Origin: an alpha proteobacterium MED-G09
Lineage (GTDB): Bacteria > Pseudomonadota > Alphaproteobacteria > MED-G09
Assembly (NCBI GenBank): GCA_905182015.1
Contig: CAJIZT010000008.1
Coordinates: forward strand, 57,801 to 121,800
Length of the DNA stretch: 64,000 nucleotides
Direction of reading: 5' to 3'
Shown: piece by piece, positions 1 through 64,000 of the stretch
Numbering within the stretch: position 1 is the stretch's first letter
How the letters are laid out: the number at the start of each line of letters is the position of its first letter
Notes under the pieces: model-generated
Told to the model about the DNA's origin: nothing
Seen by the model: the letters and a program-made list of their open reading frames with translations, nothing else
The model's database searches: none
Made by a program: the position numbers and the translations under genes

Positions 1-512
1 ATAGATTCAAAAGGATTATCTTCACCTTTTTTACTTTTTGAGTTTTTATCATTAGTCGCGGAAAATTGACCCTTAGTAAGGCCATACGTACCATTATTAT
101 CAACAACGTAGAGCATATTTAAACGTCGTCGAATAATATGACAAAATTGTCCTAATCCAATTGAGGCAGTATCTCCATCACCTGAAACACCTAAGTAAAC
201 TAAATCCCTATTAGCCAAATTAGCCCCAGTAGCAACGGAGGGCATTCGGCCATGTACTGAATTAAATCCATGAGATTTGTTCAAAAAGTAAGTGGGAGTT
301 TTTGAAGAACACCCAATACCTGATAACTTAGCTAATTTATGAGCAGGAATTGATAAATTATAACAAGCTTCAATAATTGCCGAAGAAACAGAATCATGGC
401 CACACCCAGCGCATAAGGTTGATAGCGCGCCCTCATAATCCCTTCTGTTTAAGCCTAAAGCATTCGTAGGTAACTTTGGGTGATGTACGGAAGGTTTTTT
501 TATAAAGCTCAT
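1..512 (-). CDS. korB: 2-oxoglutarate/2-oxoacid:ferredoxin oxidoreductase beta subunit (TPP-binding). Partial: the C-terminus runs off the window edge.
   Basis: Own translation of the minus strand from the ATG at 512: MSFIKKPSVHHPKLPTNALGLNRRDYEGALSTLCAGCGHDS...VYLGVSGDGDTASIGLGQFCH...YVVDNNGTYGLTKGQ. It has a CxxC motif and a GDGD TPP-binding motif, and sits 8 nt downstream of korA. Confidence 0.8.
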   Translation of the reverse strand, partial: MSFIKKPSVHHPKLPTNALGLNRRDYEGALSTLCAGCGHDSVSSAIIEACYNLSIPAHKLAKLSGIGCSSKTPTYFLNKSHGFNSVHGRMPSVATGANLANRDLVYLGVSGDGDTASIGLGQFCHIIRRRLNMLYVVDNNGTYGLTKGQFSATNDKNSKSKKGEDNPFES

Positions 513-520
513 TTAATTAC

Positions 521-2353
521 TCATGCTGCTGATTGTTTTTTCTTTAATGATTTGAAGACAACTTGATTTTTCTTTAAAAGATTTAAAAATGCCTTCACAA
601 TAAAGTTAGCTGTTACAGGACTCCCGTCAAAATTAAGGATTGAATGTATCTTGGAGCTATCTTTATTGAGTTCATTGATAAGCAACGATCTCATTTGAGC
701 GTCTCTATTTTGTTCCATGACAATTATATGATCATGATCGTCTATAAACGAAGAAATGCCTCTTCCAAAAGGAAATGATCTTATCCTGAGTAAGTCAGTG
801 GCATGCCCTTGTGATTCAAGAATATCATTTGCTTCATCTATTGCCACAGAGGTAGATCCAAAATATATTAACCCAATATTTGTATCTTTTTTTGCTTTCC
901 TTCGAACTGACTTTGGTAAATATTTTACTGACTTTTTAAATTTTTTTGTTATTCGCATCATATTATCAGCATTGATTCTTCCATCTTCAGTGTATCCTGC
1001 GAAAGCATCATGAGATGTTCCCCTTGTGAAGTAGGAGCCTTTTGTTTCATGTGTACCTGGTAAAGTTCTATACGGAATGCCATCGCCATCAACATCTAAA
1101 TACCTACCCCAGTTCATAAGTTCATCGAGGTCTTGTTTTTTTAATACCTTTCCTCTCTCATATGAAGTCTTATCATTCCACTGCAGGGGGTCTATTACCC
1201 AATCATTCATCCCTATATCAAGATCACTCATAACAATAATGGGTGTTTGAAGAATTTCCGCAAGATCAAAAGATTGTGCCGCCATTTCAAAACACTCCTT
1301 TGGATCAGAAGGAAAAAGAAGGATATGTTTTGTGTCTCCATGTGATGCATACGCACATGATAAAATATCTGATTGCTGAGTCCTTGTTGGCATTCCAGTG
1401 GAAGGACCTCCTCGTTGAATATTAAATAAAACTAAAGGTATTTCTGCAAAATAAGCTAATCCTAAAAATTCACTCATTAATGAAATGCCGGGACCAGAAG
1501 TTGCGGTAAATGCACGAGCTCCATTCCAGTTAGCCCCTATTGCCATCCCTACTGCAGCTAATTCATCCTCCGCCTGAATGATTCCTGCGCTAACTTCTCC
1601 ATTATCTTTAACTCTAAAAAGATTTACATATTTTTGAAAGGCCTCAACAAGAGAGGTAGATGGGGTAATCGGATACCAACCAACAACCGTAGCCCCCCCA
1701 TAAACACAACCCAGACCAGCTGCCTCATTACCTTGTATCAGGATTTTCTTTTTAGTTGTCCGAATCTTTTTTAAGCCAACATTCAAATCGCAATCAAGAT
1801 TTTCTAAAGCAAAATCTCGTCCAAGATAAAGCGCCTTTATGTTAGGCGGTATTAATTTAGGTTTCTTTTCAAAATCTTCTTTTATTAAACTTTCAATAAT
1901 CTTTATATCAATTTTTAATAAGGCTGCGAGAGCACCTAAACAAACAATATTTTTAAATAGCTGTCTTTGTCTCGGGTCATCATAGTTTTCAGCACAAATA
2001 CTTGCCATTGGAATCCCAATATAATTTATATCCTTACGAGAAAAATTTCTAGGCATTGTGTTATCGTAAACTAGGTATCCGCCAGGTAATATTTCCTTCA
2101 CATCAGTTTGGTATGTTTGAGGGTTTAAAGTTATAAAACAATCAATCCCCTCTCTTCTGGCCGCATAGCCATGCTTACTTATCCTAACTTCAAACCATGT
2201 AGGAAGCCCTTGAATATTCGAAGGAAAAATATTTTTAGGCGTTACGGGAATTCCCATTCGAAAAATTGACTTAGCAAACATTGCATTTGCACTTGCTGAA
2301 CCCGATCCATTTACATTCGCAAATTTTACAACAAAATCATTAATTTTACTCAT
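521..2353 (-). CDS. korA: 2-oxoglutarate/2-oxoacid:ferredoxin oxidoreductase alpha subunit. The tracked ORF extends to 2455, but the likely start is the ATG at 2353 (MSKINDFVVKF).
   Basis: A 610-644 aa product with an N-terminal KFANVNGSGSASAN segment, a pyruvate-flavodoxin/ferredoxin oxidoreductase-like core (GLGCVYGGATVVGWYPITPST) and a korB gene directly downstream. The ATG at 2351-2353 overlaps the upstream TGA. Confidence 0.8.
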   Translation of the reverse strand: MSKINDFVVKFANVNGSGSASANAMFAKSIFRMGIPVTPKNIFPSNIQGLPTWFEVRISKHGYAARREGIDCFITLNPQTYQTDVKEILPGGYLVYDNTMPRNFSRKDINYIGIPMASICAENYDDPRQRQLFKNIVCLGALAALLKIDIKIIESLIKEDFEKKPKLIPPNIKALYLGRDFALENLDCDLNVGLKKIRTTKKKILIQGNEAAGLGCVYGGATVVGWYPITPSTSLVEAFQKYVNLFRVKDNGEVSAGIIQAEDELAAVGMAIGANWNGARAFTATSGPGISLMSEFLGLAYFAEIPLVLFNIQRGGPSTGMPTRTQQSDILSCAYASHGDTKHILLFPSDPKECFEMAAQSFDLAEILQTPIIVMSDLDIGMNDWVIDPLQWNDKTSYERGKVLKKQDLDELMNWGRYLDVDGDGIPYRTLPGTHETKGSYFTRGTSHDAFAGYTEDGRINADNMMRITKKFKKSVKYLPKSVRRKAKKDTNIGLIYFGSTSVAIDEANDILESQGHATDLLRIRSFPFGRGISSFIDDHDHIIVMEQNRDAQMRSLLINELNKDSSKIHSILNFDGSPVTANFIVKAFLNLLKKNQVVFKSLKKKQSAA

Positions 2354-4140
2354 TTTGAGCAACCATCTTTTGCTTGCGCACCCATATAAAAGAATTTTTG
2401 CATATCCCACGCACCTGTTGGGCATCTTTCTGCACAGAGGCCGCAGTGTAAACAAAGATCTTCATCTTTCACCATCACTCTGGCCGTTGGAAGAATATCG
2501 GAGACATACAGATCTTCGGCAAGATTTAATGCCGGAACTCTTAGGTTTAAACGTAGAGCTTCTTCTTCATCATTTTCAATAAAATTAATACAATCCTCAG
2601 GACATATATCAACGCACGCATCACACTCGATACACCTACTTTCCTCAAAAACAGTCTGAGCATCACAATTAAGACACCTACTAGCCTCTTCAAAAGCCAT
2701 TTTTTCATCATACCCAAGCTCTACCTCAAGCTTCCTGTCTTTAAGACTTGATTTTAAATCCGCGTGAGGAACAGCTAAGCGGTTAACTTCATCATAACCG
2801 TTGTCATAAGACCATTCATGTAATCCCATTTTCGATGATTTCAAGAAGACATGGGGAGCTGGTCTCTCAATTAAATCTAGATTGTTGCAATAAAGATCAA
2901 TTGATATAGCCACCTCATGAGCGTGAGCCACCGCTGTAATAATATTTTCAGGACCCCATGCGGCATCGCCACCGAAGAATACCTTCGGCAGAGTTGATTG
3001 CATAGTTTTTTTATCAACTGTAGGCATATCCCATTCATCAAATTCAATACCAATATCTTTTTCTATCCACTCAAAAGCATTGTCTTGGCCGATAGCCATT
3101 AAAACATCATCACATTCGACCGTTACAAGAGGCTCGCCAGTAGGTATGAGTTTTCTTTTATTATTTTCATCGTATTGCGCAGTAACTTTCTCAAATAACA
3201 TACCCCATAACTTACCTTCTTTTACTAGAAACTTTTTAGGAACATGATTCTCAAAAATAGGAATATTTTCCATTTCCGCTTCTTCGATCTCCCAATCAGA
3301 AGCTTTCATATCGGCCTGAGGTGACCGAACATAAACACCAACACTTTCACCTCCCAGCCTCACTGCTGTTCGGCAGCAATCCATGGCTGTATTTCCACCC
3401 CCAAGAACAATAACTTTTTTTCCAACCTTAGATACATGCTCAAAAGCAACAGATGCAAGGAAATCAATTCCAATATGAATATTCTTAGAAGCCTCTTCTC
3501 TTCCAGGTAGATTTAAATCCTTACCTTTAGGTGCCCCAGTTCCAATAAAAACTGCATCATGATCAAGTTTCAAGAACTCTTTAAAGCTCTTTACTTCATA
3601 ATTATATTCTACATCTAAACCCATATTAATTATTTGATTACACTCTTCATCCAGAACCTCTGCTGGTAATCTAAAGGAAGGAATATTTGTTCTCATCAGT
3701 CCGCCGGGAACATGATCTCTTTCGTACGCAGTGCACTCATACCCCAAAGGAACAAGATCTCTCGCAACGGCCAATGACACGGGCCCAGCACCGAGTAATG
3801 CAATTTTCTTTCCGTTAGTTTTTTTTGGTGCTTTTGGAATTAAATCTGTAATATCATCCTTATAGTCCGCAGCGACTCTTTTTAATCGACAGATAGCAAC
3901 CGGCTCATCCTCTACGCGGACTCTCCTACAAGCTGGTTCACAAGGCCGGTCACAGGTCCTTCCCAAAATTCCCGGAAAAACATTAGACTCCCAATTAATC
4001 ATATACGCGTCAGTATATTTGCCATCCGCAATTAAACGAATGTACTCCGGGACTGGTGTATGAGCAGGACAGGCCCACTGGCAGTCAACAACTTTGTGAA
4101 AGTATTCTGGATCAGATATATCTGTTGGTCTCATAGGCAT
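2350..4140 (-). CDS. GltD/NfnB/PreT-like NAD(P)H-dependent FAD oxidoreductase fused to a C-terminal 2x[4Fe-4S] ferredoxin domain.
   Basis: N-terminal Cys cluster (CDRPCEPAC), two dinucleotide-binding motifs (KIALLGAGPVSLAVARDL; KKVIVLGGGNTAMDCC), and C-terminal CLNCDAQ...CIECDACVDICP plus CLHCGLCAERCP. Its stop codon overlaps the korA start (ATGA). Confidence 0.75.
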   Translation of the reverse strand: MPMRPTDISDPEYFHKVVDCQWACPAHTPVPEYIRLIADGKYTDAYMINWESNVFPGILGRTCDRPCEPACRRVRVEDEPVAICRLKRVAADYKDDITDLIPKAPKKTNGKKIALLGAGPVSLAVARDLVPLGYECTAYERDHVPGGLMRTNIPSFRLPAEVLDEECNQIINMGLDVEYNYEVKSFKEFLKLDHDAVFIGTGAPKGKDLNLPGREEASKNIHIGIDFLASVAFEHVSKVGKKVIVLGGGNTAMDCCRTAVRLGGESVGVYVRSPQADMKASDWEIEEAEMENIPIFENHVPKKFLVKEGKLWGMLFEKVTAQYDENNKRKLIPTGEPLVTVECDDVLMAIGQDNAFEWIEKDIGIEFDEWDMPTVDKKTMQSTLPKVFFGGDAAWGPENIITAVAHAHEVAISIDLYCNNLDLIERPAPHVFLKSSKMGLHEWSYDNGYDEVNRLAVPHADLKSSLKDRKLEVELGYDEKMAFEEASRCLNCDAQTVFEESRCIECDACVDICPEDCINFIENDEEEALRLNLRVPALNLAEDLYVSDILPTARVMVKDEDLCLHCGLCAERCPTGAWDMQKFFYMGAQAKDGCSK

Positions 4141-4286
4141 ATCAGACTAGATTCCCCCCTGCTCTGATACTCTGTAATATGAAATCAAAATTCGAATCAG
4201 TTTTCATTTAAACAATATCCAATAGTTAAGATTCACTTATTAACAAGTCAACTGAATAACAAAAAATTAGGGAAAAAAATGTCTAT

Positions 4287-4667
4287 TTAACCTAATACTC
4301 TAGATGTTTCGGCCTCATAGGCTTTCATATCAAAATAATCCCGCCAATTTGATATTAATCCATCCTGAAACTCCATCACTCCCATAACAAGAATATCCAT
4401 CCACTGACCATTTACCTCAAACCGATCAGTTCTTTCAGTTAAGACAATTCCATCAGAATTTTCAGCGATATTATGAACTATCCATTCAATATTGGATGTC
4501 ATTTGAACGAAAGGCTCTAAATAAGCTCGAATTTGTTCATGGCCTTTTTGTGGATCCATCGGTATATTATGATAGAAACAATTTTCAGAAAGTGCGCCCA
4601 TTATTCCATCAATATCACGATTATTCCAACATTCAATAAATTGTAAAGCTCTAGTTGTATTGTTCAT
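4287..4667 (-). CDS. NTF2-like superfamily protein (SnoaL / limonene-1,2-epoxide hydrolase-like), 126 aa.
   Basis: Its size and composition fit a small alpha+beta cone-fold protein. It is the last gene of a minus-strand run: ggt, acyl-CoA synthetase, then this gene. Confidence 0.5.
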   Translation of the reverse strand: MNNTTRALQFIECWNNRDIDGIMGALSENCFYHNIPMDPQKGHEQIRAYLEPFVQMTSNIEWIVHNIAENSDGIVLTERTDRFEVNGQWMDILVMGVMEFQDGLISNWRDYFDMKAYEAETSRVLG

Positions 4668-4684
4668 ATTTTCCTCTTTTTTTG

Positions 4685-6202
4685 TTAAGTTAATAAAATT
4701 TCTTCAAATTTGATACGTAAATCTTTCTTTTGTACCTTACCCATTGCATTAACAGGAAGGAATTCAACCCATATAAAAGATTTAGGAATTTTATATTTAG
4801 CCAAGAATCCATGAAGTGAAGCATTTATATCTTTTTCATCAACAAGATTATTATCATTGTCCGCAACAAGAATAGCAATTGGACATTCTCCAAAATCTAT
4901 ATGCTTAACTCCGATTACAGCACTTTCTTTAATTCCATCGATTGCATTCAACAATATTTCAATTTCTTTTGGATAAATATTAAATCCGCCTGAAATAATC
5001 ATATCGCCGGATCGCCCAGATAAACTTAATCTTCCGTCTTTGTCAATCTGACCAATATCACCTGTTATAAAAAAACCATCCTCAGTGAACTCTTGTTTAG
5101 TTTTCTCTTTCATCTTCCAATAACCCTTAAAAACATTCGGGCCCCTAACCTGAACAATACCCTTCTCATTCGTCGGCAATACCTTGCAGTCCTTTACTAT
5201 TCTTATCTCAATGTTAGGCAAAGAAAATCCTACCGTTCCCTCCACCCTATCTCCATGCAAAGGATTTGATGTAATCATCCCAGTTTCAGTCATTCCATAA
5301 CGCTCCAGTATCGAGTGTTTGGTTATATTTTTAAATTCGTTAAATGTTTTTTCCGTCAAGGGGGCCGATCCAGAAATAAAGAGTCGTATCCTCTTAAATA
5401 TCTTTTCAGTAAAACTCTTTTCATCAATTAATCGATTATAAAATGTTGGAACTCCCATCATTACACTAGATTTTTTGAGATTATAAATGACTTCAGGAAT
5501 AATAAATTTTTCTAAAAATATCACCTCTGATGCACTCAGGAAAGCAGTATGTAGGGCTACAAACAACCCATGAACATGAAATATTGGCAAAGCGTGCAAT
5601 AAAGTATCATGACTAGAAAAACTCCAAGCCTCCTTTAGGGCACGAGCATTAGATGATAAATTGCCATGTGTAATCATTGCCCCTTTTGACCTGCCTGTGG
5701 TTCCAGAGGTAAATAAAATGGCAGCTGTATCGTTGTCAGAGCAAGACTCAAAAATATGATACGGATTAAGCGATAGGATTTCTTTTATAAAAGAATCTTC
5801 ATTATTTACTCCCATTGCCCTGAGATTAGGAACACCTAACATTTTACAAACCTGATTAACCTCCTCGTAATTTTCTAAGGAGCAAACAAAAAGTTTTGGT
5901 TCTATATTATTAATAAAATATTCAACTTCTTTCATGGTATAAGATGTATTTAATGGCGTATATATCAAACCCATCCTTAGGCACCCTAAGTAGAGTCCAA
6001 CAGCAAAGACGGATTTATCATTTTGACAGATTATTCTATCACCTTTCTTCAGACCTAATCCATTCAGGTATGAGGCAAACAGAGCGGACAGATGATCAAT
6101 TTCTTTGTAGGACCATTTCTTTTGGCCTGGAATATTAATGCAAACTTTATCGGTGTCCTGATTAAAACCATCAAATAAAATTTTGTATAAATTCTTACTC
6201 AT
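4685..6202 (-). CDS. AMP-dependent synthetase/ligase (acyl-CoA synthetase, MatB-like size).
   Basis: AMP-binding signature LFTSGTTGRSKGAMITHGNL, with YGMTETG and GDIGQIDKDGRLSLSGR motifs, and the C-terminal invariant K (GKVQKK). Confidence 0.8.
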   Translation of the reverse strand: MSKNLYKILFDGFNQDTDKVCINIPGQKKWSYKEIDHLSALFASYLNGLGLKKGDRIICQNDKSVFAVGLYLGCLRMGLIYTPLNTSYTMKEVEYFINNIEPKLFVCSLENYEEVNQVCKMLGVPNLRAMGVNNEDSFIKEILSLNPYHIFESCSDNDTAAILFTSGTTGRSKGAMITHGNLSSNARALKEAWSFSSHDTLLHALPIFHVHGLFVALHTAFLSASEVIFLEKFIIPEVIYNLKKSSVMMGVPTFYNRLIDEKSFTEKIFKRIRLFISGSAPLTEKTFNEFKNITKHSILERYGMTETGMITSNPLHGDRVEGTVGFSLPNIEIRIVKDCKVLPTNEKGIVQVRGPNVFKGYWKMKEKTKQEFTEDGFFITGDIGQIDKDGRLSLSGRSGDMIISGGFNIYPKEIEILLNAIDGIKESAVIGVKHIDFGECPIAILVADNDNNLVDEKDINASLHGFLAKYKIPKSFIWVEFLPVNAMGKVQKKDLRIKFEEILLT

Positions 6203-6219
6203 GAACTAATTCCTCTTAA

Positions 6220-7914
6220 TTACTCAACATTCAACACTAAACCCTCACGCCTAGGGTCTGCTCCGCCGACGTATCCGGTAGGTTTTTTTAATGCAATATG
6301 TAGCCCGCTTCTTTTGGGCATCACCCTCACCCTATGCCCCATAGCTTCTAAATCAGACTGCAAGTCTTCCAAAATTGTATTTTCTTCTAATTCAGTCACC
6401 TTGCCCTTATTCATGTAATGGGGTAATTTTACTATATCCTTTGGATCTAGATTCCAATCAATAAGCCCTAGGACTGATTTAGTAACATAGTTTATTATAC
6501 TTGTTCCGCCTGGTGATCCTGTTAAAGCAAACAAATTACTGTCTTTAAAAATAATTGTCGGAGTCATGGATGACATGGGTCTTTTATTACCCTCAACCCT
6601 ATTTGCGATCTTTTTTCCATTTACCTCAGGTATCATTGAAAAATCTGTTAATTCATTATTTAATATAAAACCTCCTGCCATTAAATGACTGCCAAACGGC
6701 CCCTCTACCGTTGAAGTCATGGAAACCGCATTACCCTCATTGTCTACTATAACAAAGTGGCTAGTCGAGGGTTTAGAGATATCTATATTTTTTTCAAAAT
6801 CTAATGCACCTTTTGGTCGACCATGGGTAACTTCTTTTACAAGTTCTTTTTGGTTAATCAAAGACCTTCTTTGATCAATGTATTCGTCACTTAATAATCC
6901 ATCTACAGGTACTTTTACAAAATCTGGATCAGCCATATAATAACCTCGATCAGCATAGGCTAGGCGACTAGCCTCAGAAAAAAGATGCACCATTTCTTTA
7001 GATTCTGGTTTTAGTGACTTAATATCAAAATCTTCTAATATTTTTAGCATTATTAGCATTGTCAATCCCCCTGAGGATGGGGGTGGCATACTACAGATAT
7101 TATAAGACCTATACATTTGACAAAGAGGCTCGCGCCAAATAATTTCGTAATTTTTTAAATCACTCAAAGTCATTAATGCCTTACTATCAAATTCTTTTAA
7201 GGCATTTATTATTAAGTCAGCAGTTTCTCCTTCATAAAAATCTATTGCGCCCAGTGATGCTATTCTTCTGAGAGTTTTAGCGTATTCTTGATTTCTAAAA
7301 ATATGCCCTACAGGCAAAGGTTCTTTTTTTTCTCCAACACCTTCTTGATAATAAAGAGAGGCAGCAGGCTCAATTGTTTTTAAATAACTTAAATAACTCA
7401 ATGTTCGATTAAGATCTGGTGAAACAGCGAACCCATCTTCAGATAATGTAATGGCGTAATCAAATAGCTTAGCCCACTCCAATCTACCAAATTTTTTATG
7501 AGATTCTTCCAGCAACCTTATAACCCCGGGAACCCCAACTGAATTTACTCCAATCACAGCATCCGGATAAAAAGGTTTTTTATTCCCACTTTTATCCAAA
7601 AAAAGATCGTCTTTTGCTCTTGAAGGTGCAGTTTCTCTTCCGTCGAGAGAAAATAACTTTGATTGTCTTGCATCCCAATAGAGCATAAATGCTCCGCCAC
7701 CAATCCCTGTTGCCTGAGGTTCTGTAAGTGTTAAAACTAATTGTACTGCAATAGCTGCATCAATAGCATTACCACCTCTTTTTAATATTTCAGAAGCAGC
7801 TTTTGAGGCGTGTGAATTTGATGTAGCGATTATCCCCTTTCCTGGTTTTAAATCGCTTGCATTACAAGCTGTTATAAAAAAAATAGAAAACACAGAAAGA
7901 ATAAAAAGTCTCAT
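6220..7914 (-). CDS. ggt: gamma-glutamyltranspeptidase, likely a lipoprotein.
   Basis: N-terminal signal peptide with lipobox (FFITAC), and a TSHFVIVDNEGNAVSMTSTVEGPFGS segment around the catalytic Thr. The product is 564 aa. Confidence 0.85.
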   Translation of the reverse strand: MRLFILSVFSIFFITACNASDLKPGKGIIATSNSHASKAASEILKRGGNAIDAAIAVQLVLTLTEPQATGIGGGAFMLYWDARQSKLFSLDGRETAPSRAKDDLFLDKSGNKKPFYPDAVIGVNSVGVPGVIRLLEESHKKFGRLEWAKLFDYAITLSEDGFAVSPDLNRTLSYLSYLKTIEPAASLYYQEGVGEKKEPLPVGHIFRNQEYAKTLRRIASLGAIDFYEGETADLIINALKEFDSKALMTLSDLKNYEIIWREPLCQMYRSYNICSMPPPSSGGLTMLIMLKILEDFDIKSLKPESKEMVHLFSEASRLAYADRGYYMADPDFVKVPVDGLLSDEYIDQRRSLINQKELVKEVTHGRPKGALDFEKNIDISKPSTSHFVIVDNEGNAVSMTSTVEGPFGSHLMAGGFILNNELTDFSMIPEVNGKKIANRVEGNKRPMSSMTPTIIFKDSNLFALTGSPGGTSIINYVTKSVLGLIDWNLDPKDIVKLPHYMNKGKVTELEENTILEDLQSDLEAMGHRVRVMPKRSGLHIALKKPTGYVGGADPRREGLVLNVE

Positions 7915-7956
7915 AGATACTCCGCGGTTATTAATTTTAGATACTATACAATTCTA

Positions 7957-8985
7957 ATGCCTTTGTTTAGTTTCCTTATAATGATTAATTTAGGAAAAAG
8001 AAATTTAATAACAGATGTTGATGGTATCTTGGTTGGCAATGCACATGATCAAGGTATTGGCACAGGTTGTACTGTTATTACACCAATTGAAGGCACTTTA
8101 GCATCTGCAGATGTTAGGGGAGGGGCGCCCGGAACAAGGGAGGTCGGGGCATTAAATCCTTATAATCTTGTTAATTCAATCGACTCAGTTGTACTGTCCG
8201 GAGGATCAACTTGGGGTCTCGATGCAGCTAGTAGTGTAGCGAATTATATTGGGTCACAGGGAAGGGGATTCAGCGCATCTCCAGAATCCAAGCATGTTCC
8301 TATGGTACCAGGAGCAATTCTATATGACCTATCAAATGGAGGTGATAAAAAGTGGGGGGACAGTTCACCATACTACGATCTTGGGATTAAAGCGGCATCC
8401 AGTATATCCGATAACATAATATTAGGAAATGCAGGAGCGGGATATGGTGCTAAAGCCGGATCTCTTAAAGGAGGGCTCGGAAGCGCCTCCTTTGTATGTA
8501 GTGACGGAATACAAGTAGGTGGTTTATTTGCGGTTAATAGTTATGGCTCCACACTTAATAATGAGACAGGACAATTTTGGGCTTCAACAGACGAAAATAA
8601 AAATGAATTTGGCGGACGAGGCGTGCCTAACTATGCTCCGATGAATATACTGGCCGGAACAAAGGCTGGTAAACCACTTCCTGGACAAAATACAACAATA
8701 GGGGTTATAGCAACTAATGCAAAATTAGATGCAAAAGCAGCTAAGAGAATAGCTATAATGGCTCATTCGGGTATGTCGCGAGCTATTAGGCCTATTCATT
8801 CCCCAGTTGACGGTGATGTAATTTTTGTACTAAGCACTGGTACATTAAAAAAAGAAATAAAGCTCAACGATATAAATATTATAGGAGAGTTAGGGGCAAG
8901 AGTATGCTCAAGATCAATAGCCAGAGGTGTTTTCGAGGCTGAAAGTATCTTAGGAATGAAGTCTTGGAAAGAAGTATATGAATAA
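7957..8985 (+). CDS. DmpA/ArgJ-fold (S58, P1-family) aminopeptidase. An alternative start is the ATG at 7981.
   Basis: RNLITDVDGILVGNAHD...GTGCTVI...GGSTWGLDAAS...TIGVIATNAKL pattern, typical of DmpA-type Ntn-hydrolases. It is divergent from ggt with only about 42 bp between them. Confidence 0.7.
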   Translation: MPLFSFLIMINLGKRNLITDVDGILVGNAHDQGIGTGCTVITPIEGTLASADVRGGAPGTREVGALNPYNLVNSIDSVVLSGGSTWGLDAASSVANYIGSQGRGFSASPESKHVPMVPGAILYDLSNGGDKKWGDSSPYYDLGIKAASSISDNIILGNAGAGYGAKAGSLKGGLGSASFVCSDGIQVGGLFAVNSYGSTLNNETGQFWASTDENKNEFGGRGVPNYAPMNILAGTKAGKPLPGQNTTIGVIATNAKLDAKAAKRIAIMAHSGMSRAIRPIHSPVDGDVIFVLSTGTLKKEIKLNDINIIGELGARVCSRSIARGVFEAESILGMKSWKEVYE

Positions 8986-9023
8986 TTTTCTCTTAGTAGT
9001 TTTTAGTTTATACTATTTATAAT

Positions 9024-9100
9024 GCGCCGGTAGCTCAGCTGGATAGAGTACTTGACTACGAATCAAGGGGTCAGGGGTTCGAATCCCTTCCGGCGCACCA
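9024..9100 (+). tRNA. tRNA-Arg (anticodon ACG), 77 nt with an encoded CCA.
   Basis: GCGCCGGTAGCTCAGCTGGATAGAGTACTTGACTACGAATCAAGGGGTCAGGGGTTCGAATCCCTTCCGGCGCACCA. The acceptor stem pairs GCGCCGG with CCGGCGC; the anticodon loop is CTACGAA; the T-loop is GGTTCGAATCC. Confidence 0.9.
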
Positions 9101-9128
9101 CCGTTTACTAAACTAATAATGGAAATAT

Positions 9129-10049
9129 ATGGATTATTTACTTTTATTCTTACTAATAATAATTCTGGCCGTTGCATCAATTATTCTAATTAATATTAGA
9201 AAAGATGATAAATCCGATTCAGACACAAAAGGTATTTTTCAGAAATACGACAAAACACAACAAAGTCAAAGTGAATCCTTAACTCGTCAGGAACAGGCTC
9301 TTTCAAACCTTAGGATAACTATTCAAGATTTTCAGGAACCTCTTCAAAAATTACGAAATTACCTTTCGGGAGGGACAAGAGCGGGGCAATTTGGTGAATG
9401 GTCGCTTCAGGCGATCATGCAAGATATTTTTTCAGAAAATCGTTACAAAGAAAATGCAGAAATTATAGAGGGATCAGGCCAGAGAGTTGAGTATGCTTTA
9501 ATTCTTCCCGATGGCTTATTGCAGCCAATTGATGCAAAATTTCCATCTGGTTTATTTGATAATTACCTTAATGCCTCGGCATCGGGGAACAGAGATAACG
9601 TCAACACGTCAAAAAAAGAAATTGCAAGGCACATTAGAAATGACGCTCAAGACATTCATAAAAAATATACCTTGGTAGGTAAGACGTCTGATCTTGGCAT
9701 AATGTATATTCCTAGTGAAAATCTTCTTCAGCTTATCGATTCAATGAATCTTCGTGAAGAACTATTTAGAGACCACAGAGTGCTGATTTTAGGACCAAAC
9801 TCTCTTGCGGCATACCTAATAAGCGTCTCAATGAACTTCCGGGTCGAATCTTTTAATGATAGCGCTTCTGAAATAATGAATGAATTTGGAAAATTAAAAA
9901 AGGAATTTGAAAAATTTAGTAATTCTACCAATGATTTAAGAAAAAAAGCAGAAGAAGTTTCAAATAAAATTGACGAATACAGCACCAGAGAAAGGCAAAT
10001 GGCAAAAGTTATTGGGAATATGGATAATCTCAATACTAAGAAAAAGTAA
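9129..10049 (+). CDS. rmuC: DNA recombination protein RmuC (compact form).
   Basis: N-terminal transmembrane segment, then GEWSLQAIMQDIF...LPDGLLQPIDAKFP...ILGPNSLAAYL, matching the RmuC domain pattern. Confidence 0.7.
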   Translation: MDYLLLFLLIIILAVASIILINIRKDDKSDSDTKGIFQKYDKTQQSQSESLTRQEQALSNLRITIQDFQEPLQKLRNYLSGGTRAGQFGEWSLQAIMQDIFSENRYKENAEIIEGSGQRVEYALILPDGLLQPIDAKFPSGLFDNYLNASASGNRDNVNTSKKEIARHIRNDAQDIHKKYTLVGKTSDLGIMYIPSENLLQLIDSMNLREELFRDHRVLILGPNSLAAYLISVSMNFRVESFNDSASEIMNEFGKLKKEFEKFSNSTNDLRKKAEEVSNKIDEYSTRERQMAKVIGNMDNLNTKKK

Positions 10050-10067
10050 TATTATTTAATGATGAAT

Positions 10068-10096
10068 TTGACTTAATAATCCTTAGGTTCTATAAA
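10068..10096 (+). promoter_or_regulatory. Putative sigma70-type promoter for rpmH-rnpA-yidC.
   Basis: TTGACT, a 17-nt spacer, then TATAAA, ending about 30 nt upstream of the rpmH ATG. Pattern match only. Confidence 0.3.
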
Positions 10097-10127
10097 CCCC
10101 AAGAGTATCAATAATAAAGGTAGTAAG

Positions 10128-10262
10128 ATGAAAAGAACATTCCAACCTAGCAACTTAGTTAGAAAAAGGCGCCACGGTTTCCGCTCGAGATTACAAACCG
10201 TTGGTGGAAGAAATATCTTGTCCAATAGAAGATCTAAAGGTAGAAAATCTCTATCAGCTTAA
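10128..10262 (+). CDS. rpmH: 50S ribosomal protein L34 (44 aa; absent from the ORF track because it is under 60 aa).
   Basis: Translation [44 protein letters not shown]. It lies immediately upstream of rnpA. Confidence 0.9.
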
Positions 10263-10265
10263 GCT

Positions 10266-10628
10266 ATGAAATCTGAAAGAAATCAAAATGACTCAAATAA
10301 AGAAGAGTGCATTTATGATAAAATAACAAAGCGTCCAGACTATATCCGAGCATCAACTGGATCTAACGTAAGGACATCAAGCTTGTTTTTACAAAAATTT
10401 AATAGAAAAGATAATGAAATTCCCCGTTACGGTATCACCGCAACAAAAAAAGTTGGTATTGCCGTGGATAGGAATAAAGCAAAAAGAAGATTGCGCCATG
10501 CAGTTAAGAAGGTGCTTCCCAAGTGGGGGGAAAGTGGTTACGACTATGTTGTTGTTGCGACAAAAAAAACTAATATTCTTCCATGGGATGTAATTATATC
10601 TGATTTGGAAAGAGCATTTAAGGAGTAG
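10266..10628 (+). CDS. rnpA: Ribonuclease P protein component.
   Basis: NKAKRRLRHAVKKVL and DYVVVATKK align with the RnpA NRIKRLxRExFR and DFVVVAKK motifs. It follows rpmH. Confidence 0.8.
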   Translation: MKSERNQNDSNKEECIYDKITKRPDYIRASTGSNVRTSSLFLQKFNRKDNEIPRYGITATKKVGIAVDRNKAKRRLRHAVKKVLPKWGESGYDYVVVATKKTNILPWDVIISDLERAFKE

Positions 10629-10633
10629 TATGG

Positions 10634-12346
10634 ATGAATGATAGCTCAAGATATATAGTCGCAATAGTTTTAGCTATGGTTATTCTTTTTAGCTGGCAAA
10701 TACTGTTTCCTGTTGAAGAACCTTTGACTGAAATTAATACCGCTAGTGTAGAATCAAATTTTTCTTCTACAGAACTCAGTCAAACTAATATCAGTAAATT
10801 AACTACAAAAGAATCATGCTCGTCAAGTCGTATTATTATCGAAAATGACAGATTGGAAGGTTCCATAGATCTTTGTGGTGCAAAAATTAATGAAATTTTT
10901 CTAAAGAAATTCAATAAAACTACTGATCCCAACAGTGATTACGTTCAGTTGTTTAGTGAATCATCTTATTGGGTCGATGCAGGTTGGTTGGCCCCAAGGG
11001 GTGCAGAATTTAAACTTCCAGATGATAAATCTTTATGGAAATTAGAATCTCAAAATAGCACTCTATCTCCAAGTTCACCGATAGAAATATCTTGGAATAA
11101 TGGTGAAGGATTAAAGTTTATTCAAACCTATTCAGTTGATAACGATTATCTTTTTTCATTCAAACAAGAGGTCGAGAATAGTTCGCCGGGCTTAATTACG
11201 TTGTTTCCTTTCAGTAAACTCTCTCGCCAAGAATTGCCGACTGATAGAGCTCTTGGGTTGCTTCACGAAGGACCAACAGGTTGGTTTGATGATAAGCTAG
11301 AAGAGCAAGATTATGATGATATTGAGAAAAATGATTTCCGTAGAGAATTTCAATCTGGCTGGATTGGGATCACGGATAAATACTGGGCTACAGCAATAAG
11401 CTCATCGGACGAAGGTGCTAAAAAAGCACATTTTAAAATTTCTAAGGACAGCGAAAGTGATATTTATCGAATTGGATATACTGGCGAGGCAATTAGTGCT
11501 TCTTCAGGGTCAACACTTTCATCGAATGGCCTAATATTCATAGGCGCCAAAGAAGTCGATATTATTCAAAATTACTCTAAAAATAAAAATCTACCAAAAT
11601 TTGACTTGATTATCGATTGGGGTTGGTTCTATTTTATCTCCAAACCCTTGTTTTATATTCTTGATTTTCTTTTTTCCTACACTGGTAACTTTGGCGTAGC
11701 AATTCTTCTCTTAACAGTCTTGATAAAATTAGTATTCTTCCCGGTTGTTAATAGATCTTATGTTCAAATGGCAAAAATGAGAAAAGTCCAGCCAGAAATT
11801 GCAAAAATGAAAGAGCTCTATGGCGATGATCGTCAACGTATGGCACAAGAAATGCAATCTCTGTACAAAAAAGAAGAGTTAAAGCCCTTATCAGGATGCC
11901 TTCCAGTGTTTATCCAAATTCCTGTATTTTTTGCCTTATATAACGTTCTTTTGGTAACAATTGAAATGCGTCACGCTCCATTTATTGGTTGGATTAGAGA
12001 CCTTTCCGCGCCAGACCCGCTGTCTGTTTTTAATTTATTTGGCCTCATAAGCTGGACACCCCCACAAATACTAATGATTGGTGTTTTTCACCTTCTGTTT
12101 GGATTAACCTTCATGCTGCAAACTAAACTGAACCCTGCTCCAACTGATCCAATTCAAAAAACTCTTTTCACATGGATGCCAATATTTATGATCTTTATAG
12201 CTGCTAATTTTCCAATAGGCCTTGTGATTTACTGGGCGTGGAATGGTCTCTTATCAATAATGCAACAAGCGTATATTATGAGACAACAAGGAATGGAAAT
12301 TGCACTTTTTGCAAGCTTTGGAAAAAAAGAAAATCCTAACGATTAG
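10634..12346 (+). CDS. yidC: Membrane protein insertase YidC.
   Basis: 570 aa with a large periplasmic domain and a C-terminal five-TM core (PIGLVIYWAWNGLLSIMQQ). It sits in the conserved rnpA-yidC-engB position. Confidence 0.9.
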   Translation: MNDSSRYIVAIVLAMVILFSWQILFPVEEPLTEINTASVESNFSSTELSQTNISKLTTKESCSSSRIIIENDRLEGSIDLCGAKINEIFLKKFNKTTDPNSDYVQLFSESSYWVDAGWLAPRGAEFKLPDDKSLWKLESQNSTLSPSSPIEISWNNGEGLKFIQTYSVDNDYLFSFKQEVENSSPGLITLFPFSKLSRQELPTDRALGLLHEGPTGWFDDKLEEQDYDDIEKNDFRREFQSGWIGITDKYWATAISSSDEGAKKAHFKISKDSESDIYRIGYTGEAISASSGSTLSSNGLIFIGAKEVDIIQNYSKNKNLPKFDLIIDWGWFYFISKPLFYILDFLFSYTGNFGVAILLLTVLIKLVFFPVVNRSYVQMAKMRKVQPEIAKMKELYGDDRQRMAQEMQSLYKKEELKPLSGCLPVFIQIPVFFALYNVLLVTIEMRHAPFIGWIRDLSAPDPLSVFNLFGLISWTPPQILMIGVFHLLFGLTFMLQTKLNPAPTDPIQKTLFTWMPIFMIFIAANFPIGLVIYWAWNGLLSIMQQAYIMRQQGMEIALFASFGKKENPND

Positions 12347-12353
12347 TTGAAGC

Positions 12354-12995
12354 ATGGAAACTATTAATAAAAAAAACAGCACTTTAAAAAATAAAAAAAA
12401 CCTTTTTTCAAACCAATGTCGTTTTATTAAAGGGGTTGCGTCCGTTGAGGGTTTGGAAAATTCAATAATACCAGAGGTTGCATTCCTAGGAAGATCGAAT
12501 GTTGGAAAATCAAGTCTGTTGAATGCCATAACAAAAAGAGCTAAATTAGCCCACACTTCAAAGACTCCTGGAAGAACACAAGAACTAAACTTTTTTTCTT
12601 TTGGAGAAGAAAAACCTATACTTACTATTGTTGATATGCCTGGATATGGCTTTGCCAAGGCATCAAAATCTAAAATAGCCGAATGGACTGAACTTTCAAA
12701 ATTCTACCTATCGAATAGATCGAACCTGCGGCGGGTATTCCTTTTAATTGATTCAAGGCATGACATAAAAGTCTCGGATGAGGAGATAATGTCTATGCTT
12801 GATAATTGCGCAGTTTCTTATCAGATAGTTTTAACAAAAATTGATAAAATAAAAGATAGGAATAAAAAAATTCTTGAAATTCAGGATTCAATAAAAAAAT
12901 ATATTGCAGTACACCCGGAAATACTTTCCACGTCATCACATAAAGATTTGGGTCTTGGAGACCTAAGGAATGAAATATCAACTATGGTAGATTAA
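12354..12995 (+). CDS. engB: Ribosome biogenesis GTP-binding protein EngB/YihA.
   Basis: G1 motif VAFLGRSNVGKSSLLNAI, DMPGYGFA and TKIDK motifs. Confidence 0.85.
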   Translation: METINKKNSTLKNKKNLFSNQCRFIKGVASVEGLENSIIPEVAFLGRSNVGKSSLLNAITKRAKLAHTSKTPGRTQELNFFSFGEEKPILTIVDMPGYGFAKASKSKIAEWTELSKFYLSNRSNLRRVFLLIDSRHDIKVSDEEIMSMLDNCAVSYQIVLTKIDKIKDRNKKILEIQDSIKKYIAVHPEILSTSSHKDLGLGDLRNEISTMVD

Positions 12996-13037
12996 GCTAT
13001 ACTAGACTATAAGAAATAAAATTTATGAGGAAATACT

Positions 13038-13937
13038 ATGAGTAAAGATAAGAGAGTAGTTAAGGATTGGTTGAATAATGCCGATATATTAACAGGGGCA
13101 CTCCCTTATATGCAGAAATATAATGGCTCAATAATTGTTATTAAATATGGCGGAAACGCAATGGCGGATATTGCTTTAGTGGAATCTTTTTGTAACGATA
13201 TAGTCTTTCTTAAACAAAGCGGTTTAAAGCCAGTTATTGTTCATGGTGGTGGCCCACAAATTGGATCGATGCTTGAGAGGTTAGGAATAAAAACTAAATT
13301 TGAGTCTGGTATTAGAATTACAGATGAAAGCACTTTAGAAGTTGTTGAAATGGTTCTTGCAGGCAGAATCAATAAAAATATAGCATCAAAAATAAACTCC
13401 GCAGGAGGAAAGGCAGTCGGAATATCAGGTAAGGACGGCTCCATGATCATTGCAGAAAAATTAACAAATCGAAAAAGTGACAATGAATCTAATATAGAAA
13501 AAATTATTGATTTAGGCTATGTGGGCTTTCCCAAAAAAATTAATAATGGAATTATTGAAACTCTTATAAATAATGACTTTATTCCAATAATAGCTCCGCT
13601 AGGGATAGGTGTGGATGGGAAAACATACAACATAAATGCTGATACAGCCGCTGGAGCAATAGCATCATCTTTAAAATCTAAAAGATTGCTTATCTTAACG
13701 GATGTAGAGGGCGTTCTGGACTCAGAGAAAAATCTTGTTGAGGAAATCAATGAAGAGAAAATTAAAGAAATGATTGATTCCGGAGAAGTTTCCGGAGGAA
13801 TGATACCAAAATTAAATACGTGCTTGGATAGCACCTCAAATGGTGTTGAGGCAGCTGTTATAGTTGATGGAAGAGTTAAGCATGCAGTTTTGCTTGAGCT
13901 ATTTACCGATCATGGCGCCGGCACACTGGTTCGTTAG
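13038..13937 (+). CDS. argB: Acetylglutamate kinase.
   Basis: IVIKYGGNAM, VHGGGPQIG, ILTDVEGV and a C-terminal GAGTLV motif. Confidence 0.9.
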   Translation: MSKDKRVVKDWLNNADILTGALPYMQKYNGSIIVIKYGGNAMADIALVESFCNDIVFLKQSGLKPVIVHGGGPQIGSMLERLGIKTKFESGIRITDESTLEVVEMVLAGRINKNIASKINSAGGKAVGISGKDGSMIIAEKLTNRKSDNESNIEKIIDLGYVGFPKKINNGIIETLINNDFIPIIAPLGIGVDGKTYNINADTAAGAIASSLKSKRLLILTDVEGVLDSEKNLVEEINEEKIKEMIDSGEVSGGMIPKLNTCLDSTSNGVEAAVIVDGRVKHAVLLELFTDHGAGTLVR

Positions 13938-13946
13938 GGTATATAA

Positions 13947-14633
13947 ATGGATTTATCATCAATTGAAAGCTGGGTATTTGATTTAGACAACACATTATAT
14001 CCTCCAGAAGAGAAAATATTTGATCAAATAGATAGGAAAATGACATCCTTTATCTCAGAACACTTAAAGATAGATAAGAATGAGGCTTTTAATATTCAAA
14101 AAAATTACTTTTTAGAGTACGGAACAACGCTTGCCGGCTTAATGCATGATAGAGAAAATAATGTAGATCCCGACGAGTTCTTAAAATTTGTTCATGATAT
14201 TGAATTGCAATCCTTGAATTCGGATCCAGAGCTTAGAAATACAATTCTTGGTCTTCCGGGAACAAAATTTATCTTCACAAATGGTACCACCGCTCATGCA
14301 GAAAGCGTATTAAAAAAACTAGAACTCGAAAATATTTTTGAATCTATATTTGATATAAGGGCAGCAAATTATATTCCAAAGCCAAATCTTGAAGCATATA
14401 ATTTATTTATTAAATCAACCAATATTAACCCGCACTCTTCAATTATGTTTGAGGATATGGGAAGAAATCTTCCGCCAGCTAAATCTCTAGGGATGACAAC
14501 CGTGTTGATTAAGAGAAATATACCCAATAGTAGGAATGTACTTCAAGAAAAAAAATATGCTAATCTTTGGAGCCAGGATGTTGACGCTGATTATATTATT
14601 GACGACTTAGTAAAGTTCCTCAATAACAGGTAG
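13947..14633 (+). CDS. HAD-superfamily hydrolase, pyrimidine 5'-nucleotidase-like.
   Basis: HAD motif I WVFDLDNTLY, then FIFTNGT and a FEDMGRNL tail. It sits between argB and dapD, as in other alphaproteobacteria. Confidence 0.65.
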   Translation: MDLSSIESWVFDLDNTLYPPEEKIFDQIDRKMTSFISEHLKIDKNEAFNIQKNYFLEYGTTLAGLMHDRENNVDPDEFLKFVHDIELQSLNSDPELRNTILGLPGTKFIFTNGTTAHAESVLKKLELENIFESIFDIRAANYIPKPNLEAYNLFIKSTNINPHSSIMFEDMGRNLPPAKSLGMTTVLIKRNIPNSRNVLQEKKYANLWSQDVDADYIIDDLVKFLNNR

Positions 14634-14663
14634 ATAAATAAATTAAAATCTAAAGAGTGAATT

Positions 14664-15494
14664 ATGAGTAATGAAAGAATTAAAACGATAGAAAAAGCAT
14701 TTGATGACATAGAAAATATCAATTCCAGCTCTTCAGTTGGTATAATTAATGCAATAGAATCTACGATAGAAGATATCGATAAAGGAAAAATACGAGTCGC
14801 AGAAAAAATTAGTGGCGAATGGACCATTAACCAGTGGATAAAAAAGTCGATACTTTTATATTTTCGTATAAATGATATGAAGTTAATTTCCGGAAGTTCT
14901 GGAAATACGTACTGGTGGGATAAAATAGAATCAAAATTTCATCAATGGGATAAAAAACAATTTATCGAGGCTGGTTTTAGGGCCGTCCCCGGATCAATTG
15001 TCAGAAAAGGCTCCTATGTTGCAAAAGGAAGTGTCTTGATGCCTAGCTTTATTAATATAGGTGCTTATGTGGGCTCAGGAACAATGGTAGATACTTGGGC
15101 AACAATAGGATCTTGCGCACAGATAGGGTCCAATTGTCATATATCAGGGGGTGCCGGTATAGGCGGCGTTCTTGAACCTCTTCAAGCAAACCCAGTAATT
15201 ATTGAAGATAATTGCTTTATAGGGGCAAGGGCAGAAGTCGCAGAAGGAGTAATTGTCAAAGAAGGATCGGTTCTCTCGATGGGTGTATTTCTTTCATCCT
15301 CAACCCCTATTGTTGATAGGGAGACAGGAAAAATAATTCGGGGAGAGGTTCCACCTTACTCAGTTATTATTCCCGGAACTTTTTCTCCAAACGGCGATTC
15401 CTCAAAACCATCATTGTATTGCGCAGTGATAGTGAAAACAGTTGACGAAAGAACGCGATCCAAAACTTCAATTAATGAGCTTCTTAGAGATTAA
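14664..15494 (+). CDS. dapD: 2,3,4,5-tetrahydropyridine-2,6-dicarboxylate N-succinyltransferase.
   Basis: Left-handed beta-helix hexapeptide repeats ([38 protein letters not shown]). The product is 276 aa and lies adjacent to dapE. Confidence 0.85.
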
Positions 15495-15498
15495 AGAA

Positions 15499-16656
15499 AT
15501 GATAAATATAGGCACAGGCGATCCAATTAAACTAACTAAAAATCTAATTAGACATCGCTCTATTACGCCCGTAAACGATGGGGCAATAGAACAATTATCT
15601 CATTGGCTAGAAGAGCTAGGATTTAGCTGTAATATCCTTAGTTTTGATCAAGAAGGAACTGATACAGTTAAAAATCTTTGGGCTAAAGTAGGAAGTGAAG
15701 GACCAACTATCTGTTTCGCAGGTCACACAGATGTTGTTCCTACAGGAAATATTGATGAATGGTCATCTAATCCCTTCGAAGCAGTTGAAATAGATAACAA
15801 AATAATTGGACGTGGTGCGGCAGATATGAAGGGTGCAATAGCATCATTCATTGCTGCAACAAAGAAATTTATTGAAGAAAATCCAGATTTTCCTGGGTCA
15901 ATAGGGTTTATAATAACTGGAGACGAAGAAGGGTGTGCAGTTAACGGCACAAAAAAAATCCTACGGTGGATGGAGAAAAAGAATTTAACATTTGATGACT
16001 GTATAGTTGGTGAACCAACTAATCCAAGTTATCTGGGTGAGATGATTAAAATTGGAAGGCGTGGTAGTGTAAATGGAATCATTACAGTCGAAGGAATTCA
16101 AGGACATGTCGCTTACCCGCATTTAGCTGATAACCCTATACCAAAGCTATTAAGAATATTAGAAAATTTAATCAAAGATAATCTAGACAATGGAACCGAC
16201 CACTTCCAACCATCAAATATTGAAATCACATCAATTGATATTGGTAATGAGGCTACCAATGTTATTCCTCACAAAGCCTCTGCTAATTTTAATATTCGAT
16301 ATAATGATATTTTTGATAATAAAAAAATAGAAGAGGAAGTGCATAAAAGAGTAAGAGTTCTAAATTATAATTATTCTATAAACTTTGAGCACTCCGGTGA
16401 TGCTTTTCTAACTCACCCAGGGCAGTTTACGAAGAACCTGTCTAATATTATTGAAAACCAAACAGGGAGGAGGCCTGAGCTATCGACTTCTGGAGGAACA
16501 TCAGACGCCAGATTCATTAAAGATTATGGAAATGTCGTTGAGTTTGGTTTAGTCGGCGCCACTATGCACAAAATAGATGAATCAGCCTCAATAGAAGATA
16601 TTAGAAATCTTACAGAGATATACTATCAAACTTTAAAGAAGTATTTTTACTCATAA
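15499..16656 (+). CDS. dapE: Succinyl-diaminopimelate desuccinylase. The tracked ORF begins at 15442 and overlaps dapD; 15499 (MINIGTG...) or 15475 is the more likely start.
   Basis: M20 peptidase motifs (FAGHTDVVP, GRGAADMKG, ITGDEEG). The N-terminus aligns with the DapE IELTQQLI region (IKLTKNLI). Confidence 0.8.
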   Translation: MINIGTGDPIKLTKNLIRHRSITPVNDGAIEQLSHWLEELGFSCNILSFDQEGTDTVKNLWAKVGSEGPTICFAGHTDVVPTGNIDEWSSNPFEAVEIDNKIIGRGAADMKGAIASFIAATKKFIEENPDFPGSIGFIITGDEEGCAVNGTKKILRWMEKKNLTFDDCIVGEPTNPSYLGEMIKIGRRGSVNGIITVEGIQGHVAYPHLADNPIPKLLRILENLIKDNLDNGTDHFQPSNIEITSIDIGNEATNVIPHKASANFNIRYNDIFDNKKIEEEVHKRVRVLNYNYSINFEHSGDAFLTHPGQFTKNLSNIIENQTGRRPELSTSGGTSDARFIKDYGNVVEFGLVGATMHKIDESASIEDIRNLTEIYYQTLKKYFYS

Positions 16657-17390
16657 TCTACCTTTATTAACGACAGTCCCTCGGATGGAGCAACTGGACC
16701 GCATAAAGTCCTATCCCTACCCTCTAAAATCTCTTTAATTTTTCTTTCGTCCCACTTTCCTTCGCCAACCAACTTGAGTGATCCAACAATTGATCGGACT
16801 TGATTGTGAAGGAAGGACCTCGCAGAAACTATTATCTTTATCTCTAATCTTTCTTTCTGAATTTTAATAATATCAATTGTTTTAATTGGCGACCTAGATT
16901 GGCAGTGAGTTGAACGAAACGTTGTAAAATCATGATTACCCAATAAATATTTTGATGCTTTAATCATAGGTTCAATATCTAGATTTTTTCCTACTCGCCA
17001 ATATTTCCCCTTATCTAGTGTTAGCGGAGCTCGTCTATTAATTATTCCATACTGATAGTGTCTTTTTATAGCAGAGAATCTTGCATGAAATTTATCTGTT
17101 ACCTCTTCAGCATTCAAGATTGCAATTGGGTGAGGTTTTAGATGGCTATTTAATGCCTCCCTTAACTCATTGCAATCTGTTACTCTCTCTAAGTCAAAAT
17201 GTGCAACTTGACCGTGAGCATGAACGCCTGAATCCGTCCTGCCGGCTGCAAAAATCTTAACATCCTCACCGCAAAAACCTTTAATGGCTTGAGAGAGAAA
17301 ATCCTGAACCCCACTAATATCTCTTTGACTCTGCCACCCGTTAAAGGGAAGGCCATTATATTCTATTATTAATTTCCAGCGGGAAGTCAT
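16647..17390 (-). CDS. truA: tRNA pseudouridine(38-40) synthase.
   Basis: FAAGRTDSGVHAHGQVAHFD contains the catalytic Asp. The product is 247 aa, downstream of fmt. Confidence 0.85.
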   Translation of the reverse strand: MTSRWKLIIEYNGLPFNGWQSQRDISGVQDFLSQAIKGFCGEDVKIFAAGRTDSGVHAHGQVAHFDLERVTDCNELREALNSHLKPHPIAILNAEEVTDKFHARFSAIKRHYQYGIINRRAPLTLDKGKYWRVGKNLDIEPMIKASKYLLGNHDFTTFRSTHCQSRSPIKTIDIIKIQKERLEIKIIVSARSFLHNQVRSIVGSLKLVGEGKWDERKIKEILEGRDRTLCGPVAPSEGLSLIKVDYE

Positions 17391-18334
17391 TAATTTAAAA
17401 TAGAACCAATCTCGATTGGATTCCCCCTTAAATAATCTTTTGCATCCATCTTTTTACCACCTTCCGGCTGTACCTTAAGAACCCTTAAGGATTTTTCACC
17501 ACACCCAACTGTTAGAGAATCCATGACCTCACCTGACTTGCTTTCCAAGGGATCAATGGCGGCCTCCAAAACTTTTATCCTTTTGCCTCCAGGGGATAAA
17601 AACCATGGGCTTGGAGATGGATTTAGTGCCCTTATTAGTAAAAAAATATCTTCAGCCCTATTGTTCCAATCTATCCTACTTTCACTTTTTAAGATCTTAG
17701 AAGCATATGTAGCTCCAATGGTTTCTTGAGGAACCTCGGAAATACTCCCACTCACATACCCTTCAATAGTATGAATTAGCTCGGAGGAAGCCTTATCTGA
17801 CAATTCATTATGAAGTAAGCCTCCATTATACTTATAGTTAATAGGAATCTTAAATTTAGCAATCACCCCTCCAGTATCCAGCCCTTCATCCATAACCATG
17901 AAGGAAATTCCGGTTTCCTTATCTCCCTCCATCATGCATCGTTGAATAGGCGCCGCCCCCCTCCACCTAGGCAAGAGGGATGCGTGGATATTGAGACATC
18001 CGAAACGGGGCAAAGATAGAATCTTCTTTGGTAAAATTATACCGTAGGCAGATACTATAATTATATCAGGAGATATTTCTTTTAAACTTATAACATCTTC
18101 ATGCTGAGTAAAGTTAGGCGGGGTTAAAACAGGAATATTATTACTTAAAGCTAAATCATGAACTGGAGAATTATTACTCTTCATTCCTCTCCCTGATCTC
18201 CTGGGGGGCTGGGTGTAAACAGCCTCAACACTATGTTCACTTTTTATTAATATCTTTAAGGGGTTAACTGAAAAATCAGGCGTTCCCATAAAAACTATCC
18301 TAAGCGGTGAATTATAACCAGATACATTAATCAT
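17390..18334 (-). CDS. fmt: Methionyl-tRNA formyltransferase.
   Basis: RIVFMGTPDFSV N-terminus, then NIHASLLPRWRGAAPIQR (formyl-transferase SLLP motif). Confidence 0.85.
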   Translation of the reverse strand: MINVSGYNSPLRIVFMGTPDFSVNPLKILIKSEHSVEAVYTQPPRRSGRGMKSNNSPVHDLALSNNIPVLTPPNFTQHEDVISLKEISPDIIIVSAYGIILPKKILSLPRFGCLNIHASLLPRWRGAAPIQRCMMEGDKETGISFMVMDEGLDTGGVIAKFKIPINYKYNGGLLHNELSDKASSELIHTIEGYVSGSISEVPQETIGATYASKILKSESRIDWNNRAEDIFLLIRALNPSPSPWFLSPGGKRIKVLEAAIDPLESKSGEVMDSLTVGCGEKSLRVLKVQPEGGKKMDAKDYLRGNPIEIGSILN

Positions 18335-18851
18335 TTTCGATAAAATCTTCTGAACGACTTTTTATGGACCTCTTAATAGCCCTATCTTTCTTTAATCTTG
18401 ATAAGTGATCAACAAAAACAATTCCATTTAAGTGATCCATTTCATGCTGTATGACAGTTGCGAGCATCCCTGAGCAGCGCATACTTTTTTCCACTCCCTT
18501 AACGTCCATGAAGCGAACAGTACACTCGTCTGGTCTTTCAATTTCTTCCCAAACACCGGGTACTGATAAGCACCCTTCCTCAAAAGAACTAAGGTTTTCA
18601 GTGGGATCAATAATTTCAGGGTTAATAAAAAAATATGGATCACGATTCTCTTCATCACGAGAAATATCTATCACTAGCATTCTTTTAGATATACCAATTT
18701 GTATGGCAGCCAATCCTATACCTGGTGCTGCATACATTGTTTCAAGCATATCCTCTAGTATAGCTAAAACTTCATCATTAATATTATCTACTGTCTCAGA
18801 TACCTTTTTCAATAAAGGATTAGGAACTGTTATAATTTCTCTTATTGCCAT
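18327..18851 (-). CDS. def: Peptide deformylase.
   Basis: Motifs GIGLAAIQIG, EGCLSVPG and QHEMDHLNG. Confidence 0.9.
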   Translation of the reverse strand: MAIREIITVPNPLLKKVSETVDNINDEVLAILEDMLETMYAAPGIGLAAIQIGISKRMLVIDISRDEENRDPYFFINPEIIDPTENLSSFEEGCLSVPGVWEEIERPDECTVRFMDVKGVEKSMRCSGMLATVIQHEMDHLNGIVFVDHLSRLKKDRAIKRSIKSRSEDFIEND

Positions 18852-18902
18852 TCCCTTTGATAAACCTCCTACAAAAAGAGTTCAAGTCACATGTAAAGGT
18901 TT

Positions 18903-19496
18903 TTAAAATGGTTGACGAGATTTTAAGGCTGTTTGCAATGTTCCATCGTCCATATAATCTAGTTCTCCACCTACCGGAACACCATGAGCCAATCGAGAAA
19001 CTTTAACACTAAAGTCCTTTAATTGATCTGTAATATAGTAGGCTGTGGTTTGCCCATCGATTGTTGCATTCATCGCCAGAATAATTTCATGAACCTCAGA
19101 GCCCTGAGCCCTTTCAACTAAGCTATTAATTCCTAGATCCTCTGGGCCGACCCCATCGATTGCCGATAATGTCCCGCCCAAGACATGATACATGCCATTA
19201 TGAACTGATGCTCTTTCTAAAGCCCACAGATCTGCAATCTCTTCAATCACGACAATTATTGATACATCTCTTCGCTTATCATTACAGACTGAACATATTT
19301 CAGATGTATCTAGGTTACCGCAAATTTTGCAATTAACGATTGAATTAGCAGTGGTTATTAATGATTCAGCTAAAGGCTTCATTAATGATTCTGGTTTCTT
19401 TAAAAGATTAAGAGCCATCCTTCTTGCTGACCTTGGTCCAATGCCAGGAAGACGTGATAAAAGTGATATTAAGTTATCTATTTCGGAATTATTCAT
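18903..19496 (-). CDS. recR: Recombination protein RecR.
   Basis: [13 protein letters not shown] helix-hairpin-helix, C4 zinc finger [16 protein letters not shown], and a Toprim region. Confidence 0.9.
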
Positions 19497-19507
19497 ATTT
19501 ACCTCAA

Positions 19508-21310
19508 CTAGGAATCATCATTTTCACGGACTATTGATAGCTTTGGAATCTCTTCGATTAAGGCAATTGATGCCTTTGGAAATTCCTCAATAGTTTCTTT
19601 AAAAATCGGATGCTCTTCAATTTTCTTCCTTAATAATAAGTTAGAATCATCTTTTTCTTGATTGATAGTTTTCCTTCCCTCGGAAGAAGAAATTAAAATT
19701 ATCCACTTTCTCTCTGTCCATTCAAAAAGCTTTTTTGCAAGGTCAGCTGCTGTTGATTGAACGCCATTAAGAATATTAATCTCAATTCTTCCATTCTCGA
19801 ATGAAACAAGACTAACGTTATGCTCAAGCTCATATTGAAGCCTGGCACTTTTATTAACCCTAACTAGCTCAATAACATCATCAAAACTTTCAGGATAATT
19901 TTTTTTTATTTTATCCTCAACTATAGCTTCTTGAGGTTTTACCTGGAGTGAAGATCTTGATATCATGTTTAATGAGGGTGCTGATGATGATAGTGATGAT
20001 TCAGGAGTTTTTTTTTCAGTAATGAGTATTTCTTTATTATCAAATTTTTTTATTATTTCATCTGGCGTTGGTAAGTCAGAAATATAGCACATCCTAATTA
20101 CAGCCATCTCGAGAGCTGAGAGAGGTTTTGAAAAATTCTTTATCTCATTAGCTGCCTTTAAGACCATCTGCCAATGCCTAGATAGATTTTTAACTGTTTC
20201 TTCCTTAAGGATATTTTTAACTCTAGCCATATTTTCTGGTCCTAAAGAAAGATTATCTTCACTTTGACTAGACACTTTGTGTCGCGTTAATTCATGGATA
20301 AAATCCCCAAGACTTCCAATCAAATTTGATGGATCAATTCCCATAACTGTTTGATCTTTGATCTCCATTAGTGCTTTTTCAACATTACCAGATGAAATAT
20401 ATTCAAATAAATCAATAATTCTTCCTTGGTCAGATAATCCGAGCATTTGACGAATCAAATTTTCCGACAAAGCTTCTTCATTTTCAGACAGTGCTATTGC
20501 TTGGTCCAGCAAGGAGAGGCTGTCTCTTGCGGAGCCCCCTGATGCTCTTGATATTAATCCTATGACCGAATCATCAATTTTAACATTTTCCTTATCGCAA
20601 ACCTTGAGGAGGAGCGATTTAATCAATTCATTGTCAAACCTTTTAAGGTCAAACCTCTGACACCTAGATAGGATTGTTAAAGGTACTTTTTGGACCTCTG
20701 TAGTTGCAAATATAAATTTTACATGAGCTGGTGGTTCTTCAAGAGTTTTAAGTAAGCCATTAAAGGCTGCTTTTGATAGCATATGAACTTCATCAATAAT
20801 GTATATTTTATAGCGAGCGGATGCAGGTGAGTAATTAATAGAATCTATTATTTCTCTTATATCTGCTATTCCAGTCCGTGATGCAGCATCCATTTCGATA
20901 ACATCAATATGTCTTGATTCCATAATCTCAGAGCAGTGTTGACCCATTTCTAACATTTCAATATTTGGTTGATCAACTGTATCAGTTTTATAATTTAAAG
21001 CACGAGCGATTAAACGTGCAGTTGTTGTCTTTCCTATACCCCTAACGCCAGTAAGCATATAGGCATGAGCAATCCTATCAATCTTGAATGCATTTTTTAA
21101 AGTCTGCACCATTATTTCTTGACCCATAAGGTCATCAAAACTTTGAGGTCTATATTTACGAGCTAAGACTTTATAGCCTTTTTCTGAATTTGATTCATTT
21201 TTCTCTAATGAAGGTGAAGATAAAAAATCATTTTGATTTTTATCAGGCATCGTCGAAGTTGACTCTCTGGTAGTTTCCTCGGGTTGTTCTGATTTATCTA
21301 TAGTATCCAA
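19508..21310 (-). CDS. dnaX: DNA polymerase III subunit tau (the gamma/tau gene).
   Basis: Walker [16 protein letters not shown], zinc module CSEIM, SRC motif [10 protein letters not shown]. The product is 600 aa and the gene ends 11 nt before recR. Confidence 0.85.
19730..19736 (-). other. Candidate -1 programmed frameshift heptamer A-AAA-AAG inside dnaX (codons Lys526-Lys527). The -1 frame reads KKAF then stop.
   Basis: Minus-strand GCA AAA AAG CUU UUU GAA is confirmed against the protein ...LAKKLFEW. The -1 frame gives AAA AAA GCU UUU UGA. Confidence 0.3.
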
Positions 21311-21429
21311 AATATCCTCATTAACTACTTATATACGAATCTTTATTAATTCTAAACTTTTATAGAAAAAACCTAATAGCTTATTAGACTAATAAAGTTT
21401 AGTAGCATAGAATACTGAAGGAGTTTGTA

Positions 21430-22383
21430 ATGAAGGTCTACCCAAATATATTTAGCAACAATCCATTAGATAGGGTTTCATATTTAAGATCTGACCCAGA
21501 ATGGGTAAATAATATAATGCTTGATGATAAGTCAATCTTTGTTCCTTTCTTTAAAGGTCAACCATTTGTATCAAAAATTTCAGGTCTTACCTCCAAAAAT
21601 GCTTTAGAAAATCAGTTAAATCCTGCTTGGTTTCCTTACAAGTTTTTTGAAAAAAATATTGTAGACAGTTCTATAATAATTTTCTTAGGGCTATTATATG
21701 ATAGGGCCTATTTTGCAATTGATTTATCTAAAATCAATAACCCTGAAGATCAAGTGAATATTAAAAATATGGGTAGTTTTGAAGATCTAATGGGACTTTC
21801 ATCTCAGCCCATTGAATCAGGTGAATTAGCAATGCTAGGCCAAGCAAAAGCAATATTTGAATGGCATAAAAGTCATGAATTTTGTTCTAGGTGTGGTGAG
21901 AAGAGTAATATGGTTGAGGCTGGCTATAAGAGAATTTGTGGTAGCTGTAAGTCTGAACATTTTCCCAGAACTGATCCAGTTGTTATAATGCTAGCAACAT
22001 ATAATAATCATGCTTTTCTTGGAAGACAAAAAAGATTCCCCACTGGAATGTACTCAGCTCTAGCAGGCTTTGTTGAGCCTGGGGAGTCGATAGAGGAAGC
22101 TGTAGCAAGAGAGCTTAATGAAGAAGCCGGTATAATAATTAATAACGCCACATATCACTCTAGCCAGCCCTGGGCATTTCCAAATTCATTAATGATTGGC
22201 TGCATAGCTGAATCAGCCTCAGAGGAATTCAAACTTGATGAAATTGAGATTGATGAAGGCAGGTGGTTCACTAGAGATGAACTAAAAAATGCTATAAACG
22301 GGAGTGAAAGTTCAAAGTTCTTTGTGCCACCAAAAATGGCAATAGCACATCACCTTATAAAAGCATTCGTTGATAATAAATAA
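21430..22383 (+). CDS. nudC: NAD-capped RNA hydrolase / NADH pyrophosphatase.
   Basis: Zinc ribbon CSRCGEKSN...CGSCKSEHFPRTDPVVIM, then the Nudix box GFVEPGESIEEAVARELNEEAGI. Confidence 0.8.
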   Translation: MKVYPNIFSNNPLDRVSYLRSDPEWVNNIMLDDKSIFVPFFKGQPFVSKISGLTSKNALENQLNPAWFPYKFFEKNIVDSSIIIFLGLLYDRAYFAIDLSKINNPEDQVNIKNMGSFEDLMGLSSQPIESGELAMLGQAKAIFEWHKSHEFCSRCGEKSNMVEAGYKRICGSCKSEHFPRTDPVVIMLATYNNHAFLGRQKRFPTGMYSALAGFVEPGESIEEAVARELNEEAGIIINNATYHSSQPWAFPNSLMIGCIAESASEEFKLDEIEIDEGRWFTRDELKNAINGSESSKFFVPPKMAIAHHLIKAFVDNK

Positions 22384-22544
22384 AAAAAAATTAAAATAGA
22401 AATTACTTTTACAACAGGTCTATTATTATTCCTCTAATAATGAATGACCTTGAGCTAATGACTTTTGGAAGAAAGCAAATTAATTTATGAAAAATTTGTA
22501 GCTTTGTTGTCTATAAATGGCATGATAATTGTAATTTTAGATAA

Positions 22545-23837
22545 TTAAGATTTATCACTATCCACTAAATAAGGACTTTTATTATTCATTAAGCCTTTAT
22601 ACATTAAACCATCCTTCATAACCATATCAATGCGGCCATGGTCTTGAAGAATCGTAATATCCTCCAAAGGATTTCCATCCACAATAACTAAATCTGCTAA
22701 TTTTCCTTCCTCAATAGTTCCCAATGAGCCTTCTGGATCCATAGCTTGACCGCCAAAGCGGGTTGCTGAATGAAGAGCTTCAGCATTAGTAAAACCAAAC
22801 AAATTTACATAATGCTCTAAATCTTTTGCATATGTTCCATGCGGCGCTATATCCAGACCATAATCTCCACCAACAAGAATTCTTATACCTTCTTTTTTCA
22901 TTCTTTTATATGATACAATCGTTGACTCAACTTCTGCTTTGTAAGCATCCACTTCTCTACTATCTTTTGAATATCCCATCTTTTCAGCATTTTCTAAAAA
23001 TGCTATTTCCCAAGCAATCCCAGGACCAACAAAAACTCTATCTTTATTCTCTATCAAAAGATCCAAGGCTTCATTATCTATATAATTTGCGTGACCGATA
23101 AAATCTATACCACTTTTAACTGCCTGTTTAACAGCTTCTGCTGAACGAGCATGACATGCAACTTTCATTTTTTTTCTATGTGCCTCATCTACAAGCGCCT
23201 CAACCTCTTCGTCTTTATAGCCAAGGTCTCCAGGTCTTCCTTGGAGGGAAATTAATTCTCCATCAATCATAACCTTTACAACATCTACTCCATTTTTCCA
23301 TAGCGTTCTAACGGCCTTCCTTATTTCCCAAGGACCATCTGTTATCATAGCTAAACCTTCAGTTTGTGGTTTAGCATAATCAGGATAAGTATCGGCATTT
23401 CCTCCTATTGCACATATATCCCTTCCTCCAGCGAGAAGTCGCGGGCCAAGGATTCTTCCACTATTTATTGCATCCCTTAAAAATACATCAATTCTATGAA
23501 TTGATCCAAAGCTAATAGCTGAGGTGAAGCCAGAGCCAAGCATAATACGAGCATTATCAACTGTTTTGATCATAGCCTCCTCAACTGGCGTCTTATCTAG
23601 CTCCAAAGGGCCATTATTAGTATAAGAGATATGTGCATGTGATTCTGTCATGCCCGGTATTACAGTTTTTCCCTTAAGGTCAAAAACTTCAAAATTATTT
23701 AATGAGCCATTGAAGTCCTTGGAAGGTCCGGAATAACAAATTATATTTTCATCAATCACAATTGTTGCATCACTGATTAATTTATCGTCATTGCCTGAAA
23801 AAAGATTTAAATTGGTTAGAATTTTTTTTTTATTCAT
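22545..23837 (-). CDS. Amidohydrolase-family metal-dependent hydrolase.
   Basis: HxH metal-binding motif (MTESHAHISY) and a TIM-barrel amidohydrolase pattern. The product is 430 aa and is the last gene of a five-gene minus-strand operon. Confidence 0.65.
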   Translation of the reverse strand: MNKKKILTNLNLFSGNDDKLISDATIVIDENIICYSGPSKDFNGSLNNFEVFDLKGKTVIPGMTESHAHISYTNNGPLELDKTPVEEAMIKTVDNARIMLGSGFTSAISFGSIHRIDVFLRDAINSGRILGPRLLAGGRDICAIGGNADTYPDYAKPQTEGLAMITDGPWEIRKAVRTLWKNGVDVVKVMIDGELISLQGRPGDLGYKDEEVEALVDEAHRKKMKVACHARSAEAVKQAVKSGIDFIGHANYIDNEALDLLIENKDRVFVGPGIAWEIAFLENAEKMGYSKDSREVDAYKAEVESTIVSYKRMKKEGIRILVGGDYGLDIAPHGTYAKDLEHYVNLFGFTNAEALHSATRFGGQAMDPEGSLGTIEEGKLADLVIVDGNPLEDITILQDHGRIDMVMKDGLMYKGLMNNKSPYLVDSDKS

Positions 23838-23852
23838 TTTATTAACCGCTAA

Positions 23853-24827
23853 CTATAATCTGAGAAGTTTTATTGCATTTTTAGTAAGGCTTGGTGCAAA
23901 ACTTTCTAATTCCTTCGGCGTATCCCAGCCACCAAGATTTGTTCCATACACTAGGCGTTCAGAGCCAACTAGATCAAAAAGCATTTTTTGAGAATTTTCT
24001 CCATGAACATGAGCATCGAACCATAATTTTTTTAACTCGTTTTTAAAACCATTTTTTTTCACACCCTCAGGTGCCCAGTCTCTAAATGACGACATTTCAG
24101 AGAACCTTTCAACAAGATATGGCATTGCGCCTGCCCCATGAGAAATACAAACATCAAGATTTGGGTGACGGTCCATCACTCCTCCAATAATCAAAGTGCC
24201 CGCAGCAAGTGTTTCTTCATAAGCGTATCCCAGGATTATACTGAGATCAAACCTTCCCAACCTCCAATCATCAGGCCCTTTCGACCCACCTGTTGAGGCG
24301 GGATGAAGAAACAATGGTATATCAAGTTCAACAACTGTTTTATAAAAGTCATCTAACCTTGAGTCATCCAAGCCAAAAGGATAATCAGTTCCCGTTGATA
24401 CAGCCTTTAATCCAAGAGTTTTTACTGCTCTCTCCATCTCTAAGCATGCAGCATCAACATCTTGCATCGGTAGTGCGGCAGAACCAATCAATCTATCAGG
24501 AAATTCTGCAACAGATTCCGCCATAGCATCATTGTGGATTTTACAAAATTCTATAGCGATATCATTTTCAATTCTATGAAACATTGTTAATGGATTGGGA
24601 GATAAAAGCTGAAGATCAATTCCTAACTTATCCATAAGCTCAATACGAAGATGGTTTTCCATAAAAACAGTATCTTCATATTTCATTGGTTGCATTTTAT
24701 AGTCACCAATTCGAAAAAAATGAGTTCCATTTTTATCAACACCTGACTCCGGACCATATTTCCCGGCCATTCCAAATACTTTTTTTAGAATAATATGAGC
24801 GTGTGTATCAATTACTCTTGGAGCCAT
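23853..24827 (-). CDS. Amidohydrolase-2 (ACMSD/LigW-like) family protein, probably a decarboxylase or hydratase.
   Basis: N-terminal VIDTHAHII, with internal HxxxH and D residues typical of PF04909. The product is 324 aa. Confidence 0.65.
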   Translation of the reverse strand: MAPRVIDTHAHIILKKVFGMAGKYGPESGVDKNGTHFFRIGDYKMQPMKYEDTVFMENHLRIELMDKLGIDLQLLSPNPLTMFHRIENDIAIEFCKIHNDAMAESVAEFPDRLIGSAALPMQDVDAACLEMERAVKTLGLKAVSTGTDYPFGLDDSRLDDFYKTVVELDIPLFLHPASTGGSKGPDDWRLGRFDLSIILGYAYEETLAAGTLIIGGVMDRHPNLDVCISHGAGAMPYLVERFSEMSSFRDWAPEGVKKNGFKNELKKLWFDAHVHGENSQKMLFDLVGSERLVYGTNLGGWDTPKELESFAPSLTKNAIKLLRL

Positions 24828-24853
24828 TTTTATTATCCCTTACTGATTTTAAT

Positions 24854-25204
24854 TTAATTAAAAAAGGTTTCTCTTGTATTCCCTTCCGCAGAATATACGG
24901 GCTCATGCTTGTCAATTAAATACATTTGGTTTTCTGTATTTGTCACGCCAACAGAATGAATAAAATTCTTCATATCGTTATAATATTTATGTTTAAAATG
25001 ATCAGCGAGACTTTTTTCATCTTCCCATAATTCATAAACCTGAATTCTATTGAATACAGCAGGGTCTGGTGCAAAGCAGTAACTTATGCAGCCAGGTTCC
25101 TCTAGACGGGTTGCTAGCTGAGTTTCTGTAGTAAGGTCAATAACCTTATCTCTATCAACCTCATTCGCAAATTCTAAAATAGCTGAAATTATGATCATTT
25201 GCAT
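24854..25204 (-). CDS. ABM (antibiotic-biosynthesis-monooxygenase / Dabb) domain protein.
   Basis: 116 aa. The core GCISYCFAPDP...IQVYELWEDEKSLADHFKHKYYNDM matches the ferredoxin-like ABM fold. It is a paralog of the 54510..54809 gene. Confidence 0.5.
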   Translation of the reverse strand: MQMIIISAILEFANEVDRDKVIDLTTETQLATRLEEPGCISYCFAPDPAVFNRIQVYELWEDEKSLADHFKHKYYNDMKNFIHSVGVTNTENQMYLIDKHEPVYSAEGNTRETFFN

Positions 25205-25216
25205 TCTCCTATAAAA

Positions 25217-25762
25217 TTAATCTCTTTCATATGCGGGGTCAGAGTGTCCGCCACGGCCTGGGGCTGGTCCAGGGCCTTCTCGCCAGCCTTTATCGGTGGC
25301 GGGCTCAAATCTTACCCAGTCATGCACACCTTGCCTTTTAATAATTCTCCATTCGCCGTTTCGTTTTTCAAGTTTATCAATATACCTTCCTGAAACAAAA
25401 ACATCCTCATCAATCTCTGGATTATGATCAGCTACAAAACCTCCCGCATCTTTAAAATCCTTTCCTTTGGCTATCCGATGGTAAGCTTGCCAGTAAGATT
25501 CGGACCAAGCAATATTTCCCTCAACTTCAATAAGAATATTTCCTACAAGATGCTGTGTATGTTCCATTTTTGATAATATATCGAAAGCAAAATCACAGAA
25601 TTGAGCAGAAGGGCCTTTGTACTCTCCGTGATGGTGAATCGAATCTTCATGAAAAACTGATTCAAGAAGCTCTCGATCAAGTCTATCAATGGCCCTGCAG
25701 TATTTATAAACAACATCCATTACAGCTATTTTATCAGCCATTAATTCTAACGAATTACTCAT
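25217..25762 (-). CDS. SnoaL_4/NTF2-like protein, a putative beta-like partner of the adjacent Rieske oxygenase.
   Basis: IAVMDVVYKYCRAIDRLDRELLESVFHEDS...GRYIDKLEKRNGEWRIIKR is the SnoaL_4 signature. It has a Gly/Pro-rich tail and is paralogous to the 32753 and 49547 genes. Confidence 0.6.
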   Translation of the reverse strand: MSNSLELMADKIAVMDVVYKYCRAIDRLDRELLESVFHEDSIHHHGEYKGPSAQFCDFAFDILSKMEHTQHLVGNILIEVEGNIAWSESYWQAYHRIAKGKDFKDAGGFVADHNPEIDEDVFVSGRYIDKLEKRNGEWRIIKRQGVHDWVRFEPATDKGWREGPGPAPGRGGHSDPAYERD

Positions 25763-25795
25763 AGTAAACCCCCTTTATTTTATTAAGACCACTCC

Positions 25796-27145
25796 CTAAT
25801 TATTCTTGGAAAGATATTTATCAATATTTTCATGGAAATAACGAATTCTATTTTCTTGAGACGGCATATAATCACCAAGATATCCTCGAGAACTGAGGCC
25901 TTTTTGTTGGCTTGTCCATATTGCCACATCTTCACTTATGCCAGGTCCAACATCCACCTCTGAGTGATGACCTTCAAGATGAGGAACCTTAGTATTTATA
26001 TCTGTTTCCATACCAAGGCTTGGTGAGTGATACTTATCAACACCTTTAGGAAATAAAGTTAGATACCAATAATCAAAATAGCACTTGGTAGGGTCGGTAG
26101 GGTGAGGCGACGCCCTTAGCCACTGCATACCATCAGGTTTAACGCTGAAAGACATGTTTGGGAAAATCGTATAATGATAATGATCCGTTAACTGAGTGTC
26201 TTTAAACTTACTAAAGTCATAACCCTTTTCTTTATCTAATTTACGTTTTTGTTTTTGAAGGTCTCCTCTTATATCAAGGAGCTTTCCCTTATAGTCTTTG
26301 GGGTCCATATCCCAATATTCAATATGCGGGCCAATCATTTCTAAAATTTTTTCTTCTTCGCTATATACGCTCTCACTAGGAATGAAGCCAGGCATAAGCA
26401 TTCTAGAATGCATGCTCTCGTACATATCAAATTGACAGGATTGGTATTTTTCTTCGGCCACATATTTTAGATTTGGATGCACATAGGGCGTATGGTAAGA
26501 TTCATTAAAGTTATCCTGAACACATTTCCAATTCCAATCCCCTTCAATTGTTACCCAGTGAGTTCGTATCATGTCAGAGATTGGATACGCCTCCAAATGC
26601 TCCATTATAGGGTTAAGATACTCTTTAAGTGGCTTACAATCAGGGTCTAAGTTAAAAAAGATAAAACCCGCCCAGACTGTAGATTTTATTTCAACAAGAT
26701 TCCTTCTTCCGCAAGGTGATCCCTGGAGAAAGTCTTCTTCGTCCGGAACCCATTTGAGTGTTCCGTCCAAACCAAACTTCCAGGCATGGTAGGCACAATC
26801 AAAACTCTCTAGATTTCCTTCCTTAACTTGGACAAGTTGATTCCCTCTATGCTGGCAAACATTATAAAAACACCTAATCTTTGAATCTTCACCTTTGGCG
26901 CATAAAATAGATTCTGAACCAAATTCAAATGTAAAAAAATCACCAGGGTTTGATAATTGCTGCTCAAGGCCGGCCACTTGCCAAACCTTAGTCCATAACT
27001 TATCCCATTCAAGCTTCATAAATTCTTTTGAAGTATATCGGTCTCCAAGGATAGGTTGGTTGCCAAGCTTGGGTTCAGGATCTTTACTCCAATCTTCGCT
27101 AAAAAATTTCTCTGCTAAAGGTTTTTTTTCTGCTTGTTTTACCAT
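25796..27145 (-). CDS. Rieske [2Fe-2S] non-heme-iron oxygenase alpha subunit (paralog A).
   Basis: Rieske motifs CFYNVCQHRGNQL...CAYHAWKF, and a mononuclear iron motif NFNESYHTPYVH (H-x4-H). The N-terminus is the canonical RYTSKEFMKLEWDKLWTKVWQ. Confidence 0.85.
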   Translation of the reverse strand: MVKQAEKKPLAEKFFSEDWSKDPEPKLGNQPILGDRYTSKEFMKLEWDKLWTKVWQVAGLEQQLSNPGDFFTFEFGSESILCAKGEDSKIRCFYNVCQHRGNQLVQVKEGNLESFDCAYHAWKFGLDGTLKWVPDEEDFLQGSPCGRRNLVEIKSTVWAGFIFFNLDPDCKPLKEYLNPIMEHLEAYPISDMIRTHWVTIEGDWNWKCVQDNFNESYHTPYVHPNLKYVAEEKYQSCQFDMYESMHSRMLMPGFIPSESVYSEEEKILEMIGPHIEYWDMDPKDYKGKLLDIRGDLQKQKRKLDKEKGYDFSKFKDTQLTDHYHYTIFPNMSFSVKPDGMQWLRASPHPTDPTKCYFDYWYLTLFPKGVDKYHSPSLGMETDINTKVPHLEGHHSEVDVGPGISEDVAIWTSQQKGLSSRGYLGDYMPSQENRIRYFHENIDKYLSKNN

Positions 27146-27266
27146 TTTCTCGCTCTATTTAAGTTACCGAATTCAACAATATATTAACATTAAAATTACA
27201 TATGATACAAATCAGCAAAAATATAACTAATAGTCAATAATTAATGAATGATGTAAGATTGTTGTA

Positions 27267-28199
27267 TTAATTTAAGCCATTATTTAGCAACGGCTTGTCG
27301 GAAATAGAATTTAGAAAAGCTACCATATTCGCACGATCTTTTGTTTTTCTTAAGCCGGCAAATGACATTGCATTCCCTGGGGCGTACTTCTTAGGACTTT
27401 TTAACCACAGATTTAGATCTTGAACAGTCCAATTACCTCCCAAGGCAATAAGGGAATCTGAATAAGAAAATCCTGTTACTTTAGCTTTCGGCGCATTAAC
27501 TATATTCCACAAACCTGGGCCAACTCTATTTGTCCCCCCGCTATTAAGGCTGTGACATGCTGTACATTTTTTTGATAACTTGGCTCCTGCGTCAATCGAA
27601 GCTAATTTTAACTCTTCTTCAAATGTTAATTTTGGTGCCTGATCTATAACCTTTTTTTCTTCTAAGGAGTCCACTACTATTTCTTCTAGAGGCATACCAA
27701 CACTTAAATCTAAATTATCATTAAGGTCTGACGAAGGCATAATTTTTTTAAAAGAAATAATATCTTCTTTTTGTTCATCAATTTTTTTGATTAATTTATC
27801 CCTTCCCAATACAGAATGAGATAAAGCAATTTCAGTATTTCTTAGAGTATACCCTAGCTTTACCAAATGCTGCCTTGCGCCATCAATTGAGGCTACATGG
27901 ACCAAAGAATCAATAACCTTCCTTTGCTCTTCCATTTTTTGAATTAACCGTTCTCTTCCAAGTACCGTGTGAGGAATTTTTTTCTCATTGTAGTTCAATG
28001 ATTTTTTTGTGCTGACTAGTTCACTTCTAATTTGATCAATTTTGTTATTACTCAGAACATCTGGAGCTTTATTAATAAAAATTGAATTACTAATGGATGT
28101 TAGCGAACTAATTACAAATAACGTAAATATCGATGCTATCAATACCTTCATTGTGTCGTTAAAATTCATACGTTCAGTTCCATTAAGTTCTTGCGGCAT
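27267..28199 (-). CDS. cycM: Membrane-anchored mono-heme class-I cytochrome c (CycM-like).
   Basis: N-terminal TM anchor, a linker with two copies of a roughly 25-aa repeat, and a C-terminal cytochrome c domain (KCTACHSL, GPGLWNIV, KYAPGNAMSFAGL). Confidence 0.7.
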   Translation of the reverse strand: MPQELNGTERMNFNDTMKVLIASIFTLFVISSLTSISNSIFINKAPDVLSNNKIDQIRSELVSTKKSLNYNEKKIPHTVLGRERLIQKMEEQRKVIDSLVHVASIDGARQHLVKLGYTLRNTEIALSHSVLGRDKLIKKIDEQKEDIISFKKIMPSSDLNDNLDLSVGMPLEEIVVDSLEEKKVIDQAPKLTFEEELKLASIDAGAKLSKKCTACHSLNSGGTNRVGPGLWNIVNAPKAKVTGFSYSDSLIALGGNWTVQDLNLWLKSPKKYAPGNAMSFAGLRKTKDRANMVAFLNSISDKPLLNNGLN

Positions 28200-28288
28200 C
28201 TATATAGCATTTATAAAAGTTTTTACTAGGTAAAATTTGTATTTTATATATGTAATGATAAATAAAATTAATAGATTAGAGTAGATAC

Positions 28289-29023
28289 ATGAATAATTTA
28301 ATAATTATACCGGCCAGACTGGAATCTTCGAGGCTGCCCAATAAACCTTTGGCAGATATTTCTGGTATACCTATGATTATCCATGTGATGAATCGTGGAC
28401 TAGAAGCGGATTGCGGGAACGTAATTGTTGCAACGTCCAATATTGAGATATTAGATGTTGTGGAATCTCATGGCGGTACCGCCATTATGACAGACCCCCT
28501 TCATCCGTCAGGCTCTGATAGGATATTTGAAGCCTTAAGTATTTTTGATAAAGAGAAACGATATAAGAATATTGTAAATTTGCAAGGCGACCTCCCCACG
28601 ATTGATCCCTCCCTAATTAAGCTCACCTTTGAATTAATAGAAAATAATAATAATGCCGATATCTCAACCTTAGGAGGAATAATAACTAGTGAAGATGAAT
28701 TGAAGGATCCAAATGTTGTAAAGGCATATATTGAAAATAAAAACTACCCTTTGTACGCAAATGATTTCATCAGATCTAATAAAGATTATGATCCAAAAAA
28801 ACTTTACCATCACCTTGGAATCTATGGGTATAAAAGAAGAGCATTAGAAAAGTTCATTAAAACAGAGCCGTCTAATAGAGAGAAAAATCTAAAGTTAGAG
28901 CAATTAAGAGCACTAGATAATGGTATGGTAATAGCAATAGATTTAATTAATAAAATTCCAATTGGTGTTGATACCGAAGATGATTTATATAATGTAAGAA
29001 GGGAATTGAGTGAAAAAAAATGA
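28289..29023 (+). CDS. kdsB: 3-deoxy-manno-octulosonate cytidylyltransferase.
   Basis: MNNLIIIPARLESSRLPNKPLADISGIPMIIHV N-terminus. The product is 244 aa. Confidence 0.85.
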   Translation: MNNLIIIPARLESSRLPNKPLADISGIPMIIHVMNRGLEADCGNVIVATSNIEILDVVESHGGTAIMTDPLHPSGSDRIFEALSIFDKEKRYKNIVNLQGDLPTIDPSLIKLTFELIENNNNADISTLGGIITSEDELKDPNVVKAYIENKNYPLYANDFIRSNKDYDPKKLYHHLGIYGYKRRALEKFIKTEPSNREKNLKLEQLRALDNGMVIAIDLINKIPIGVDTEDDLYNVRRELSEKK

Positions 29024-29850
29024 CCAAAACAATAGTTTACCAAGGTGAGCCTGGAGCAAATTCACATATAGCATGCAAACTTTTCGATCCAGACTTAGAG
29101 CCAATTGCTTGTTCAACATTTGACCAAGCCTTCAACGAGGTGATAAGCGGTAATCATGATTTAGGTATGATTCCTATAGAAAATTCTATTGCGGGGCGCG
29201 TTGCAGATATTCATAGACTCATGCCAACTTCAGGACTTAAAATAATTGGTGAATTTTTTTTAGAAATTCAGCATACATTAATGGGAACAAAAGAATCGAA
29301 TCTAGATTCACTTATGACTGTTAGAAGTCATGAAATGGCTCTAAGTCAGTGCAGGGATTCTATTGAAAAGTTAAAATTGGTGCCCTACGTTGCAGCTGAT
29401 ACAGCTGGGTCGGCTAGAGAGGTTTCTGAATTAAATAATAAAACTATCGGAGCCATTGCATCACCCCTAGCTGCTGAAATTTATAACCTAAAAATTTTAA
29501 AAGAAAATATGGAAGATAAAGGATTTAACACAACTCGCTTTTTGATCCTAAGTCGAGACGAGATAAAGCCTAGTATCAACGATAAAAATTCTGTAACTAC
29601 ATTAGTCTTTAAAGTTCGTAACGTACCTTCAGCCCTGTATAAAGCGCTTGGAGGTTTTGCTACAAATGGAGTAAATATGCTTAAGTTAGAAAGTTATCAG
29701 GTCGATGGTAGCTTTTTAGCAACACAATTCTATGTTGATATTAAGGGCCATTGTGATGAGGATTCTGTTAAGAGGGCTTTACACGAATTATCGCATTATT
29801 CTGAAGAAATTAAAATCTTAGGCGTTTATTCAGCATCAAGGGAAAGATAA
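29020..29850 (+). CDS. pheA: Prephenate dehydratase (PDT plus ACT domains).
   Basis: PDT domain (YQGEPGANSH, TRF) and a C-terminal ACT domain. Its start overlaps the kdsB stop (ATGA). Confidence 0.85.
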   Translation: MTKTIVYQGEPGANSHIACKLFDPDLEPIACSTFDQAFNEVISGNHDLGMIPIENSIAGRVADIHRLMPTSGLKIIGEFFLEIQHTLMGTKESNLDSLMTVRSHEMALSQCRDSIEKLKLVPYVAADTAGSAREVSELNNKTIGAIASPLAAEIYNLKILKENMEDKGFNTTRFLILSRDEIKPSINDKNSVTTLVFKVRNVPSALYKALGGFATNGVNMLKLESYQVDGSFLATQFYVDIKGHCDEDSVKRALHELSHYSEEIKILGVYSASRER

Positions 29851-29996
29851 AAAAAGGTGTGTAAGTTGTGTTAATGTATCCTTAAAAACCATATAATACC
29901 TCAAAAAAAATTATATTCATCTATTATTTTTTTTAATTATATGTATATATATATAAAATTAAAAAAATTTATAAAAACCCTTAATGAGGATTAACA

Positions 29997-31208
29997 ATGC
30001 TAGATACAGGAAATACCGCGTGGATTTTAACTTCTACAGCCCTAATTCTTTTTATGACTTTGCCTGGTTTAGCGCTCTTTTATGCAGGATTAGTTAAATC
30101 AAAAAATATTTTGTCTGTGCTCATGCAATGTATAGCAATTGCATGTTTAGCTTCCTTAATCTGGCTCAGCATTGGGTATAGTATGGCATTTTCTGAGGGT
30201 AATCAGTGGGTTGGAGGGCTCCAGAAAGTATTCCTTTCAGGTGTTGAGAGAAACTCGTTGACTGGAGATATTCCAGAAACAGTATTCTTTATGTTTCAGA
30301 TGACTTTTGCTATAATTACTCCCGCACTTATGGTTGGTGCTTATGTAGAGAGGATTAAATTTAGTGCGGTATTGCTGTTTAGTGGTCTTTGGCTAATTGC
30401 TGTTTACGCGCCAGTAACTCATTGGATTTGGGGCGGTGGATGGTTGGCTGAAAAAGGAATACTTGATTATGCCGGAGGTCTTGTAGTTCATTTAACAGCT
30501 GGAATATCGGCTCTTGTTTTGGCAGCCGCATTAGGTCCAAGGAAAGGTTTCCCAGATCAGGTTGATCCCCCACATAATCCTGCTTTAGTTATGATTGGAG
30601 CGTCTATGCTCTGGGTTGGGTGGTTTGGATTCAATGCTGGTAGCGCCCTTGCGGCAAATGAAGATGCTGGAATGGCAATGTTAGTTACACATATTTCGGC
30701 GGCAACTGCTTCATTAGTTTGGATGGCTATTGATTGGATAAAATTTGGTAAGCCAACACTTATAGGGCTGGTGACAGGTACAATTGCCGGACTTGCATCA
30801 ATTACTCCAGCATCAGGATTTGTCGGCCCGATTGGAGGTCTTGTTATTGGATTCTCAGCAGGCATAGTTTGTTATATCCTAGTTTCTTTTGTTAAAAGTA
30901 GTCTTAGGGTTGATGATTCATTAGACGTTTTTGCTGTTCACGGAGCTGGAGGGGTTCTTGGAATTATTCTTGTCTCTTTTCTTGCGGACACAAGGTTCGG
31001 AGGAGTTGGTTATGCCGAGGGTATGGACTCTATAAGTCAATTAGGTGTTCAAGGATTGGGTATTGCAGCTGTATTGACTTGGTCAGTCATAGCATCATTA
31101 ATAATAATTTTAATTGTTAAGGCCGTCACAGGCCTTAGAGTAGATCCTAGCTTTGAAGAAGAAGGTCTCGATATATCTTCTCATGGCGAGACAAATTATC
31201 GGCAATAA
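29997..31208 (+). CDS. amt: Ammonium transporter.
   Basis: 11-TM Amt/MEP signature with DYAGGLVVHLTAG and GAVAERIKF-like motifs. The product is 403 aa. Confidence 0.9.
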   Translation: MLDTGNTAWILTSTALILFMTLPGLALFYAGLVKSKNILSVLMQCIAIACLASLIWLSIGYSMAFSEGNQWVGGLQKVFLSGVERNSLTGDIPETVFFMFQMTFAIITPALMVGAYVERIKFSAVLLFSGLWLIAVYAPVTHWIWGGGWLAEKGILDYAGGLVVHLTAGISALVLAAALGPRKGFPDQVDPPHNPALVMIGASMLWVGWFGFNAGSALAANEDAGMAMLVTHISAATASLVWMAIDWIKFGKPTLIGLVTGTIAGLASITPASGFVGPIGGLVIGFSAGIVCYILVSFVKSSLRVDDSLDVFAVHGAGGVLGIILVSFLADTRFGGVGYAEGMDSISQLGVQGLGIAAVLTWSVIASLIIILIVKAVTGLRVDPSFEEEGLDISSHGETNYRQ

Positions 31209-31269
31209 AATATTTACTTATTTTAATCTATTACTATAGTATATTCCTATTGGCCAGTAAGGGGATATT

Positions 31270-32703
31270 ATGGGAAAAATCGACATACATAGTCTAGCGA
31301 TTGATGGAAAAGATCAAAAAAATCTAAGAGGCGATCCGATAACAAATGATCGCTACTTTTCTAAAGATTTTATGACAAAAGAATGGGACAATATGTGGAC
31401 TAAGGTCTGGCTAATAGCTGGCAGAGAAGTTCAAATTAAAGAGCCCGGTGACTATATTGTTCATGACCTTATAACAGAATCTGTAATTATTGTTAGACAA
31501 GACGATGGATCAATAAAAGGCTTCTATAATAGCTGTGCCCACAGAGGTCAGAGACTTGTTAATTTTGATAGCTCACAAGATTCTTTTAGATGTCCCTATC
31601 ATGATTGGCAATTTGGATTAAACGGAGATGTAATTGGCTGCCCAGATCCCGATGACTTTCCTGAAGGAAGTCCAATCGGAAAAAGAAAATTAGTAGAGGT
31701 TCGGGTAGATAGCTGGGATGGTTTTATTTTTTATACTATGAGTGACGAGGCGCCTGAGCTTTTAGAGTATCTAGATCCTTTGCCTGAAATTTATAAAAAT
31801 CATAATTTTAAAGATCAGATTAGAGCTCAATGGGTAAGAGTAGAGCTAGATGTTAATTGGAAATATTTTTGTGATAATTTTAACGAGTCATACCACACAA
31901 GATTTGTGCACCCTCAAGTTCCTTCAGTAATAGATCAAGATCATTTTACTTCAAGATATGAAATGTTTCCTAAAGGTCATGCAAGAATTGTCCAAATGGG
32001 TCGGCCTTCTTTGCGTGATAGAATTCCTGAAGGTGAAGATCATCCCTTTAAAATGCTTCTGGAGGACTGGGGGATAGATATAACCAAATATCCTGATTAT
32101 GAAACACTTTCTGAGCAAGGGTGGGTAGACCTAAAGGAAGCCAAAAGAAAAAATTATAAAGAAAAAGGTTATCATCATTATGAAAATCTCTCAGATGAAG
32201 AGTTAACTGAAAGTCCTTTTCAATTTATTTTTCCAAATATTGCCATGGGTGTTCAAGCAGACGGCTGCATTCTTTTAAATTGGTTCCCTCATCCGACAGA
32301 TCCTGAAAAATGTTTTTTTGATCTTTGGGACATGGGTTATCCAATCGGTGGTGCAGCGAAAGGAATAGGTAAAACAGGTAGAGAGAACGATCAAGAATTT
32401 ACTTCAACATCAGCAGGTATAGGTAAAAAAGATAGTTACGTTGGGGAATTTGTTAGTCGTACTAAAGTAAATCCAGTTAAACTTCAAGAAGTTGAATTAG
32501 ATTTTCGTGATTATGATGGAGGGAAAGGTGTTGAAGATCTATGGGATCATGTTGTTTATCAAGACTGGCAGCTTACAGATGGTTTAAGGCGCGGCGTTAG
32601 ATCTAGAGGGTATCAAGAACCTTATCTTGCGTCTCAAGAGACAAGAGTAAGATTTTTTCATGAAAAACTTCATGATTATTTAAACGGAAAACCACCGAAA
32701 TAA
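31270..32703 (+). CDS. Rieske non-heme-iron oxygenase alpha subunit (paralog B).
   Basis: FYNSCAHRGQRL...CPYHDWQF, and NFNESYHTRFVH. Confidence 0.85.
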   Translation: MGKIDIHSLAIDGKDQKNLRGDPITNDRYFSKDFMTKEWDNMWTKVWLIAGREVQIKEPGDYIVHDLITESVIIVRQDDGSIKGFYNSCAHRGQRLVNFDSSQDSFRCPYHDWQFGLNGDVIGCPDPDDFPEGSPIGKRKLVEVRVDSWDGFIFYTMSDEAPELLEYLDPLPEIYKNHNFKDQIRAQWVRVELDVNWKYFCDNFNESYHTRFVHPQVPSVIDQDHFTSRYEMFPKGHARIVQMGRPSLRDRIPEGEDHPFKMLLEDWGIDITKYPDYETLSEQGWVDLKEAKRKNYKEKGYHHYENLSDEELTESPFQFIFPNIAMGVQADGCILLNWFPHPTDPEKCFFDLWDMGYPIGGAAKGIGKTGRENDQEFTSTSAGIGKKDSYVGEFVSRTKVNPVKLQEVELDFRDYDGGKGVEDLWDHVVYQDWQLTDGLRRGVRSRGYQEPYLASQETRVRFFHEKLHDYLNGKPPK

Positions 32704-32752
32704 AATTTTTATTCAAAATATAATAAATTCTTAATTTGTAGGAGGGTAAAGA

Positions 32753-33268
32753 ATGACTAAAATAGCAAATATAGATACATTATTAGCTGAGCAGGCAATA
32801 AGGCAAGCTGTAACAGCGTATTCCAGAGGATGTGACCGTTGTGATTTGGATATCTTTAAGTCCGCGTTTCATAATGACGCCGAAGTAAAATATGGAACTT
32901 ACGATGGCCATTATGAAAAATTTTGTGAAGATATTGTAGAAGGAAATTTAACTCTCCAAGATACCTCTCACACAATTATTAATGAGCATTATACTATTGA
33001 TACCGCCTCCAATAAAGCGTCGGGAGAAGTTTATGTTTTAGCATTTTGGGCTGTAGGCGGACATAACTATACATGCTCTGGGCGTTATATCGATAAGTAT
33101 GAATCCAGAAATGACGATTGGAGAATTACATTTCGTCAATACGTCTATGACTGGAGTAGGACTACAGAATATTGCGGAGATGATCCAAACAAGCTATTTG
33201 AGGGGTTAATCTACCGAGGCACACAAAACAAAAATGATCTTTCTTATAAAATATTAAATGAAAAATAA
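32753..33268 (+). CDS. SnoaL_4/NTF2-like protein (partner of paralog B).
   Basis: QAVTAYSRGCDRCDLDIFKSAFHNDA...GRYIDKYESRNDDWRITFRQ. Confidence 0.6.
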   Translation: MTKIANIDTLLAEQAIRQAVTAYSRGCDRCDLDIFKSAFHNDAEVKYGTYDGHYEKFCEDIVEGNLTLQDTSHTIINEHYTIDTASNKASGEVYVLAFWAVGGHNYTCSGRYIDKYESRNDDWRITFRQYVYDWSRTTEYCGDDPNKLFEGLIYRGTQNKNDLSYKILNEK

Positions 33269-33272
33269 GATA

Positions 33273-34532
33273 TTATTTTTTTAAGAATTTAATTGGTAAC
33301 TCTTTCATCTGATGAATATATAAACTTGAATGATGAGGAATCTCGGGTAGCGGTCTAGCAAGCTCTATATTTTTTAATCTTTCAAATAAGTGTATGAATG
33401 CAGTTTTCATCTCTGCTCGCGCAAGCATTGCTCCAACACAATGATGGGGGCCCGATCCAAAAGCTAAATGTTTACCAACATCCTTACGTTCAACATTAAA
33501 CTCTTCAGGATTTGTAAATATTTCTTCATCCCTATTAAATGACGCATACCTTACTAGCAAAACGCTTCCCTTCTTAATACTCTCTCCATCAATCTCAGTG
33601 TCTTCTGTTACAGTTCGAAAAAGGCCCTGAACAGGTGTTTCAAATCTGATAACCTCCTCAACAAAGTTAGGTATAAGGTCTATATCTTCAATGATTTTAT
33701 TCATTTGTTTGGGATGTTTCAATAAAAGCCAAAGTCCGTGCGCTATTGAACTTGTGGTTGTCTCATTGCCTCCGGCTAATAATTGAGCAACCAGCCCTTG
33801 AAGCTCATCATTAGTTAGGTTCTCACCTCCATCAAGCTTAAGGTTTACTAATTCAGATATAATGTCATCTGTTGGATTTTTTCTCTTATCATTGAATATT
33901 TTATCAAAATAATGTTGGGACTCTGCCTCCAGGTGAGCAGCTTTCTTCATTTCTTCTACGTTTGCAACCCCGAACGAAACAATCATTGCATCTGACCATA
34001 ACTTTAGTTTCGGGAGCATTGATCTTGGTACACCCAGCTGGTCGGCAATAATTGTAGATGGAATTGGAACCGCATAATCATTAACAAACTCACACTCGCC
34101 TTTCTCTATAAAGGAATCAATTAAGTCATTCACGACTTTTGAAATATAAGGCTGCATCTCTTTAACTCTACTAGATGTAAACGCTTTGTTTAATAATTTT
34201 CTATATTTACTGTGTAGAGGTGGGTCTGTTCTTTGAAGTGTCTCCACAAAAGACCCCACACCATAATTCTTAATAATCTCCGCATGTGCCTTAATGCCTT
34301 CGTCTTCATAGCTATCGTGCTGGGTAGGTTTATTAGAAAACTTTTTTGTATCAAGAAGAATTTGTCTTCCATCTTTATATTTTGTGATCATATAAAAGCC
34401 TAAATCAGGCATTTTATAGACTGGGCATTCTGCTCGAAGATTCTTATAGCTCTCATATGGGCAACTTTGAATCTTGGGATCCATAAAATTTATATTTTTT
34501 ATTAAAGAGCTCTGCTGATTTTTTTCTTTCAT
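33273..34532 (-). CDS. Cytochrome P450 (paralog 1).
   Basis: Heme-thiolate loop FGSGPHHCVGAMLA, an ExxR motif (EEVIRFETP), and an I-helix AGGNETT. Confidence 0.85.
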   Translation of the reverse strand: MKEKNQQSSLIKNINFMDPKIQSCPYESYKNLRAECPVYKMPDLGFYMITKYKDGRQILLDTKKFSNKPTQHDSYEDEGIKAHAEIIKNYGVGSFVETLQRTDPPLHSKYRKLLNKAFTSSRVKEMQPYISKVVNDLIDSFIEKGECEFVNDYAVPIPSTIIADQLGVPRSMLPKLKLWSDAMIVSFGVANVEEMKKAAHLEAESQHYFDKIFNDKRKNPTDDIISELVNLKLDGGENLTNDELQGLVAQLLAGGNETTTSSIAHGLWLLLKHPKQMNKIIEDIDLIPNFVEEVIRFETPVQGLFRTVTEDTEIDGESIKKGSVLLVRYASFNRDEEIFTNPEEFNVERKDVGKHLAFGSGPHHCVGAMLARAEMKTAFIHLFERLKNIELARPLPEIPHHSSLYIHQMKELPIKFLKK

Positions 34533-34724
34533 TTTTTTTATTCTTTTTAAGTTATCTATTAATTTACTCTAATTAATTGAAATAAAAATTAAATAGAAAA
34601 AATCAATTAATCGGGGTTTCATACTCAAGCATGAGCATAAAAAGTAAAATCCTTATAGAAATTTTATTACTTTCTCCTAGAATATTAAGTCTTAGTATCA
34701 ATAAAATAATGGAGGCCTTGAACT

Positions 34725-37013
34725 ATGCTAGATATCAAAAATATTCTTTTAATTACTAGTGCAATTTTTTTAATTGCCCCAGTTAACACTTTATTCTCTC
34801 AAGAATCACCGATTGAAAACACTTATGGCTTAGAAGAAATAGTTGTTACAGCTCAAAAAAGAGAGGACTCTATTCAGACAGTCCCTATAGCTATAACAGC
34901 AGTCAGCGGAGATATTTTAGATCAACGAGCTGTTGTTAATCTTGAAAGCTTACAAGGTTTAGTCCCGGGTGCCCAGATTGGACAATTCGCAAATACTCCT
35001 CATGGCGCAGTATTTAATATTAGGGGTATGGGAGCTATTGAGCCAGATCCATATGCAGGTAGTGCTGTTTTGGTTACAATCGATGGTGTTCCGCAATATT
35101 TTAATATGACCTCATTAGTTGACCTATTTGACGTTGAACGTGTTGAGGTTTTAAGGGGACCACAAGGAACTCTATTTGGTGCTAATTCCACTGGAGGCGT
35201 TGTAAATATTATAACAAAAGCTCCTTCAGGTGAATATAATGGGAAGGTCCAAGTTACTGCTGGGGATTGGAACAGATTAGATGTCAAGGCTGCTGCAGAT
35301 TTACCAATAAACGAAAAATTATCTCTTAGGCTTTCAGGCTTTCATCACGGACGTGATGGATGGATTATAAATGCTTATGACGGTTCTGACATGGGAAGTG
35401 TTAATGTAAACTCTATCCGTGCAACTTTAAGATATGATGCAGGATCCGGTTTTGAAGCAACATGGCGTAATGAAATTTTAAGATCAAAAAATGGAGGCCC
35501 GTATATAGGTATGGGCGCTTATCCAGGTGAGGCAGAATATACGGCACCGGGAACGATAGGTGCGGGACAGCATGGCGGAGTACAGTATGCCAGTTATTGC
35601 ATGCCTGAAGGTACCCCTTGTAAAGCTCGTGATACATATTATTCTGCCAATAGCTCAGAAAAAGATATGTCAGATATGAATGTAGATTCCTCAACTCTAG
35701 AAATGGTCTGGAATGATACATCATTTGGAACAATCACCTCAATTACAAGTTATAAAAAGTTTGATCTTCATGAGTACACTGATCAAGATGGTACTGTTGT
35801 ATATCATTCTGGAACAGATCGTAGGACTGACGGCGACCAAATGACTCAAGAAATAAGAATTAATTCTGAAGTTTCAGATAACATAGATGTAGTTTACGGT
35901 TTATATCTTAGTGAAGACTCGTATTATCACACACAAAACTTTAATGCTCAATTCGCTTCCCCCGGCTTTAGTCAGCTATCGTCCCAAGATCAAGAAAGAA
36001 GCTCACAAGCATTATTTGCTCATAGCTTTATTGATTTATCAGACAAACTGAGACTCCAGGTTGGTGGTCGATATTCAAAAGAAGAAGCTGATATGAAAGT
36101 TGAAGTAGTAAATTTCATAAGCTTAGATGGTATATCAAGATACTTTGGGGACGATCGTCTGGCTGATTTTGGTATAGACTTTGGTGCATCAGGTAAGGAT
36201 GAGTGGACTGATTGGTCTGCAAAAGCTGGTCTTGACTACCAAATTTCAGAGAACACTTTGGCATACGGACATATATCACGTGGCTTTAAATCTGGAGGCT
36301 TCGTTGGAAGAATTACAGTTCCTGAAGATATTGGTCCATATGATCCAGAAATAGTTGAAACCATCGAAATTGGTGTAAAAAGTGATCTATTGGATAATAA
36401 ATTAAGATTGAATATAAATATTTTTAAAAATGACTATCAAGATCTTCAATTAGCATTAATTTATTTTACAAAAAATGCAGCGGGCTTTGATGTAAATGGT
36501 AATTCAATACTTAATGCTGCCGATGCAACTACTCAAGGTATTGAAGTAGAGTTTTTCGCTGCACCATCTGCTGCCCTTAGAGTTAATGGATCAGTAACTT
36601 ATCTTGACGCAGAGTATGATGATTTTCCATACTTAAATACTGATGGTTCTACCACCAACTTAAGGGGGTATAGATTACAAAATTCTCCAGAAATTACAGC
36701 CAGCTTTGGTTTTGATTATACTTGGAGAATGGGTGATGGAGATATGAGCTTATCTGCATTATATAAATATAATGATGAAAAGTTTAATACCAGTCTATTA
36801 AACACACCTCGATCAACTATTCAGGAAACAGACTTGGTTGATGCTAATCTTATGTGGAGTCCTGACAGTGATGACTGGTCAGTAAATTTTTGGGTTAAAA
36901 ATATTGCTGACGAAAGATATATTTCTAGTGTTTTTGAGGCACCTGGAGTTTTAGCAATCGTAAACTTTTTACCCCCAAGGGAGTTCGGAGTGTCTTTTGA
37001 TTTTAATTGGTAA
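34725..37013 (+). CDS. TonB-dependent outer-membrane receptor (TBDR-1).
   Basis: Signal peptide; plug domain with EEIVVTAQKRE and VLRGPQGTLFG; a long beta-barrel ending in an aromatic residue (FDFNW). Confidence 0.85.
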   Translation: MLDIKNILLITSAIFLIAPVNTLFSQESPIENTYGLEEIVVTAQKREDSIQTVPIAITAVSGDILDQRAVVNLESLQGLVPGAQIGQFANTPHGAVFNIRGMGAIEPDPYAGSAVLVTIDGVPQYFNMTSLVDLFDVERVEVLRGPQGTLFGANSTGGVVNIITKAPSGEYNGKVQVTAGDWNRLDVKAAADLPINEKLSLRLSGFHHGRDGWIINAYDGSDMGSVNVNSIRATLRYDAGSGFEATWRNEILRSKNGGPYIGMGAYPGEAEYTAPGTIGAGQHGGVQYASYCMPEGTPCKARDTYYSANSSEKDMSDMNVDSSTLEMVWNDTSFGTITSITSYKKFDLHEYTDQDGTVVYHSGTDRRTDGDQMTQEIRINSEVSDNIDVVYGLYLSEDSYYHTQNFNAQFASPGFSQLSSQDQERSSQALFAHSFIDLSDKLRLQVGGRYSKEEADMKVEVVNFISLDGISRYFGDDRLADFGIDFGASGKDEWTDWSAKAGLDYQISENTLAYGHISRGFKSGGFVGRITVPEDIGPYDPEIVETIEIGVKSDLLDNKLRLNINIFKNDYQDLQLALIYFTKNAAGFDVNGNSILNAADATTQGIEVEFFAAPSAALRVNGSVTYLDAEYDDFPYLNTDGSTTNLRGYRLQNSPEITASFGFDYTWRMGDGDMSLSALYKYNDEKFNTSLLNTPRSTIQETDLVDANLMWSPDSDDWSVNFWVKNIADERYISSVFEAPGVLAIVNFLPPREFGVSFDFNW

Positions 37014-37039
37014 AAATATATAATATATAAGATAAATCT

Positions 37040-37100
37040 GCCTTTACGTTTTTCATCAAAATATTCTTTAATTAAGAATATTGAAGAAACGTAAGGGCAT
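37040..37100. terminator. Long AT-rich imperfect hairpin between the convergent TBDR-1 and GFA genes; a candidate bidirectional terminator.
   Basis: CCTTTACGTTTTTCATCAAAATATTCTTTA, an 8-nt spacer, then AAGAATATTGAAGAAACGTAAGGG as imperfect inverted arms. T-runs follow on both strands. Confidence 0.35.
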
Positions 37101-37117
37101 TTTTATTTCTTTAAAGC

Positions 37118-37525
37118 CTAAGATATAGGATTCCTTTTAAAGCTTGGAAGATCATCATTTACTGGGTCCCATTTATTTGCAGAGATACTCCAGTAACTTG
37201 ATTCCGCTTTAACCCAAGAGGAATTATCTAGACTGCCAGCCTTTATGAATCTCAGATCAGGCTGCTCTGTTACATAGCTTATAACTGGAGAACCACAATC
37301 TGGACAAAAACCTCTATTTACATTAGTTCCGTCTGTGCCAATAACAGAATATATTTTGAAATCCATACTAATTTCTAAATCCTCAGTTGGAACAAATATA
37401 ATCGTTGCCTTTCCTGACCCTGTTGCTCGCTGACAGTCAGCACAATGACAATGACCCGAAGAAAGAACTCTTTCTCTATTAAATTTATAACGAATTTTAC
37501 CGCATAAACATCCACCTGTTTCCAT
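37118..37525 (-). CDS. GFA (glutathione-dependent formaldehyde-activating / CENP-V-like) family zinc protein.
   Basis: CLCGKIRY, then GHCHCADCQRATGS, then GFCPDCGSPV: the characteristic Cys pattern of PF04828. Confidence 0.7.
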   Translation of the reverse strand: METGGCLCGKIRYKFNRERVLSSGHCHCADCQRATGSGKATIIFVPTEDLEISMDFKIYSVIGTDGTNVNRGFCPDCGSPVISYVTEQPDLRFIKAGSLDNSSWVKAESSYWSISANKWDPVNDDLPSFKRNPIS

Positions 37526-37547
37526 TATTATTCTCCTTCCTTTATTG

Positions 37548-38558
37548 CTATTCCATTTCCTTTATCCATTCATAGATAACAGGCAAAGCTTCTTTATGAC
37601 TCAGACTTCTACTGAGTTCTGGCATCATGACACCTGGATCTGTTGAAGCCATTCTGAACAAAAGAATGGATTCCTCTGGCTTACCAGGATTAATAACGTA
37701 TTCCATATTGCCGCTTCCTCTTCCGGCCGCCACAGGTTTTTTCATAACACCAATCGCCATCCTACCAACCTCTTCTAAGGAAAGATAAAGTCCAGAATTA
37801 CCTGCTGAACCTCCTTTTCTGTGACAGTGAGCACAATTAGAATCTAAATAAGACCTTGCTCTTTCAGGAATTAAAAAGGTTTCATCATTCCAAATAGCTG
37901 GCTTTATCATTTTTTTCTTAGGAACGTCCTTGAGTAACTTATTTTCTTCCCAATAGTCTATTTGATTTTCTTTACCACTTTGATAGAAAAAATCTAAATC
38001 CATATTTCTACCTTTAGGACCGATTGGCATTATTGCTTTATTGAGTTGGTGACAAGACTTACACTGATTAATATTTGGAACTCTATATCGAGCATTCCTT
38101 ACATTTCCATTCTTATCTATCCAATTAGCTTCTATGGTTTTACCAATAAATTTTAATTTTGCATCTGTTTGATTTTCATTCCATACATAAGAAACAGGTG
38201 TCCATCCTTCTTTTTTATGAATCAAAAGTCTTGTCTCAAGCAATTGAAACCCTTTCTTTAAATCCCTATCATCAACTGGGTAAGCGAAAGTCTTGATTAT
38301 TGTTGTTCCAAGAGGAAAATTAAAGATATTTTCGTAGTTATAGGACGCTACCTTATTGTCTGGCATTGAAATAAAACGAAATTTATAGGTATAGTCTGAA
38401 AATAAAGGATTAGCTATATGATAAGGTATCACCCCCTCTTTTGGAATCTGCTCTCTAATATTTTTAAAAAAATTATACTCTGATAAAAATAAAGGCTCTG
38501 CTTTTAGCGAACTTATTAGAAAAAACGTCACAAGGATAATTATAAAATATTTTATCAA
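37548..38558 (-). CDS. Secreted diheme c-type cytochrome (SO_2930-like family).
   Basis: Signal peptide, two CxxCH motifs (CKSCH, CAHCH), and a Met-rich C-terminus (DPGVMMPELS). Confidence 0.65.
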   Translation of the reverse strand: MIKYFIIILVTFFLISSLKAEPLFLSEYNFFKNIREQIPKEGVIPYHIANPLFSDYTYKFRFISMPDNKVASYNYENIFNFPLGTTIIKTFAYPVDDRDLKKGFQLLETRLLIHKKEGWTPVSYVWNENQTDAKLKFIGKTIEANWIDKNGNVRNARYRVPNINQCKSCHQLNKAIMPIGPKGRNMDLDFFYQSGKENQIDYWEENKLLKDVPKKKMIKPAIWNDETFLIPERARSYLDSNCAHCHRKGGSAGNSGLYLSLEEVGRMAIGVMKKPVAAGRGSGNMEYVINPGKPEESILLFRMASTDPGVMMPELSRSLSHKEALPVIYEWIKEME

Positions 38559-38563
38559 ATGAG

Positions 38564-39799
38564 CTAATCCTGTAAAAAGACTACAGGCTTAATAGACTCT
38601 AACTCGCCCATATAATTACTGTAATTGTTATCAATCTTATGAATTATTGGTACTAAAAATTTTGTCATTAATTTTAAATTAACAAAATCTGCTTTGCCAG
38701 ATTCTGTAAAATTACTTCCCAGGGTTACTCTACTGGAGGGACTAATACCTATCCATTCAATAAACGGGACAACGCCATCCCAAACGATTTCAGGAATCTT
38801 GCCATTTATAGCATCGGATATAGGCTTAGCCCTTACCTTATCAACATCAAATCCATTATTATTTAAAGTATTGCCATGAATATAAATATGATTTCCTATT
38901 GGATCATAGTTTTTATCTTCTGCCTCATCCTGATAGCTTGCAATTAAAATGCCAGTTGTTGCATTATTCTTGATTACATTATCTCTTATCTCAACAAATT
39001 GATTGGCCATAATCATTATACCAGTGCCATTTGGTGTGTTCCCAACAATATTTCCTTCGGGTGCAAAATTCTTAGTGTCATTATTAATAACAAGATTATT
39101 TGCCACTAAAATATCATGACCACCTTGCTGAGGAAGGTCGGGCAAATCAAAAATCAGAATACCTCCTGTATTATGTTCTGCAGTATTACCTATAACTTCT
39201 GCAAAATAACTGTTTTCGATCTCAATACCTGCGACATTATATTTTGCTAAACTATTTAAAACTTTTATTCTTTCAGATTGGCCAACATAAATTCCAGCAT
39301 CTGATGCACCTATCGCTATACAGCTATCTATTAAGACATCACTGCTTTGAACGGGATAAAGACCATAGGCTCCATTTGATTCTTTTGGACCACCCGTCCA
39401 CTCAACCCGAATCCTAATAAAACTAATGCCATTGGCTCCTTTAACAACAATTGCATCTCCAATCGTATCCTCGATAGCAAAATCTTTTAAAACAACACCG
39501 CTTGAAGTTACTAATAAACCCTCTGCACCTGATTTCTGATTCTTAAAAGATAAAATTGTTTTATCTTCACCTTCACCTGCAACAGTTACGTTGTCTATAT
39601 CTAAAGATAGGCCATCCTCAAATTCGAAAATTCCTTCTGATAATTGGATTAGATCACCTGGTTTTGAAAAAATTAATGCTTTTTGTATTTCGTCATAAGC
39701 ACGAGGGCCAGGCTGGATCGTATTAGAAAAAAGAGAACTGATTAAACCTATAAAAACAAAAATATTTAAAATAATAATATTTAAGAATTTTTTTTTCAT
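38564..39799 (-). CDS. Secreted parallel beta-helix repeat protein.
   Basis: Signal peptide, then repeated Asn/Gly-rich rungs (NNLVINNDTKNF, GNTPNGTGIMIMANQFVEIRDNVIKNNATTGILIAS). Confidence 0.65.
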   Translation of the reverse strand: MKKKFLNIIILNIFVFIGLISSLFSNTIQPGPRAYDEIQKALIFSKPGDLIQLSEGIFEFEDGLSLDIDNVTVAGEGEDKTILSFKNQKSGAEGLLVTSSGVVLKDFAIEDTIGDAIVVKGANGISFIRIRVEWTGGPKESNGAYGLYPVQSSDVLIDSCIAIGASDAGIYVGQSERIKVLNSLAKYNVAGIEIENSYFAEVIGNTAEHNTGGILIFDLPDLPQQGGHDILVANNLVINNDTKNFAPEGNIVGNTPNGTGIMIMANQFVEIRDNVIKNNATTGILIASYQDEAEDKNYDPIGNHIYIHGNTLNNNGFDVDKVRAKPISDAINGKIPEIVWDGVVPFIEWIGISPSSRVTLGSNFTESGKADFVNLKLMTKFLVPIIHKIDNNYSNYMGELESIKPVVFLQD

Positions 39800-39803
39800 A
39801 GAA

Positions 39804-41051
39804 TTATCTTTTTCTAAATTTAATATGAAGCTCTTTTAGCTGATGTAAAAAAATACTCGGTTGATGAGGAATATCTGGTAGGTCTTTAGCTAGCTCGATA
39901 CCATCAATACGATCGAAGAAATGTTTAAAGGCTGCTAGCATTTCCGCCCTAGCCAAACTTGCCCCGATACAATGATGAGCGCCTGATCCAAAAGCAAGAT
40001 GTTTTCCAACATCTTTTCGTTCCACATTAAATATCTCAGGATCCTCGAATATATCTTCATCTCTATTTAATGCAGCATATCTGACCAGAAGAGTACTTCC
40101 TTTTGGGATCTTTACACCTCTCATCTCAGTATCGACTGTTGCCGTTCTAAAAAGGCCTTGAACAGGGGTCTCATAACGAATAGTTTCCTCAATAAATTTT
40201 GAAATAAGATCGTTATTTTCCATAACTTTTTTCATTTGCTCTGGGTGTCTTAATAATAACCACATTCCGTGCGCTATTGAACTTGTTGTTGTCTCATTTC
40301 CACCTGTTAATAATTGATTGATCAGATCTTGAAGCTCATCTTCTGTTAACTTTCTTTCTCCATTAAAGTCAGCATTAACTAACTCTGATATAATATCGTC
40401 TGTAGGTTTTATTCTTTTTTCCTCAAAAATACCTTTAAAATAATGTTGGGACTCAACCTCAAGACGAGCCGCATTTTCCATCTCCTCCACACTCGCCATC
40501 CCGCTAGCCGGAATTAACATTGCATCTGACCAGGATTTAAATTTACCTAAGTACTCTCTTGGAACACCTAACTGATCAGCAATAATTGTACACGGAATAG
40601 GCACGGCATATTCTGAAACAAAATCACATTCGCCGTTATCAATAAACCCATCAATTAAGTCATTGACGACACCAGAAATGTAAGGATTCATTTCCTTAAC
40701 CCTGCTTAAGCCAAAGGCTTTATTTAAAAGTTTACGATATTTTGTATGAATTGGCGGATCTGTTCTTTGGAGTGTCTCTGGTCTTTTACCAAAACCCTCG
40801 GTATTCATTATTTCATGATGGCGTTTTACGCCTTCACTTTCATAGCCTTGTTGATGTGAGTATGTATTAGAAAAAGTAACGGTATCTTTCATAACCATCC
40901 TAGCATCATCATACTTCGTGATCATATAAAATCCTACCTCTGGCATCTTATAGACAGGACACTCGGATCTAAGGGTTTTATAAGCTTCATAAGGACAGCT
41001 TTGTGTTGCCGGGTCCATAAAGCTTATCGATTCTAAGTCTAATTTACTCAT
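39804..41051 (-). CDS. Cytochrome P450 (paralog 2).
   Basis: FGSGAHHCIGASLA, an ExxR motif (EETIRYETP), and TGGNETT. It shares about 60% identity with paralog 1 by eye. Confidence 0.85.
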   Translation of the reverse strand: MSKLDLESISFMDPATQSCPYEAYKTLRSECPVYKMPEVGFYMITKYDDARMVMKDTVTFSNTYSHQQGYESEGVKRHHEIMNTEGFGKRPETLQRTDPPIHTKYRKLLNKAFGLSRVKEMNPYISGVVNDLIDGFIDNGECDFVSEYAVPIPCTIIADQLGVPREYLGKFKSWSDAMLIPASGMASVEEMENAARLEVESQHYFKGIFEEKRIKPTDDIISELVNADFNGERKLTEDELQDLINQLLTGGNETTTSSIAHGMWLLLRHPEQMKKVMENNDLISKFIEETIRYETPVQGLFRTATVDTEMRGVKIPKGSTLLVRYAALNRDEDIFEDPEIFNVERKDVGKHLAFGSGAHHCIGASLARAEMLAAFKHFFDRIDGIELAKDLPDIPHQPSIFLHQLKELHIKFRKR

Positions 41052-41075
41052 AAAAATCCCCCCCGAGATAATTTT

Positions 41076-41984
41076 TTATACTCTATCCCAATTATGTTTT
41101 TTTATCCAATCTTCAAAATACGTTGGCTTAACGCCTAGCATTTTATAAACTGGATCCATATCAACCGCCAGAGGTGACGGGTTTTGTTCATTATACCAGC
41201 TATAAAAAGCAGCCATCCCCCCATAAATAGATTGGTCCTCATATACTTCTGATCCGGTCACCAATTTACTCATTGATCCAGCAAAATTTTCCGGCTTCAG
41301 GCTTGAGAAAGTAATTTCACGACCAAGTACTTTTGTAAATTTTTTAGCTACCTCATCTCCAAGAAGAACCTCGGGACCCCCGACTAGAATCTTATCTCTT
41401 TTAAAGTTATTATTAGATAACGCTGCAACCATAAAAGCCGCCACATCATCAAGACATATCCATGATATTTTTAACTCTGGTGAGCATGGGTAGGCAAAGG
41501 TATTATTATTTGTAATAGATGGTTTAGACCAAAAACGAGTAAGGTTATCCATAAAGACTACTGACCGAATAACAACATACTCCATGCCGCTTTCTTCCAT
41601 ACACCTTTCAATCTCTCTTCTTCCATCATGAGCCTCTAAACCATTATCCTTGGGCGCAACATAACAACTGGTATTAAAAACAATTTTCTTTACTCCCATT
41701 TTTGCACCGGCTTTTGTAATATTTTCCCCCCATTGTTTTGCGGTTGCTTTATCAAAAACAAATGGCAAATTCATTGCGATAGCATCAACTCCATCGGATG
41801 CAACCATTAGGGATTCTAAGTCAAAAAGATCGGCTCGAATTGTTTCAATATTTTTAGAAAAGTCATCATTATATTCTGAAGGATTCCGAGTTACTGCTCG
41901 AACCTTATATCCTTTTTCCAATAATACATTCACAAGTGGTACGCCCTGATCTCCACTAGCTCCATAAACAAGGATTTTATTCAT
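41076..41984 (-). CDS. NmrA-like NAD(P)-binding protein. The tracked ORF extends to 42005; the likely start is MNKILVYGASGDQG.
   Basis: N-terminal Rossmann motif LVYGASGDQG. The size fits the NmrA/PCBER family. Confidence 0.65.
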   Translation of the reverse strand: MNKILVYGASGDQGVPLVNVLLEKGYKVRAVTRNPSEYNDDFSKNIETIRADLFDLESLMVASDGVDAIAMNLPFVFDKATAKQWGENITKAGAKMGVKKIVFNTSCYVAPKDNGLEAHDGRREIERCMEESGMEYVVIRSVVFMDNLTRFWSKPSITNNNTFAYPCSPELKISWICLDDVAAFMVAALSNNNFKRDKILVGGPEVLLGDEVAKKFTKVLGREITFSSLKPENFAGSMSKLVTGSEVYEDQSIYGGMAAFYSWYNEQNPSPLAVDMDPVYKMLGVKPTYFEDWIKKHNWDRV

Positions 41985-43623
41985 TATAGCTCTCCTTACT
42001 AACATAATTATTACCAGCGGCGTGTCTACCTGCTAAATATCCGTAAGTTAAGGCTGGTCCTAATGTTCCTCCAGCACCTGCATAAACAGACCCGGTACTT
42101 CCTGACATAGCGTTCCCGACTGTATAAAGGCCCTCGATAACACTTCCTGATGCTGAAATAACTCTCCCAAGCTCGTCTGTCCTTGCGCCACCATTTGTTC
42201 CTAATGCTCCAATATTAATTTCAGCAGCAAAGTATGGAGCTTTTTCAAGTTTGCCTAAAGTTGAATAGACGCCAGCCTTAGATCGATCGCCATAGAATGA
42301 ATCGTACTCACTTTTACCCCTAGAAAACTCTATATCATCCCCGTTCTCAACATAAGAATTAAAAAAATTTACTGTTTCAATTAAATTTTCAGAATTGATA
42401 TCCAGTTCCTCGGCCAAGCCTTCTAAAGTACCCGAATGCTTTAGCCAGTCTGGGTTTTCAGATCCAGGCATTACATTAGCAAAAGGGTATTTATCTCTAT
42501 AATTAGAATCAAAGATTATCCATGATGGTAAATTTGGATACCCGTATTCATTTGGATCAAAAAAATGAAATGCACCTGCTAGTGCAGAATAATTAGTTGC
42601 TTCGTTACAAAATCTTTTTCCAAACTTATTGACCATAAGAGAGTGCGGAAGAGTTCTTTCAATTAAAATAGGCGATGATTTTTGCCCTCCCTCAGGCCAA
42701 TTATCGCCAGGTATGGATAGAACGGGAGACCACCAAGCGCTTGTCATATTTCCAAGAGATGCTCCGATTTCTTGTACCATTTTCAATCCGTCACCATCAT
42801 TTCCTGGAGGAGAAGCTGGAGCATTTAAAGGGCCACGTAAAAAAGTAGAAACAAAATCTTTATTCCACTCAAAACCGCCAGTTGCAATAATTACTCCTCG
42901 CCGAGCAATAATAGTTTCCAAAACACCATCCTGTTCAATTTCAATACCAATAATTCTTTCACCTTCCTTAATTAACTTTTTAGTTTTTATTTCTAATTGT
43001 GGTTCAATACCTCTATCAAGGCAGCCCTTCAAAAGAGCTCCAACCAATGCTTGTCCAAACCCTCTTGAATCCTTTTTAACCCGCTTAGACATTATTTCGT
43101 TTGAAATAATCCCTGTCCCACCTCCTAGTGGGGTTTCGGCTAAGGTCATAGGAATAGGCATACCATTGTTTCTGACCTTTGAGGCCCAGTCACCCAGGAT
43201 AGAAAAATCAAACAGTTTGTTATCTAATGCACGGCCGCCATCCTTAAGGGCGCCAGGCCTATCAAGATAGTAATCGGGATATCCCTCTAGAATGGAAAAC
43301 TCTGCATCAGTTTTTTCTTCTAAAAAGTCTAAAGCTTCACCGCAATTATCAATAAATGCTTCTAGTAGGGATTGATTTATTTCTCCCTGCGAGAGAGACA
43401 TGAAATAATCAATAGATTTAGTTCTATCATCTTGTATGCCTTTTTTCTTCATGTGGCTATTCATCGGAGCCCAAATTATACCTCCAGAAATACCTGCCGT
43501 TCCTCCCACTAAAGATTGTTTTTCAAAAATCTTTACTGATGAACCACTTTCATGGGCACTAAGTGCAGCCATCATGCCGCTAGCGCCTGCACCTAAGATC
43601 ACTACATCAACTTCTTTTTTCAT
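41977..43623 (-). CDS. FAD-dependent oxidoreductase of the fumarate-reductase flavoprotein / 3-ketosteroid-delta1-dehydrogenase (KstD)-like family.
   Basis: N-terminal VDVVILGAGASGMMAAL, a C-terminal GLYTVGNAMSGSTGSVYAGAGGTLG, and an FAD_binding_2 architecture. The product is 548 aa. Confidence 0.75.
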   Translation of the reverse strand: MKKEVDVVILGAGASGMMAALSAHESGSSVKIFEKQSLVGGTAGISGGIIWAPMNSHMKKKGIQDDRTKSIDYFMSLSQGEINQSLLEAFIDNCGEALDFLEEKTDAEFSILEGYPDYYLDRPGALKDGGRALDNKLFDFSILGDWASKVRNNGMPIPMTLAETPLGGGTGIISNEIMSKRVKKDSRGFGQALVGALLKGCLDRGIEPQLEIKTKKLIKEGERIIGIEIEQDGVLETIIARRGVIIATGGFEWNKDFVSTFLRGPLNAPASPPGNDGDGLKMVQEIGASLGNMTSAWWSPVLSIPGDNWPEGGQKSSPILIERTLPHSLMVNKFGKRFCNEATNYSALAGAFHFFDPNEYGYPNLPSWIIFDSNYRDKYPFANVMPGSENPDWLKHSGTLEGLAEELDINSENLIETVNFFNSYVENGDDIEFSRGKSEYDSFYGDRSKAGVYSTLGKLEKAPYFAAEINIGALGTNGGARTDELGRVISASGSVIEGLYTVGNAMSGSTGSVYAGAGGTLGPALTYGYLAGRHAAGNNYVSKESYNE

Positions 43624-43685
43624 TTAACTTTTCCTTTTGAGAAACATTAATCAAAAAATTAGAATTTATCTAGATAAAAAAAAGG

Positions 43686-43701
43686 GCTCCGCGGAGCCCT
43701 A
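43686..43701 (-). terminator. Intrinsic terminator just downstream of TBDR-2 (GC-rich palindrome with a U-run on the minus strand).
   Basis: GGGCTCCGCGGAGCCC is a perfect palindrome. It is flanked by AAAAAAAA on the plus strand, which is an 8-U tail on the minus strand. Confidence 0.6.
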
Positions 43702-43725
43702 ATTTAATCAATTAAGAACAATAAG

Positions 43726-46116
43726 TTAGAATTTACCAGTTAGGCGAACACCGTAAGTTCTATTTGCTATAGTATTAGCAAAAAACCAGTTACCAACATC
43801 AACAGCACGTCCTAACCTAGCGCCTTGATGACCAAGATCATTTACGAATGCAGAAATTTCTACTTCAGGACCTCCAGCCATTAACTCACCCTCATAGGTT
43901 ACAGAAACATCAAGCATTCCCCAAGCAGCATATTTAGAAAATTTATCGCCTAAATCATCAATACCAACGTAAGAATACGGTGAAGAGTAATTTTCAGCTG
44001 TATAGCTATAGTTAATATTGAAAGCAATTTCTCCTAAGCCAGCCGCAAAAAAGAACTCAGTTCCAACAGACCATGTTTCCTCAGGAGCACCACGGAAATT
44101 TCTTGTTGATTTGACATCATTTCCAAATTGGTCAAGAAAGGAATCATATCCAGCATCCAAATATCCATAAGTCATAGTTGAAATCCAATTGCTATTAATT
44201 AGATATTGAGCATCAATTTCAAAACCCTGCATTGTCGCTGAGGCTGCATTATCAACAATAGTTTCAACAGTATCAGAAAAAGGAGAGTCCCTTAGAATTT
44301 CCTCTTGTTTGTCGGAATATTCCATATCAAAAATTGCCATATTTAATCTAAGGCTACCATCCATAAGAATAGACTTCAAACCAACTTCGATATTCGTAAC
44401 TTCTTCAGGGTCGTATGGTCCAACAGTTGATGGAGTTAATCCACGACCATTCCAACCACCACTTCTAAAGCCTTCAGACCATGTTGCATAAAGATTAACA
44501 TTATCAGTTGCTGCGAAAGTTAAACTTACTCTGGGAGTAAAGGCGTCATAAGTAGCTGTACCAGTTCTGCAGCCCTCAATTGTAGAGGTAGGATCTGGAC
44601 AGGATGATATTAAAGGTAAAGGTGACCCATCTGCCTGTTTGCCAAATTCCTTTGAACTTAATGGCATAGGTACTGCTAGTGAAGTATCATAAACATCACT
44701 TTGGAAATCTTTTGTTTCTTCCGTATAACGACCACCTACAGCCAGCTGAACTCTGTCATTAATTTCATAGGTAAATTCACCAAAAACAGCTTGCGCCTCT
44801 GCTTGTTGCCTTGCAGAAAATTGCTGAACTAAGCCACCAAAGAAAAAGAATTTTTGTGGACTAAGGGCATATTCACTTTCAAAATAATATGCACCCGCAA
44901 CAAAGTTAAAAGGACCATCATAATTACTTCTAATTTGAAATTCTTGACTCTTTTGTTCGTATGTTTGAGGTCTGTTTGGAACAAAATTGTAAACGCCAGG
45001 TCCAAATAGATTAACCATTCCGCCATTTTCTTCATAAAGCCAATCGTCTGATTCCCAACCAGCAGTAATTGATTTAAAGCTAAAATCGCCTATATCCCAG
45101 CTCATATTCAAAGACCATGAGTCCGCTTCAACTGTTGATATAAAAGGATGATCAGATAATTGTACTGTAAAATCATTAGCCTTTTGAACATCATAACCAG
45201 TTGTGTAGCAGGCATTAGCTCCAAAAGCATCGCACAGTGTGCCTGGATGAGGTGTTCTGGAACCTGGTAATGTTACATTTACAGGTAATGGGTATTCTGA
45301 TTGATCATCCATTGTTTCGATTGTTAGTAATGCTTCAAAATTGTAATCATTTTGTGGGGTAAACAAGAAAGTTCCGTACATACTAGTAATGTCAGCACCT
45401 TTAACCTGGTCTCCATCATTATAAAAATCTCCGCCTGCGCCAGGTCCAATTTTTGCCCAGCTATCACCTTCAGTTTTATAAGCAGCCAATTTAAGAGCTA
45501 ATACATCTTTAATAATTGGGAAATTCAAAACAGCCTTAAACTCTGTTTTATCATAATTAGAAAGGCCTACGGACACTTTTCCGCCAAATTCTCCTGTAGG
45601 ACGACTTCTGGTGATATTAATAACACCACCAACGGTATTTCTTCCAAAAAGAGTACCTTGTGGACCTCTAAGCATTTCTACAGATTCAATATCAAACATC
45701 TCAATATTGGCACCAGTTGTTGTTCCAAAGAAAACTCCATCTAATGAAATGCCAACTGCAGGTTCAAATGATTTTTCTAAATCACTAAAGCTTATTCCTC
45801 TAATAGAAGCATTAATTCCACCACCTGTATAATTATTTCGATCCAAAACAACATTTGGAGCAAATCTCTGTAAATCATCAAGATCTGTTAAAAATGATCT
45901 TTCAATTGTTCTTGCGTCAATTGCTGTTATCGCAATTGGAACATCTTGAGTAGATTCTTCTCTTTTACGAGCAGTAACAATAATCTCCTCTATTGAATAA
46001 CCAGTTTCTTCTGGTAATGATGTACTTTCATCGGCAGAGATATTTGTGTTAAGAAATAAAAAAGGTAGTGAAAGCGCTATTACGCTTTTATAAAAAAATT
46101 TCATATTTTTCCCCAT
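43726..46116 (-). CDS. TonB-dependent outer-membrane receptor (TBDR-2).
   Basis: Signal peptide; plug domain with EEIIVTARKRE and MLRGPQGTLFG; a beta-barrel ending in a terminal F. Confidence 0.85.
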   Translation of the reverse strand: MGKNMKFFYKSVIALSLPFLFLNTNISADESTSLPEETGYSIEEIIVTARKREESTQDVPIAITAIDARTIERSFLTDLDDLQRFAPNVVLDRNNYTGGGINASIRGISFSDLEKSFEPAVGISLDGVFFGTTTGANIEMFDIESVEMLRGPQGTLFGRNTVGGVINITRSRPTGEFGGKVSVGLSNYDKTEFKAVLNFPIIKDVLALKLAAYKTEGDSWAKIGPGAGGDFYNDGDQVKGADITSMYGTFLFTPQNDYNFEALLTIETMDDQSEYPLPVNVTLPGSRTPHPGTLCDAFGANACYTTGYDVQKANDFTVQLSDHPFISTVEADSWSLNMSWDIGDFSFKSITAGWESDDWLYEENGGMVNLFGPGVYNFVPNRPQTYEQKSQEFQIRSNYDGPFNFVAGAYYFESEYALSPQKFFFFGGLVQQFSARQQAEAQAVFGEFTYEINDRVQLAVGGRYTEETKDFQSDVYDTSLAVPMPLSSKEFGKQADGSPLPLISSCPDPTSTIEGCRTGTATYDAFTPRVSLTFAATDNVNLYATWSEGFRSGGWNGRGLTPSTVGPYDPEEVTNIEVGLKSILMDGSLRLNMAIFDMEYSDKQEEILRDSPFSDTVETIVDNAASATMQGFEIDAQYLINSNWISTMTYGYLDAGYDSFLDQFGNDVKSTRNFRGAPEETWSVGTEFFFAAGLGEIAFNINYSYTAENYSSPYSYVGIDDLGDKFSKYAAWGMLDVSVTYEGELMAGGPEVEISAFVNDLGHQGARLGRAVDVGNWFFANTIANRTYGVRLTGKF

Positions 46117-46285
46117 AGTAATAAAATATTATTTTCGATAAGCATGATTATAGTGTTTTTTATTAATTACAAGTGCATACGCATCTAAGAGTATCGATTT
46201 CTAAATTAATGACTTATTCAAGGATATTGGGTCACAGATAAATAAAATATTTAGGCAAATATTACAATTGGATAGTCAAGAAAAA

Positions 46286-46304
46286 GGCTCCGGGGAGCGG
46301 AGCC
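46286..46304. terminator. Orphan GC-rich hairpin with flanking A5 and T4 runs inside a 457-bp intergenic region.
   Basis: AAAAA GGCTCCG GGGAG CGGAGCC TTTT. The stem sequence matches the 43686 hairpin. No gene lies upstream on either strand for it to terminate. Confidence 0.4.
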
Positions 46305-46573
46305 TTTTAGCTTAAAGACTATTTTTAAGACTTATACTTATACTTATATTTATACTTGTACTAGTTTACACATTATGGTGATGCCCTAATAAATACCACG
46401 CCAAACATCAGGGTAGAGTGATTTAAATAATCATAGCTGCGTACGTAATACTGCGTATCAATTTAATGGAAACCAATTATAGTAATTTTACAAAATTTTT
46501 TTTGTAAATTACAACAGATACTGGTTCAATGAATAAAGAATAATTTAAATAATCATATAGAGGAAAAATAGTT

Positions 46574-47362
46574 ATGGATTTAGGAATTCGCGGCAAAAAA
46601 GCTATTATAAATGGCGGTAGTGCAGGCATGGGTAAGGGTAGTGCCATAGCCCTTGCCAGAGAAGGTGTTGACCTAGTCATATCATCTCGAGGAGAGGAGA
46701 GGCTTGAAAATACTTGTGAAGAAATAAGAAAAGAAACTGGTGTAAATGTTGTTGCAGTAGCTACAGACCACAGTACTGATGAAGGAAGGGAAAAAATAAT
46801 AAAAGCATGTCCTGACCCAGATATTTTAGTTGGAACATCTTCGCCTCCAATGCATACCCCTGACTATGAGAGTATCTCTCCAGATGACTGGAGGGAAACT
46901 CTAGAGGTATCCCTTCTTAGCCCAGTTTCATTTATGAAAGAATTAATTCCAGGTATGGTAAAGAGAAAATGGGGAAGAATTGTTAATATTGGAACTGGTG
47001 CTGCAAAAACACCTGCTGAAGTAAGAATTTTGTCAGGTGGTCCAAGGGCAGCATTAGTAAATTATTCTGTCGCAGTTTCTAAAAAAGTTGCAAGGCATAA
47101 TGTTGCAATAAATAATATTTTGCCTGGAATGCATCATACAGCTGCAACAGGGGAAAGATATTTGAAGCTCGCTGAAGAAAATGGTACTTCGTATGATGAG
47201 GAAATTTTTGAGTTCGCAAAAAAATGGAGGATACCAGCTAGAAAATTTGGTACCTCACAGGATTTTGGAGATTTTGTGGCAATGTTTTGTAGTGAACAAG
47301 CAACGTATATCATTGGTCAAAGTTTAGTGATTGACGGTGGTATCGATAATACAACATTTTAG
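46574..47362 (+). CDS. SDR-family oxidoreductase (atypical).
   Basis: N-terminal AIINGGSAGMGKGSAIALA glycine-rich motif and an NIGTGAA segment. The classical YxxxK motif is not obvious. Confidence 0.6.
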   Translation: MDLGIRGKKAIINGGSAGMGKGSAIALAREGVDLVISSRGEERLENTCEEIRKETGVNVVAVATDHSTDEGREKIIKACPDPDILVGTSSPPMHTPDYESISPDDWRETLEVSLLSPVSFMKELIPGMVKRKWGRIVNIGTGAAKTPAEVRILSGGPRAALVNYSVAVSKKVARHNVAINNILPGMHHTAATGERYLKLAEENGTSYDEEIFEFAKKWRIPARKFGTSQDFGDFVAMFCSEQATYIIGQSLVIDGGIDNTTF

Positions 47363-47373
47363 GGATAAAAATT

Positions 47374-48165
47374 ATGTCAGACAAAACAATACTTCTAGAT
47401 ATTCAAGATAAGATTGGGACGATTACACTAAATAGACCAGAAAGAAAAAATGCAATTAATTCAACCATGGTGAATGAATGGGTAGAAATTTTGGATGAGT
47501 GTAGAGATAATCCAGAAATTTCAGCCATTATATTAACTGGTGCCGGTGAAGCCTTTTGTGCCGGAGGAGATAAAGCAAATCTTGGAGCAAATAATAAAAT
47601 AGATCCTCTCGAGACAAAAAATCATTTTTGGGATCATTTCCAAAGAGTTGCCAAAAGAACTGCATTAATAGAAAAGCCTATAGTGGCGGCTGTTAATGGA
47701 ATGGCTACAGGTGCAGGTATGGATATGAGTCTTCATTGTGATATTCGTTTTGCTGCAAAGAGTGCTATATTTAGAGCCTCTTATGCTGCATTTGGTTTAG
47801 TCCCGGGTAATGGAGGAACTTATTTTCTTCCTCGAATAGTAGGAACCTCCAAAGCATTAGAACTTTTTTGGTCTACTGATGTGATAGATGCTGAGGAAGC
47901 CCTAAGAATTGGTCTTATTAACAAAGTTTTTTCTGCAGATGATTTGATGGAAAAAACAAGAGAATGGGTGAGTAATGTTCTTAACCAAGCGCCAATTCCA
48001 GTAAGAGTAATTAAAAGGCTTATATATCAAAACGTAAATATGGACTTAAATACAAGTTTAGATTTAATTTCATCCCATATGGCGTTTGCCAGAACAAGTG
48101 AAGATCACGCAGAGGCTATTGCGGCTTCCGAAGAAAAAAGAACTCCAAAATTCAAAGGCAAATGA
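47374..48165 (+). CDS. Enoyl-CoA hydratase/isomerase (crotonase fold).
   Basis: FCAGGD oxyanion-hole motif and VAAVNGMATGAGMDM. The product is 263 aa. Confidence 0.8.
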   Translation: MSDKTILLDIQDKIGTITLNRPERKNAINSTMVNEWVEILDECRDNPEISAIILTGAGEAFCAGGDKANLGANNKIDPLETKNHFWDHFQRVAKRTALIEKPIVAAVNGMATGAGMDMSLHCDIRFAAKSAIFRASYAAFGLVPGNGGTYFLPRIVGTSKALELFWSTDVIDAEEALRIGLINKVFSADDLMEKTREWVSNVLNQAPIPVRVIKRLIYQNVNMDLNTSLDLISSHMAFARTSEDHAEAIAASEEKRTPKFKGK

Positions 48166-48190
48166 TTATCTTAATAATAAAGGATTTAAA

Positions 48191-49543
48191 ATGAATATTA
48201 CAGATATTGATTGGAAAAAAAGAAACGCCGAAAACTGGAAGCAGCAAAACCTTAGCAATACTCTTGTGGATGGAAGCCGTTACAATTCTCAGGAATTTAT
48301 GAATAAGGAATGGCAGTATATGTGGCCGAAAGTTTGGCTATTGCTTGGACGAGAGGAAGAGGTACCCAATCCAGGTGATTATCAAATGGAAGAATTTGGA
48401 AAAGAAAGCTTCTTGATGATACGACAAGACGACGGTTCCATAAAATCATTTTACAATGTTTGTCAGCATAGAGGTGCAAGACTGACGTTTAATGACCAGG
48501 GAACTGCCGAAACATTCAAATGTCCTTATCACGGTTGGAAATGGAGAAAGGATGGAAAACTTATCGAAGCTCAAGATGCTGAGGATTTTCCTCAAGGAAA
48601 TCCTTGCGATAATTTAACTCTAGAGGAAGTAAAAACAGAAACATTTGCAGGTTTTATTTGGATTAATATGGATAAGAATGCCTGTACATTAAAAGAATGG
48701 CTCGGACCTGTATGGGAGGACTGGGAGGCTTATGAAATTCATAAGTGGAAAAGATATGTAGCGCAAACAGTAAATATGCCATGTAATTGGAAGATCGTAT
48801 TAGATAATTTTAATGAATCTTATCACCTAAACACCGTTCATGCGCCAGAAAAAGCAGTAACAAAAAAGAGAATGCCTAGTGGCGTTGATACAAGTTACCG
48901 TAATACACAATTTGATCTAGCAACTGAAGGTCATAATAGGATGATTATGAAGGCCGGTTATGGACCAGCTGGATCATTTGAAGATGGAGGAATAATTGAG
49001 GATCCACTTGCATCTGTAATGAAAGACTGGGGCCTTAATCCAGAAAAATATTCAGGAAAAGGTTTTGATACTAGGGAGGCAATTCAAACTGCTAAAAGAA
49101 AATTAGGCCCGGAAAGAGGTTACACACATTATAAAAATTTACGTGATGAACAACTCACTGATGCATTTCATTATACTCTATTTCCAAATTTTGCTGTTTC
49201 ATTGTGGGCGGATGGATTTCATTTTTTAAGGGCAAGGCCGCATGCAACAGACCCTGAAAAATGTATCTTTGATAACTGGTGGTATTCAAGTAATCCAGAA
49301 AATGAAACATCACCTATTCGAAGTACTGTTGGAGTTCACGAAAGAGGAAAATTTGCTGATTTTCCTGATGCCTTTGAACACGGAGAAAAAAGTCTTGGTC
49401 AAACAATTGATCAGGATGCAGTTGTCTTTATTTTCCAAAAATTTGGTTTAAGGTCTAGGGGTTTCAATGGTGCATATTTCGCTGGCCAAGAAAAAAGAGT
49501 GCATCGTTTTCATCAGATGATTGAATCATATTTTGAGGAATAA
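48191..49543 (+). CDS. Rieske non-heme-iron oxygenase alpha subunit (paralog C). The tracked ORF starts at 48086, inside the crotonase gene; the ATG at 48191 has an AAGGA ribosome-binding site.
   Basis: FYNVCQHRGARL...CPYHGWKW and NFNESYHLNTVH. Confidence 0.85.
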   Translation: MNITDIDWKKRNAENWKQQNLSNTLVDGSRYNSQEFMNKEWQYMWPKVWLLLGREEEVPNPGDYQMEEFGKESFLMIRQDDGSIKSFYNVCQHRGARLTFNDQGTAETFKCPYHGWKWRKDGKLIEAQDAEDFPQGNPCDNLTLEEVKTETFAGFIWINMDKNACTLKEWLGPVWEDWEAYEIHKWKRYVAQTVNMPCNWKIVLDNFNESYHLNTVHAPEKAVTKKRMPSGVDTSYRNTQFDLATEGHNRMIMKAGYGPAGSFEDGGIIEDPLASVMKDWGLNPEKYSGKGFDTREAIQTAKRKLGPERGYTHYKNLRDEQLTDAFHYTLFPNFAVSLWADGFHFLRARPHATDPEKCIFDNWWYSSNPENETSPIRSTVGVHERGKFADFPDAFEHGEKSLGQTIDQDAVVFIFQKFGLRSRGFNGAYFAGQEKRVHRFHQMIESYFEE

Positions 49544-49546
49544 AGA

Positions 49547-50065
49547 ATGAATGATAAAAAATTAGAACGTCATATAGCTAAATCAGAAATTTATGAATTA
49601 GTTTGTATGTATATGAGGGGTCTTGATCGTCTTGATGGGCCGCTTTTAAAATCAGTTTTTCATGAAGATGCTTATTGTGACTACGGATTCGTTAAAACTG
49701 ATCCTGATACATTTTCTAAATTTTGTATGGATGCACTTAAAGAACATATTGCAAATCACCATATGATTGGAAATTCATTAATTGAATTTGATGAAAGTGA
49801 GGATATGGCATTTGGAGAAATCTACTTTAATGCCTATCACAAAACTATAGTTGAAGGAGTTAATACTGATGTAATTATAGCAGGTAGGTATCTTGATCGT
49901 TATGAAAGAAGAAATGGAATATGGAAAATCGCGTATAGATCAGAAGTTAATGACTGGTCAAAAACTGAACCTACAAACGATCCCTACTTCAATGATTCTG
50001 ATTGTCACAGGGGTGGTCGTCAAGATGATCCTGTATATAAAAGAAATAAGATGTATCGGCCTTAA
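49547..50065 (+). CDS. SnoaL_4/NTF2-like protein (partner of paralog C).
   Basis: YELVCMYMRGLDRLDGPLLKSVFHEDA...GRYLDRYERRNGIWKIAYR. Its tail HRGGRQDDPVYKR resembles that of the 25217 gene. Confidence 0.6.
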   Translation: MNDKKLERHIAKSEIYELVCMYMRGLDRLDGPLLKSVFHEDAYCDYGFVKTDPDTFSKFCMDALKEHIANHHMIGNSLIEFDESEDMAFGEIYFNAYHKTIVEGVNTDVIIAGRYLDRYERRNGIWKIAYRSEVNDWSKTEPTNDPYFNDSDCHRGGRQDDPVYKRNKMYRP

Positions 50066-51402
50066 GTATTCATATTGTTTCTTAATTCCTCTCTAAGCTC
50101 TTCGTGTTTTTCTTTTGTTAGAGGGTACTTATAAAGAACTAAGATAGTTGAAATAAAAAATATTGTTGCACTAAAGGAGTACACAACCTTTAATCCAAAA
50201 ATATTATTACCTTCATTAATAACTCCAGGACTTGGATCAAATCCAATATAAGAAAGCATCATAAAGGCAAACCAAGGTCCAAATGAATAAGAAATTTTAG
50301 TAACAAAAGACCATACTGCAAAAAAGGAACCTGCCCTATCTTCATGTGAATATAATTTATCCAAATCAATTACATCGGCCTTCATGGATGGAGGAATAAC
50401 ATAACTTGTAGCACCACCAAAACCAGTGATTACTAAACCAAGCATCATCCAATAAATATCACCTGGGCCCAGCAACATATAAAATGGATTTGTAATAACG
50501 AAACATAGCAGACCAAAGATCCATGCTCGATGTTTTCCAATTTTTTTACTAATCGCAACCCAAAGCGGTATCGCGCAAAGATTGACTATATAATAGCACA
50601 AGAGAAGAGCTATCCCTGCTTTCTCTTCCTGAATTACACCCCTAATAAAAAAAATAAAAGTTGCGCTTGTTATTGAAACTCCTGTTGTGTGAAGAAAAAA
50701 TGCTAAAACTAACCTTTTGAAAGGACCATTTCTCCACATAATTTGAAGGCCTTCAAAAACAGATAGCTTAGGTGGCACATAATCCATTCGCTCCTCGACA
50801 TTGGAAACAGTAAGAAGAATTGTAATTGGTATAAGAATTAACATAGCAATACCAATCATCTGAACTACCTCTCTTGTTCCTCCGTAAGCAAAAAAGAATA
50901 AGGCGAGAGTTGGAATTAATTTACTCAAAACATTACCAACCATTCCTATCCATGTGCGCCATGCTGTTATGGTTGTTCTTTCGTTGTATTCAGGAGAAAG
51001 TTCTGCAGCCCAGGCATAATAGGGAATTAAGAGCATAGTCCAGCCCACCCAAAACATTGCTAGCCAAAATAATAAATACAGACCTGTCACTGTTTCTTCA
51101 TTTGGAAAAAATAAAAAATAAACTGCAGGCATTAAAATAGGTATTGAAGCAACCATCCAAACTCTGCGCCTTCCCCATCGTGTATTTGTCTTATCACCCA
51201 GATAGCCAATTAACGGATCAGTAAAAGCATCAAATATTCTTGCTATTAGCCATATCCAGCCTATAGCTGCCAAACTGATACCGACTTCAGATCCATAATA
51301 ATTAGGCAAGTATGTTAAGAGCGGAAGCCCTGCTATAGAAATTGGCATTTCTGAAAGACCATAAAAAAATAGTTTTCTTTTTTTTAATTTACTGTCTGTC
51401 AT
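50062..51402 (-). CDS. GPH-family (MelB-like, MFS_2) cation symporter.
   Basis: DPLIGYLGDKTNTRWGRRRVW is the GPH signature; 12 predicted TM segments. It is a tandem paralog of the upstream gene. Confidence 0.75.
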   Translation of the reverse strand: MTDSKLKKRKLFFYGLSEMPISIAGLPLLTYLPNYYGSEVGISLAAIGWIWLIARIFDAFTDPLIGYLGDKTNTRWGRRRVWMVASIPILMPAVYFLFFPNEETVTGLYLLFWLAMFWVGWTMLLIPYYAWAAELSPEYNERTTITAWRTWIGMVGNVLSKLIPTLALFFFAYGGTREVVQMIGIAMLILIPITILLTVSNVEERMDYVPPKLSVFEGLQIMWRNGPFKRLVLAFFLHTTGVSITSATFIFFIRGVIQEEKAGIALLLCYYIVNLCAIPLWVAISKKIGKHRAWIFGLLCFVITNPFYMLLGPGDIYWMMLGLVITGFGGATSYVIPPSMKADVIDLDKLYSHEDRAGSFFAVWSFVTKISYSFGPWFAFMMLSYIGFDPSPGVINEGNNIFGLKVVYSFSATIFFISTILVLYKYPLTKEKHEELREELRNNMNT

Positions 51403-51417
51403 AAGACCTCTTTTTAT

Positions 51418-52797
51418 TTAAATTAATCTTTCTTTTTTTTGGTTTTCTAACTTTTTTCTTATATCTAACTGAACATCCTCTGTGATCGGATATTTACGAA
51501 CGATCAATAATACTATTATAAAACAAACGGGGCATGCAAATGAGAAGAGTAGTTTAAGTCCTAAAATTTGATTAGAACTGTTAATAGCGCCAGGTGTTGA
51601 ATCAAAGCCAATCAAAGAAAGGATCATGAGCCCTAAAAAGGGTCCGAAAGATAAGGCTATTTTTGAAGCAAATGACCATACCGCAAAAAATTGTCCTGCC
51701 CTATCTTCTCCAGAATTTAAAGTATCTAAGTCTATAACATCGGCCTTCATAGAATTAGGCATTACATAAAAACTTGCTCCGGCAAAACCTGTTATTGTTG
51801 TAATGGGAAGCATCCAATAAAAATCCCCTTGTCCTAGAAGCATATAAAATGGGCTCATAATAATAAAAAAACTCAACCCCAACATCCAAGCACGGTGCTT
51901 ACCTGCTATACCAGAAAACCATGCCCAAAAAGGTATTCCACAAAGATTTGATACGTAGTAAAAAAGTAAAAATATAATCCCCGCCTCTTCTTCACCCGTT
52001 ACACCTCTTATATAAAATAAAACAACAGCCGTAGATAAAGCTGTTCCCATGCTGCTAAAGAAAAAAGCAAAAACTAGTCTTTTAAAAGGCCCATTTTTCC
52101 ACATAATTTTTAAGCCCTTTATGATAGGAATTTTTGTTGGAATATAGTCTCTTTTTTCAGGAACATTGAGTGTAGTTAGAGAAATCGTTACAGGAATAAG
52201 GAACAATAACCCCCACCCAATCATTTCTACTACCTCTTGTGTTCCTCCATAAGAAAAAAGTAATAATGCAACGACCGGGAGTACTTTTGTTGCAACATTA
52301 GCAACCATTCCAATAAACATACGCCAAGCAGCAATTGTTGTTCTTTCATTATACTCGGGGGATAATTCGGCCGCCCATGCATAGTAGGGAATAAAAAGCA
52401 TTGTCCAGCCTAGCCAAAATATTACAAGCCAAAACAGTAGGTAGTTTGCGTCTACACCGAGAGCTGGACTTGCGTCTACACCGAGAGCTGGAAGAAATAT
52501 CTTATAAACTGATATCATTAAAAAAGGTATTGAGGCTAACATCCATATACGTCTCCTACCCCAGCGAGTATCTGTCTTATCACCAAGATAGCCAATTAAA
52601 GGGTCTGTTATAGCATCAAACATTCGAGCGAACATCCAAACCGCCGCAATCGCTGCTAAACTCACACCTAGATCAGCTCCATAATAATTAGGTATATAGG
52701 CAGCCAAGGGAACATTGGCTACGGATAAAGGCATGTCCGAAAGACCAAAAAAAAATAAGATTCTCTTTGAGAGTGGTTTTTTAGACATATAGACCAA
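51418..52797 (-). CDS. GPH-family cation symporter (tandem paralog). The start is probably the ATG at 52788 (MSKKPL...).
   Basis: DPLIGYLGDKTDTRWGRRRIW, about 55% identical to the downstream copy by eye. It contains an in-frame 8-aa duplication (SPALGVDA twice). Confidence 0.75.
   Translation of the reverse strand: MVYMSKKPLSKRILFFFGLSDMPLSVANVPLAAYIPNYYGADLGVSLAAIAAVWMFARMFDAITDPLIGYLGDKTDTRWGRRRIWMLASIPFLMISVYKIFLPALGVDASPALGVDANYLLFWLVIFWLGWTMLFIPYYAWAAELSPEYNERTTIAAWRMFIGMVANVATKVLPVVALLLFSYGGTQEVVEMIGWGLLFLIPVTISLTTLNVPEKRDYIPTKIPIIKGLKIMWKNGPFKRLVFAFFFSSMGTALSTAVVLFYIRGVTGEEEAGIIFLLFYYVSNLCGIPFWAWFSGIAGKHRAWMLGLSFFIIMSPFYMLLGQGDFYWMLPITTITGFAGASFYVMPNSMKADVIDLDTLNSGEDRAGQFFAVWSFASKIALSFGPFLGLMILSLIGFDSTPGAINSSNQILGLKLLFSFACPVCFIIVLLIVRKYPITEDVQLDIRKKLENQKKERLI
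52446..52493. repeat. Perfect-frame tandem duplication of 2 x 24 bp (23 of 24 identical) inside the GPH transporter gene.
   Basis: TTGCGTCTACACCGAGAGCTGGAC followed directly by TTGCGTCTACACCGAGAGCTGGAA. Confidence 0.8.
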
Positions 52798-52957
52798 TAA
52801 AGATATTTAGTTACTCTAAAAAAATATGCACATCAAAGTACAACTAAATATAATTCCCCCTCTAATCTTTAGAACAGATTCAATAAAAATAAGGAGAAAA
52901 AGAATAAGGATAAAAGCTAAGAATTATTCTAATTTATTATTGACCCTTACTTATCAT

Positions 52958-54343
52958 TTATTTCCCTGCACTCACCTTTGACCACAAAGAATCTTCACTC
53001 ATCCAGTTATCAACCCAATTATGGAAATGTTGTAACCTTCCTTCATCATTGCTTAAAACTGCCTTATTAAATCCACGAGAATGCATCCCTGCCTGCATAT
53101 CGTTCAAATAATGTATGTCTTGATCGATTGTGGCCGTCAAAGAATTTCTTCCCTCGACAACATCCTCTCGAGTAAAGACCTCATGTTCGACTCTCGAAGA
53201 AGAGTATTGGTACTCATATGAACCCGGGAGTAATTCCAAACCCTTATCTTTATCGCGGATCTTACTTTCTGGGATCATTAAGCTAAATTTAGTAAATATA
53301 CATTTATTGGGATCTGAAGGGTGAGGTCTTGGACCATAAAACCAAACCCTTTCTGCATGAATCGTCATAAAAAGGTTGGGAAAAATATCATACTGAAAGA
53401 CATCAGAAATCTGTTCATCTGTTAACTCAGAATAATCAAATCCAAGTTTTTTTCCAATTTTTCTTTTTTGTTTTTGAATTGCAGCCCTTATATCTGGGAC
53501 TTTACCAATATAATCATCGCTATTTATCTCTAAGCCCTTGAGGTATTGCGCCATATATTCGGGTGGTTCATCTGGCATTGGATATCTCGGATTCATAACT
53601 GGGCTCTCAACACATGTGTGTGTGTGACCAAACGGCCAAAGATAGTTTTGCGCATCACAACAATCGACAAAACTAGCATGTTGAGGATGTATAAAATCAA
53701 CGTGATATTGTTCCAAAAAATTATCCCTAACAGTTTTCCAATTAGCGCCTAAGGTAACGCTTTGGTGTTTGACCAATTCCATATTTTCAAAGTGATAAGG
53801 ATCAAGCTGATTCATGATTTCACCTAGAAAAGTTTTTAAAGGAGCAGGATTAGGACTCATATTTATAAAAACCATACCTGCCCAGGATTCAGCATGAACT
53901 GGCTTTAAAGAACTTTCCTTGCAAGAAACGCCTCCAGAAAATAGATCTTCGTCAGGAACCTTTTTTAATTCACCATCCAATCCATAGGTCCATCCATGAT
54001 AAGGGCATGTTACTTGCTTAACCCAGCCCAGATCTAAGGTTAGAATCTTATTTCCTCGGTGCTGACAAGCATTATAGAAGGCAGAAATATTATTATTTTC
54101 GTTGCGTGTGATAATTATGGATTCCCTTCCTACATCGTAAATGAAAAAGTCACCTGTTTCTTTTAAGTCGGATTCTAAGCCGGCAAAAATCCAACATTTA
54201 GTCCATATTTTTTCCCATTCCATTTTCATAAAATCAGGACACGTATATCTATCACTAGAAAGTGAGGCGTTATATTCTGGGTCAGCAGTAATATCTTCAG
54301 AAAAATTTATAGAATCAAAACGTTGTGGCAATATTTTCTCCAT
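52958..54343 (-). CDS. Rieske non-heme-iron oxygenase alpha subunit (paralog D; no NTF2 partner).
   Basis: FYNACQHRGNKIL...CPYHGWTY and NFLEQYHVDFIH. Confidence 0.85.
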   Translation of the reverse strand: MEKILPQRFDSINFSEDITADPEYNASLSSDRYTCPDFMKMEWEKIWTKCWIFAGLESDLKETGDFFIYDVGRESIIITRNENNNISAFYNACQHRGNKILTLDLGWVKQVTCPYHGWTYGLDGELKKVPDEDLFSGGVSCKESSLKPVHAESWAGMVFINMSPNPAPLKTFLGEIMNQLDPYHFENMELVKHQSVTLGANWKTVRDNFLEQYHVDFIHPQHASFVDCCDAQNYLWPFGHTHTCVESPVMNPRYPMPDEPPEYMAQYLKGLEINSDDYIGKVPDIRAAIQKQKRKIGKKLGFDYSELTDEQISDVFQYDIFPNLFMTIHAERVWFYGPRPHPSDPNKCIFTKFSLMIPESKIRDKDKGLELLPGSYEYQYSSSRVEHEVFTREDVVEGRNSLTATIDQDIHYLNDMQAGMHSRGFNKAVLSNDEGRLQHFHNWVDNWMSEDSLWSKVSAGK

Positions 54344-54509
54344 AGTAAATAATATCTAAATATTAGCTAAAAAATAAAATAGTACAAATTAAAAAGAATA
54401 ACAAAGATTGATCTATGATACTTGTTACGTATCAATTAAAAATTCTAACTTGACCAATTAGTATTTGAGGTTTTGAATACCAATTCAATTAAGAGGGGAG
54501 ACAGATATA

Positions 54510-54809
54510 ATGATTGTGGTTAATGCAAGAGCAAGGGCAAGCACTGAATCTATTTTAGTATTAAAAAATGTTATTAATACTCTAGAGATAGAAACAAAGA
54601 AGGAAAAGGGATGCATTGATTATGCTTTCAGTGTTGATATCAATAACCCAAATATGCTTAGAATTTCTGAATTATGGGAAGATCTCAAATCATTACAGGA
54701 TCACCTTGAAACCAAACATGTAGAAGATTTTAGGGCGGCAATGGCTCAAAATCCAATAGATGTAGAGGCTCATTTTTATGAAGCCAAAGAAATTTCTTAT
54801 CCAGGATAG
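54510..54809 (+). CDS. ABM/Dabb domain protein (paralog of the 24854 gene).
   Basis: GCIDYAFSVD...LRISELWEDLKSLQDHLETKHVEDF parallels the 24854 protein. Confidence 0.5.
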   Translation: MIVVNARARASTESILVLKNVINTLEIETKKEKGCIDYAFSVDINNPNMLRISELWEDLKSLQDHLETKHVEDFRAAMAQNPIDVEAHFYEAKEISYPG

Positions 54810-54814
54810 ATTTT

Positions 54815-55687
54815 ATGAAAAATAAAATAAGTACCTGGCAGGTTGGTAAAGTTAAAGTCACAAGAATAATCGAAGGTGAAAGAGCTGGCCCTATGTTTGT
54901 TGTACCTGATGCTATTCCAGAAAATATTATAAAAATGCCATGGTTACAGCCATATTTTTCTGATAGCGAGGGCAACACAATTGTAAGTGTCCACGCCCTT
55001 ATCCTAGAAACACCAGATAAATGCATAATTGTCGATACGTGCTTAGGAAATGATAAAGAAAGACATATTCCATCATGGAACAAGTTACAAACAAGATTTC
55101 TAGAAGATCTAGAAATAGCAGGCTATCAAACTAAAGATATTGATACTGTGTTATGTACCCACCTTCATACTGATCATGTGGGCTGGAATACTGTTCTTGT
55201 AAATGATAAATGGGAACCAACATTTAAGCATGCTGATTATTTATTCGGAAAAGAAGAGTGGAATTATACAGAAAAACAACTAGGCAATCCTTTATATGCA
55301 GAATTCATAAATGACTCAATAATTCCTATAATTGACTCAGGTCTTGTTAGATTTGTGGAACTTGATGAAAGAATTTGTGAAGAAATAATATTGGAGCCTA
55401 CACTGGGGCACACCCCTGGACATGTGAGTATAAAAATAAATTCAGAAGGCCAACGAGCTGCTATAACAGGAGATTTCCTTCACCACCCCTGTCAGATGGA
55501 GAAACTTGACTGGATATCTTCTGCAGACTGGGATCCTGAGCTAGCAAAAGAAACTAGGAGGCGAAAGCTATCGGATTACGCCAATGAAAGGACTCTAGTT
55601 TTTGGAACGCACTTTGCTTCTCCGTCAGCTGGATATGTAATTAAAAAAGACGATCATTTTGTTTTTGAAGTGCAACATCCGCTATAA
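54815..55687 (+). CDS. MBL-fold metallo-hydrolase (lactonase-like).
   Basis: HxHxDH motif CTHLHTDHVGW, and downstream H and D ligands (GHTPGH, TGDFLHH). Confidence 0.75.
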   Translation: MKNKISTWQVGKVKVTRIIEGERAGPMFVVPDAIPENIIKMPWLQPYFSDSEGNTIVSVHALILETPDKCIIVDTCLGNDKERHIPSWNKLQTRFLEDLEIAGYQTKDIDTVLCTHLHTDHVGWNTVLVNDKWEPTFKHADYLFGKEEWNYTEKQLGNPLYAEFINDSIIPIIDSGLVRFVELDERICEEIILEPTLGHTPGHVSIKINSEGQRAAITGDFLHHPCQMEKLDWISSADWDPELAKETRRRKLSDYANERTLVFGTHFASPSAGYVIKKDDHFVFEVQHPL

Positions 55688-55723
55688 AAATAAACTAATA
55701 CTTAAAATTAAAGGAGTAAGCCA

Positions 55724-57109
55724 ATGAGTCTATCTGATAATATGAAGCCTGGAGAAGCCAGATGCCCCGGGCATCCAACTACTAAGGAATTAATAGGAAA
55801 TGATAGGGGCGGCGCACCAAAACCGTTGCTTGAAGATTCTTATGAGTTCCTAGGTGATGATGATATTCCGTATGAGAGATATACATCAGAAAAATTTGCA
55901 AAAGCAGAGGATGAGAGGCTCTGGTCAAGGGTTTGGCAATGGGCTTGCAGGGAGGAACACATTCCAGAACCAGGGGATTATTATGTATATGATATTGGCG
56001 ACCGATCAGTGTTAATTGTAAGAACAGAAGACAGTGAAATCAAAGCATACTATAATTCCTGCCTACATAGAGGCACCCAATTAAAGCCTGCAAATAGCTC
56101 TGGTTTTTGTAATGAGCTTAAATGTCCCTTTCATGGATGGACATGGTCCCTTAAAGGTAAATTAGAATCCTTGCCTTGTGATTGGGATTTTCCTCATGTA
56201 AAAAAAGAGGAATTTTCTCTTCCTGAAGTTAAGCATGCTGTTTGGGGTGGTTTCATTTTTATTAATTTTGATTCTGACGCAAAACCACTTGATGAATACT
56301 TGGGAGTCCTTCCGAATCATTTTAAAAATTGGAAATTAGAAGACCGCTACATTGAAACACATGTAGTAAAAAAACTTCCAGCAAACTGGAAGGTTTCCTC
56401 AGAAGCATTTTTAGAGGCCTACCATGTTTTGGAGACTCATTCTGAAGGCGTCTATACCGCTGGAGATGCAAATGCTGACTATGATATATTTGGCGATCAT
56501 ATTTCAAGATTTATCCATACTATCGGATATACCAGCCCTCACATAACTGAAAACCGTCCAAGTGAACAAGAAATACTTGATATGCTTCTGGGTAAAAGAA
56601 CAGACGAGGGGTCTGGCAGAGTTTTGCCAGAGGGGTCAACTGCCAGAGAGATTTATGCTGAGCATGTTCAGGGGGCAATGAAAGAAAAATATAAACAAGA
56701 TTTCTCTAACCTAACTGTAACCGAAACAATTGACTCAATAGAATACTTTACATTCCCGAATGCTTTCTTCTTTCCTGGTCTTCAACTGTCAATGGTTTAT
56801 AGGTTTAGACCAAACGGTGTCGATGGAGCTTTGTTCGATCTTCTTTTTTTAAGACCTAAGCCAATTGATGGACCATGTCCCCCACCACCAGAACCTTTTC
56901 ATCTGGAAGTAGACGATAGCTATACAAAATGCCCTGGAACAGAATTTTTAGGTGCTGTTTATGACCAAGATACAAATAACTTGCTATCACAAACGAAGGG
57001 ATTTAAATCAGGCTTTAAAAAGGGACAGTCACTTGGTAACTACCAAGAGGCTAGAACAAGGCATTTCCATCAAACTGTAGATAAATACTTGGAGGAAAAT
57101 AATGGGTAA
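55724..57109 (+). CDS. Rieske non-heme-iron oxygenase alpha subunit (paralog E).
   Basis: YYNSCLHRGTQL...CPFHGWTW and EAYHVLETH. Confidence 0.85.
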   Translation: MSLSDNMKPGEARCPGHPTTKELIGNDRGGAPKPLLEDSYEFLGDDDIPYERYTSEKFAKAEDERLWSRVWQWACREEHIPEPGDYYVYDIGDRSVLIVRTEDSEIKAYYNSCLHRGTQLKPANSSGFCNELKCPFHGWTWSLKGKLESLPCDWDFPHVKKEEFSLPEVKHAVWGGFIFINFDSDAKPLDEYLGVLPNHFKNWKLEDRYIETHVVKKLPANWKVSSEAFLEAYHVLETHSEGVYTAGDANADYDIFGDHISRFIHTIGYTSPHITENRPSEQEILDMLLGKRTDEGSGRVLPEGSTAREIYAEHVQGAMKEKYKQDFSNLTVTETIDSIEYFTFPNAFFFPGLQLSMVYRFRPNGVDGALFDLLFLRPKPIDGPCPPPPEPFHLEVDDSYTKCPGTEFLGAVYDQDTNNLLSQTKGFKSGFKKGQSLGNYQEARTRHFHQTVDKYLEENNG

Positions 57110-57866
57110 ATTAGATGGCAAGGTTGCGGTAATACTAGGAGCGTCATCAATTGAAGGTTTGGGCGGAGTTATTGCAAGGTCATACGCTCATGAAGGTGCA
57201 AAAGTAGTTATAAGTGGACGCCGTCAAGAGCCCTTAGATCAATTGGCTGGCGAACTTAATGGAACAGCTCAGACTTGCGATATTACTGTAGATGGAGACA
57301 TAGAGAATCTATTTAAGGTGGCAAAAGATACTTATGGCAAGGTTGATATTGCAATAAATACTTCAGGGATGTATGAGCCAGGTAATCTAAGTGACCTAAC
57401 AAGGGATCACTTAAGAAAATATTCAGAAGTAAGCTTTGTAGGGCCAACAATCTTTATAAGAGAGGCTGGGAATATAATGGAGAATGGCGGCTCAATTATA
57501 ACAACGACATCAGTTACAGTGGAGCTATCAGCTGTTGGTTTAGCTGGATATGTTGGAACTAAAGCAGGGGCCGATAAGATCGTCCAAATTGCTGCAAAAG
57601 AATACCAGCATAAAAGTTTGAAGATTAACTCTCTATCGCCTGGGTTGGTTGATACACCAATGACAGGAGCGTTATTTGATATGGACGGACCAATTAAGGC
57701 GATGACAAAAGAATCACCCCTGGGCAGACTCGCGAATGTACAAGATGTTGCAAATACTGCAGTATGGATGGCTTCTGATGATTGTTTTACTACTGGTGAT
57801 TTAATCCGAGTAAGCGGAGGAATCCAGCTTAACCGTCTGCCAACGGCAGAAGAAATGTATGAATAA
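57102..57866 (+). CDS. SDR-family oxidoreductase.
   Basis: N-terminal AVILGASSIEGLGGVIA. The size and pattern fit an SDR; its start overlaps the Rieske stop. Confidence 0.75.
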   Translation: MGKLDGKVAVILGASSIEGLGGVIARSYAHEGAKVVISGRRQEPLDQLAGELNGTAQTCDITVDGDIENLFKVAKDTYGKVDIAINTSGMYEPGNLSDLTRDHLRKYSEVSFVGPTIFIREAGNIMENGGSIITTTSVTVELSAVGLAGYVGTKAGADKIVQIAAKEYQHKSLKINSLSPGLVDTPMTGALFDMDGPIKAMTKESPLGRLANVQDVANTAVWMASDDCFTTGDLIRVSGGIQLNRLPTAEEMYE

Positions 57867-57900
57867 AATTTTATAAACTATAACAAAAGGGAGACAAGTT

Positions 57901-58677
57901 ATGACAGGAAGATTAGAAGGAAAAGTTGCAATTATAACTGGGGCAGCTATGGGCTTAGGGGCTGCTGATGCAGAGCTTTTTGCTTCAGAGGGTGCGAAGG
58001 TTGTAATAACAGATATCGCAGAAACTGAGGGTCAGGTTCTAGCAGAAAAACTAGGCGGTATATTTTTCAAACAAGATGTAACTGATGAAGATAGATGGAT
58101 AGAAATTATATCTGAAACAGAAAAAAAATATGGTCGTATTGATATACTTGTTAATAATGCAGGAATTGTTCACGTAGGGGATCCAGAAAATCAAACAACA
58201 GAGGAATATAGAAGGACAATGGCCGTTCATATGGACAGCACCTTTTTTGGTTGCAAGTATGTTATTCCCGTCATGGCAAAAACTGGTGGGGGATCGATTG
58301 TCAACATGTGTTCAATAGCTTCAATCCAAGGTGAGTCTTATGTGGCTGCATATTGCGCTGCAAAAGGCGCCATTGAAGCATACAGTAGAGCTGTTGCAGT
58401 TCACTGTGGTCTCGCAAAAAATGGTGTGAGATGTAATACAATTCATCCTGCTGGAATTGCCACACCTATGGTAGCCGGAGTCCCCGCACAGATGGCAGCA
58501 AAATTTGGTGCATCTCCTGTTCAGGACGCACCAGTTGATATAAACAAGGTTGGTGAGCCTCTTGATATTGCAAATGCTGCTTTATATCTTGCCTCAGATG
58601 AATCAAAATTTGTAAATGGCGCACAGCTTCGTGTCGATAATGCAATGTCAGTTGTTTCTGGTAATATGCCTGAATAA
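57901..58677 (+). CDS. Classical SDR-family oxidoreductase.
   Basis: TGAAMGLGAA, NNAG, and catalytic YCAAKGA (YxxxK). Confidence 0.85.
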   Translation: MTGRLEGKVAIITGAAMGLGAADAELFASEGAKVVITDIAETEGQVLAEKLGGIFFKQDVTDEDRWIEIISETEKKYGRIDILVNNAGIVHVGDPENQTTEEYRRTMAVHMDSTFFGCKYVIPVMAKTGGGSIVNMCSIASIQGESYVAAYCAAKGAIEAYSRAVAVHCGLAKNGVRCNTIHPAGIATPMVAGVPAQMAAKFGASPVQDAPVDINKVGEPLDIANAALYLASDESKFVNGAQLRVDNAMSVVSGNMPE

Positions 58678-58695
58678 ATTGGATTTGAAACTTTA

Positions 58696-59403
58696 ATGAC
58701 AAATATTATTAATTATTTTGATGATGATGTTCGACTTGAGGGTATGTTCTTTCCTTTGGCAGGACAAGAAGATGCCCCAGTCGTATTAGTTGTACCAACT
58801 TATGCTGGAAGAGATCAATTTACCTTAGATAAAGCAAAAGCAATGAATAATCTTGGTTATGCTGGATTTGCTGTCGATATGTATGGTGAAGCAAAGACCG
58901 GTGACTCTCCAGAGGAAAGTATGGAGTTAATGAGTCGTATCATGACTAATCGACCCAAACTTCAAAAAAGAATGTTACTGGCAATAGAGGCTGCAAAATC
59001 AGCTTCTGGCGTTGATAACTCAAAAATTGCAAGTATAGGGTTTTGTTTTGGAGGACTTTGCGTTTTAGATATTGCCAGGACTGGGTTGGATATTTCTGGT
59101 GTTGTATCTTTTCATGGTATTTTTAATCAACCGGGAAACACTGAGGGTAATAAGATTAGAGCCAAGATTCTTGTTCTTCATGGAAATGATGATCCAATGG
59201 TGCCCCATAAGGATGTTAATGGACTCGCAAATGAATTGACTGCAGCTAAAGCAGATTGGCAAATTCATGCTTATGGCTCTACATCTCATGCATTTACCAA
59301 TAAAGAGGCAAATTCTCCGGAAATGGGAATGGCCTATAATGTAAATTCCGATAACCGCTCATGGAAATCAATGAAAGATTTTTTAAAAGAAGTAATTGGC
59401 TAA
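58696..59403 (+). CDS. Dienelactone hydrolase family protein (carboxymethylenebutenolidase-like).
   Basis: Nucleophile elbow IGFCFGG (Cys), and downstream D and H residues (LHGNDDP, TSHAF). The product is 235 aa. Confidence 0.8.
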   Translation: MTNIINYFDDDVRLEGMFFPLAGQEDAPVVLVVPTYAGRDQFTLDKAKAMNNLGYAGFAVDMYGEAKTGDSPEESMELMSRIMTNRPKLQKRMLLAIEAAKSASGVDNSKIASIGFCFGGLCVLDIARTGLDISGVVSFHGIFNQPGNTEGNKIRAKILVLHGNDDPMVPHKDVNGLANELTAAKADWQIHAYGSTSHAFTNKEANSPEMGMAYNVNSDNRSWKSMKDFLKEVIG

Positions 59404-59432
59404 ATAACTATCTAGGGATATACAATATAAAA

Positions 59433-60152
59433 ATGAGTGAAGAAGAAAAACTTTCTATACAAGCTTTTGTGATACCGGTCACACCCTTTCAGCAAAATTG
59501 CTCTATACTATGGTGCACTGAGACTAAGCTAGGGGCAGTGATTGATCCGGGGGGGGATATAGATCAGATTCTTTACGCCATCAATAAGTATGATGTAAAA
59601 ATTGAAAAAATCCTTATTACTCATGCACACTTAGACCACGCTGGAGCGACAGCTGAACTTTCGCGACAACTTGATGTCCCTATAGAAGGCCCCCACAAAG
59701 ATGATATGTTTTTAATCGAAAGTCTCGAAGAGCAAGGTAAAAAATATAATTTTTCTCCCGCTGAATCATTTCAAACATCTAGATTTCTGGAAGGTGGTGA
59801 TGAGGTGAGTGTTGGAAATCAAATATTTGGAGTAAGGCATTGCCCAGGTCATACCCCTGGTCATGTGATATTCTTCAATAAAGAATCTAAGATAGCGGCT
59901 GTTGGAGATGTATTATTTCAAGGATCAATCGGAAGGTCTGATCTTCCGCGAGGTGATCACGAACAGCTAGTTAAATCAATAGTAAATGAACTCTGGCCCT
60001 TAGGTGACGAAATTAGATTTATACCAGGACACGGTCCAATGTCTACTTTTGGAAATGAAAGACTAACAAATCCGTATGTATCAGATTTTGCTCTAGGAAT
60101 AGATCGAGAGGTATCTGATTTGGCTAAAAAACAAGAAATATCCACGGAGTAG
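59433..60152 (+). CDS. MBL-fold hydrolase, hydroxyacylglutathione-hydrolase (GloB)-like. The tracked ORF starts at 59361; the likely start is MSEEEK.
   Basis: THAHLDHAG (HxHxDH) and GHTPGH. Confidence 0.75.
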   Translation: MSEEEKLSIQAFVIPVTPFQQNCSILWCTETKLGAVIDPGGDIDQILYAINKYDVKIEKILITHAHLDHAGATAELSRQLDVPIEGPHKDDMFLIESLEEQGKKYNFSPAESFQTSRFLEGGDEVSVGNQIFGVRHCPGHTPGHVIFFNKESKIAAVGDVLFQGSIGRSDLPRGDHEQLVKSIVNELWPLGDEIRFIPGHGPMSTFGNERLTNPYVSDFALGIDREVSDLAKKQEISTE

Positions 60153-60156
60153 ATCT

Positions 60157-61410
60157 TTGATTCTTTCAAGCAGCCGTCTCAATAGACGAGTTGGACTTTC
60201 TTTTCTGTACTTCATCCAAGGTATTCCTCAGGGTTTAATTTATTTTGCTTTATTAGATTGGCTCGCTTCTATTAAATTCTCTATCAGTGATATAGCTATA
60301 ATAACATCTATAGCTTCACTGCCCTGGGTCCTAAAATTTATCATAGGGCCTTTTGTTGATTCCTATCAAACCTCAGGTATGGGGAAGAGAAAACCGTGGA
60401 TAATGGGATCTTTGATGTTTCTATCTATAGCCTTCTTTTTATCGGCTAAGATTGTTTCAGTTTATGGGGTGCCGTCACCTTTGATATTGGGGTCAATTTT
60501 ATTCCTTGTTATGCTCTCTACGTCAGTCTTAGATGTAGCCACAGATGGTTTGGCAATTGATGTTCTTGATCAAAAAGAAAGGGGTTTGAGTAATGGTCTT
60601 ATGTGGGGATTTAGAACTCTAGGTGTTAGCTTAGCTGCAATACTAGGATCTTATTTAATAAAAACCCATGGATTAGATCATGCACTTTTAAAGTTTGGAT
60701 TATTAAATGTAATATTTTTACTTTTAATTGTTCCCTTAAGAGAAATTAAAGATGATAAATATTTTTCTTTTATACGTTCCGGTAAAAAAAAGGAGCTAAA
60801 ATTAAAACAAACTATAAAAACTCTATATAAGAATTCAATCACACCATCCATGCTTTTATTAATAATTTTTTGCCTCACATCTAATATTACCTCAGGAATG
60901 CATTATGTAAGCGTTTCCAATCTCTATATTAATTCATCAGGCTGGGATCATGAAGCCTTAACAAAAATACGCTCAATGGGGTTATATATTGGTATTTTTT
61001 CAGCTCTAGCAGGCGGCTATCTGTCCGACAAGCACAGCCCTTATAGAATTATACTAATATCACAAATCCTTATAGCTACGACAATCTTATCCTTTGTTAT
61101 TGCGGGAAATAGTATCTCAGTCTTCTACGTAGGATCAATATTACTTGTATTATTATCCGCTCTTGGCTCTTTTATTATGTCTGCCAGTTTATCGCTTTGC
61201 ATGGGGCTAACATTTAAAGCTATAGCTGCAACACAATTTGCTTTTTTAATGAGCATTAGGCACTTGTCACGCATATCGGGGGAATGGCTAGCTGGTCTTT
61301 TAGATTACCTAAGGGTGTCCACTTTTGATATTTACTTAATAATGTTTTTTCTTTCATTTTTACCTATTATTGTAATACATAAAATGAGAGTTTTAGAAAA
61401 AACTAGATAA
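60157..61410 (+). CDS. MFS-superfamily transporter.
   Basis: 12 predicted TM segments, RVGLSFLYFIQGIPQG near the N-terminus, and an internal GKRKPWI loop motif. Confidence 0.7.
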   Translation: MILSSSRLNRRVGLSFLYFIQGIPQGLIYFALLDWLASIKFSISDIAIITSIASLPWVLKFIIGPFVDSYQTSGMGKRKPWIMGSLMFLSIAFFLSAKIVSVYGVPSPLILGSILFLVMLSTSVLDVATDGLAIDVLDQKERGLSNGLMWGFRTLGVSLAAILGSYLIKTHGLDHALLKFGLLNVIFLLLIVPLREIKDDKYFSFIRSGKKKELKLKQTIKTLYKNSITPSMLLLIIFCLTSNITSGMHYVSVSNLYINSSGWDHEALTKIRSMGLYIGIFSALAGGYLSDKHSPYRIILISQILIATTILSFVIAGNSISVFYVGSILLVLLSALGSFIMSASLSLCMGLTFKAIAATQFAFLMSIRHLSRISGEWLAGLLDYLRVSTFDIYLIMFFLSFLPIIVIHKMRVLEKTR

Positions 61411-61433
61411 AATATTTTTTACTTATTATAAAC

Positions 61434-61476
61434 TTGACACCTACTCACTCAACGTTATATTTGCGCCCCTAGGGGG
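61434..61476 (+). promoter_or_regulatory. Putative sigma70 promoter plus a 5'-leader palindrome upstream of rplU-rpmA.
   Basis: TTGACA, a 16-nt spacer, then TATATT. The palindrome CCCCTAGGGGG follows at 61466..61476. Confidence 0.3.
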
Positions 61477-61512
61477 AATTTTACTTCCTTTATTTATAAG
61501 TGGATATTTAAA

Positions 61513-61968
61513 ATGTACGCAGTAATTCGTAGCGGCGGAAAACAGTATAAAGTTTCAAAAGATGACGTCATCTCAGTTGAAAAATTAGCTGGTGAAGCAG
61601 GTGATAAAATTGATATTAACGAAGTTCTTATGATTGCTGGCCATGGAGATCCTATTGTTGGAAATCCAGTTATTAAAGGGGCAGTTGTTAACGTAGAAGT
61701 TGTTAAACAAACTCGTGCAGAAAAAATAATTGTCTTTAAGAAGAAAAGAAGAAAAAATTATAGAAGAAAGAACGGACACCAACAGCATTTAACTATGTTA
61801 AAAATTGTTGATATTAAAGAGAAAGAAACTAAAAAATCATCTACAGTAAAGACAGCGGCTTCTCCTAAAAAAGATGAAGCTCCAAAGAAAAAGACTGCAG
61901 CTAAAAAGACTGTACAGAAAAAAGTAGCAAAAACTGCTGCTAAAGCTAAGTCTGTAAAGAAAGATTAG
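61513..61968 (+). CDS. rplU: 50S ribosomal protein L21 with a Lys/Ala-rich C-terminal extension of about 50 aa.
   Basis: [15 protein letters not shown]-terminus. The tail is [33 protein letters not shown]. Confidence 0.9.
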
Positions 61969-61984
61969 GGCTAGGGAGTAAAAA

Positions 61985-62254
61985 ATGGCACATAAAAAAG
62001 CAGGTGGTTCATCAAGAAACGGCAGAGATTCCGCAGGAAGAAGACTTGGCGTAAAGAAGTTTGGTGGTGAGAGTGTTATTCCAGGGAACATTATTGTTCG
62101 TCAAAGAGGGACTAAGTGGCAGCCAGGTAAAAATGTTGGCCTTGGAAGAGATCATACAATATTTGCTCTGATAGAAGGAACAGTTAGTTTTAAAAAACTA
62201 AGAACAGGTGGTCCAGTTATTTCTGTTGACCCTATTGCTGAAAAAACTAATTAA
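61985..62254 (+). CDS. rpmA: 50S ribosomal protein L27.
   Basis: [29 protein letters not shown]. Confidence 0.9.
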
Positions 62255-62319
62255 ATATTAATTCAGCCAGTTCATAGTTACATTTAATTTTTAAAAATTT
62301 ATTAATTATGAGATAGGTT

Positions 62320-63342
62320 ATGAAATTTCTTGACCAAGCAAAACTTTTTATCGGCTCCGGAAAAGGTGGAAATGGATGCGTAAGCTTTCGCCGTGAAAAA
62401 TATATTGAATTTGGTGGCCCAAATGGTGGTGGCGGTGGAAAAGGTGGAAATGCCATCATTGAATGTGTTGATGGACTAAATACATTAATCGATTTTAGAT
62501 TCAGACAGCATTTTGCAGCTAATAATGGAGAGGATGGGAAAGGTAGTGAGAAAACCGGCGGAAATGGTCAAGATATTATAATTAAAGTTCCCAAGGGTAC
62601 TATTATACTAGAAGAAGACAACAAAACAGTTATTGCAGATTTAAGAAGGGTAGGACAAAGAATTTTACTTCTTGAGGGAGGAAATGGTGGATTTGGCAAT
62701 AGCCACTTCAAAGGTCCTAATAATCAAGCTCCAAGAAAGGCAAACTCGGGGTTGTGGGGTGAAGAAAAGTGGATATGGCTAAGATTAAAGTTAATAGCTG
62801 ATGTTGGGTTAATAGGGTTACCAAATGCTGGAAAATCTACACTAATTTCATCGGTAAGCGCCGCAAAACCAAAAGTTGCTGACTATCCTTTTACAACACT
62901 AAATCCAGTCCTCGGTATTGCAAGTCACAAGTCAAAGGAAATAACAATTGCAGACATACCTGGATTAATTGAAGGAGCCCACGATGGTAAGGGGCTTGGA
63001 GATAGATTTCTGGGTCATGTAGAGAGATGTAGCATCTTAATACACTTAATAGATTCTTTTTCTGAAAACCCTTTCGAGGACTGGGAGGTAATAAGAAACG
63101 AAATTGAGTCATATTCAAGTGATCTAGGTGAAAAAAAAGAAATAATAGCTCTATCCAAAGTGGACGGTATGAACGAAAGTGATATTAAGAAAAAAGTTAA
63201 ATTATTGCAAAATAAGACAGGTAAGGAAGTTTTTCCCATATCATCCGTTGCAAATAAAGGGATAGAAGAAATTTTAAATAAGGTATTAAGTGTTATACAA
63301 GAAAAAGAAACAAAAGAAGATTCAAAAAAATGGTCGCCATAA
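62320..63342 (+). CDS. obg: GTPase Obg/CgtA.
   Basis: Gly-rich Obg fold (GGPNGGGGGKGGN), G1 motif GLPNAGKSTL, and DIPGLIEGA. Confidence 0.9.
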   Translation: MKFLDQAKLFIGSGKGGNGCVSFRREKYIEFGGPNGGGGGKGGNAIIECVDGLNTLIDFRFRQHFAANNGEDGKGSEKTGGNGQDIIIKVPKGTIILEEDNKTVIADLRRVGQRILLLEGGNGGFGNSHFKGPNNQAPRKANSGLWGEEKWIWLRLKLIADVGLIGLPNAGKSTLISSVSAAKPKVADYPFTTLNPVLGIASHKSKEITIADIPGLIEGAHDGKGLGDRFLGHVERCSILIHLIDSFSENPFEDWEVIRNEIESYSSDLGEKKEIIALSKVDGMNESDIKKKVKLLQNKTGKEVFPISSVANKGIEEILNKVLSVIQEKETKEDSKKWSP

Positions 63343-64000
63343 ATAACATATCGGAAGCATCTAGGATTGTGGTCAAAGTCGGATCAGCGCTTGTTACTAG
63401 AAATGACGGCAGTATAAATGAAGAATTTTTAGATTCTATTGCATCTGACCTCCTTCTGTTGCACAAAAATAACAAAGAAATTATTATTGTTTCATCTGGC
63501 GCAATTTCTCTTGGAAATAAAATTAATAAAAAAAATAAAGAGAATCTATCCCTATCCGAAAGCCAGGCAGCCTCAGCAATTGGACAAATAGAATTAATCA
63601 ATGGATGGAAAAAATCTCTTGAAAGGAAGAATTTAAATATAGCTCAAATTCTAATAACCGCAGATGATACTGAAAATAGAAAGCGTTATTTAAATGCTCG
63701 TTCTACTTTTGAAGAATTATTAAAAAATAATTACATACCAATAATCAATGAAAATGACACTGTGGCAACATCAGAAATTCGTTACGGTGATAACGATCGT
63801 CTTGCTGCTAGGGTGGCTGGTATGCTCTCTGCTGACTGTCTCGTGTTGCTATCCAATATCGAGGGATTGTTCCCTAAAGACCCTAGGCACGGAAAAAGTG
63901 CTCTCATTAAGGAAATAAATGAGATAAATGAAGATATAATTTCAATGGCTGGCGAGGCTAATGGATTAGGTAGCGGCGGAATGATAACAAAGCTCGAAGC
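63330..64000 (+). CDS. proB: Glutamate 5-kinase. Partial: the C-terminus runs off the window edge. Its start overlaps the obg stop.
   Basis: Own translation: MVAINNISEASRIVVKVGSALVT...IIVSSGAI...NDTVATSEIRYGDNDRLAARVA. Confidence 0.8.
   Translation, partial: MVAINNISEASRIVVKVGSALVTRNDGSINEEFLDSIASDLLLLHKNNKEIIIVSSGAISLGNKINKKNKENLSLSESQAASAIGQIELINGWKKSLERKNLNIAQILITADDTENRKRYLNARSTFEELLKNNYIPIINENDTVATSEIRYGDNDRLAARVAGMLSADCLVLLSNIEGLFPKDPRHGKSALIKEINEINEDIISMAGEANGLGSGGMITKLE

What the first reader, a model, noticed from the sequence alone, without database searches (positions are those of the whole stretch)
1..4140. NAD(P)H-flavoprotein/ferredoxin fusion translationally coupled to korAB
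A 596-aa protein combines a GltD/PreT-type N-terminal Fe-S Cys cluster, two Rossmann motifs and a C-terminal 2x[4Fe-4S] ferredoxin domain (CIECDACVDICP; CLHCGLCAERCP). Its TGA overlaps the korA ATG (ATGA at 2350..2353), and korB starts 8 nt after korA. This arrangement would wire pyridine nucleotides directly to 2-oxoacid:ferredoxin oxidoreductase through a built-in ferredoxin. It could allow reversible NAD(P)H-linked 2-oxoglutarate synthesis or oxidation without soluble ferredoxin.
Basis: partly seen in the sequence, partly recalled or inferred. Interest (0 to 1): 0.5.

Follow-up and report, generated by a model that had tools for sequence, protein, structure and literature searches.

The report
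NADP-linked 2-oxoglutarate oxidoreductase operon (korCAB)
Three adjacent genes encode a 2-oxoacid oxidoreductase with its own iron-sulfur flavoprotein that most likely passes electrons straight to NADP+; an enzyme of this kind was purified from a denitrifying bacterium in 2003, so this is a new member of a known type, though it is far more widespread in aerobic bacteria than is generally noted.

Summary
On the minus strand there is a 596-aa iron-sulfur flavoprotein (4140..2350). Its TGA overlaps the korA ATG (ATGA at 2350-2353), and korB starts 8 nt after korA and is cut by the window edge.

The flavoprotein ("KorC") has three parts: a split, circularly permuted Fer4_20 domain, an FAD/NAD(P) Rossmann pair, and a C-terminal 2x[4Fe-4S] ferredoxin domain. 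An AlphaFold model has pLDDT 92. Its best structural matches are the NADPH-binding subunits of NfnABC/StnABC, then NfnB.

The gene order korC-korA-korB is conserved. It holds in 73 of 80 informative loci from Alpha-, Beta- and Gammaproteobacteria, Bacteroidota and Acidobacteriota, and down to 44% identity.

Aromatoleum aromaticum EbN1 carries the same operon at about 60% identity. Its congener Azoarcus (Aromatoleum) evansii is the source of the purified 2-oxoglutarate:NADP+ oxidoreductase. I therefore read the locus as an ortholog of that enzyme.

The proposed electron path is TPP, then the KorB cluster, then four KorC clusters, then FAD, then NADP+. It should run essentially irreversibly in the oxidative direction (about -39 kJ/mol). 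NAD(P)H-driven 2-oxoglutarate synthesis is unlikely.

This is a new member of a known kind, of modest interest. The gene is poorly annotated, and the kor genes of marine aerobes are commonly read as ferredoxin-producing.

The parts
2350..4140 (-). korC: 596-aa iron-sulfur flavoprotein (NAD(P)-binding module plus built-in ferredoxin); predicted 66.8 kDa
   Evidence: ORF. Pfam and NCBIfam hits. AlphaFold model with pLDDT 92.3 and pTM 0.91. Foldseek best hits are 9bov_A, 8oh5_C, 9n5u_A and 5jca_L. Thousands of homologs at about 70% identity.
3856..4086 (-). KorC residues 19-95: second part of the Fer4_20 helical Fe-S domain (invariant C20, C24, C63, C67, C71, C84)
   Evidence: Pfam PF14691 profile positions 31-109 of 113. 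Invariant Cys in alignments A1 and A2. By the alignment to NfnI-L 5jca_L and the ligand list in PMC7596348, these map onto NfnB ligands Cys47, 51, 90, 96 and 100.
2920..3807 (-). KorC residues 112-407: FAD-binding and NAD(P)-binding Rossmann pair (GAGPVS at 117, GGGNTA at 247; V271-R272-S273 at the position of the NfnB YRR motif)
   Evidence: Pyr_redox_2 E 3.5e-23. Motifs. Alignment to 5jca_L. Meaning of the YRR motif from PMC7596348.
2653..2730 (-). KorC residues 471-496: displaced first part of the Fer4_20 domain, with the CxxC pair C489/C492 (EASRCLNC)
   Evidence: This fragment alone hits Fer4_20 profile positions 6-31, E 1.7e-4. KorC residues 457-495 align to residues 11-48 of NfnI-L 5jca_L, while residues 19-418 align to 51-470. 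R488, C489 and C492 are invariant across the 46-sequence family alignment.
2410..2637 (-). KorC residues 502-577: C-terminal 2x[4Fe-4S] ferredoxin domain (C503/506/509/513 and C563/566/569/573) with a roughly 50-residue insert between the motifs
   Evidence: Fer4_7 E 4e-11, above cut-off. Weak PorD_KorD hit, 3.3e-7. Generic dicluster matches, and D. africanus PFOR domain V spans both motifs (1b0p_A 686-756, E 0.021). pLDDT is about 85-93 in the model.
2350..2353 (-). ATGA: the korC stop overlaps the korA start (translational coupling)
   Evidence: Read directly in the sequence. ATGA or GTGA sits at the KorC stop in 25 of 73 linked loci and at both junctions of the Aromatoleum EbN1 operon.
521..2353 (-). 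korA: 610-aa alpha subunit of a two-subunit-type 2-oxoacid:acceptor oxidoreductase (domains III-I-II; YPITP at residue 227); 67.8 kDa
   Evidence: POR and POR_N. TIGR03710 scores 562.7 against a cut-off of 482.75. Nearest solved structures are Magnetococcus OGOR 6n2n_A (3.7e-62) and Sulfolobus OFOR 5b48_A.
513..520 (-). 8-nt spacer between the korA stop and the korB start
   Evidence: Read directly in the sequence.
1..512 (-). korB, first 170 of 351 codons (cut by the window edge): beta subunit with the TPP-binding GDG..NN motif and three of the four [4Fe-4S] ligands (C34, C37, C68; the fourth, C218, lies beyond the window)
   Evidence: TPP_enzyme_C and PorB_KorB hits. Full-length sequence from L001 13629-14684. 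Motifs. Nearest structure is 6n2n_B, 3.6e-40, aligned over residues 22-224 only.
4141..4286 (-). 146-nt intergenic region upstream of korC (after a same-strand SnoaL-like gene); presumed promoter/RBS region, no element identified
   Evidence: ORF map. The promoter/terminator scan found no more sites than in shuffles. No Rfam match.

Best explanation
The three genes encode one enzyme, a three-subunit 2-oxoglutarate (2-oxoacid):NADP+ oxidoreductase, KorCAB.

KorA and KorB are the catalytic core. They belong to the simple (alpha-beta)2 class of 2-oxoacid:ferredoxin oxidoreductases. This class has TPP and a single [4Fe-4S] cluster and lacks the internal ferredoxin domain (domain V or delta subunit) of larger family members.

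KorC supplies what is missing. Its C-terminal 2x[4Fe-4S] domain is proposed to sit in the pocket where a soluble ferredoxin would dock on KorB. Two further [4Fe-4S] clusters are held by a split Fer4_20 domain. The FAD collects two single electrons and delivers a hydride to NADP+.

Net reaction: 2-oxoglutarate + CoA + NADP+ gives succinyl-CoA + CO2 + NADPH, without soluble ferredoxin. This is about 39 kJ/mol downhill, so it is physiologically one-way.

Shown here: the gene arrangement, the domain content, the conserved cluster ligands, the fold of KorC, the conserved synteny, and orthology to the Aromatoleum operon.

Inferred: formation of a complex, the order of the clusters, docking of the ferredoxin domain on KorB, the choice of NADP+ over NAD+, and 2-oxoglutarate as the substrate.
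For: Domains.

Cluster ligands: C20/24/63/67/71, C489/492, C503/509 and C563/566/569/573 are invariant across a 46-sequence family alignment reaching down to about 30% identity; C506 and C513 are at least 90% conserved.

KorC structure: AlphaFold model with pLDDT 92.3 and pTM 0.91. Over about 616 alignment columns it matches the NADPH-binding subunits of NfnABC and StnABC (9bov_A, 8oh5_C, 9n5u_A), then NfnB (5jca_L, rmsd 2.5).

KorAB class: the nearest solved structures are the domain-V-less Magnetococcus OGOR and Sulfolobus OFOR. The Sulfolobus paper describes a large ferredoxin-docking pocket next to the sole cluster (PMC5020499).

Synteny:
- korA lies within 400 nt downstream of korC in 73 of 80 informative loci from five phylum- or class-level groups, with different flanking genes.
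- The linkage holds at 44% identity.
- It is lost at 36% identity, where the neighbours differ.

Orthology: Aromatoleum aromaticum EbN1 plasmid 2 has the same operon at 60/58/60% identity, with ATGA at both junctions.

Literature:
- A 2-oxoglutarate:NADP+ oxidoreductase of Azoarcus (now Aromatoleum) evansii is on record (Ebenau-Jehle et al. 2003, cited).
- One of its subunits is placed in the GltD/NfnB/DsrL/NsoC family tree (PMC10134865).
- From my memory of that paper (its text was not available): subunits of 63, 62 and 37 kDa with FAD, TPP and Fe-S. The predicted masses here are 66.8, 67.8 and 38.4 kDa.
Against: - There is no biochemical data for this organism or for any aerobe carrying the operon.
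- The NADP(H)-specifying YRR motif of NfnB and DsrL-2 is V-R-S in KorC. Cofactor preference therefore rests on orthology, not on the motif.
- The A. evansii sequence itself could not be retrieved. The link goes through a congener (EbN1) and through a secondary citation.
- KorA passes only the subfamily model '2-oxoacid:acceptor oxidoreductase', and the Sulfolobus relatives have broad substrate range, so 2-oxoglutarate is not proven.
- Four Bacteroidota loci (L046, L050, L062, L081) have KorC with no korAB within the sequence held downstream (about 1.8 kb in L046, about 5 kb in the other three).
- Physical association of KorC with KorAB could not be modelled.
Confidence: 0.8

Rival explanations
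1. Reversible enzyme: NAD(P)H drives reductive carboxylation of succinyl-CoA to 2-oxoglutarate through KorC, giving NAD(P)H-linked CO2 fixation without ferredoxin.
For: OFOR chemistry is intrinsically reversible, and the nearest solved KorAB relative (Magnetococcus OGOR, 6n2n) works in the reductive direction with a low-potential ferredoxin (my knowledge of that enzyme). The electron wire in KorC has no obvious rectifier.
Against: There is a redox gap of about 200 mV between NADPH (-320 mV) and the 2-oxoglutarate couple (about -520 mV) (established values). This is +39 kJ/mol uphill for two electrons. The operon encodes no energy input. The host is an aerobic heterotroph with five Rieske oxygenase alpha-subunit genes and two P450 genes in the window. 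No rTCA genes are nearby.
Confidence: 0.04
2. Flavin-based electron bifurcation or confurcation: the KorC FAD behaves like the bifurcating FAD of NfnB and couples KorAB, NADP(H) and a third, unidentified redox partner.
For: KorC residues 19-418 are homologous to NfnB, whose FAD is the bifurcating site (5jca_L: E 2.9e-70; rmsd 2.5).
Against: No NfnA-like partner or [2Fe-2S] high-potential branch is encoded. The operon ends after korB, where a convergent gene follows. All four KorC clusters plausibly form one linear chain. The closest full-length structural relatives are the NADPH subunits of NfnABC and StnABC; in my understanding, bifurcation there occurs at the FMN of another subunit, not at this module.
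Confidence: 0.04
3. Same architecture and mechanism, but a different substrate or cofactor: a pyruvate or broad-range 2-oxoacid oxidoreductase, and/or NAD+ rather than NADP+.
For: KorA meets only a subfamily-level model. The Sulfolobus relatives use both pyruvate and 2-oxoglutarate (PMC5020499). KorC has VRS in place of YRR, and Arg/Ser at positions 2 and 3 also occur among NADH-type DsrL-1 proteins.
Against: Orthology (about 60%, gapless in KorC) to an operon of the genus in which the enzyme was found to be specific for 2-oxoglutarate and NADP+ (the specificity is from my memory of the paper). The best solved relative is a 2-oxoglutarate enzyme. R272 is invariant.
Confidence: 0.12

Closest known systems
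2-oxoglutarate:NADP+ oxidoreductase (KGOR, KorABC) of Azoarcus/Aromatoleum evansii (Ebenau-Jehle, Boll, Fuchs 2003, J Bacteriol 185:6119)
   Same: It has three subunits: a KorAB-type OFOR core plus a flavoprotein of the GltD/NfnB family (PMC10134865). Subunit sizes match (reference values from memory). The same operon is found in the congener A. aromaticum EbN1 at about 60% identity.
   Different: The host here is an aerobic, low-GC (36.5%) marine bacterium with no benzoyl-CoA pathway context, whereas the characterised enzyme was induced during anaerobic aromatic degradation. The evansii sequence itself was not compared. Activity is untested here.
NADPH-binding subunits of Bfu-type transhydrogenases NfnABC (9bov_A, 9n5u_A) and StnABC (8oh5_C)
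   Same: These are the best full-length structural matches (E 5e-45 to 2e-43, about 616-667 aligned columns). They share the permuted order: Fer4_20 second part, flavin/NADP domains, then the RCLxC motif and Cys-rich Fe-S region.
   Different: Those proteins are 950-1180 aa, with extra N-terminal and formate-dehydrogenase-like C-terminal domains, and they partner HydB/HydC-like subunits. KorC is 596 aa and partners KorAB.
NfnB / GltD / dihydropyrimidine dehydrogenase N-terminal module
   Same: The FAD and NADPH Rossmann pair and the two-cluster helical Fe-S domain are shared (5jca_L E 2.9e-70; TMt 0.79, rmsd 2.5).
   Different: In KorC the first CxxC of the Fe-S domain has moved behind the flavin domain. 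A 2x[4Fe-4S] ferredoxin domain has been added. YRR is replaced by VRS. There is no NfnA or GltB partner.
DsrL (NAD(P)H:acceptor oxidoreductase partner of DsrAB sulfite reductase)
   Same: The logic and domain list are the same: two-cluster N-terminal domain, FAD/NAD(P) domains, a linker, and a C-terminal 2x[4Fe-4S] ferredoxin domain that couples pyridine nucleotides to a partner Fe-S enzyme (PMC7596348).
   Different: The partner is DsrAB, not KorAB. The authors explicitly excluded DsrL-like genes adjacent to OFOR subunit genes. In DsrL the N-terminal domain is described as contiguous.
Two-subunit 2-oxoacid:ferredoxin oxidoreductases (Magnetococcus OGOR 6n2n, Sulfolobus StOFOR 5b46/5b48, Thauera KGOR, M. 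tuberculosis KOR)
   Same: KorA and KorB have the same domain set (III-I-II and VI), one [4Fe-4S] cluster and no domain V.
   Different: Those enzymes use a soluble ferredoxin. Extracts containing the M. tuberculosis enzyme gave no measurable 2-oxoglutarate-dependent NAD+ or NADP+ reduction (PMC2773412). KorB here is about 50 residues longer, and its last roughly 125 residues do not align to 6n2n_B.
Other OFORs wired to pyridine nucleotides: pyruvate:NADP+ oxidoreductase of Euglena/Cryptosporidium, and phenylglyoxylate:NAD+ oxidoreductase PadEFGHI of A. evansii
   Same: The concept is the same: an OFOR core passes electrons to NAD(P)+ through an attached flavoprotein (my knowledge). The PadG model appears among the KorA hits.
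   Different: The flavoprotein modules are unrelated (a P450-reductase-like fusion in PNO), and the subunit sets and substrates differ.

Membership tests
Three-subunit 2-oxoglutarate:NADP+ oxidoreductase (A. evansii KGOR type) | Three co-encoded subunits: OFOR alpha, OFOR beta and a flavoprotein of about 63-67 kDa | tested here: met
   korC-korA-korB are contiguous. Predicted masses are 66.8, 67.8 and 38.4 kDa. The reference masses (63/62/37 kDa) are from my memory of the 2003 paper.
Three-subunit 2-oxoglutarate:NADP+ oxidoreductase (A. evansii KGOR type) | The flavoprotein subunit belongs to the GltD/NfnB Fe-S flavoprotein family | tested here: met
   Pfam, NCBIfam and PDB hits. PMC10134865 places the KGOR subunit in this family tree.
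Three-subunit 2-oxoglutarate:NADP+ oxidoreductase (A. evansii KGOR type) | Sequence orthology to the Aromatoleum genes | tested here: met
   60%, 58% and 60% identity to the EbN1 plasmid-2 operon, in the same order, with overlapping stop/start codons. The A. evansii sequence itself was not available.
Three-subunit 2-oxoglutarate:NADP+ oxidoreductase (A. evansii KGOR type) | Binding sites for FAD, TPP and Fe-S clusters | tested here: met
   GxGxxS and GGGNTA motifs, GDG..NN, YPITP, 4 Cys in KorB and 16 ligand Cys in KorC. Actual cofactor content cannot be tested here.
Three-subunit 2-oxoglutarate:NADP+ oxidoreductase (A. evansii KGOR type) | Specific reduction of NADP+ (not NAD+) | tested here: inconclusive
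   KorC has V271-R272-S273 at the position of the YRR motif. The Arg is invariant, but the motif is not diagnostic.
Three-subunit 2-oxoglutarate:NADP+ oxidoreductase (A. evansii KGOR type) | Specificity for 2-oxoglutarate, and a stable alpha-beta-gamma complex | not testable with these tools
   This needs an enzyme assay and co-purification or a structure.
Two-subunit (alpha-beta)2 2-oxoacid:acceptor oxidoreductases (TIGR03710 / TIGR02177) | Alpha subunit with POR (domain III) plus POR_N (domain I), above the curated cut-off | tested here: met
   TIGR03710 scores 562.7 against 482.75; PF01558 and PF01855 match.
Two-subunit (alpha-beta)2 2-oxoacid:acceptor oxidoreductases (TIGR03710 / TIGR02177) | Beta subunit with a TPP-binding fold and one Cys4 cluster site; no ferredoxin domain in alpha or beta | tested here: met
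   TPP_enzyme_C match; C34, C37, C68 and C218; no Fer4 hit in KorA or KorB. Only the window's truncated KorB was scored against TIGR02177, so that score is below the cut-off for this reason.
NfnAB transhydrogenase (NfnB subunit) | An NfnA partner with [2Fe-2S] and a second FAD; a contiguous N-terminal Fe-S domain; the YRR motif | tested here: not met
   No NfnA-like gene is in the operon. The Fe-S domain is split. YRR is replaced by VRS.
DsrL | Encoded in an organism or locus with dsrAB, and not linked to OFOR genes (criteria of PMC7596348) | tested here: not met
   The gene is directly linked to korAB. The criteria are quoted.
NfnABC/StnABC NADPH subunit | A large (more than 900 aa) protein with a formate-dehydrogenase-like domain and HydB/HydC-like partners | tested here: not met
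   KorC is 596 aa and its partners are KorA and KorB. The targets are 953-1178 aa.

The most novel reading that the evidence does not exclude
The KorC flavin retains NfnB-like bifurcating behaviour. Together with a still-unidentified high-potential acceptor, the complex could then run backwards, giving NADPH-driven 2-oxoglutarate synthesis (CO2 fixation) in aerobic marine heterotrophs.

A milder and much more probable version concerns the 'anaerobic-type' kor genes seen widely in aerobes, including marine groups such as SAR86, Halieaceae and Porticoccaceae. In this version they encode an oxygen-compatible step of the TCA cycle that makes NADPH rather than reduced ferredoxin.
Probability: 0.04. 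Interest if true: 0.8.

Novelty: new member of a known kind. Interest (0 to 1): 0.3.

Why it matters
The enzyme type is known from one denitrifier, but the literature held here barely cites it. Only 2 papers in the 8-million-paper library cite the 2003 study.

The flavoprotein gene is annotated as 'formate dehydrogenase beta subunit', 'glutamate synthase beta-like' or 'FAD-dependent oxidoreductase'. No NCBIfam model reaches its cut-off for it.

The operon is nevertheless highly conserved (KorC 63-72% identical across phyla). It is present in at least 599 GTDB species, including SAR86 and other mostly aerobic lineages.

A recent SAR86 paper reads these kor genes as a source of reduced ferredoxin for aromatic-ring reduction (PMC11582366). 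If the korC linkage means what it means in Aromatoleum, the product is NADPH instead.

That would change metabolic reconstructions (NADPH budget; no need for a low-potential ferredoxin). It would also change the use of korAB as an 'anaerobic' or rTCA marker in metagenomes.

Tried and rejected
- **The 2003 paper and related texts.** PMC225024 and its DOI, the Carmona review (PMC2650882) and the bzd paper (PMC516837) are not held. Details of the A. evansii enzyme therefore rest on its title, on two citing papers and on my memory.
- **Searching for a named Azoarcus/Aromatoleum homolog.** A second protein search with a betaproteobacterial KorC returned only unnamed or MAG hits. The plasmid collection then gave the EbN1 operon.
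- **First AlphaFold run.** With 12 close homologs it failed (pLDDT 50). A 46-sequence alignment that included 30-50% relatives gave pLDDT 92. Coordinates are not exposed, so Cys-Cys distances could not be measured.
- **AFDB search.** The afdb50 fold library was unavailable.
- **C-terminal domain as a delta-subunit / domain V homolog.** It gives only generic dicluster-ferredoxin hits. The PorD_KorD hit (3.3e-7) and the PFOR domain V hit (0.021) are too weak to claim specific descent.
- **Promoter, terminator and Rfam scans.** Nothing above chance was found around the operon.
- **SAR11 attribution rejected.** I first took the 1.3-1.4 Mb genomes carrying a 72% homolog to be SAR11. Locus L003 has 37% GC, so I do not make that claim.
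- **Recent horizontal transfer rejected.** GC content is uniform (35-40%) across the window.

Full report
**Observation**

The features lie on the minus strand.
- A 596-aa ORF runs from 4140 to 2350.
- The 'tcat' at 2350-2353 is ATGA on the coding strand, so its TGA overlaps the ATG of the next gene.
- That gene (2353..521, 610 aa) ends in TGA at 523..521.
- Eight nucleotides later (512..510) a third gene starts and runs off the window at residue 170.
- A contig 99.6% identical to the window (L001) supplies the full 351-aa product. It also shows that a convergent gene follows, so the unit has three genes.

- Protein 1 has Fer4_20 (residues 19-95), Pyr_redox_2 (112-407) and Fer4_7 (502-577), all above Pfam cut-offs.
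- Protein 2 is a 2-oxoacid:acceptor oxidoreductase alpha subunit (TIGR03710, 562.7 bits against a cut-off of 482.75).
- Protein 3 is the TPP-binding beta subunit.

I call the three genes korC, korA and korB.

**Anatomy of KorC**

The Fer4_20 match covers only profile positions 31-109, so the first CxxC of that domain is missing from the N-terminus. It is found after the flavin domain.
- KorC residues 457-495 (..EVELGYDEKMAFEEASRCLNC..) align to residues 11-48 of the Pyrococcus NfnI large subunit, while residues 19-418 align to its residues 51-470.
- The isolated fragment hits Fer4_20 profile positions 6-31 at E 1.7e-4.

KorC is therefore circularly permuted relative to NfnB/GltD.

PMC7596348 lists the Thermotoga NfnB ligands. 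Mapping KorC onto them through the NfnI-L alignment:
- C489, C492, C20 and C71 correspond to the distal cluster (NfnB Cys39, 42, 47, 100).
- C24, C63 and C67 correspond to the proximal cluster (Cys51, 90, 96).
- The fourth proximal ligand is Glu117 in NfnB. In KorC it is probably the clade-invariant C84. This is an inference.

The C-terminal domain carries two complete CxxCxxCxxxCP motifs. Nearly all of these Cys are invariant in a 46-sequence alignment reaching down to about 30% identity; C506 and C513 are at least 90% conserved. C84 is invariant within the KorC clade.

KorC is thus predicted to hold four [4Fe-4S] clusters plus FAD.

An AlphaFold model built on that alignment is confident (pLDDT 92.3, pTM 0.91). 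The Foldseek results are:
- Best: the NADPH-binding subunits of the Bfu-type transhydrogenases NfnABC and StnABC (9bov_A, 8oh5_C, 9n5u_A), with about 616-667 aligned columns.
- Next: NfnB (5jca_L, rmsd 2.5).

**KorAB**

The closest solved relatives are Magnetococcus OGOR (6n2n) and Sulfolobus OFOR (5b46/5b48). These belong to the simplest OFOR class: one [4Fe-4S] cluster, no internal ferredoxin domain V, and a large surface pocket next to the cluster where a soluble ferredoxin docks (PMC5020499).

KorB has the four expected Cys (34, 37, 68, 218) and the GDG..NN TPP motif. KorA has YPITP.

KorB is about 50 residues longer than the Magnetococcus subunit, and its last roughly 125 residues do not align to it. 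This is a candidate KorC-docking element, but that is speculation.

**Conservation of the linkage**

KorC homologs at about 65-72% identity number in the thousands.

The 80 loci kept come from:
- Alphaproteobacteria
- Gammaproteobacteria (SAR86 single-cell genomes, Halieaceae, Porticoccaceae)
- Betaproteobacteria
- Bacteroidota
- Acidobacteriota

I added loci found by exact-protein look-up and in the plasmid collection. After removing duplicates:
- 80 loci have at least 600 nt downstream of korC.
- 73 have korA starting within 400 nt on the same strand.
- 68 of 69 with room for it then have korB.
- The median gap is 5 nt.
- 25 have ATGA or GTGA at the korC stop.
- Flanking genes differ between lineages.

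The seven loci not counted as linked:
- L037 and L053 have korA further downstream (about 2.1 kb and 1.4 kb). In L037 the gap holds a 671-aa repeat protein.
- L056 has only about 780 nt downstream.
- Four Bacteroidota loci (L046, L050, L062, L081) show no korAB in the downstream sequence held.

In the 50%-clustered library the KorC clade collapses to a few representatives. The linkage still holds at 44% identity (L089). It is lost for a same-architecture protein at 36% identity, which instead sits next to cytochrome b, Rieske and cytochrome c genes (L091).

**What it is**

Aromatoleum aromaticum EbN1 plasmid 2 carries the same operon. It is annotated only as 'FAD-dependent oxidoreductase', '2-oxoacid:acceptor oxidoreductase subunit alpha' and 'subunit beta'. 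Identities to the window proteins are 60%, 58% and 60%, the KorC alignment is gapless, and ATGA overlaps occur at both junctions.

Azoarcus evansii is now Aromatoleum evansii. It is the source of the purified '2-oxoglutarate:NADP+ oxidoreductase' (Ebenau-Jehle, Boll, Fuchs 2003).
- I could not read that paper.
- Its title and citation are confirmed in two reference lists.
- PMC10134865 places its subunit 'KGOR-alpha' in the GltD/NfnB/DsrL/NsoC family tree.
- From memory, the enzyme has three subunits of 63, 62 and 37 kDa, contains FAD, TPP and Fe-S, and is specific for 2-oxoglutarate and NADP+. The masses predicted here are 66.8, 67.8 and 38.4 kDa.

I conclude that the window encodes an ortholog of this enzyme.

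**Mechanism**

The proposed electron path is:
1. TPP in KorAB.
2. The KorB [4Fe-4S] cluster.
3. The two clusters of the KorC C-terminal ferredoxin domain, standing in for the missing domain V or soluble ferredoxin.
4. The two clusters of the split Fer4_20 domain.
5. FAD.
6. NADP+.

The cofactor sites and the fold are shown. The order of the clusters, the docking and the existence of a complex are inferred.

With E0' of about -520 mV for the 2-oxoglutarate couple and -320 mV for NADP+/NADPH (established values), oxidation releases about 39 kJ/mol. The enzyme is thus a functional analogue of the 2-oxoglutarate dehydrogenase complex that yields NADPH. No second electron outlet for bifurcation is encoded.

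Cofactor preference cannot be read from the sequence. The YRR motif that binds the 2'-phosphate in NfnB and DsrL-2 is V271-R272-S273 in KorC. These residues are conserved in both the alpha- and betaproteobacterial clades.

**Context**

- The window has uniform GC (35-40%), so the operon is not a recent import.
- The window also holds five Rieske ring-hydroxylating oxygenase alpha-subunit genes, two P450 genes, two TonB-dependent receptors and MFS transporters. The host is therefore an aerobic marine heterotroph.
- Its closest named relative is a 'Hyphomicrobiales bacterium' MAG.
- No regulatory element was detected upstream.

**Comparison and novelty**

The concept of an OFOR wired to pyridine nucleotides by an attached flavoprotein is known. 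Examples are the A. evansii KGOR, Euglena/Cryptosporidium pyruvate:NADP+ oxidoreductase and phenylglyoxylate:NAD+ oxidoreductase (the last two from my knowledge).

DsrL uses the same architecture to couple NAD(P)H to DsrAB. Its authors noted DsrL-like genes next to OFOR genes and excluded them from their analysis (PMC7596348).

This locus is therefore a new member of a known kind. What is under-appreciated is its breadth and its annotation state.
- No NCBIfam model reaches its cut-off for KorC (best score 389.8 against 516).
- Source names are misleading.
- Only two papers in the library cite the 2003 work.
- A 2024 SAR86 study interprets the kor genes as producers of reduced ferredoxin (PMC11582366).

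**Verdict**

- Confidence in the best explanation is 0.8.
- Interest is 0.3.

Noticed in passing
window 25796-27145 (-), 31270-32703 (+), 48086-49543 (+), 52958-54343 (-), 55724-57109 (+); also L001 18006-19334: There are five Rieske ring-hydroxylating oxygenase alpha-subunit genes within 64 kb, and a sixth just beyond the window's left edge. That is an unusually dense set for a small, low-GC marine genome. No beta subunits or reductase partners were looked for.
   Followed up: partly
window 33273-34532 (-), 39804-41051 (-), 34725-37013 (+), 43726-46116 (-), 41977-43623 (-): Two cytochrome P450 genes, two TonB-dependent receptors and a 548-aa FAD_binding_2 flavoprotein are clustered together, next to a NosD/beta-helix protein (38564-39799). 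This may be an uptake-and-oxidation island for an unknown substrate.
   Followed up: no
L091 5001-11851: A 616-aa protein with the KorC architecture (36% identity) is followed by cytochrome b (two genes), a Rieske protein, a dihaem cytochrome c and an EB_dh-domain protein, not by korAB. This could be an NAD(P)H flavoprotein-ferredoxin attached to a bc-type complex.
   Followed up: no
L046, L050, L062, L081 (Bacteroidota: Chitinophagaceae, Saprospiraceae, Saprospirales, Taibaiella): KorC orthologs at 64-66% identity have no korA or korB in the sequence held downstream (about 1.8 kb in L046, about 5 kb in the others). It is unknown whether korAB lies elsewhere in these genomes.
   Followed up: partly
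L037 6777-8860: A 671-aa FG-GAP/VCBS-like repeat protein is inserted between korC and korA in one Bacteroidota MAG. This shows that the operon tolerates an intervening gene.
   Followed up: partly
window 4287-7914 (-) and 7957-8985 (+): Upstream of korC on the same strand lie a SnoaL-like protein, an AMP-dependent ligase and a gamma-glutamyltranspeptidase. A divergent S58 (DmpA-type) peptidase follows. This context is not conserved in other lineages.
   Followed up: partly
window 4134-4140: The korC ORF begins MPM..., and most orthologs begin at the equivalent of the second Met (MKPTD...). The true start may therefore be 4134, giving 594 aa. 594-aa versions exist in the database (P0004, P0005).
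   Followed up: partly
L087 (Aromatoleum aromaticum EbN1 plasmid 2, 105-9594): The EbN1 copy of the operon is on a conjugative plasmid. It sits next to two acyl-CoA dehydrogenase genes, a CBS-domain protein and a second 590-aa FAD-dependent oxidoreductase, so the operon can be mobile.
   Followed up: no

Follow-up and report, generated by a model that had tools for sequence, protein, structure and literature searches.

The five-gene cluster

Five open reading frames lie in close succession on the minus strand of the window, a 64,000-nucleotide stretch of DNA from a marine alphaproteobacterium of the PS1/OCS116 clade, where the open reading frame listing places them at positions 22545-27145. 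They encode a Rieske oxygenase alpha subunit, a SnoaL_4 protein, an ABM-domain protein (ABM1) and two amidohydrolases (Table 1), and all five Pfam domain calls exceed the curated cut-offs. An earlier note had described a packed cluster, and its coordinates, its gaps of 33, 12, 26 and 15 nt and its domain assignments (Rieske plus Ring_hydroxyl_A, SnoaL_4, ABM, Amidohydro_2 and Amidohydro_1) were all confirmed. Each of the five starts is preceded by a purine-rich stretch resembling a ribosome-binding site, the weakest being that of the last gene. Internal terminators were named in that note as a sign against an operon, and a pattern scan of the minus strand found no terminator-like site inside the cluster. 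The five genes are an ordinary catabolic operon, the co-transcription of which we infer from spacing only. No literature on this five-gene cluster was found, and NCBIfam and PDB-type comparisons gave a characterised orthologue for none of the five proteins.

Upstream of the Rieske gene is a conserved element (aattaTTGACTatta...tgtgctgatt) that includes TTGACT at 27232-27237. It is kept in the window and in L006, L007 and L018-L021, which comprise every locus with the five-gene order, while the remaining intergenic sequence around it has diverged among these loci. Where the trio of ABM, Amidohydro_2 and Amidohydro_1 genes lies elsewhere, the same Rieske gene has no such motif in front of it. 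A consensus promoter scan did not call the element, and we regard it as a putative promoter.

Table 1. Positions of the five genes and of associated features in the window
Feature	Position	Strand	Remarks
Binuclear-metal Amidohydro_1 enzyme, 430 aa	22545..23837	-	PF01979; Xaa-Pro dipeptidase/Arg carboxypeptidase/ochratoxinase group
ACMSD-like Amidohydro_2 enzyme, 324 aa	23853..24827	-	PF04909; Asn297 replaces strand-8 Asp
ABM-domain protein (ABM1), 116 aa	24854..25204	-	PF03992, 33 bits vs cut-off 23.1; first trio gene
SnoaL_4 (NTF2-like) protein, 181 aa	25217..25762	-	PF13577, 65 bits
Rieske non-haem iron oxygenase alpha subunit, 449 aa	25796..27145	-	PF00355 + PF00848
Conserved promoter-like element	27205..27242	-	Upstream of Rieske alpha gene
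Rest of catabolic island	39804..50065	mixed	Pfam matches
Island, minus-strand part	within 39804..50065	-	P450, NmrA, KstD-like FAD_binding_2, TonB-dependent receptor
Island, plus-strand part	within 39804..50065	+	SDR, ECH, Rieske alpha (48086-49543), SnoaL_4 (49547-50065)
Second ABM-headed operon	54510..59403	+	ABM2, MBL-fold, Rieske alpha (55724-57109), SDR, SDR, dienelactone hydrolase (DLH)

Predicted activities of the encoded proteins

Across 122 family members, conservation is at least 97% for both the Rieske motif (C97-x-H99...C117-x2-H120) of the alpha subunit and its Fe motif (E215-x2-H218-x4-H223). Its best PDB matches are CntA (1e-28) and NDO (2e-24), both restricted to residues 36-234, and its best profile matches are the N-demethylase/monooxygenase types GbcA, CntA and Stc2. 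GbcA is also the best NCBIfam equivalog, at 109 bits against a cut-off of 670. The 48086 paralogue in the window is 40% identical to this protein. The window holds no reductase or ferredoxin gene.

The SnoaL_4 protein is probably an eliminase or isomerase of the BaiE/LinA type, rather than a canonical oxygenase beta subunit, as judged from profiles and a structural model. The best PDB neighbours of its AF2 model (pLDDT 90.4) are a putative scytalone dehydratase, LinA, BaiE and Rv3472, and a profile alignment places Y30, D35 and H83 of BaiE on Y21, D26 and H71, which are invariant or nearly so in homologues. Alternatively, it is a beta-like partner of the alpha subunit, as the earlier note implied. 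A divergent, purely structural beta subunit in a classical alpha3-beta3 Rieske oxygenase is a serious possibility, but not the favored one. A SnoaL_4 gene follows three of the window's five alpha genes (gaps of 33, 49 and 3 nt), but the other two have none adjoining, a 59%-identical orthologue of this alpha subunit (L003) has none within 8 kb, and in 10 PS1 loci the 48086-type alpha gene lies on the strand opposite to that of its SnoaL_4 gene. Ring_hydroxyl_B and AndAd match weakly over the C-terminal half, there are weak profile matches to the TPADO, HcaF and 3eby beta subunits, and some homologues carry a precomputed PF00866 match; the protein itself scores 16.9 bits against PF00866 (Ring_hydroxyl_B), below the cut-off of 27. 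Two beta-like structural-genomics entries occur among its structural neighbours, at ranks 13 and 31, but the top 50 include no canonical beta subunit, and the conserved Tyr/Asp/His set is of a catalytic type. The C-terminal tail motif GxRxxDPxY is conserved and has low pLDDT, as expected of a docking segment, which suggests protein docking.

ABM1 has many residues conserved in at least 95% of sequences, and no close solved structure was found for it. All 16 PS1 loci and 40 of 59 other loci have its orthologue immediately in front of the Amidohydro_2 gene. The paralogue ABM2 (54510-54809) does head a second Rieske operon as claimed, and the ABM2-MBL arrangement is kept in PS1 loci L009-L014 and L016. 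It is only 35% identical to ABM1 over 80 residues, however, and is thus a distant paralogue and not the same protein. The proposal that ABM proteins are recurrent accessories of the oxygenases holds inside the PS1 clade only; elsewhere ABM1 orthologues have Amidohydro_2 as their conserved partner (40/59 loci) and not a Rieske gene.

The Amidohydro_2 protein has no NCBIfam match; it matches human ACMSD at 4e-34, and its AF2 model (pLDDT 88.6) superimposes on ACMSD with TM 0.81-0.85. All 114 homologues share H9, H11, H175, H230, N297 and D302. N297 aligns with D291 of ACMSD, the strand-8 aspartate that serves as a metal ligand, and metal binding could therefore be different or nil. The D323N mutant of the related IDCase was crystallised with bound substrate (PDB 4lak/4lam), which suggests that the Asp-to-Asn change impairs turnover. 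The decarboxylation previously ascribed to this enzyme is consequently doubtful.

The Amidohydro_1 enzyme matches 2qs8 (2e-61), Cc2672 (2e-46) and ochratoxinase (2e-32) in the PDB, its nearest solved relatives being C-terminal amide hydrolases. Across 51 orthologues, H67, H69, K188, H229, H249 and D325 show conservation of at least 97%. An orthologue of the gene immediately follows the Amidohydro_2 gene in 13/13 PS1 loci and in 41/60 others.

Two modules within a catabolic island

Gene neighbourhoods were compared around the Amidohydro_2 gene, which served as the anchor for 80 genome loci. The five-gene order recurs in six of the 16 PS1/OCS116 loci, which bears out the conservation anticipated in the earlier note and contradicts the idea that the homologues are never co-localised elsewhere. 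Across the 80 loci, the trio travels together between phyla, and it is complete in 27 of 55 non-PS1 loci. A Rieske gene upstream of the trio was found in 0/53 loci outside the PS1 clade, whereas all 16 PS1 loci have a Rieske alpha gene within 1.5 kb upstream. This upstream gene is the window's type in six loci and the orthologue of the window's 48086 gene in the other 10, where the trio sits directly behind the 48086-type paralogue. The gap between trio and upstream gene is ~9-22 nt in relatives of either arrangement, so in PS1 a Rieske-containing transcript appears to extend into the trio. The five genes are two separate modules, an oxygenase pair and a conserved trio, joined only in the PS1 group. 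The trio is extended by an acyl-CoA synthetase gene in 12 gammaproteobacterial loci, and in seven of these also by a group II PLP decarboxylase gene, which fits cleavage of an amide into an acid and an amine or amino acid. These two partners are absent from PS1.

The earlier note had counted two Rieske operons, but the window has five Rieske alpha genes, together with three SnoaL_4 genes, two P450s, two TonB-dependent receptors, and KstD-like FAD_binding_2 flavoprotein, NmrA, SDR (short-chain dehydrogenase), ECH (enoyl-CoA hydratase) and MFS_2 genes. In relatives (L019) the block at 39804..50065 directly adjoins the five genes; in others, L013 among them, the trio itself is part of the block, where it follows the 48086-type Rieske gene. 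The five genes belong to a larger catabolic island that undergoes rearrangement. Alpha homologues in sphingomonads and other lineages have the same enzyme toolkit beside them.

Proposed pathway and comparison with known systems

Our preferred explanation, held with moderate confidence, is that this is a catabolic operon in which the PS1/OCS116 lineage placed two independent modules behind one promoter. In the first module, the alpha subunit would act as a complete Rieske non-haem iron oxygenase that receives electrons from a reductase or ferredoxin encoded elsewhere and hydroxylates a hydrophobic, probably alicyclic or aromatic, substrate. The SnoaL_4 protein would most likely carry out elimination or isomerisation of the oxygenated intermediate, and may also dock on the alpha subunit. 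The trio, which forms the second module, is widely conserved and has an evolutionary history of its own; it would serve as a hydrolytic unit. Its Amidohydro_1 enzyme would cleave a carboxylate-adjacent amide of the N-acyl-amino-acid type, its Amidohydro_2 enzyme would hydrate or hydrolyse an unsaturated or beta-keto carboxylate by means of a metal-bound hydroxide, with decarboxylation also possible, and its ABM protein may be a cofactor-free oxygenase, isomerase or dehydratase.

The single compact pathway of the earlier note agrees with the packing and the co-localisation, but not with the separate evolution of the trio and the swapping of its Rieske partner. Such a pathway would run from an alpha-beta Rieske dioxygenase through ABM and Amidohydro_2 decarboxylation to amide or ring hydrolysis, with a substrate such as an N-heteroaromatic carboxylate or an aromatic amide. 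It has an analogy in picolinate degradation, where the Amidohydro_2 decarboxylase PicC acts before amide hydrolases. The single upstream promoter-like motif, the unvarying position of the trio behind a Rieske gene within PS1, the decarboxylases that are the closest sequence and structural relatives of Amidohydro_2, and the N-demethylase/monooxygenase profiles of the alpha subunit are in its favor. We consider it unlikely, given that the Rieske partner differs between PS1 subclades, the two types being 40% identical, that the trio lacks an upstream Rieske gene outside PS1, that the strand-8 residue is Asn throughout, that SnoaL_4 is structurally nearer to eliminases, and that a ring-cleavage dioxygenase is absent in or adjoining the operon. 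It is equally improbable that the adjacency is incidental, with a self-contained trio acting on its own substrate (e.g. N-acyl amino acids or a lipid amide) and metabolically unlinked to the Rieske oxygenases: the trio does occur without Rieske genes in Gammaproteobacteria, Actinomycetota and other Alphaproteobacteria, is often beside housekeeping genes (ArfB, EF-P, SMC, ZipA) outside PS1 and varies in its place inside the PS1 island, but in both PS1 arrangements it immediately follows a same-strand Rieske gene across gaps too short for a separate promoter, and in an unrelated alphaproteobacterial MAG (L087) it is followed by same-strand P450, SnoaL_4, SDR and Rieske genes. This repeated co-orientation argues for shared regulation at least.

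With terpenoid and steroid clusters (dit abietane; Sphingomonadaceae bile-salt), the window and homologous sphingomonad loci share a toolkit of Rieske oxygenase, P450, SDR, KstD-type flavoprotein, TonB receptor and CoA-thioester enzymes. NTF2-like and dimeric alpha/beta-barrel proteins are hydroxysteroid dehydratases in bile-salt degradation (PMC12175502). The likeness rests on gene content, not orthology; hallmark genes of steroid catabolism (KshA, HsaC/D, TesB types) were not identified, and the alpha subunit matches KshA at only 1.8e-4.

With the alpha-only monooxygenases CntA, GbcA and Stc2 and the naphthalene/biphenyl-type alpha3-beta3 dioxygenases, the alpha subunit shares its Rieske [2Fe-2S] motif, its 2-His Fe motif and its two Pfam domains, and, like CntA, it has the bridging Glu. 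It differs in scoring 74-109 bits against equivalog cut-offs of 670-830, none of which is reached, in its partial PDB similarity, in having a SnoaL_4 rather than a PF00866 partner and in lacking electron-transfer genes nearby. The SnoaL_4 protein shares the fold of the BaiE bile-acid 7-alpha-dehydratase, LinA dehydrochlorinase, scytalone dehydratase and Rv3472 (target-normalised TM 0.75-0.80; profile matches of 5e-12 to 2e-6) with Tyr/Asp/His aligned and conserved, but identity is just 17-23%, the conserved tail of ~30 residues is extra, and its gene is coupled to Rieske alpha genes.

Among the ACMSD/COG2159 group (LigW, gamma-RSD, IDCase, LigJ, LigY), which comprises decarboxylases, hydratases and C-C hydrolases, Amidohydro_2 is closest in sequence and structure to ACMSD (2-amino-3-carboxymuconate-6-semialdehyde decarboxylase). 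It keeps the HxH, His175 and His230, and 103/114 homologues retain Arg241, which corresponds to ACMSD Arg235*/239*. It departs from ACMSD in Asn297, which is followed by an invariant GGWDTP motif, and the window has no kynurenine or nitrobenzoate pathway genes. Amidohydro_1 aligns over its full length with the COG1228 amidohydrolases (Cc2672 Arg carboxypeptidase, Sgx9260-type N-acyl-Pro/Xaa-Arg hydrolases, ochratoxinase/ADH3) and has their binuclear HxH/K/H/H/D site complete. It scores 265 bits, under the NCBIfam equivalog cut-off of 500, and the window type is set apart by always being paired with an Amidohydro_2 gene.

Layout of the putative operon and the surrounding catabolic island

The five consecutive minus-strand open reading frames described in the earlier note were confirmed by ORF listing and Pfam, with exactly the coordinates and domain calls proposed there. 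They lie on one strand, are separated by gaps of 33, 12, 26 and 15 nt, and contain no minus-strand terminator-like site in a consensus scan of the cluster. Each start is preceded by a purine-rich, RBS-like stretch, which is weakest at the last gene. As judged from this layout, the five genes form a plausible operon. A promoter-like element of 38 nt that includes TTGACT stands upstream of the Rieske gene; it is kept in exactly those relatives' loci that have the five-gene order, while the remaining spacer has diverged. Rfam and tRNA scans of the window for regulatory RNAs returned only a tRNA-Arg. Base composition shows no sign of recent horizontal transfer: the GC content of the operon genes (0.345-0.41) matches that of the window (0.365).

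Features of the window, in order of coordinate
Feature	Coordinates	Strand	Length	Remarks
POR-family gene and Pyr_redox_2/Fer4 gene	521-4140			overlapping
SnoaL_2 to S58 aminopeptidase cluster	4287-8985			separate from the operon
tRNA-Arg	9024-9100			
Amidohydro_1	22545-23837	minus	430 aa	Pfam above curated cut-off
Amidohydro_2	23853-24827	minus	324 aa	Pfam above curated cut-off
ABM (ABM1)	24854-25204	minus	116 aa	Pfam above curated cut-off
SnoaL_4	25217-25762	minus	181 aa	Pfam above curated cut-off
SnoaL_4 C-terminal tail	25217-25309			residues 150-181
Rieske alpha	25796-27145	minus	449 aa	Pfam Rieske + Ring_hydroxyl_A, above curated cut-offs
Promoter-like element	27205-27242	minus	38 nt	includes TTGACT
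Rieske alpha/SnoaL_4 pair and P450	31270-34532			
Rieske alpha	31270	plus	477 aa	
SnoaL_4	32753	plus	171 aa	
P450	33273-34532			convergent with the pair
TonB-dependent receptor	34725-37013			
GFA protein, ORF and beta-helix protein	37118-39799			between TonB receptor and P450
P450	39804			
FAD_binding_2/NmrA pair	41076-43623			
NmrA-like	41076			
KstD-like FAD_binding_2	41977		548 aa	
TonB-dependent receptor	43726			
48086-type alpha/SnoaL_4 pair	48086-50065			
Rieske alpha (48086-type)	48086-49543	plus		
SnoaL_4	49547			
Rieske alpha	52958			
ABM (ABM2)	54510			
Rieske alpha	55724			

The two Rieske operons counted in the earlier note were an underestimate: the window contains five Rieske alpha genes, three of which are trailed by a SnoaL_4 gene. 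With them in the window are two P450 genes, two TonB-dependent receptors, a KstD-like FAD_binding_2 gene with its NmrA neighbour, several SDR genes, two genes for MFS_2 transporters, and one gene each for an enoyl-CoA hydratase, an MBL-fold protein and a dienelactone hydrolase. The five genes are therefore one edge of a large oxidative catabolic island. No ferredoxin or FNR-type reductase gene or motif that could serve the Rieske or P450 enzymes was found in the whole 64 kb; a single motif match was judged spurious, being antisense to an SDR gene. The cognate reductase and ferredoxin may have their genes in another part of the genome. As for iron-sulphur electron transfer, the only genes of the window are a POR-family 2-oxoacid:ferredoxin oxidoreductase-like gene and the Pyr_redox_2/Fer4 protein gene that it overlaps, neither of the type that usually serves Rieske enzymes.

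Several other parts of the window deserve mention. A plus-strand Rieske alpha/SnoaL_4 pair missing from the earlier note's list is followed by a convergent P450 and then by a TonB-dependent receptor. Between this receptor and the second P450 lie genes for a glutathione-dependent formaldehyde-activating (GFA) family protein, a 336-aa ORF with no Pfam match and a NosD/beta-helix protein of 411 aa; a beta-helix protein of similar type and an unannotated ORF are also present in a sister contig (L001, 501-2470). The KstD-like flavoprotein and NmrA-like protein are also paired beside a Rieske alpha homologue in an unrelated alphaproteobacterial MAG (L090, 10179-12743) and in every PS1 island variant examined (L013, L019), and thus look like a conserved sub-module. 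A separate cluster, unrelated to the operon, encodes an acyl-CoA synthetase and a gamma-glutamyltranspeptidase, together with a SnoaL_2 protein resembling limonene-epoxide hydrolase and an aminopeptidase of family S58 (DmpA-type), and is further evidence for amide and CoA-thioester catabolism in this genome.

Conservation of the ABM/Amidohydro_2/Amidohydro_1 trio

A scan of a genome collection with the Amidohydro_2 protein as anchor yielded 80 loci, onto which the window proteins were mapped by tblastn. Of these loci, 16 are from PS1/OCS116 bacteria and 64 from other groups: Pseudomonadales (among them OM182 and Halieaceae/Luminiphilus), Actinomycetota and further Alphaproteobacteria. The best genome matches were MAGs and single-cell genomes whose labels read PS1 clade, OCS116 cluster or Rhodobiaceae, and the Amidohydro_2 protein of Hyphomicrobiales bacterium AH-657-K06 is 94% identical. 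ABM lies directly upstream of Amidohydro_2 in 16/16 PS1/OCS116 loci and 40/59 others, and Amidohydro_1 directly downstream in 13/13 and 41/60, respectively; the full trio is present in 13/13 PS1/OCS116 loci and 27/55 others, and certain lineages retain just the Amidohydro_2 gene and one of its two partners. A same-strand Rieske alpha gene within 1.5 kb upstream of Amidohydro_2 occurs in all 16 PS1/OCS116 loci and in none of 53 others. It is thus the trio, rather than the whole string of five, that is conserved across phyla, and its link to Rieske genes is lineage-specific, though recurrent there.

Homologues of the five genes do co-localise elsewhere, as the single operon of the earlier note implied, and the window's order recurs in 6 of the 16 PS1 loci (L006, L007, L018-L021), but the string is a composite. 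The other ten PS1 loci (L008-L017) and the Tara contigs L001 and L002 have the trio directly behind an orthologue of the alpha gene at 48086 (9 nt away in L013), with the window-type Rieske/SnoaL_4 pair adjoining a cytochrome c gene and the trio several kb off. These two Rieske partners of the trio are 40% identical. All of these blocks are contiguous in L018-L020, whereas about 13 kb separates them in the window. One unrelated alphaproteobacterial MAG (L087) has P450, SnoaL_4, SDR and Rieske genes downstream of the trio and co-oriented with it. Because neither PS1 arrangement leaves space for a separate promoter ahead of the trio, the most economical reading would be that it is co-transcribed with a Rieske gene in PS1.

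The earlier note regarded the ABM protein as a recurrent accessory of this oxygenase family. This holds within PS1, where ABM genes recur near Rieske genes, but outside PS1 the ABM1 orthologue accompanies Amidohydro_2 and not Rieske. ABM2, a paralogue 35% identical to ABM1, is the first gene of another operon, in which MBL-fold, Rieske, two SDR and dienelactone hydrolase genes follow. A larger conserved unit was rejected, as the SDR and enoyl-CoA hydratase genes upstream of the trio in PS1 and Gammaproteobacteria encode proteins only ~27% identical and are not orthologous. No ABM-Amidohydro_2 gene fusion (Rosetta-stone signal) was present in 58 loci, and a plasmid collection queried with the Rieske and Amidohydro_2 proteins returned nothing beyond generically annotated, uncharacterised clusters of sphingomonads and Azospirillum.

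In Gammaproteobacteria the trio is extended on the same strand by an acyl-CoA synthetase gene in 12 loci, with a group II PLP decarboxylase gene as well in 7, and a carboxylesterase or beta-lactamase-like esterase gene lies divergently upstream. In L095 (12238-15101), and also in L033, L037, L044, L052 and L055-L057, the acyl-CoA synthetase and the PLP enzyme of ~410 aa follow the trio. This PLP enzyme clearly resembles sphingosine-1-phosphate lyase or MfnA in sequence. Both partners are absent from PS1. The extension hints that lipid amides or N-acyl amino acids are broken down, and would fit hydrolysis of an N-acyl compound to an acid and an amine or amino acid.

Predicted activities of the five proteins

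The Rieske alpha subunit was compared with three window paralogues and about 118 database homologues (122 sequences in all). Its Rieske CxH...CxxH motif (C97, H99, C117, H120) is at least 97% conserved, and the 2-His motif of the mononuclear iron with its bridging acidic residue (E215-S-Y-H218-x4-H223) is likewise conserved; candidates for the carboxylate iron ligand are D338, D351 and D406. The family is large, and its sphingomonad, Actinomycetota and Caulobacterales members share 51-59% identity with the protein of the window. Named Rieske equivalogs (GbcA, HcaE, BenA, AntA, AndAc) gave 74-109 bits against NCBIfam cut-offs of 670-830, and solved structures align to residues 36-234 only (CntA best at 1e-28, NDO at 2e-24). 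Elsewhere, alpha homologues keep company with SnoaL_4, SDR, TetR, FAD_binding_2 and NmrA, ABM, Glyoxalase_4, TonB receptor and P450 genes; amidohydrolases were not found beside them in the loci examined.

The SnoaL_4 protein could be a ring-hydroxylating dioxygenase beta subunit or an enzyme in its own right. Its gene is adjacent to and co-oriented with an alpha gene in three tight pairs of the window, and its C-terminal tail carries a conserved GxRxxDPxY (R171, D175, Y178), modelled with low confidence (pLDDT 48-63), that may be a docking peptide for Rieske alpha or a neighbouring protomer. The protein misses the cut-off of the canonical beta family PF00866 (16.9 bits vs 27), with a match confined to residues 119-144, and in ten PS1 loci the 48086-type alpha and SnoaL_4 genes are on opposite strands. 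There, as in L013 (8298-12855), the trio sits between the two and the SnoaL_4 gene abuts the end of the Amidohydro_1 gene. Because the trio splits the pair in this way, alpha and SnoaL_4 need not be co-translated.

The AlphaFold model of the SnoaL_4 protein (pLDDT 90.4) has the NTF2 cone fold, and its top Foldseek matches are 3ef8 (annotated as a putative scytalone dehydratase), LinA, BaiE, Rv3472 and scytalone dehydratase itself; entries resembling beta subunits come no higher than ranks 13 and 31. Likewise, the family profile matches Rv3472 (5e-12), 3ef8 (4e-10), BaiE (1e-6) and LinA (2e-6) over the full length, and true beta subunits weakly, through the C-terminal half only. The catalytic residues are Y30, D35 and H83 in BaiE and D25 and H73 in LinA. 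The BaiE residues align in the profile with Y21, D26 and H71 of the SnoaL_4 protein, and in 31 sequences, the two other window paralogues among them, D26 and H71 are without exception and Y21 reaches at least 90% conservation. The three tight pairs and the docking-like tail, on the other hand, count for a beta subunit. On balance, a catalytic role as eliminase or isomerase would seem somewhat more likely than a purely structural beta role, and the two are not mutually exclusive.

ABM1 exceeds the gathering score of PF03992 (33 bits vs 23.1) and is strongly conserved, and falls far short of the LsrG equivalog (22 bits vs 135); comparisons with PDB and NCBIfam gave no close solved or named relative. 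There is precedent for eliminases of both the SnoaL_4 and the ABM type, since the hydroxysteroid dehydratases of bile-salt degradation include NTF2-like and dimeric alpha/beta-barrel proteins (PMC12175502).

Amidohydro_2 finds in ACMSD (EC 4.1.1.45) both its best sequence match (human, 4e-34) and its best structural match (TM 0.81-0.85). The equivalents of the HxH motif, His177 and His228 (H9, H11, H175, H230) are invariant in 114/114 homologues. Unlike in ACMSD, the strand-8 Asp metal ligand (human D291, P. fluorescens D294) is replaced by Asn297, which is Asn in 114/114 homologues and is followed by an invariant GGWD302TP motif (114/114). The D323N and D323A mutants of the related IDCase were crystallised with substrate bound (4lak, 4lam, 4lal), which suggests by analogy that the strand-8 Asp is needed for decarboxylation. 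By its sequence, the Asn297 subfamily lacks a defining feature of ACMSD and the COG2159 decarboxylases. No kynurenine or 2-nitrobenzoate pathway gene, such as 3-hydroxyanthranilate dioxygenase, turned up either in the window or among the 80 loci probed with window proteins. Hydratase, hydrolase or lactonase chemistry through a His-activated, metal-bound water would be at least as likely as decarboxylation.

Amidohydro_1 has the complete HxH, Lys, His, His, Asp ligand set of the COG1228 binuclear amidohydrolases (Cc2672/Xaa-Pro dipeptidase group), in which the Lys would be carboxylated, with H67, H69, K188, H229, H249 and D325 at least 97% conserved in 51 orthologues. It does not reach the NF051886 equivalog level (265 bits against a cut-off of 500). 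Its nearest solved relatives are 2qs8, the Cc2672 Arg carboxypeptidase, N-acyl-Pro/Xaa-Arg hydrolases and ochratoxinase, all of which cleave an amide beside a terminal carboxylate.

A plausible composite operon among Rieske-based clusters

The operon is best described as a PS1-specific joining of a Rieske/NTF2 module to a widely conserved module of ABM and two amidohydrolases, set in a plastic catabolic island aimed at hydrophobic substrates that are taken up through TonB-dependent receptors. A steroid pathway, prompted by the KstD-like, SDR, enoyl-CoA hydratase and NTF2 genes and by ChsH2/Ltp2-like neighbours at one gammaproteobacterial locus, was demoted to an analogy, as hallmark steroid genes were not found.

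No characterised orthologue of the five proteins and no description of the cluster in the full-text literature were found. It is conceivable, if on balance unlikely, that the operon holds two pieces of uncharacterised chemistry, a hydroxylase-eliminase couple and an unrecognised trio module. In the former, hydroxylation of a C-H bond by Rieske alpha would be followed by loss of water at the BaiE/LinA-like NTF2 enzyme, for a net desaturation or ring activation of alicyclic substrates; marine PS1 bacteria and sphingomonads have many copies of the alpha/SnoaL_4 pair. The trio would be a widespread module degrading amide-linked lipids or N-acyl amino acids, which Gammaproteobacteria would extend with the acyl-CoA synthetase and the sphingosine-phosphate-lyase-like decarboxylase, and in which Amidohydro_2 would catalyse a reaction other than decarboxylation.

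Little is known of what carbon sources PS1/OCS116 bacteria use, although they are common in the plankton of the surface ocean. The window represents a heavy investment by PS1 in Rieske and P450 oxygenases with TonB-dependent uptake, and this points to hydrophobic, probably alicyclic, dissolved organic matter as the target of oxidation. For annotation and pathway inference, the conserved functional unit is the trio and not the string of five. Members of this Amidohydro_2 subfamily should not be labelled ACMSD, because Asn replaces the strand-8 Asp, and it would be unsafe to treat the NTF2 partners of these Rieske enzymes as inert beta subunits. The operon belongs among the Rieske-based catabolic clusters, a kind already known, and its notable features are an eliminase-like NTF2 partner and an Asn-variant ACMSD-like enzyme.

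Follow-up and report, generated by a model that had tools for sequence, protein, structure and literature searches.

Rieske oxygenase alpha subunits linked to SnoaL_4-class NTF2 proteins in an uncultured marine alphaproteobacterium

A 64,000-nucleotide stretch of DNA (the window) from an uncultured marine alphaproteobacterium of the PS1/OCS116 clade encodes five Rieske oxygenase alpha subunits, three of them with a gene for a small protein where a beta subunit would be expected. What is this small protein, and what might it do beside an oxygenase? All eight open reading frames were present at the coordinates given for them. The alpha genes are A1 (25796..27145, reverse strand, 449 aa), A2 (31270..32703, forward, 477 aa; directly 3' of amtB, 29997-31208), A3 (48191..49543, forward, 450 aa), A4 (52958..54343, reverse, 461 aa) and A5 (55724..57109, forward, 461 aa), so that apart from A1, listed as 449 aa, lengths span 450-477 aa. 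The longest frame of A3 opens at a TTG (48086) and overlaps the upstream enoyl-CoA hydratase gene; in near-identical contigs the start is the ATG at 48191. All five proteins matched Pfam Rieske (E 1e-14 to 1e-17) and Ring_hydroxyl_A (E 1e-20 to 1e-30), and each carried the Rieske CxH...CxxH motif and the iron motif N/A-F-x-E-x-Y-H-x4-H (in A1, CQHRG...CAYH and NFNESYHTPYVH). With pairwise identities of 29-40%, they are the five paralogs of the original prediction.

The small genes are B1 (25217..25762, reverse strand, 181 aa), B2 (32753..33268, forward, 171 aa) and B3 (49547..50065, forward, 172 aa), situated 33, 49 and 3 nt 3' of A1, A2 and A3, respectively, within the 50 nt that had been predicted. 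Each is preceded by a Shine-Dalgarno sequence, and the products are 33-37% identical to one another. They had been described as SnoaL_4 proteins rather than Ring_hydroxyl_B members, and profile searches bore this out. SnoaL_4 scores were 65.5 (B1), 65.6 (B2) and 79.2 bits against a Pfam cut-off of 24. With Ring_hydroxyl_B only B1 registered, at 16.9 bits (cut-off 27), and B2 gave no match. The E. coli HcaF protein, a real beta subunit used as control, showed the reverse (Ring_hydroxyl_B, 171.8 bits; SnoaL_4, 17.3 bits). An ordinary alpha3beta3 ring-hydroxylating dioxygenase with bona fide Ring_hydroxyl_B beta subunits would account for how the genes are ordered in the window and for the sub-threshold match of B1, but is highly improbable given the HcaF result, scores below both Pfam and NCBIfam thresholds (B1 reached 17 bits with AndAd, whose cut-off is 230) and fold neighbours that are eliminases. 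Pfam, NCBIfam and the HcaF control refute bona fide Ring_hydroxyl_B membership of B1-B3 at the family level.

The B-family profile matched Rv3472 (E 1e-8), LinA (5e-7), 3ef8 (5e-7; a putative scytalone dehydratase) and BaiE (2e-5), and the only real beta subunit that it reached was TphA3 (E 0.14). By predicted fold as well as sequence profile, the small proteins were nearest to LinA, BaiE and scytalone dehydratase, and no verified beta subunit was found among their top structural matches. B1-B3 are thus SnoaL_4-class NTF2 proteins of the LinA/BaiE/scytalone dehydratase type, not classical beta subunits. They differ from these eliminases in that identities are only 20-24%, and they carry ~35 conserved residues at the C terminus (RGGRxDDxVY), a tail that LinA and BaiE lack. 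To our knowledge, systematic linkage to a Rieske alpha gene has not been reported for LinA, BaiE or scytalone dehydratase. LinA is a hexachlorocyclohexane (HCH) dehydrochlorinase, and BaiE and Hsh2 are bile-acid 7alpha-dehydratases. BaiE is a proven dehydratase within SnoaL_4 (PMC10382948), and its aerobic homolog Hsh2, also a dehydratase, has been described as NTF2-like (PMC12175502).

Tyr22, Asp27 and His72 were invariant in 41 small-protein sequences, B1 and B2 (31-37% identity) included. They align with Y30/D35/H83 of BaiE and K20/D25/H73 of LinA, and R131 aligns with LinA R129; the corresponding residues in B1 are Y21/D26/H71/R143. The invariant charged or polar residues are Y22, R24, D27, R28, H72, E91, R114, D117, R131 and D136. 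Such residues would be unusual in a passive hydrophobic pocket and the best fold neighbours are enzymes, which makes it unlikely that the small proteins are non-catalytic carriers that bind ligands, supplying the oxygenase with a hydrophobic substrate or sequestering a reactive product. Since the small proteins group by fold and profile with eliminases and not with beta subunits, a structural role is no more likely than a catalytic one. The Asp/His/Arg/Trp pattern, however, is not diagnostic, a point against an enzymatic reading: HcaF, a true beta subunit, keeps counterparts of H72, N76, D117, W126, R131 and D136 and, in a manual alignment, of D27.

Some of this resemblance points to another possibility, that the SnoaL_4 proteins serve as beta subunits of a non-canonical kind, derived from a sister lineage of the NTF2 clan. 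A trimer would then sit on the alpha3 ring and, like Ring_hydroxyl_B proteins, stabilize the oxygenase or give it its shape, with A4 and A5 borrowing B3 or acting without a partner. We consider this the main rival, possible though somewhat doubtful. The proteins share the NTF2 fold, their genes come 3-49 nt behind the alpha genes in the window, the C-terminal motif G-R-x-x-D...W...R...D is common to them and HcaF, and the Pfam cross-matches between SnoaL_4 and Ring_hydroxyl_B are reciprocal if weak (B1, HcaF). In addition, the structure 3eby, whose deposition title reads 'beta subunit of a putative aromatic-ring-hydroxylating dioxygenase', matches SnoaL_4, Ring_hydroxyl_B and the B profile. 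Against it, the Ring_hydroxyl_B threshold was missed and hhalign gave a probability of 1.7% between the small-protein family and HcaF.

Gene order in other genomes bears on both readings. The linkage of alpha and SnoaL_4 genes is genuine, conserved across phyla and recurrent in many marine bacteria, occurring in PS1, Halieaceae, other Pseudomonadales, Myxococcota and on sphingomonad megaplasmids. We counted 80 loci, at species level, that contain a relative of B3. An alpha gene adjoins one or more SnoaL_4 genes in ~53, as it does for B2-like and 138-aa types, and in six gammaproteobacterial loci (L051, L059, L065, L072, L076 and L085) the co-directional pair is separated by -16 to +6 nt. Among metagenome contigs of the PS1 clade whose sequence extends upstream of B1, 42 of 44 keep A1 followed by B1; L121 and L123 contain a B1-like gene without A1 or any alpha. 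These tight co-directional gaps, the 3 nt between A3 and B3 among them, and the retention of the A1-B1 pair are how subunits of one enzyme behave; they favour a beta subunit and count against a separate enzyme, as does the number of SnoaL_4 genes in Halieaceae, which roughly follows that of alpha genes. On the other hand, the adjacent same-strand order was found in only 12 of the 80 loci. Divergent transcription was the commonest arrangement (40 loci, 28 of which have a further SnoaL_4 gene between the two), and we know of no alpha/beta oxygenase pair that is divergently transcribed. In nine loci the alpha was on the same strand but more than 1 kb away, and in 17 a full alpha was absent from the contig DNA examined. 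The 'beta-subunit position' originally noted therefore holds in the window but is not conserved in the family.

The placement of B3 itself varies. Its ortholog lies directly 3' of A3 in the window and in L008-L013, at the end of an operon behind A4 and an MFS_2 gene in the PS1 genomes L015 and L018, and straight after an SDR gene in the PS1 genomes L138 and L140. In gammaproteobacteria and Myxococcota it adjoins an A5-like alpha, whose orientation varies, and an A4-like alpha is often found alongside. In ~50 non-PS1 loci the gene immediately beside the B3 ortholog codes for an A5-like alpha (44-57% identity), and Halieaceae-type loci have A4-like alphas (52-58% identity) next to the SnoaL_4 genes and the A5-like alpha. 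The statement that two alphas lack a partner is accordingly correct for adjacency in the window, where neither A4 nor A5 has a neighbouring SnoaL_4 gene, but misleading beyond it. That a B3 ortholog adjoins three different alpha paralogs or none, depending on the genome, and that two of the window's five alphas, like the A3 ortholog of L015 and L018, lack an adjacent partner, argues against a dedicated beta subunit; such variable placement is typical of pathway enzymes. NTF2 genes also outnumber alphas in several clusters, with tandem SnoaL_4 pairs in 28 loci and, in Croceicoccus, one alpha ringed by three NTF2 genes. A single chain with two SnoaL_4 domains, encoded on plasmid pNL2, would not fit a three-fold beta ring.

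The alpha subunits form a distinct, uncharacterized clade with a PF00848 catalytic domain, a CntA-like iron site and a bridging glutamate. Their nearest predicted-fold match among solved structures is CntA, an alpha3 enzyme without a beta subunit, which by analogy would favour a separate enzyme over a beta subunit. They are also close to NagG and TphA2, and this nearness, together with their length, fits the beta-subunit alternative. As in the alpha3beta3 dioxygenases (HcaEFCD, naphthalene, biphenyl, NagGH and terephthalate systems), a Rieske and PF00848 alpha of ~450 aa is encoded beside a small NTF2-fold protein. In contrast to those systems, the small protein is SnoaL_4 instead of Ring_hydroxyl_B and its gene is often divergent from or apart from the alpha gene, the alphas have the bridging Glu and an N-F-x-E-x-Y-H motif shorter by one residue, and the cluster lacks the set of cis-dihydrodiol dehydrogenase, extradiol dioxygenase and reductase. 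The suggestion of methylated-amine substrates has a basis in sequence: with the Group V enzymes of quaternary amines (CntA, GbcA/BmoA, Stc2, choline monooxygenase, OxyBAC) the alphas share the gapless N-[Y/F]-x-E-x-Y-H-x4-H motif with its bridging glutamate and an aromatic residue at the position of CntA Y203 (Phe, as reported for OxyBAC), and GbcA was the best, partial, NCBIfam match. Nevertheless, they scored 106-150 bits on GbcA (cut-off 670), align only over the N-terminal 190-225 residues, are 30-100 aa longer and have an NTF2 partner, and the SDR/enoyl-CoA hydratase/P450/TonB-receptor setting is not amine-like except for amtB before A2.

Concerning electron supply, a six-frame motif scan of the window found Rieske motifs only in A1-A5, and motifs of the plant, adrenodoxin and rubredoxin types in no credible ORF. 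Pfam searches, which covered all window ORFs of 100 aa or more, revealed no FNR-, GbcB- or HcaD-type reductase. The sole other Fe-S protein (2350-4140, reverse strand; Pyr_redox_2, Fer4_20 and two 4Fe-4S motifs) adjoins a POR-type oxidoreductase. The absence of a usual redox partner had been predicted correctly; as to the donor, orthologous clusters use a Rieske-type ferredoxin, not the CntB/GbcB-type reductase of Group V. The ferredoxin gene lies 3' of the A5-like alpha in 26 of ~50 non-PS1 loci, Halieaceae included. A Rieske ferredoxin is the donor most commonly in alpha3beta3 systems, and this coupling counts for a beta subunit and against a separate enzyme.

Taking these points together, we tentatively regard an oxygenase accompanied by a partner NTF2 enzyme that acts on the oxygenated product as the best reading. 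The region would consist of several catabolic modules, each centred on one Rieske non-haem-iron alpha. The alpha would oxygenate a substrate to a product that is probably alicyclic or dearomatized, and the neighbouring small protein may then carry out an acid-base step at its Tyr-Asp-His(-Arg) site, such as water elimination, isomerization or ring opening. The scheme is modelled on mupirocin and thiomarinol biosynthesis (MupW/MupZ, TmlW/TmlZ), where a small NTF2-fold enzyme acts on the product of a Rieske oxygenase by acid-base catalysis (PMC8827043). MupZ itself is of the Lsd19/XimE-like epoxide-hydrolase branch and serves polyketide biosynthesis, whereas the proteins here are of the SnoaL_4 LinA/BaiE type in catabolic-looking clusters. 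All five oxygenases and the two P450s might share one electron supply, a Rieske-type ferredoxin and a reductase, the genes of which would lie elsewhere.

The neighbouring genes, assigned by Pfam, would suit such modules. SDRs, enoyl-CoA hydratase, amidohydrolases, ABM proteins and hydrolases may process the products further, and TonB-dependent receptors and MFS transporters may import substrates. The remainder of the A1 operon (22545..25204, reverse strand) encodes ABM (24854-25204), Amidohydro_2 (23853-24827) and Amidohydro_1 (22545-23837) proteins, a trio found behind the A3 ortholog, not A1, in L015 and L018. Convergent with A2-B2 is a cytochrome P450 gene (33273..34532, reverse), and the triad of alpha, SnoaL_4 and P450 was seen again in L143-L145; in a gammaproteobacterium, the genes of a B2 relative (58% identical) and of a 450-aa alpha are transcribed divergently, and a P450 gene lies beside them. 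A first TonB-dependent receptor (34725..37013, forward; Plug and TonB_dep_Rec_b-barrel) is followed by a reverse-strand block of P450 (39804-41051), NmrA-like (41076-42005) and FAD_binding_2 oxidoreductase (41977-43623) genes, syntenic with A1-B1 or A3 modules in PS1 contigs, and by a second receptor (43726-46116, reverse). TonB receptors likewise flank the related clusters L001, L051, L083, L088 and L089. Upstream in the A3 operon are SDR (46574-47362) and enoyl-CoA hydratase (47374-48165) genes on the forward strand, an order kept in near-identical contigs and L008-L013. Two MFS_2 (GPH-type) transporters (50062..52797, reverse) come next, then, beyond A4, an ABM-domain protein (54510-54809) and a metallo-beta-lactamase-fold (MBL-fold) protein (54815-55687), both forward. 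Two SDRs, a dienelactone hydrolase, an MBL-fold protein and an MFS transporter lie 3' of A5 (57102..61410, forward).

A similar cluster is present on pNL2 of Novosphingobium aromaticivorans (SARO_RS18525-18585), a megaplasmid of a soil/subsurface sphingomonad. No published function for it was found in the literature searched. It contains a TonB receptor, a P450, SDRs, an FAD oxidoreductase and three alphas, whose identities to A1, A3 and A5 are 38-46%. A 172-aa SnoaL_4 protein (39% identical to B3) is encoded directly 3' of an alpha, and there are further NTF2 proteins, one of which is the JCSG structure 3b8l; the JCSG structures grouped with this comparison are 3b8l, 3eby, 3ef8 and 2rfr.

All eight open reading frames named in the original prediction were present in the window. 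Five encode large proteins, A1 to A5 (25796..27145(-), 31270..32703(+), 48191..49543(+), 52958..54343(-) and 55724..57109(+)), and three encode small proteins of 171-181 aa, B1 to B3 (25217..25762(-), 32753..33268(+) and 49547..50065(+)), which follow A1, A2 and A3, respectively. The GC content of the window is approximately 36%, and housekeeping genes (rnpA-yidC, dnaX-recR, def-fmt-truA and rplU-obg) frame it. The five large proteins scored far above the Pfam thresholds as Rieske (PF00355) and Ring_hydroxyl_A (PF00848) proteins, and with a Rieske CxH-x(15-19)-CxxH motif and the 2-His iron motif they are oxygenase α subunits, as had been proposed. Pairwise identity is 29-40% among the α proteins and 33-37% among the small proteins.

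Rieske oxygenases are classed as α3 or α3β3 enzymes. B1, B2 and B3 had been described as SnoaL_4 proteins rather than classical β subunits, and both statements stood. With the SnoaL_4 profile (PF13577) they scored 65.5, 65.6 and 79.2 bits, respectively, against a Pfam gathering threshold of 24 bits, and their relatives likewise belong to PF13577. With the Ring_hydroxyl_B profile (PF00866, gathering threshold 27 bits), B1 reached 16.9 bits and B2 and B3 gave no match. The control, the E. coli β subunit HcaF, scored 171.8 bits with Ring_hydroxyl_B and 17.3 bits with SnoaL_4. The NCBIfam model of the AndAd small subunit gave 17 bits with B1, the cut-off being 230. We consider it very improbable that the genes represent an ordinary Ring_hydroxyl_B system.

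The predicted fold of the small proteins is the NTF2 α+β cone, as expected of SnoaL_4, and in the fold comparison known β subunits were not their closest structures. A profile search with the B family reached Rv3472 (E 1e-8), LinA (5e-7), the putative scytalone dehydratase 3ef8 (5e-7), BaiE (2e-5) and 3eby (9e-4), and the sole proven β subunit reached was TphA3, with an E value of 0.14. Aligned with HcaF by hhalign, the family matched over 64 C-terminal columns at 1.7% probability. Residues Y22, R24, D27, R28, H72, E91, Y93, R114, Y115, D117, W126, R131 and D136 (B3 family positions) are invariant in 41 B-family sequences including B1 and B2. Y22, D27 and H72 align with Y30, D35 and H83 of BaiE and with K20, D25 and H73 of LinA, and R131 aligns with R129 of LinA; in these two enzymes the catalytic residues are the Asp-His pair, together with the Tyr in BaiE and the Arg in LinA. 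The crystal structure of Rv3472 is that of a D26N mutant, altered at the aspartate equivalent to D27. Conservation of Asp-His-Arg was considered as a means to discriminate an enzyme from a β subunit and was rejected as decisive evidence, as HcaF, a real and non-catalytic β subunit, retains most of these residues when aligned with hhalign and MAFFT (equivalents of H72, N76, D117, W126, R131 and D136, and of D27 by manual alignment). Since the residues are common to the whole branch of the NTF2 clan, they cannot prove catalysis by the small proteins. A passive, ligand-binding role of the small proteins seems to us quite unlikely. A C-terminal tail of about 35 residues (RGGRxDDxVY) is conserved in the B family and absent in LinA, BaiE and HcaF.

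The linkage between the two kinds of gene was surveyed in 80 species-level loci with a B3 relative, scanned by HMMs built on the window proteins. An α gene directly precedes the SnoaL_4 gene on the same strand at 12 of the 80 loci, with gaps of -16 to +32 nt, and is divergent from the B3 relative at 40. A second, remoter SnoaL_4 gene lies between the divergent pair in 28 of these 40, and the pair is directly adjacent in 12, separated by 180-290 bp. At nine loci the α gene shares the strand but lies at a distance of over 1 kb, and at two it is convergent; a full α gene was absent from the available DNA at 17, several of which are cut by contig ends. The α/SnoaL_4 gene link is real.

The original prediction had also placed the small proteins in the position of a β subunit. 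This holds in the window, where the gaps are 33 nt (A1-B1), 49 nt (A2-B2) and 3 nt (A3-B3) and each small gene is preceded by its own Shine-Dalgarno sequence, and it holds for A1-B1 across the PS1 clade, the order being retained in 42 of 44 informative metagenome contigs. It does not hold for the relatives of B3, with the 12 loci so ordered set against 40 divergent ones and with a neighbouring α paralogue that varies. The tight coupling in all co-directional α/SnoaL_4 pairs, the strict A1-B1 pairing and the roughly matching numbers of α and SnoaL_4 genes in Halieaceae speak for a non-canonical, β-like subunit, an explanation that we regard as possible but somewhat doubtful. The two contigs departing from the A1-B1 order, L121 (4797-7187) and L123 (6001-6531), carry B1-like proteins (73-74%) without an α within the available flanks, and in L121 the gene is directly upstream of genes for a KstD-like FAD_binding_2 protein and an SDR.

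The neighbour of B3 is A3 in the window and in loci L008-L013. In two further PS1 loci, L015 and L018, no α gene lies directly beside B3, the operon being A4-MFS-B3, and in L138 and L140 the neighbour is an SDR gene. At nearly all gammaproteobacterial and myxococcal loci it is an A5-like α (44-57%), frequently accompanied by an A4-like α (52-58%). A4 and A5, which had been described as lacking a partner, thus stand alone in the window, but these orphans adjoin B3 orthologues in other lineages. The 46.5-61.4 kb stretch behaves as a single shuffled supercluster. Modules are also shuffled within the PS1 clade: a trio of ABM, Amidohydro_2 and Amidohydro_1 genes follows A1-B1 in the window (22545-25204) and comes immediately after the A3 orthologue in L015 (6619-9236) and L018 (6583-9205), with identities of 63-81%. 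A B2 relative from a gammaproteobacterium (58%) is divergent from the gene of a 450-aa α with a P450 gene alongside, matching the A2-B2-P450 triad of the window. Halieaceae orthologues of A3 (57-58%) have a different SnoaL_4 gene, encoding 137-138 aa, divergently upstream, and in one genome such a pair survives amid IS elements. Similarly composed clusters, each with a TonB receptor, a P450, SDRs, several αs, several NTF2 proteins and an FAD oxidoreductase, are present on plasmid pNL2 of N. aromaticivorans and on a Croceicoccus plasmid. The pNL2 cluster (L088), with three α genes, P450, SDRs and a TonB receptor, encodes a 358-aa chain with two SnoaL_4 domains (2248-3324 (+)) and a 144-aa NTF2 protein whose structure was deposited as PDB 3b8l under the title 'putative aromatic ring hydroxylase'.

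Concerning the α proteins, none of the five reached a curated NCBIfam model. Their best partial match was GbcA (106-150 bits, cut-off 670), which spanned the N-terminal half only (model positions 22-226 of 420). The best PDB matches by phmmer were CntA, phthalate 3,4-dioxygenase and HcaE, with alignments limited to α residues of about 20-220 (31-218 for CntA). The iron motif aligns with that of CntA without a gap (NWKIVLDNFNESYHLNTVH versus NWKVIVDNYMECYHCGPAH), whereas alignment with phthalate 3,4-dioxygenase requires a gap of one residue and shows Asp in the bridging position. When A3 is aligned with Y203/E205/H208/H213 of CntA, Glu is found at the bridging E205 and Phe at Y203, and F-x-E-x-Y-H is present in all five αs. 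In the CntA paper (PMC7948474), a bridging glutamate and, two positions ahead of it, an aromatic residue or Asn count as marks of group V, whose members are α3 enzymes receiving electrons from an FMN/[2Fe-2S] reductase. Group V enzymes (CntA, GbcA, Stc2) are two-component systems with an adjacent CntB or GbcB reductase and no small subunit; in contrast, the window αs have a SnoaL_4 partner and no reductase in the window, and a Rieske ferredoxin follows the A5-like α in related loci. The α clade stands between the CntA-type and the aromatic dioxygenases. The structural match to CntA covers 317 of the 450 residues of A3. Residues ~210-290 of A3 (window ~48818-49060), after the iron motif, have a pLDDT of 47-70 in the A3 model, and this stretch is perhaps an insertion when compared with CntA and a potential lid.

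The absence of a ferredoxin or reductase from the window, as first noted, was borne out. In a six-frame motif scan of the window, Rieske motifs were confined to the five αs, and the only other ferredoxin-type motifs in a credible ORF were the 4Fe-4S domains of the 2350-4140(-) protein. Pfam scans of every window ORF of at least 100 aa revealed no FNR-, GbcB- or HcaD-type reductase. Halieaceae-type clusters encode a Rieske ferredoxin of ~105 aa, 33-45% identical to HcaC, the Rieske-type ferredoxin of E. coli, directly downstream of the A5-like α (L022-L078, ~3500-3950 (-); L001, 7602-7928 (-)). This order was found in 26 species-level loci as well as in L001 and L002; an HcaD-like reductase was not found in any examined locus. 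Given this ferredoxin, the oxygenases of the α clade are probably three-component systems. In the PS1 clade the ferredoxin and reductase would be encoded elsewhere and serve all five oxygenases. Sphingomonads, in which one ferredoxin and reductase are common to many oxygenases, offer a precedent. The two P450s of the window are likewise without redox partners in the window. The size of the αs and the Rieske ferredoxin are further points in favour of a β-like SnoaL_4 protein. A cytochrome c gene (27267-28199 (-); 310 aa, CTACH), probably CycM-like, immediately precedes A1 in the same orientation, an order retained wherever PS1-clade contigs extend upstream of A1. We rejected its product as the electron donor of the oxygenase, since the protein, anchored in the membrane at its N terminus and carrying a class I cytochrome c domain, is probably periplasmic. 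The sole non-Rieske Fe-S proteins of the window are a neighbouring pair (521-4140 (-)), a POR-type 2-oxoacid:ferredoxin oxidoreductase (644 aa) and a 596-aa Pyr_redox_2 and Fer4_20 protein with two 4Fe-4S motifs, which are unexpected in an aerobic surface-ocean alphaproteobacterium.

Taking into account the family and fold of the small proteins, their flexible gene placement, the CntA-like α, and the fact that NTF2 genes of related clusters can be surplus, tandem or fused, we tentatively favour the possibility that the SnoaL_4 protein is a partner enzyme acting on the oxygenase product, where it would catalyse an elimination, isomerisation or ring opening. MupZ, which works after the Rieske oxygenase MupW (PMC8827043), provides a model. 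An overlap between such a partner enzyme and a β-like subunit can also be conceived, although it is unlikely: a trimer resembling LinA and BaiE would sit on the α3 ring as a β-like cap with its Tyr-Asp-His site still working. If so, the complex would be a bifunctional oxygenase-eliminase with product channelling, and an extant intermediate linking NTF2 enzymes to the inert β subunits that classical ring-hydroxylating dioxygenases possess. To our knowledge, the origin of β subunits from NTF2 enzymes has been assumed and not documented, and the genes may inform it. Whether the small partner is catalytic or represents a novel type of β subunit, an α clade systematically linked to a small dehydratase-resembling protein would extend the known architectures of Rieske oxygenases. 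All the components come from families already known, and there is one precedent for a cascade of a Rieske oxygenase and an NTF2 protein. We found no description of the α/SnoaL_4 pairing in the literature searched, including searches for SnoaL, NTF2-like with Rieske, pNL2 and PS1/OCS116, and the structural-genomics PDB entries 3b8l (from the pNL2 cluster) and 3eby, which are from the same strain, have putative titles only.

The closest genomes, in which B3 is 80-88% identical, were obtained from single cells or assembled from metagenomes and belong to the PS1 clade/OCS116 cluster (Alphaproteobacteria); near-identical contigs are repeatedly present in marine metagenomes. Many relatives of B3 with 50-65% identity occur in Halieaceae (among them Halioglobus, Haliea and Luminiphilus), in other Pseudomonadales and in some Myxococcota; remoter ones (31-46%) are encoded by megaplasmids in Novosphingobium, Sphingobium, Croceicoccus and rhizobia. 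The genes are frequent in bacteria that abound in the ocean, namely members of the PS1/OCS116 clade, the Halieaceae and a gammaproteobacterium whose B2-like protein has index entries in 298 blocks of the contig collection. Source databases label the B3 relatives as hypothetical or as 'nuclear transport factor 2 family protein', an annotation that conceals the link to a Rieske α.

In terms of substrate, the neighbouring genes encode TonB receptors, GPH-type MFS transporters, P450s, SDRs, ECH, a KstD-like FAD_binding_2 protein, amidohydrolases, ABM proteins, MBL-fold proteins and a dienelactone hydrolase, and this neighbourhood suggests that the substrate may be a bulky compound, alicyclic or aromatic. 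An amine substrate is possible for some paralogues, because of the CntA-like motif and an amtB gene ahead of A2. Steroid or bile-salt catabolism can be taken as a lead only, suggested by the KstD-like FAD_binding_2 protein, SDRs, ECH, BaiE/Hsh2-like NTF2 proteins and ABM proteins; the Rieske enzymes in the Chol11 papers are KshA-type and not of the α clade of the window. Marine clusters of the α/SnoaL_4 type include TonB-dependent receptors and P450s, and they probably mark an uncharacterised breakdown route for complex dissolved organic matter. Between the two TonB receptors of the window, genes running in one direction (37118-41051 (-)) encode a protein with a GFA domain, another of 336 aa that contains two CxxCH motifs, a β-helix protein of the NosD type and the second P450. 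A fourth NTF2-fold protein of the window, from a family other than SnoaL_4, is the limonene-epoxide-hydrolase/SnoaL_2-type protein encoded at 4287-4667 (-), beside an acyl-CoA synthetase.
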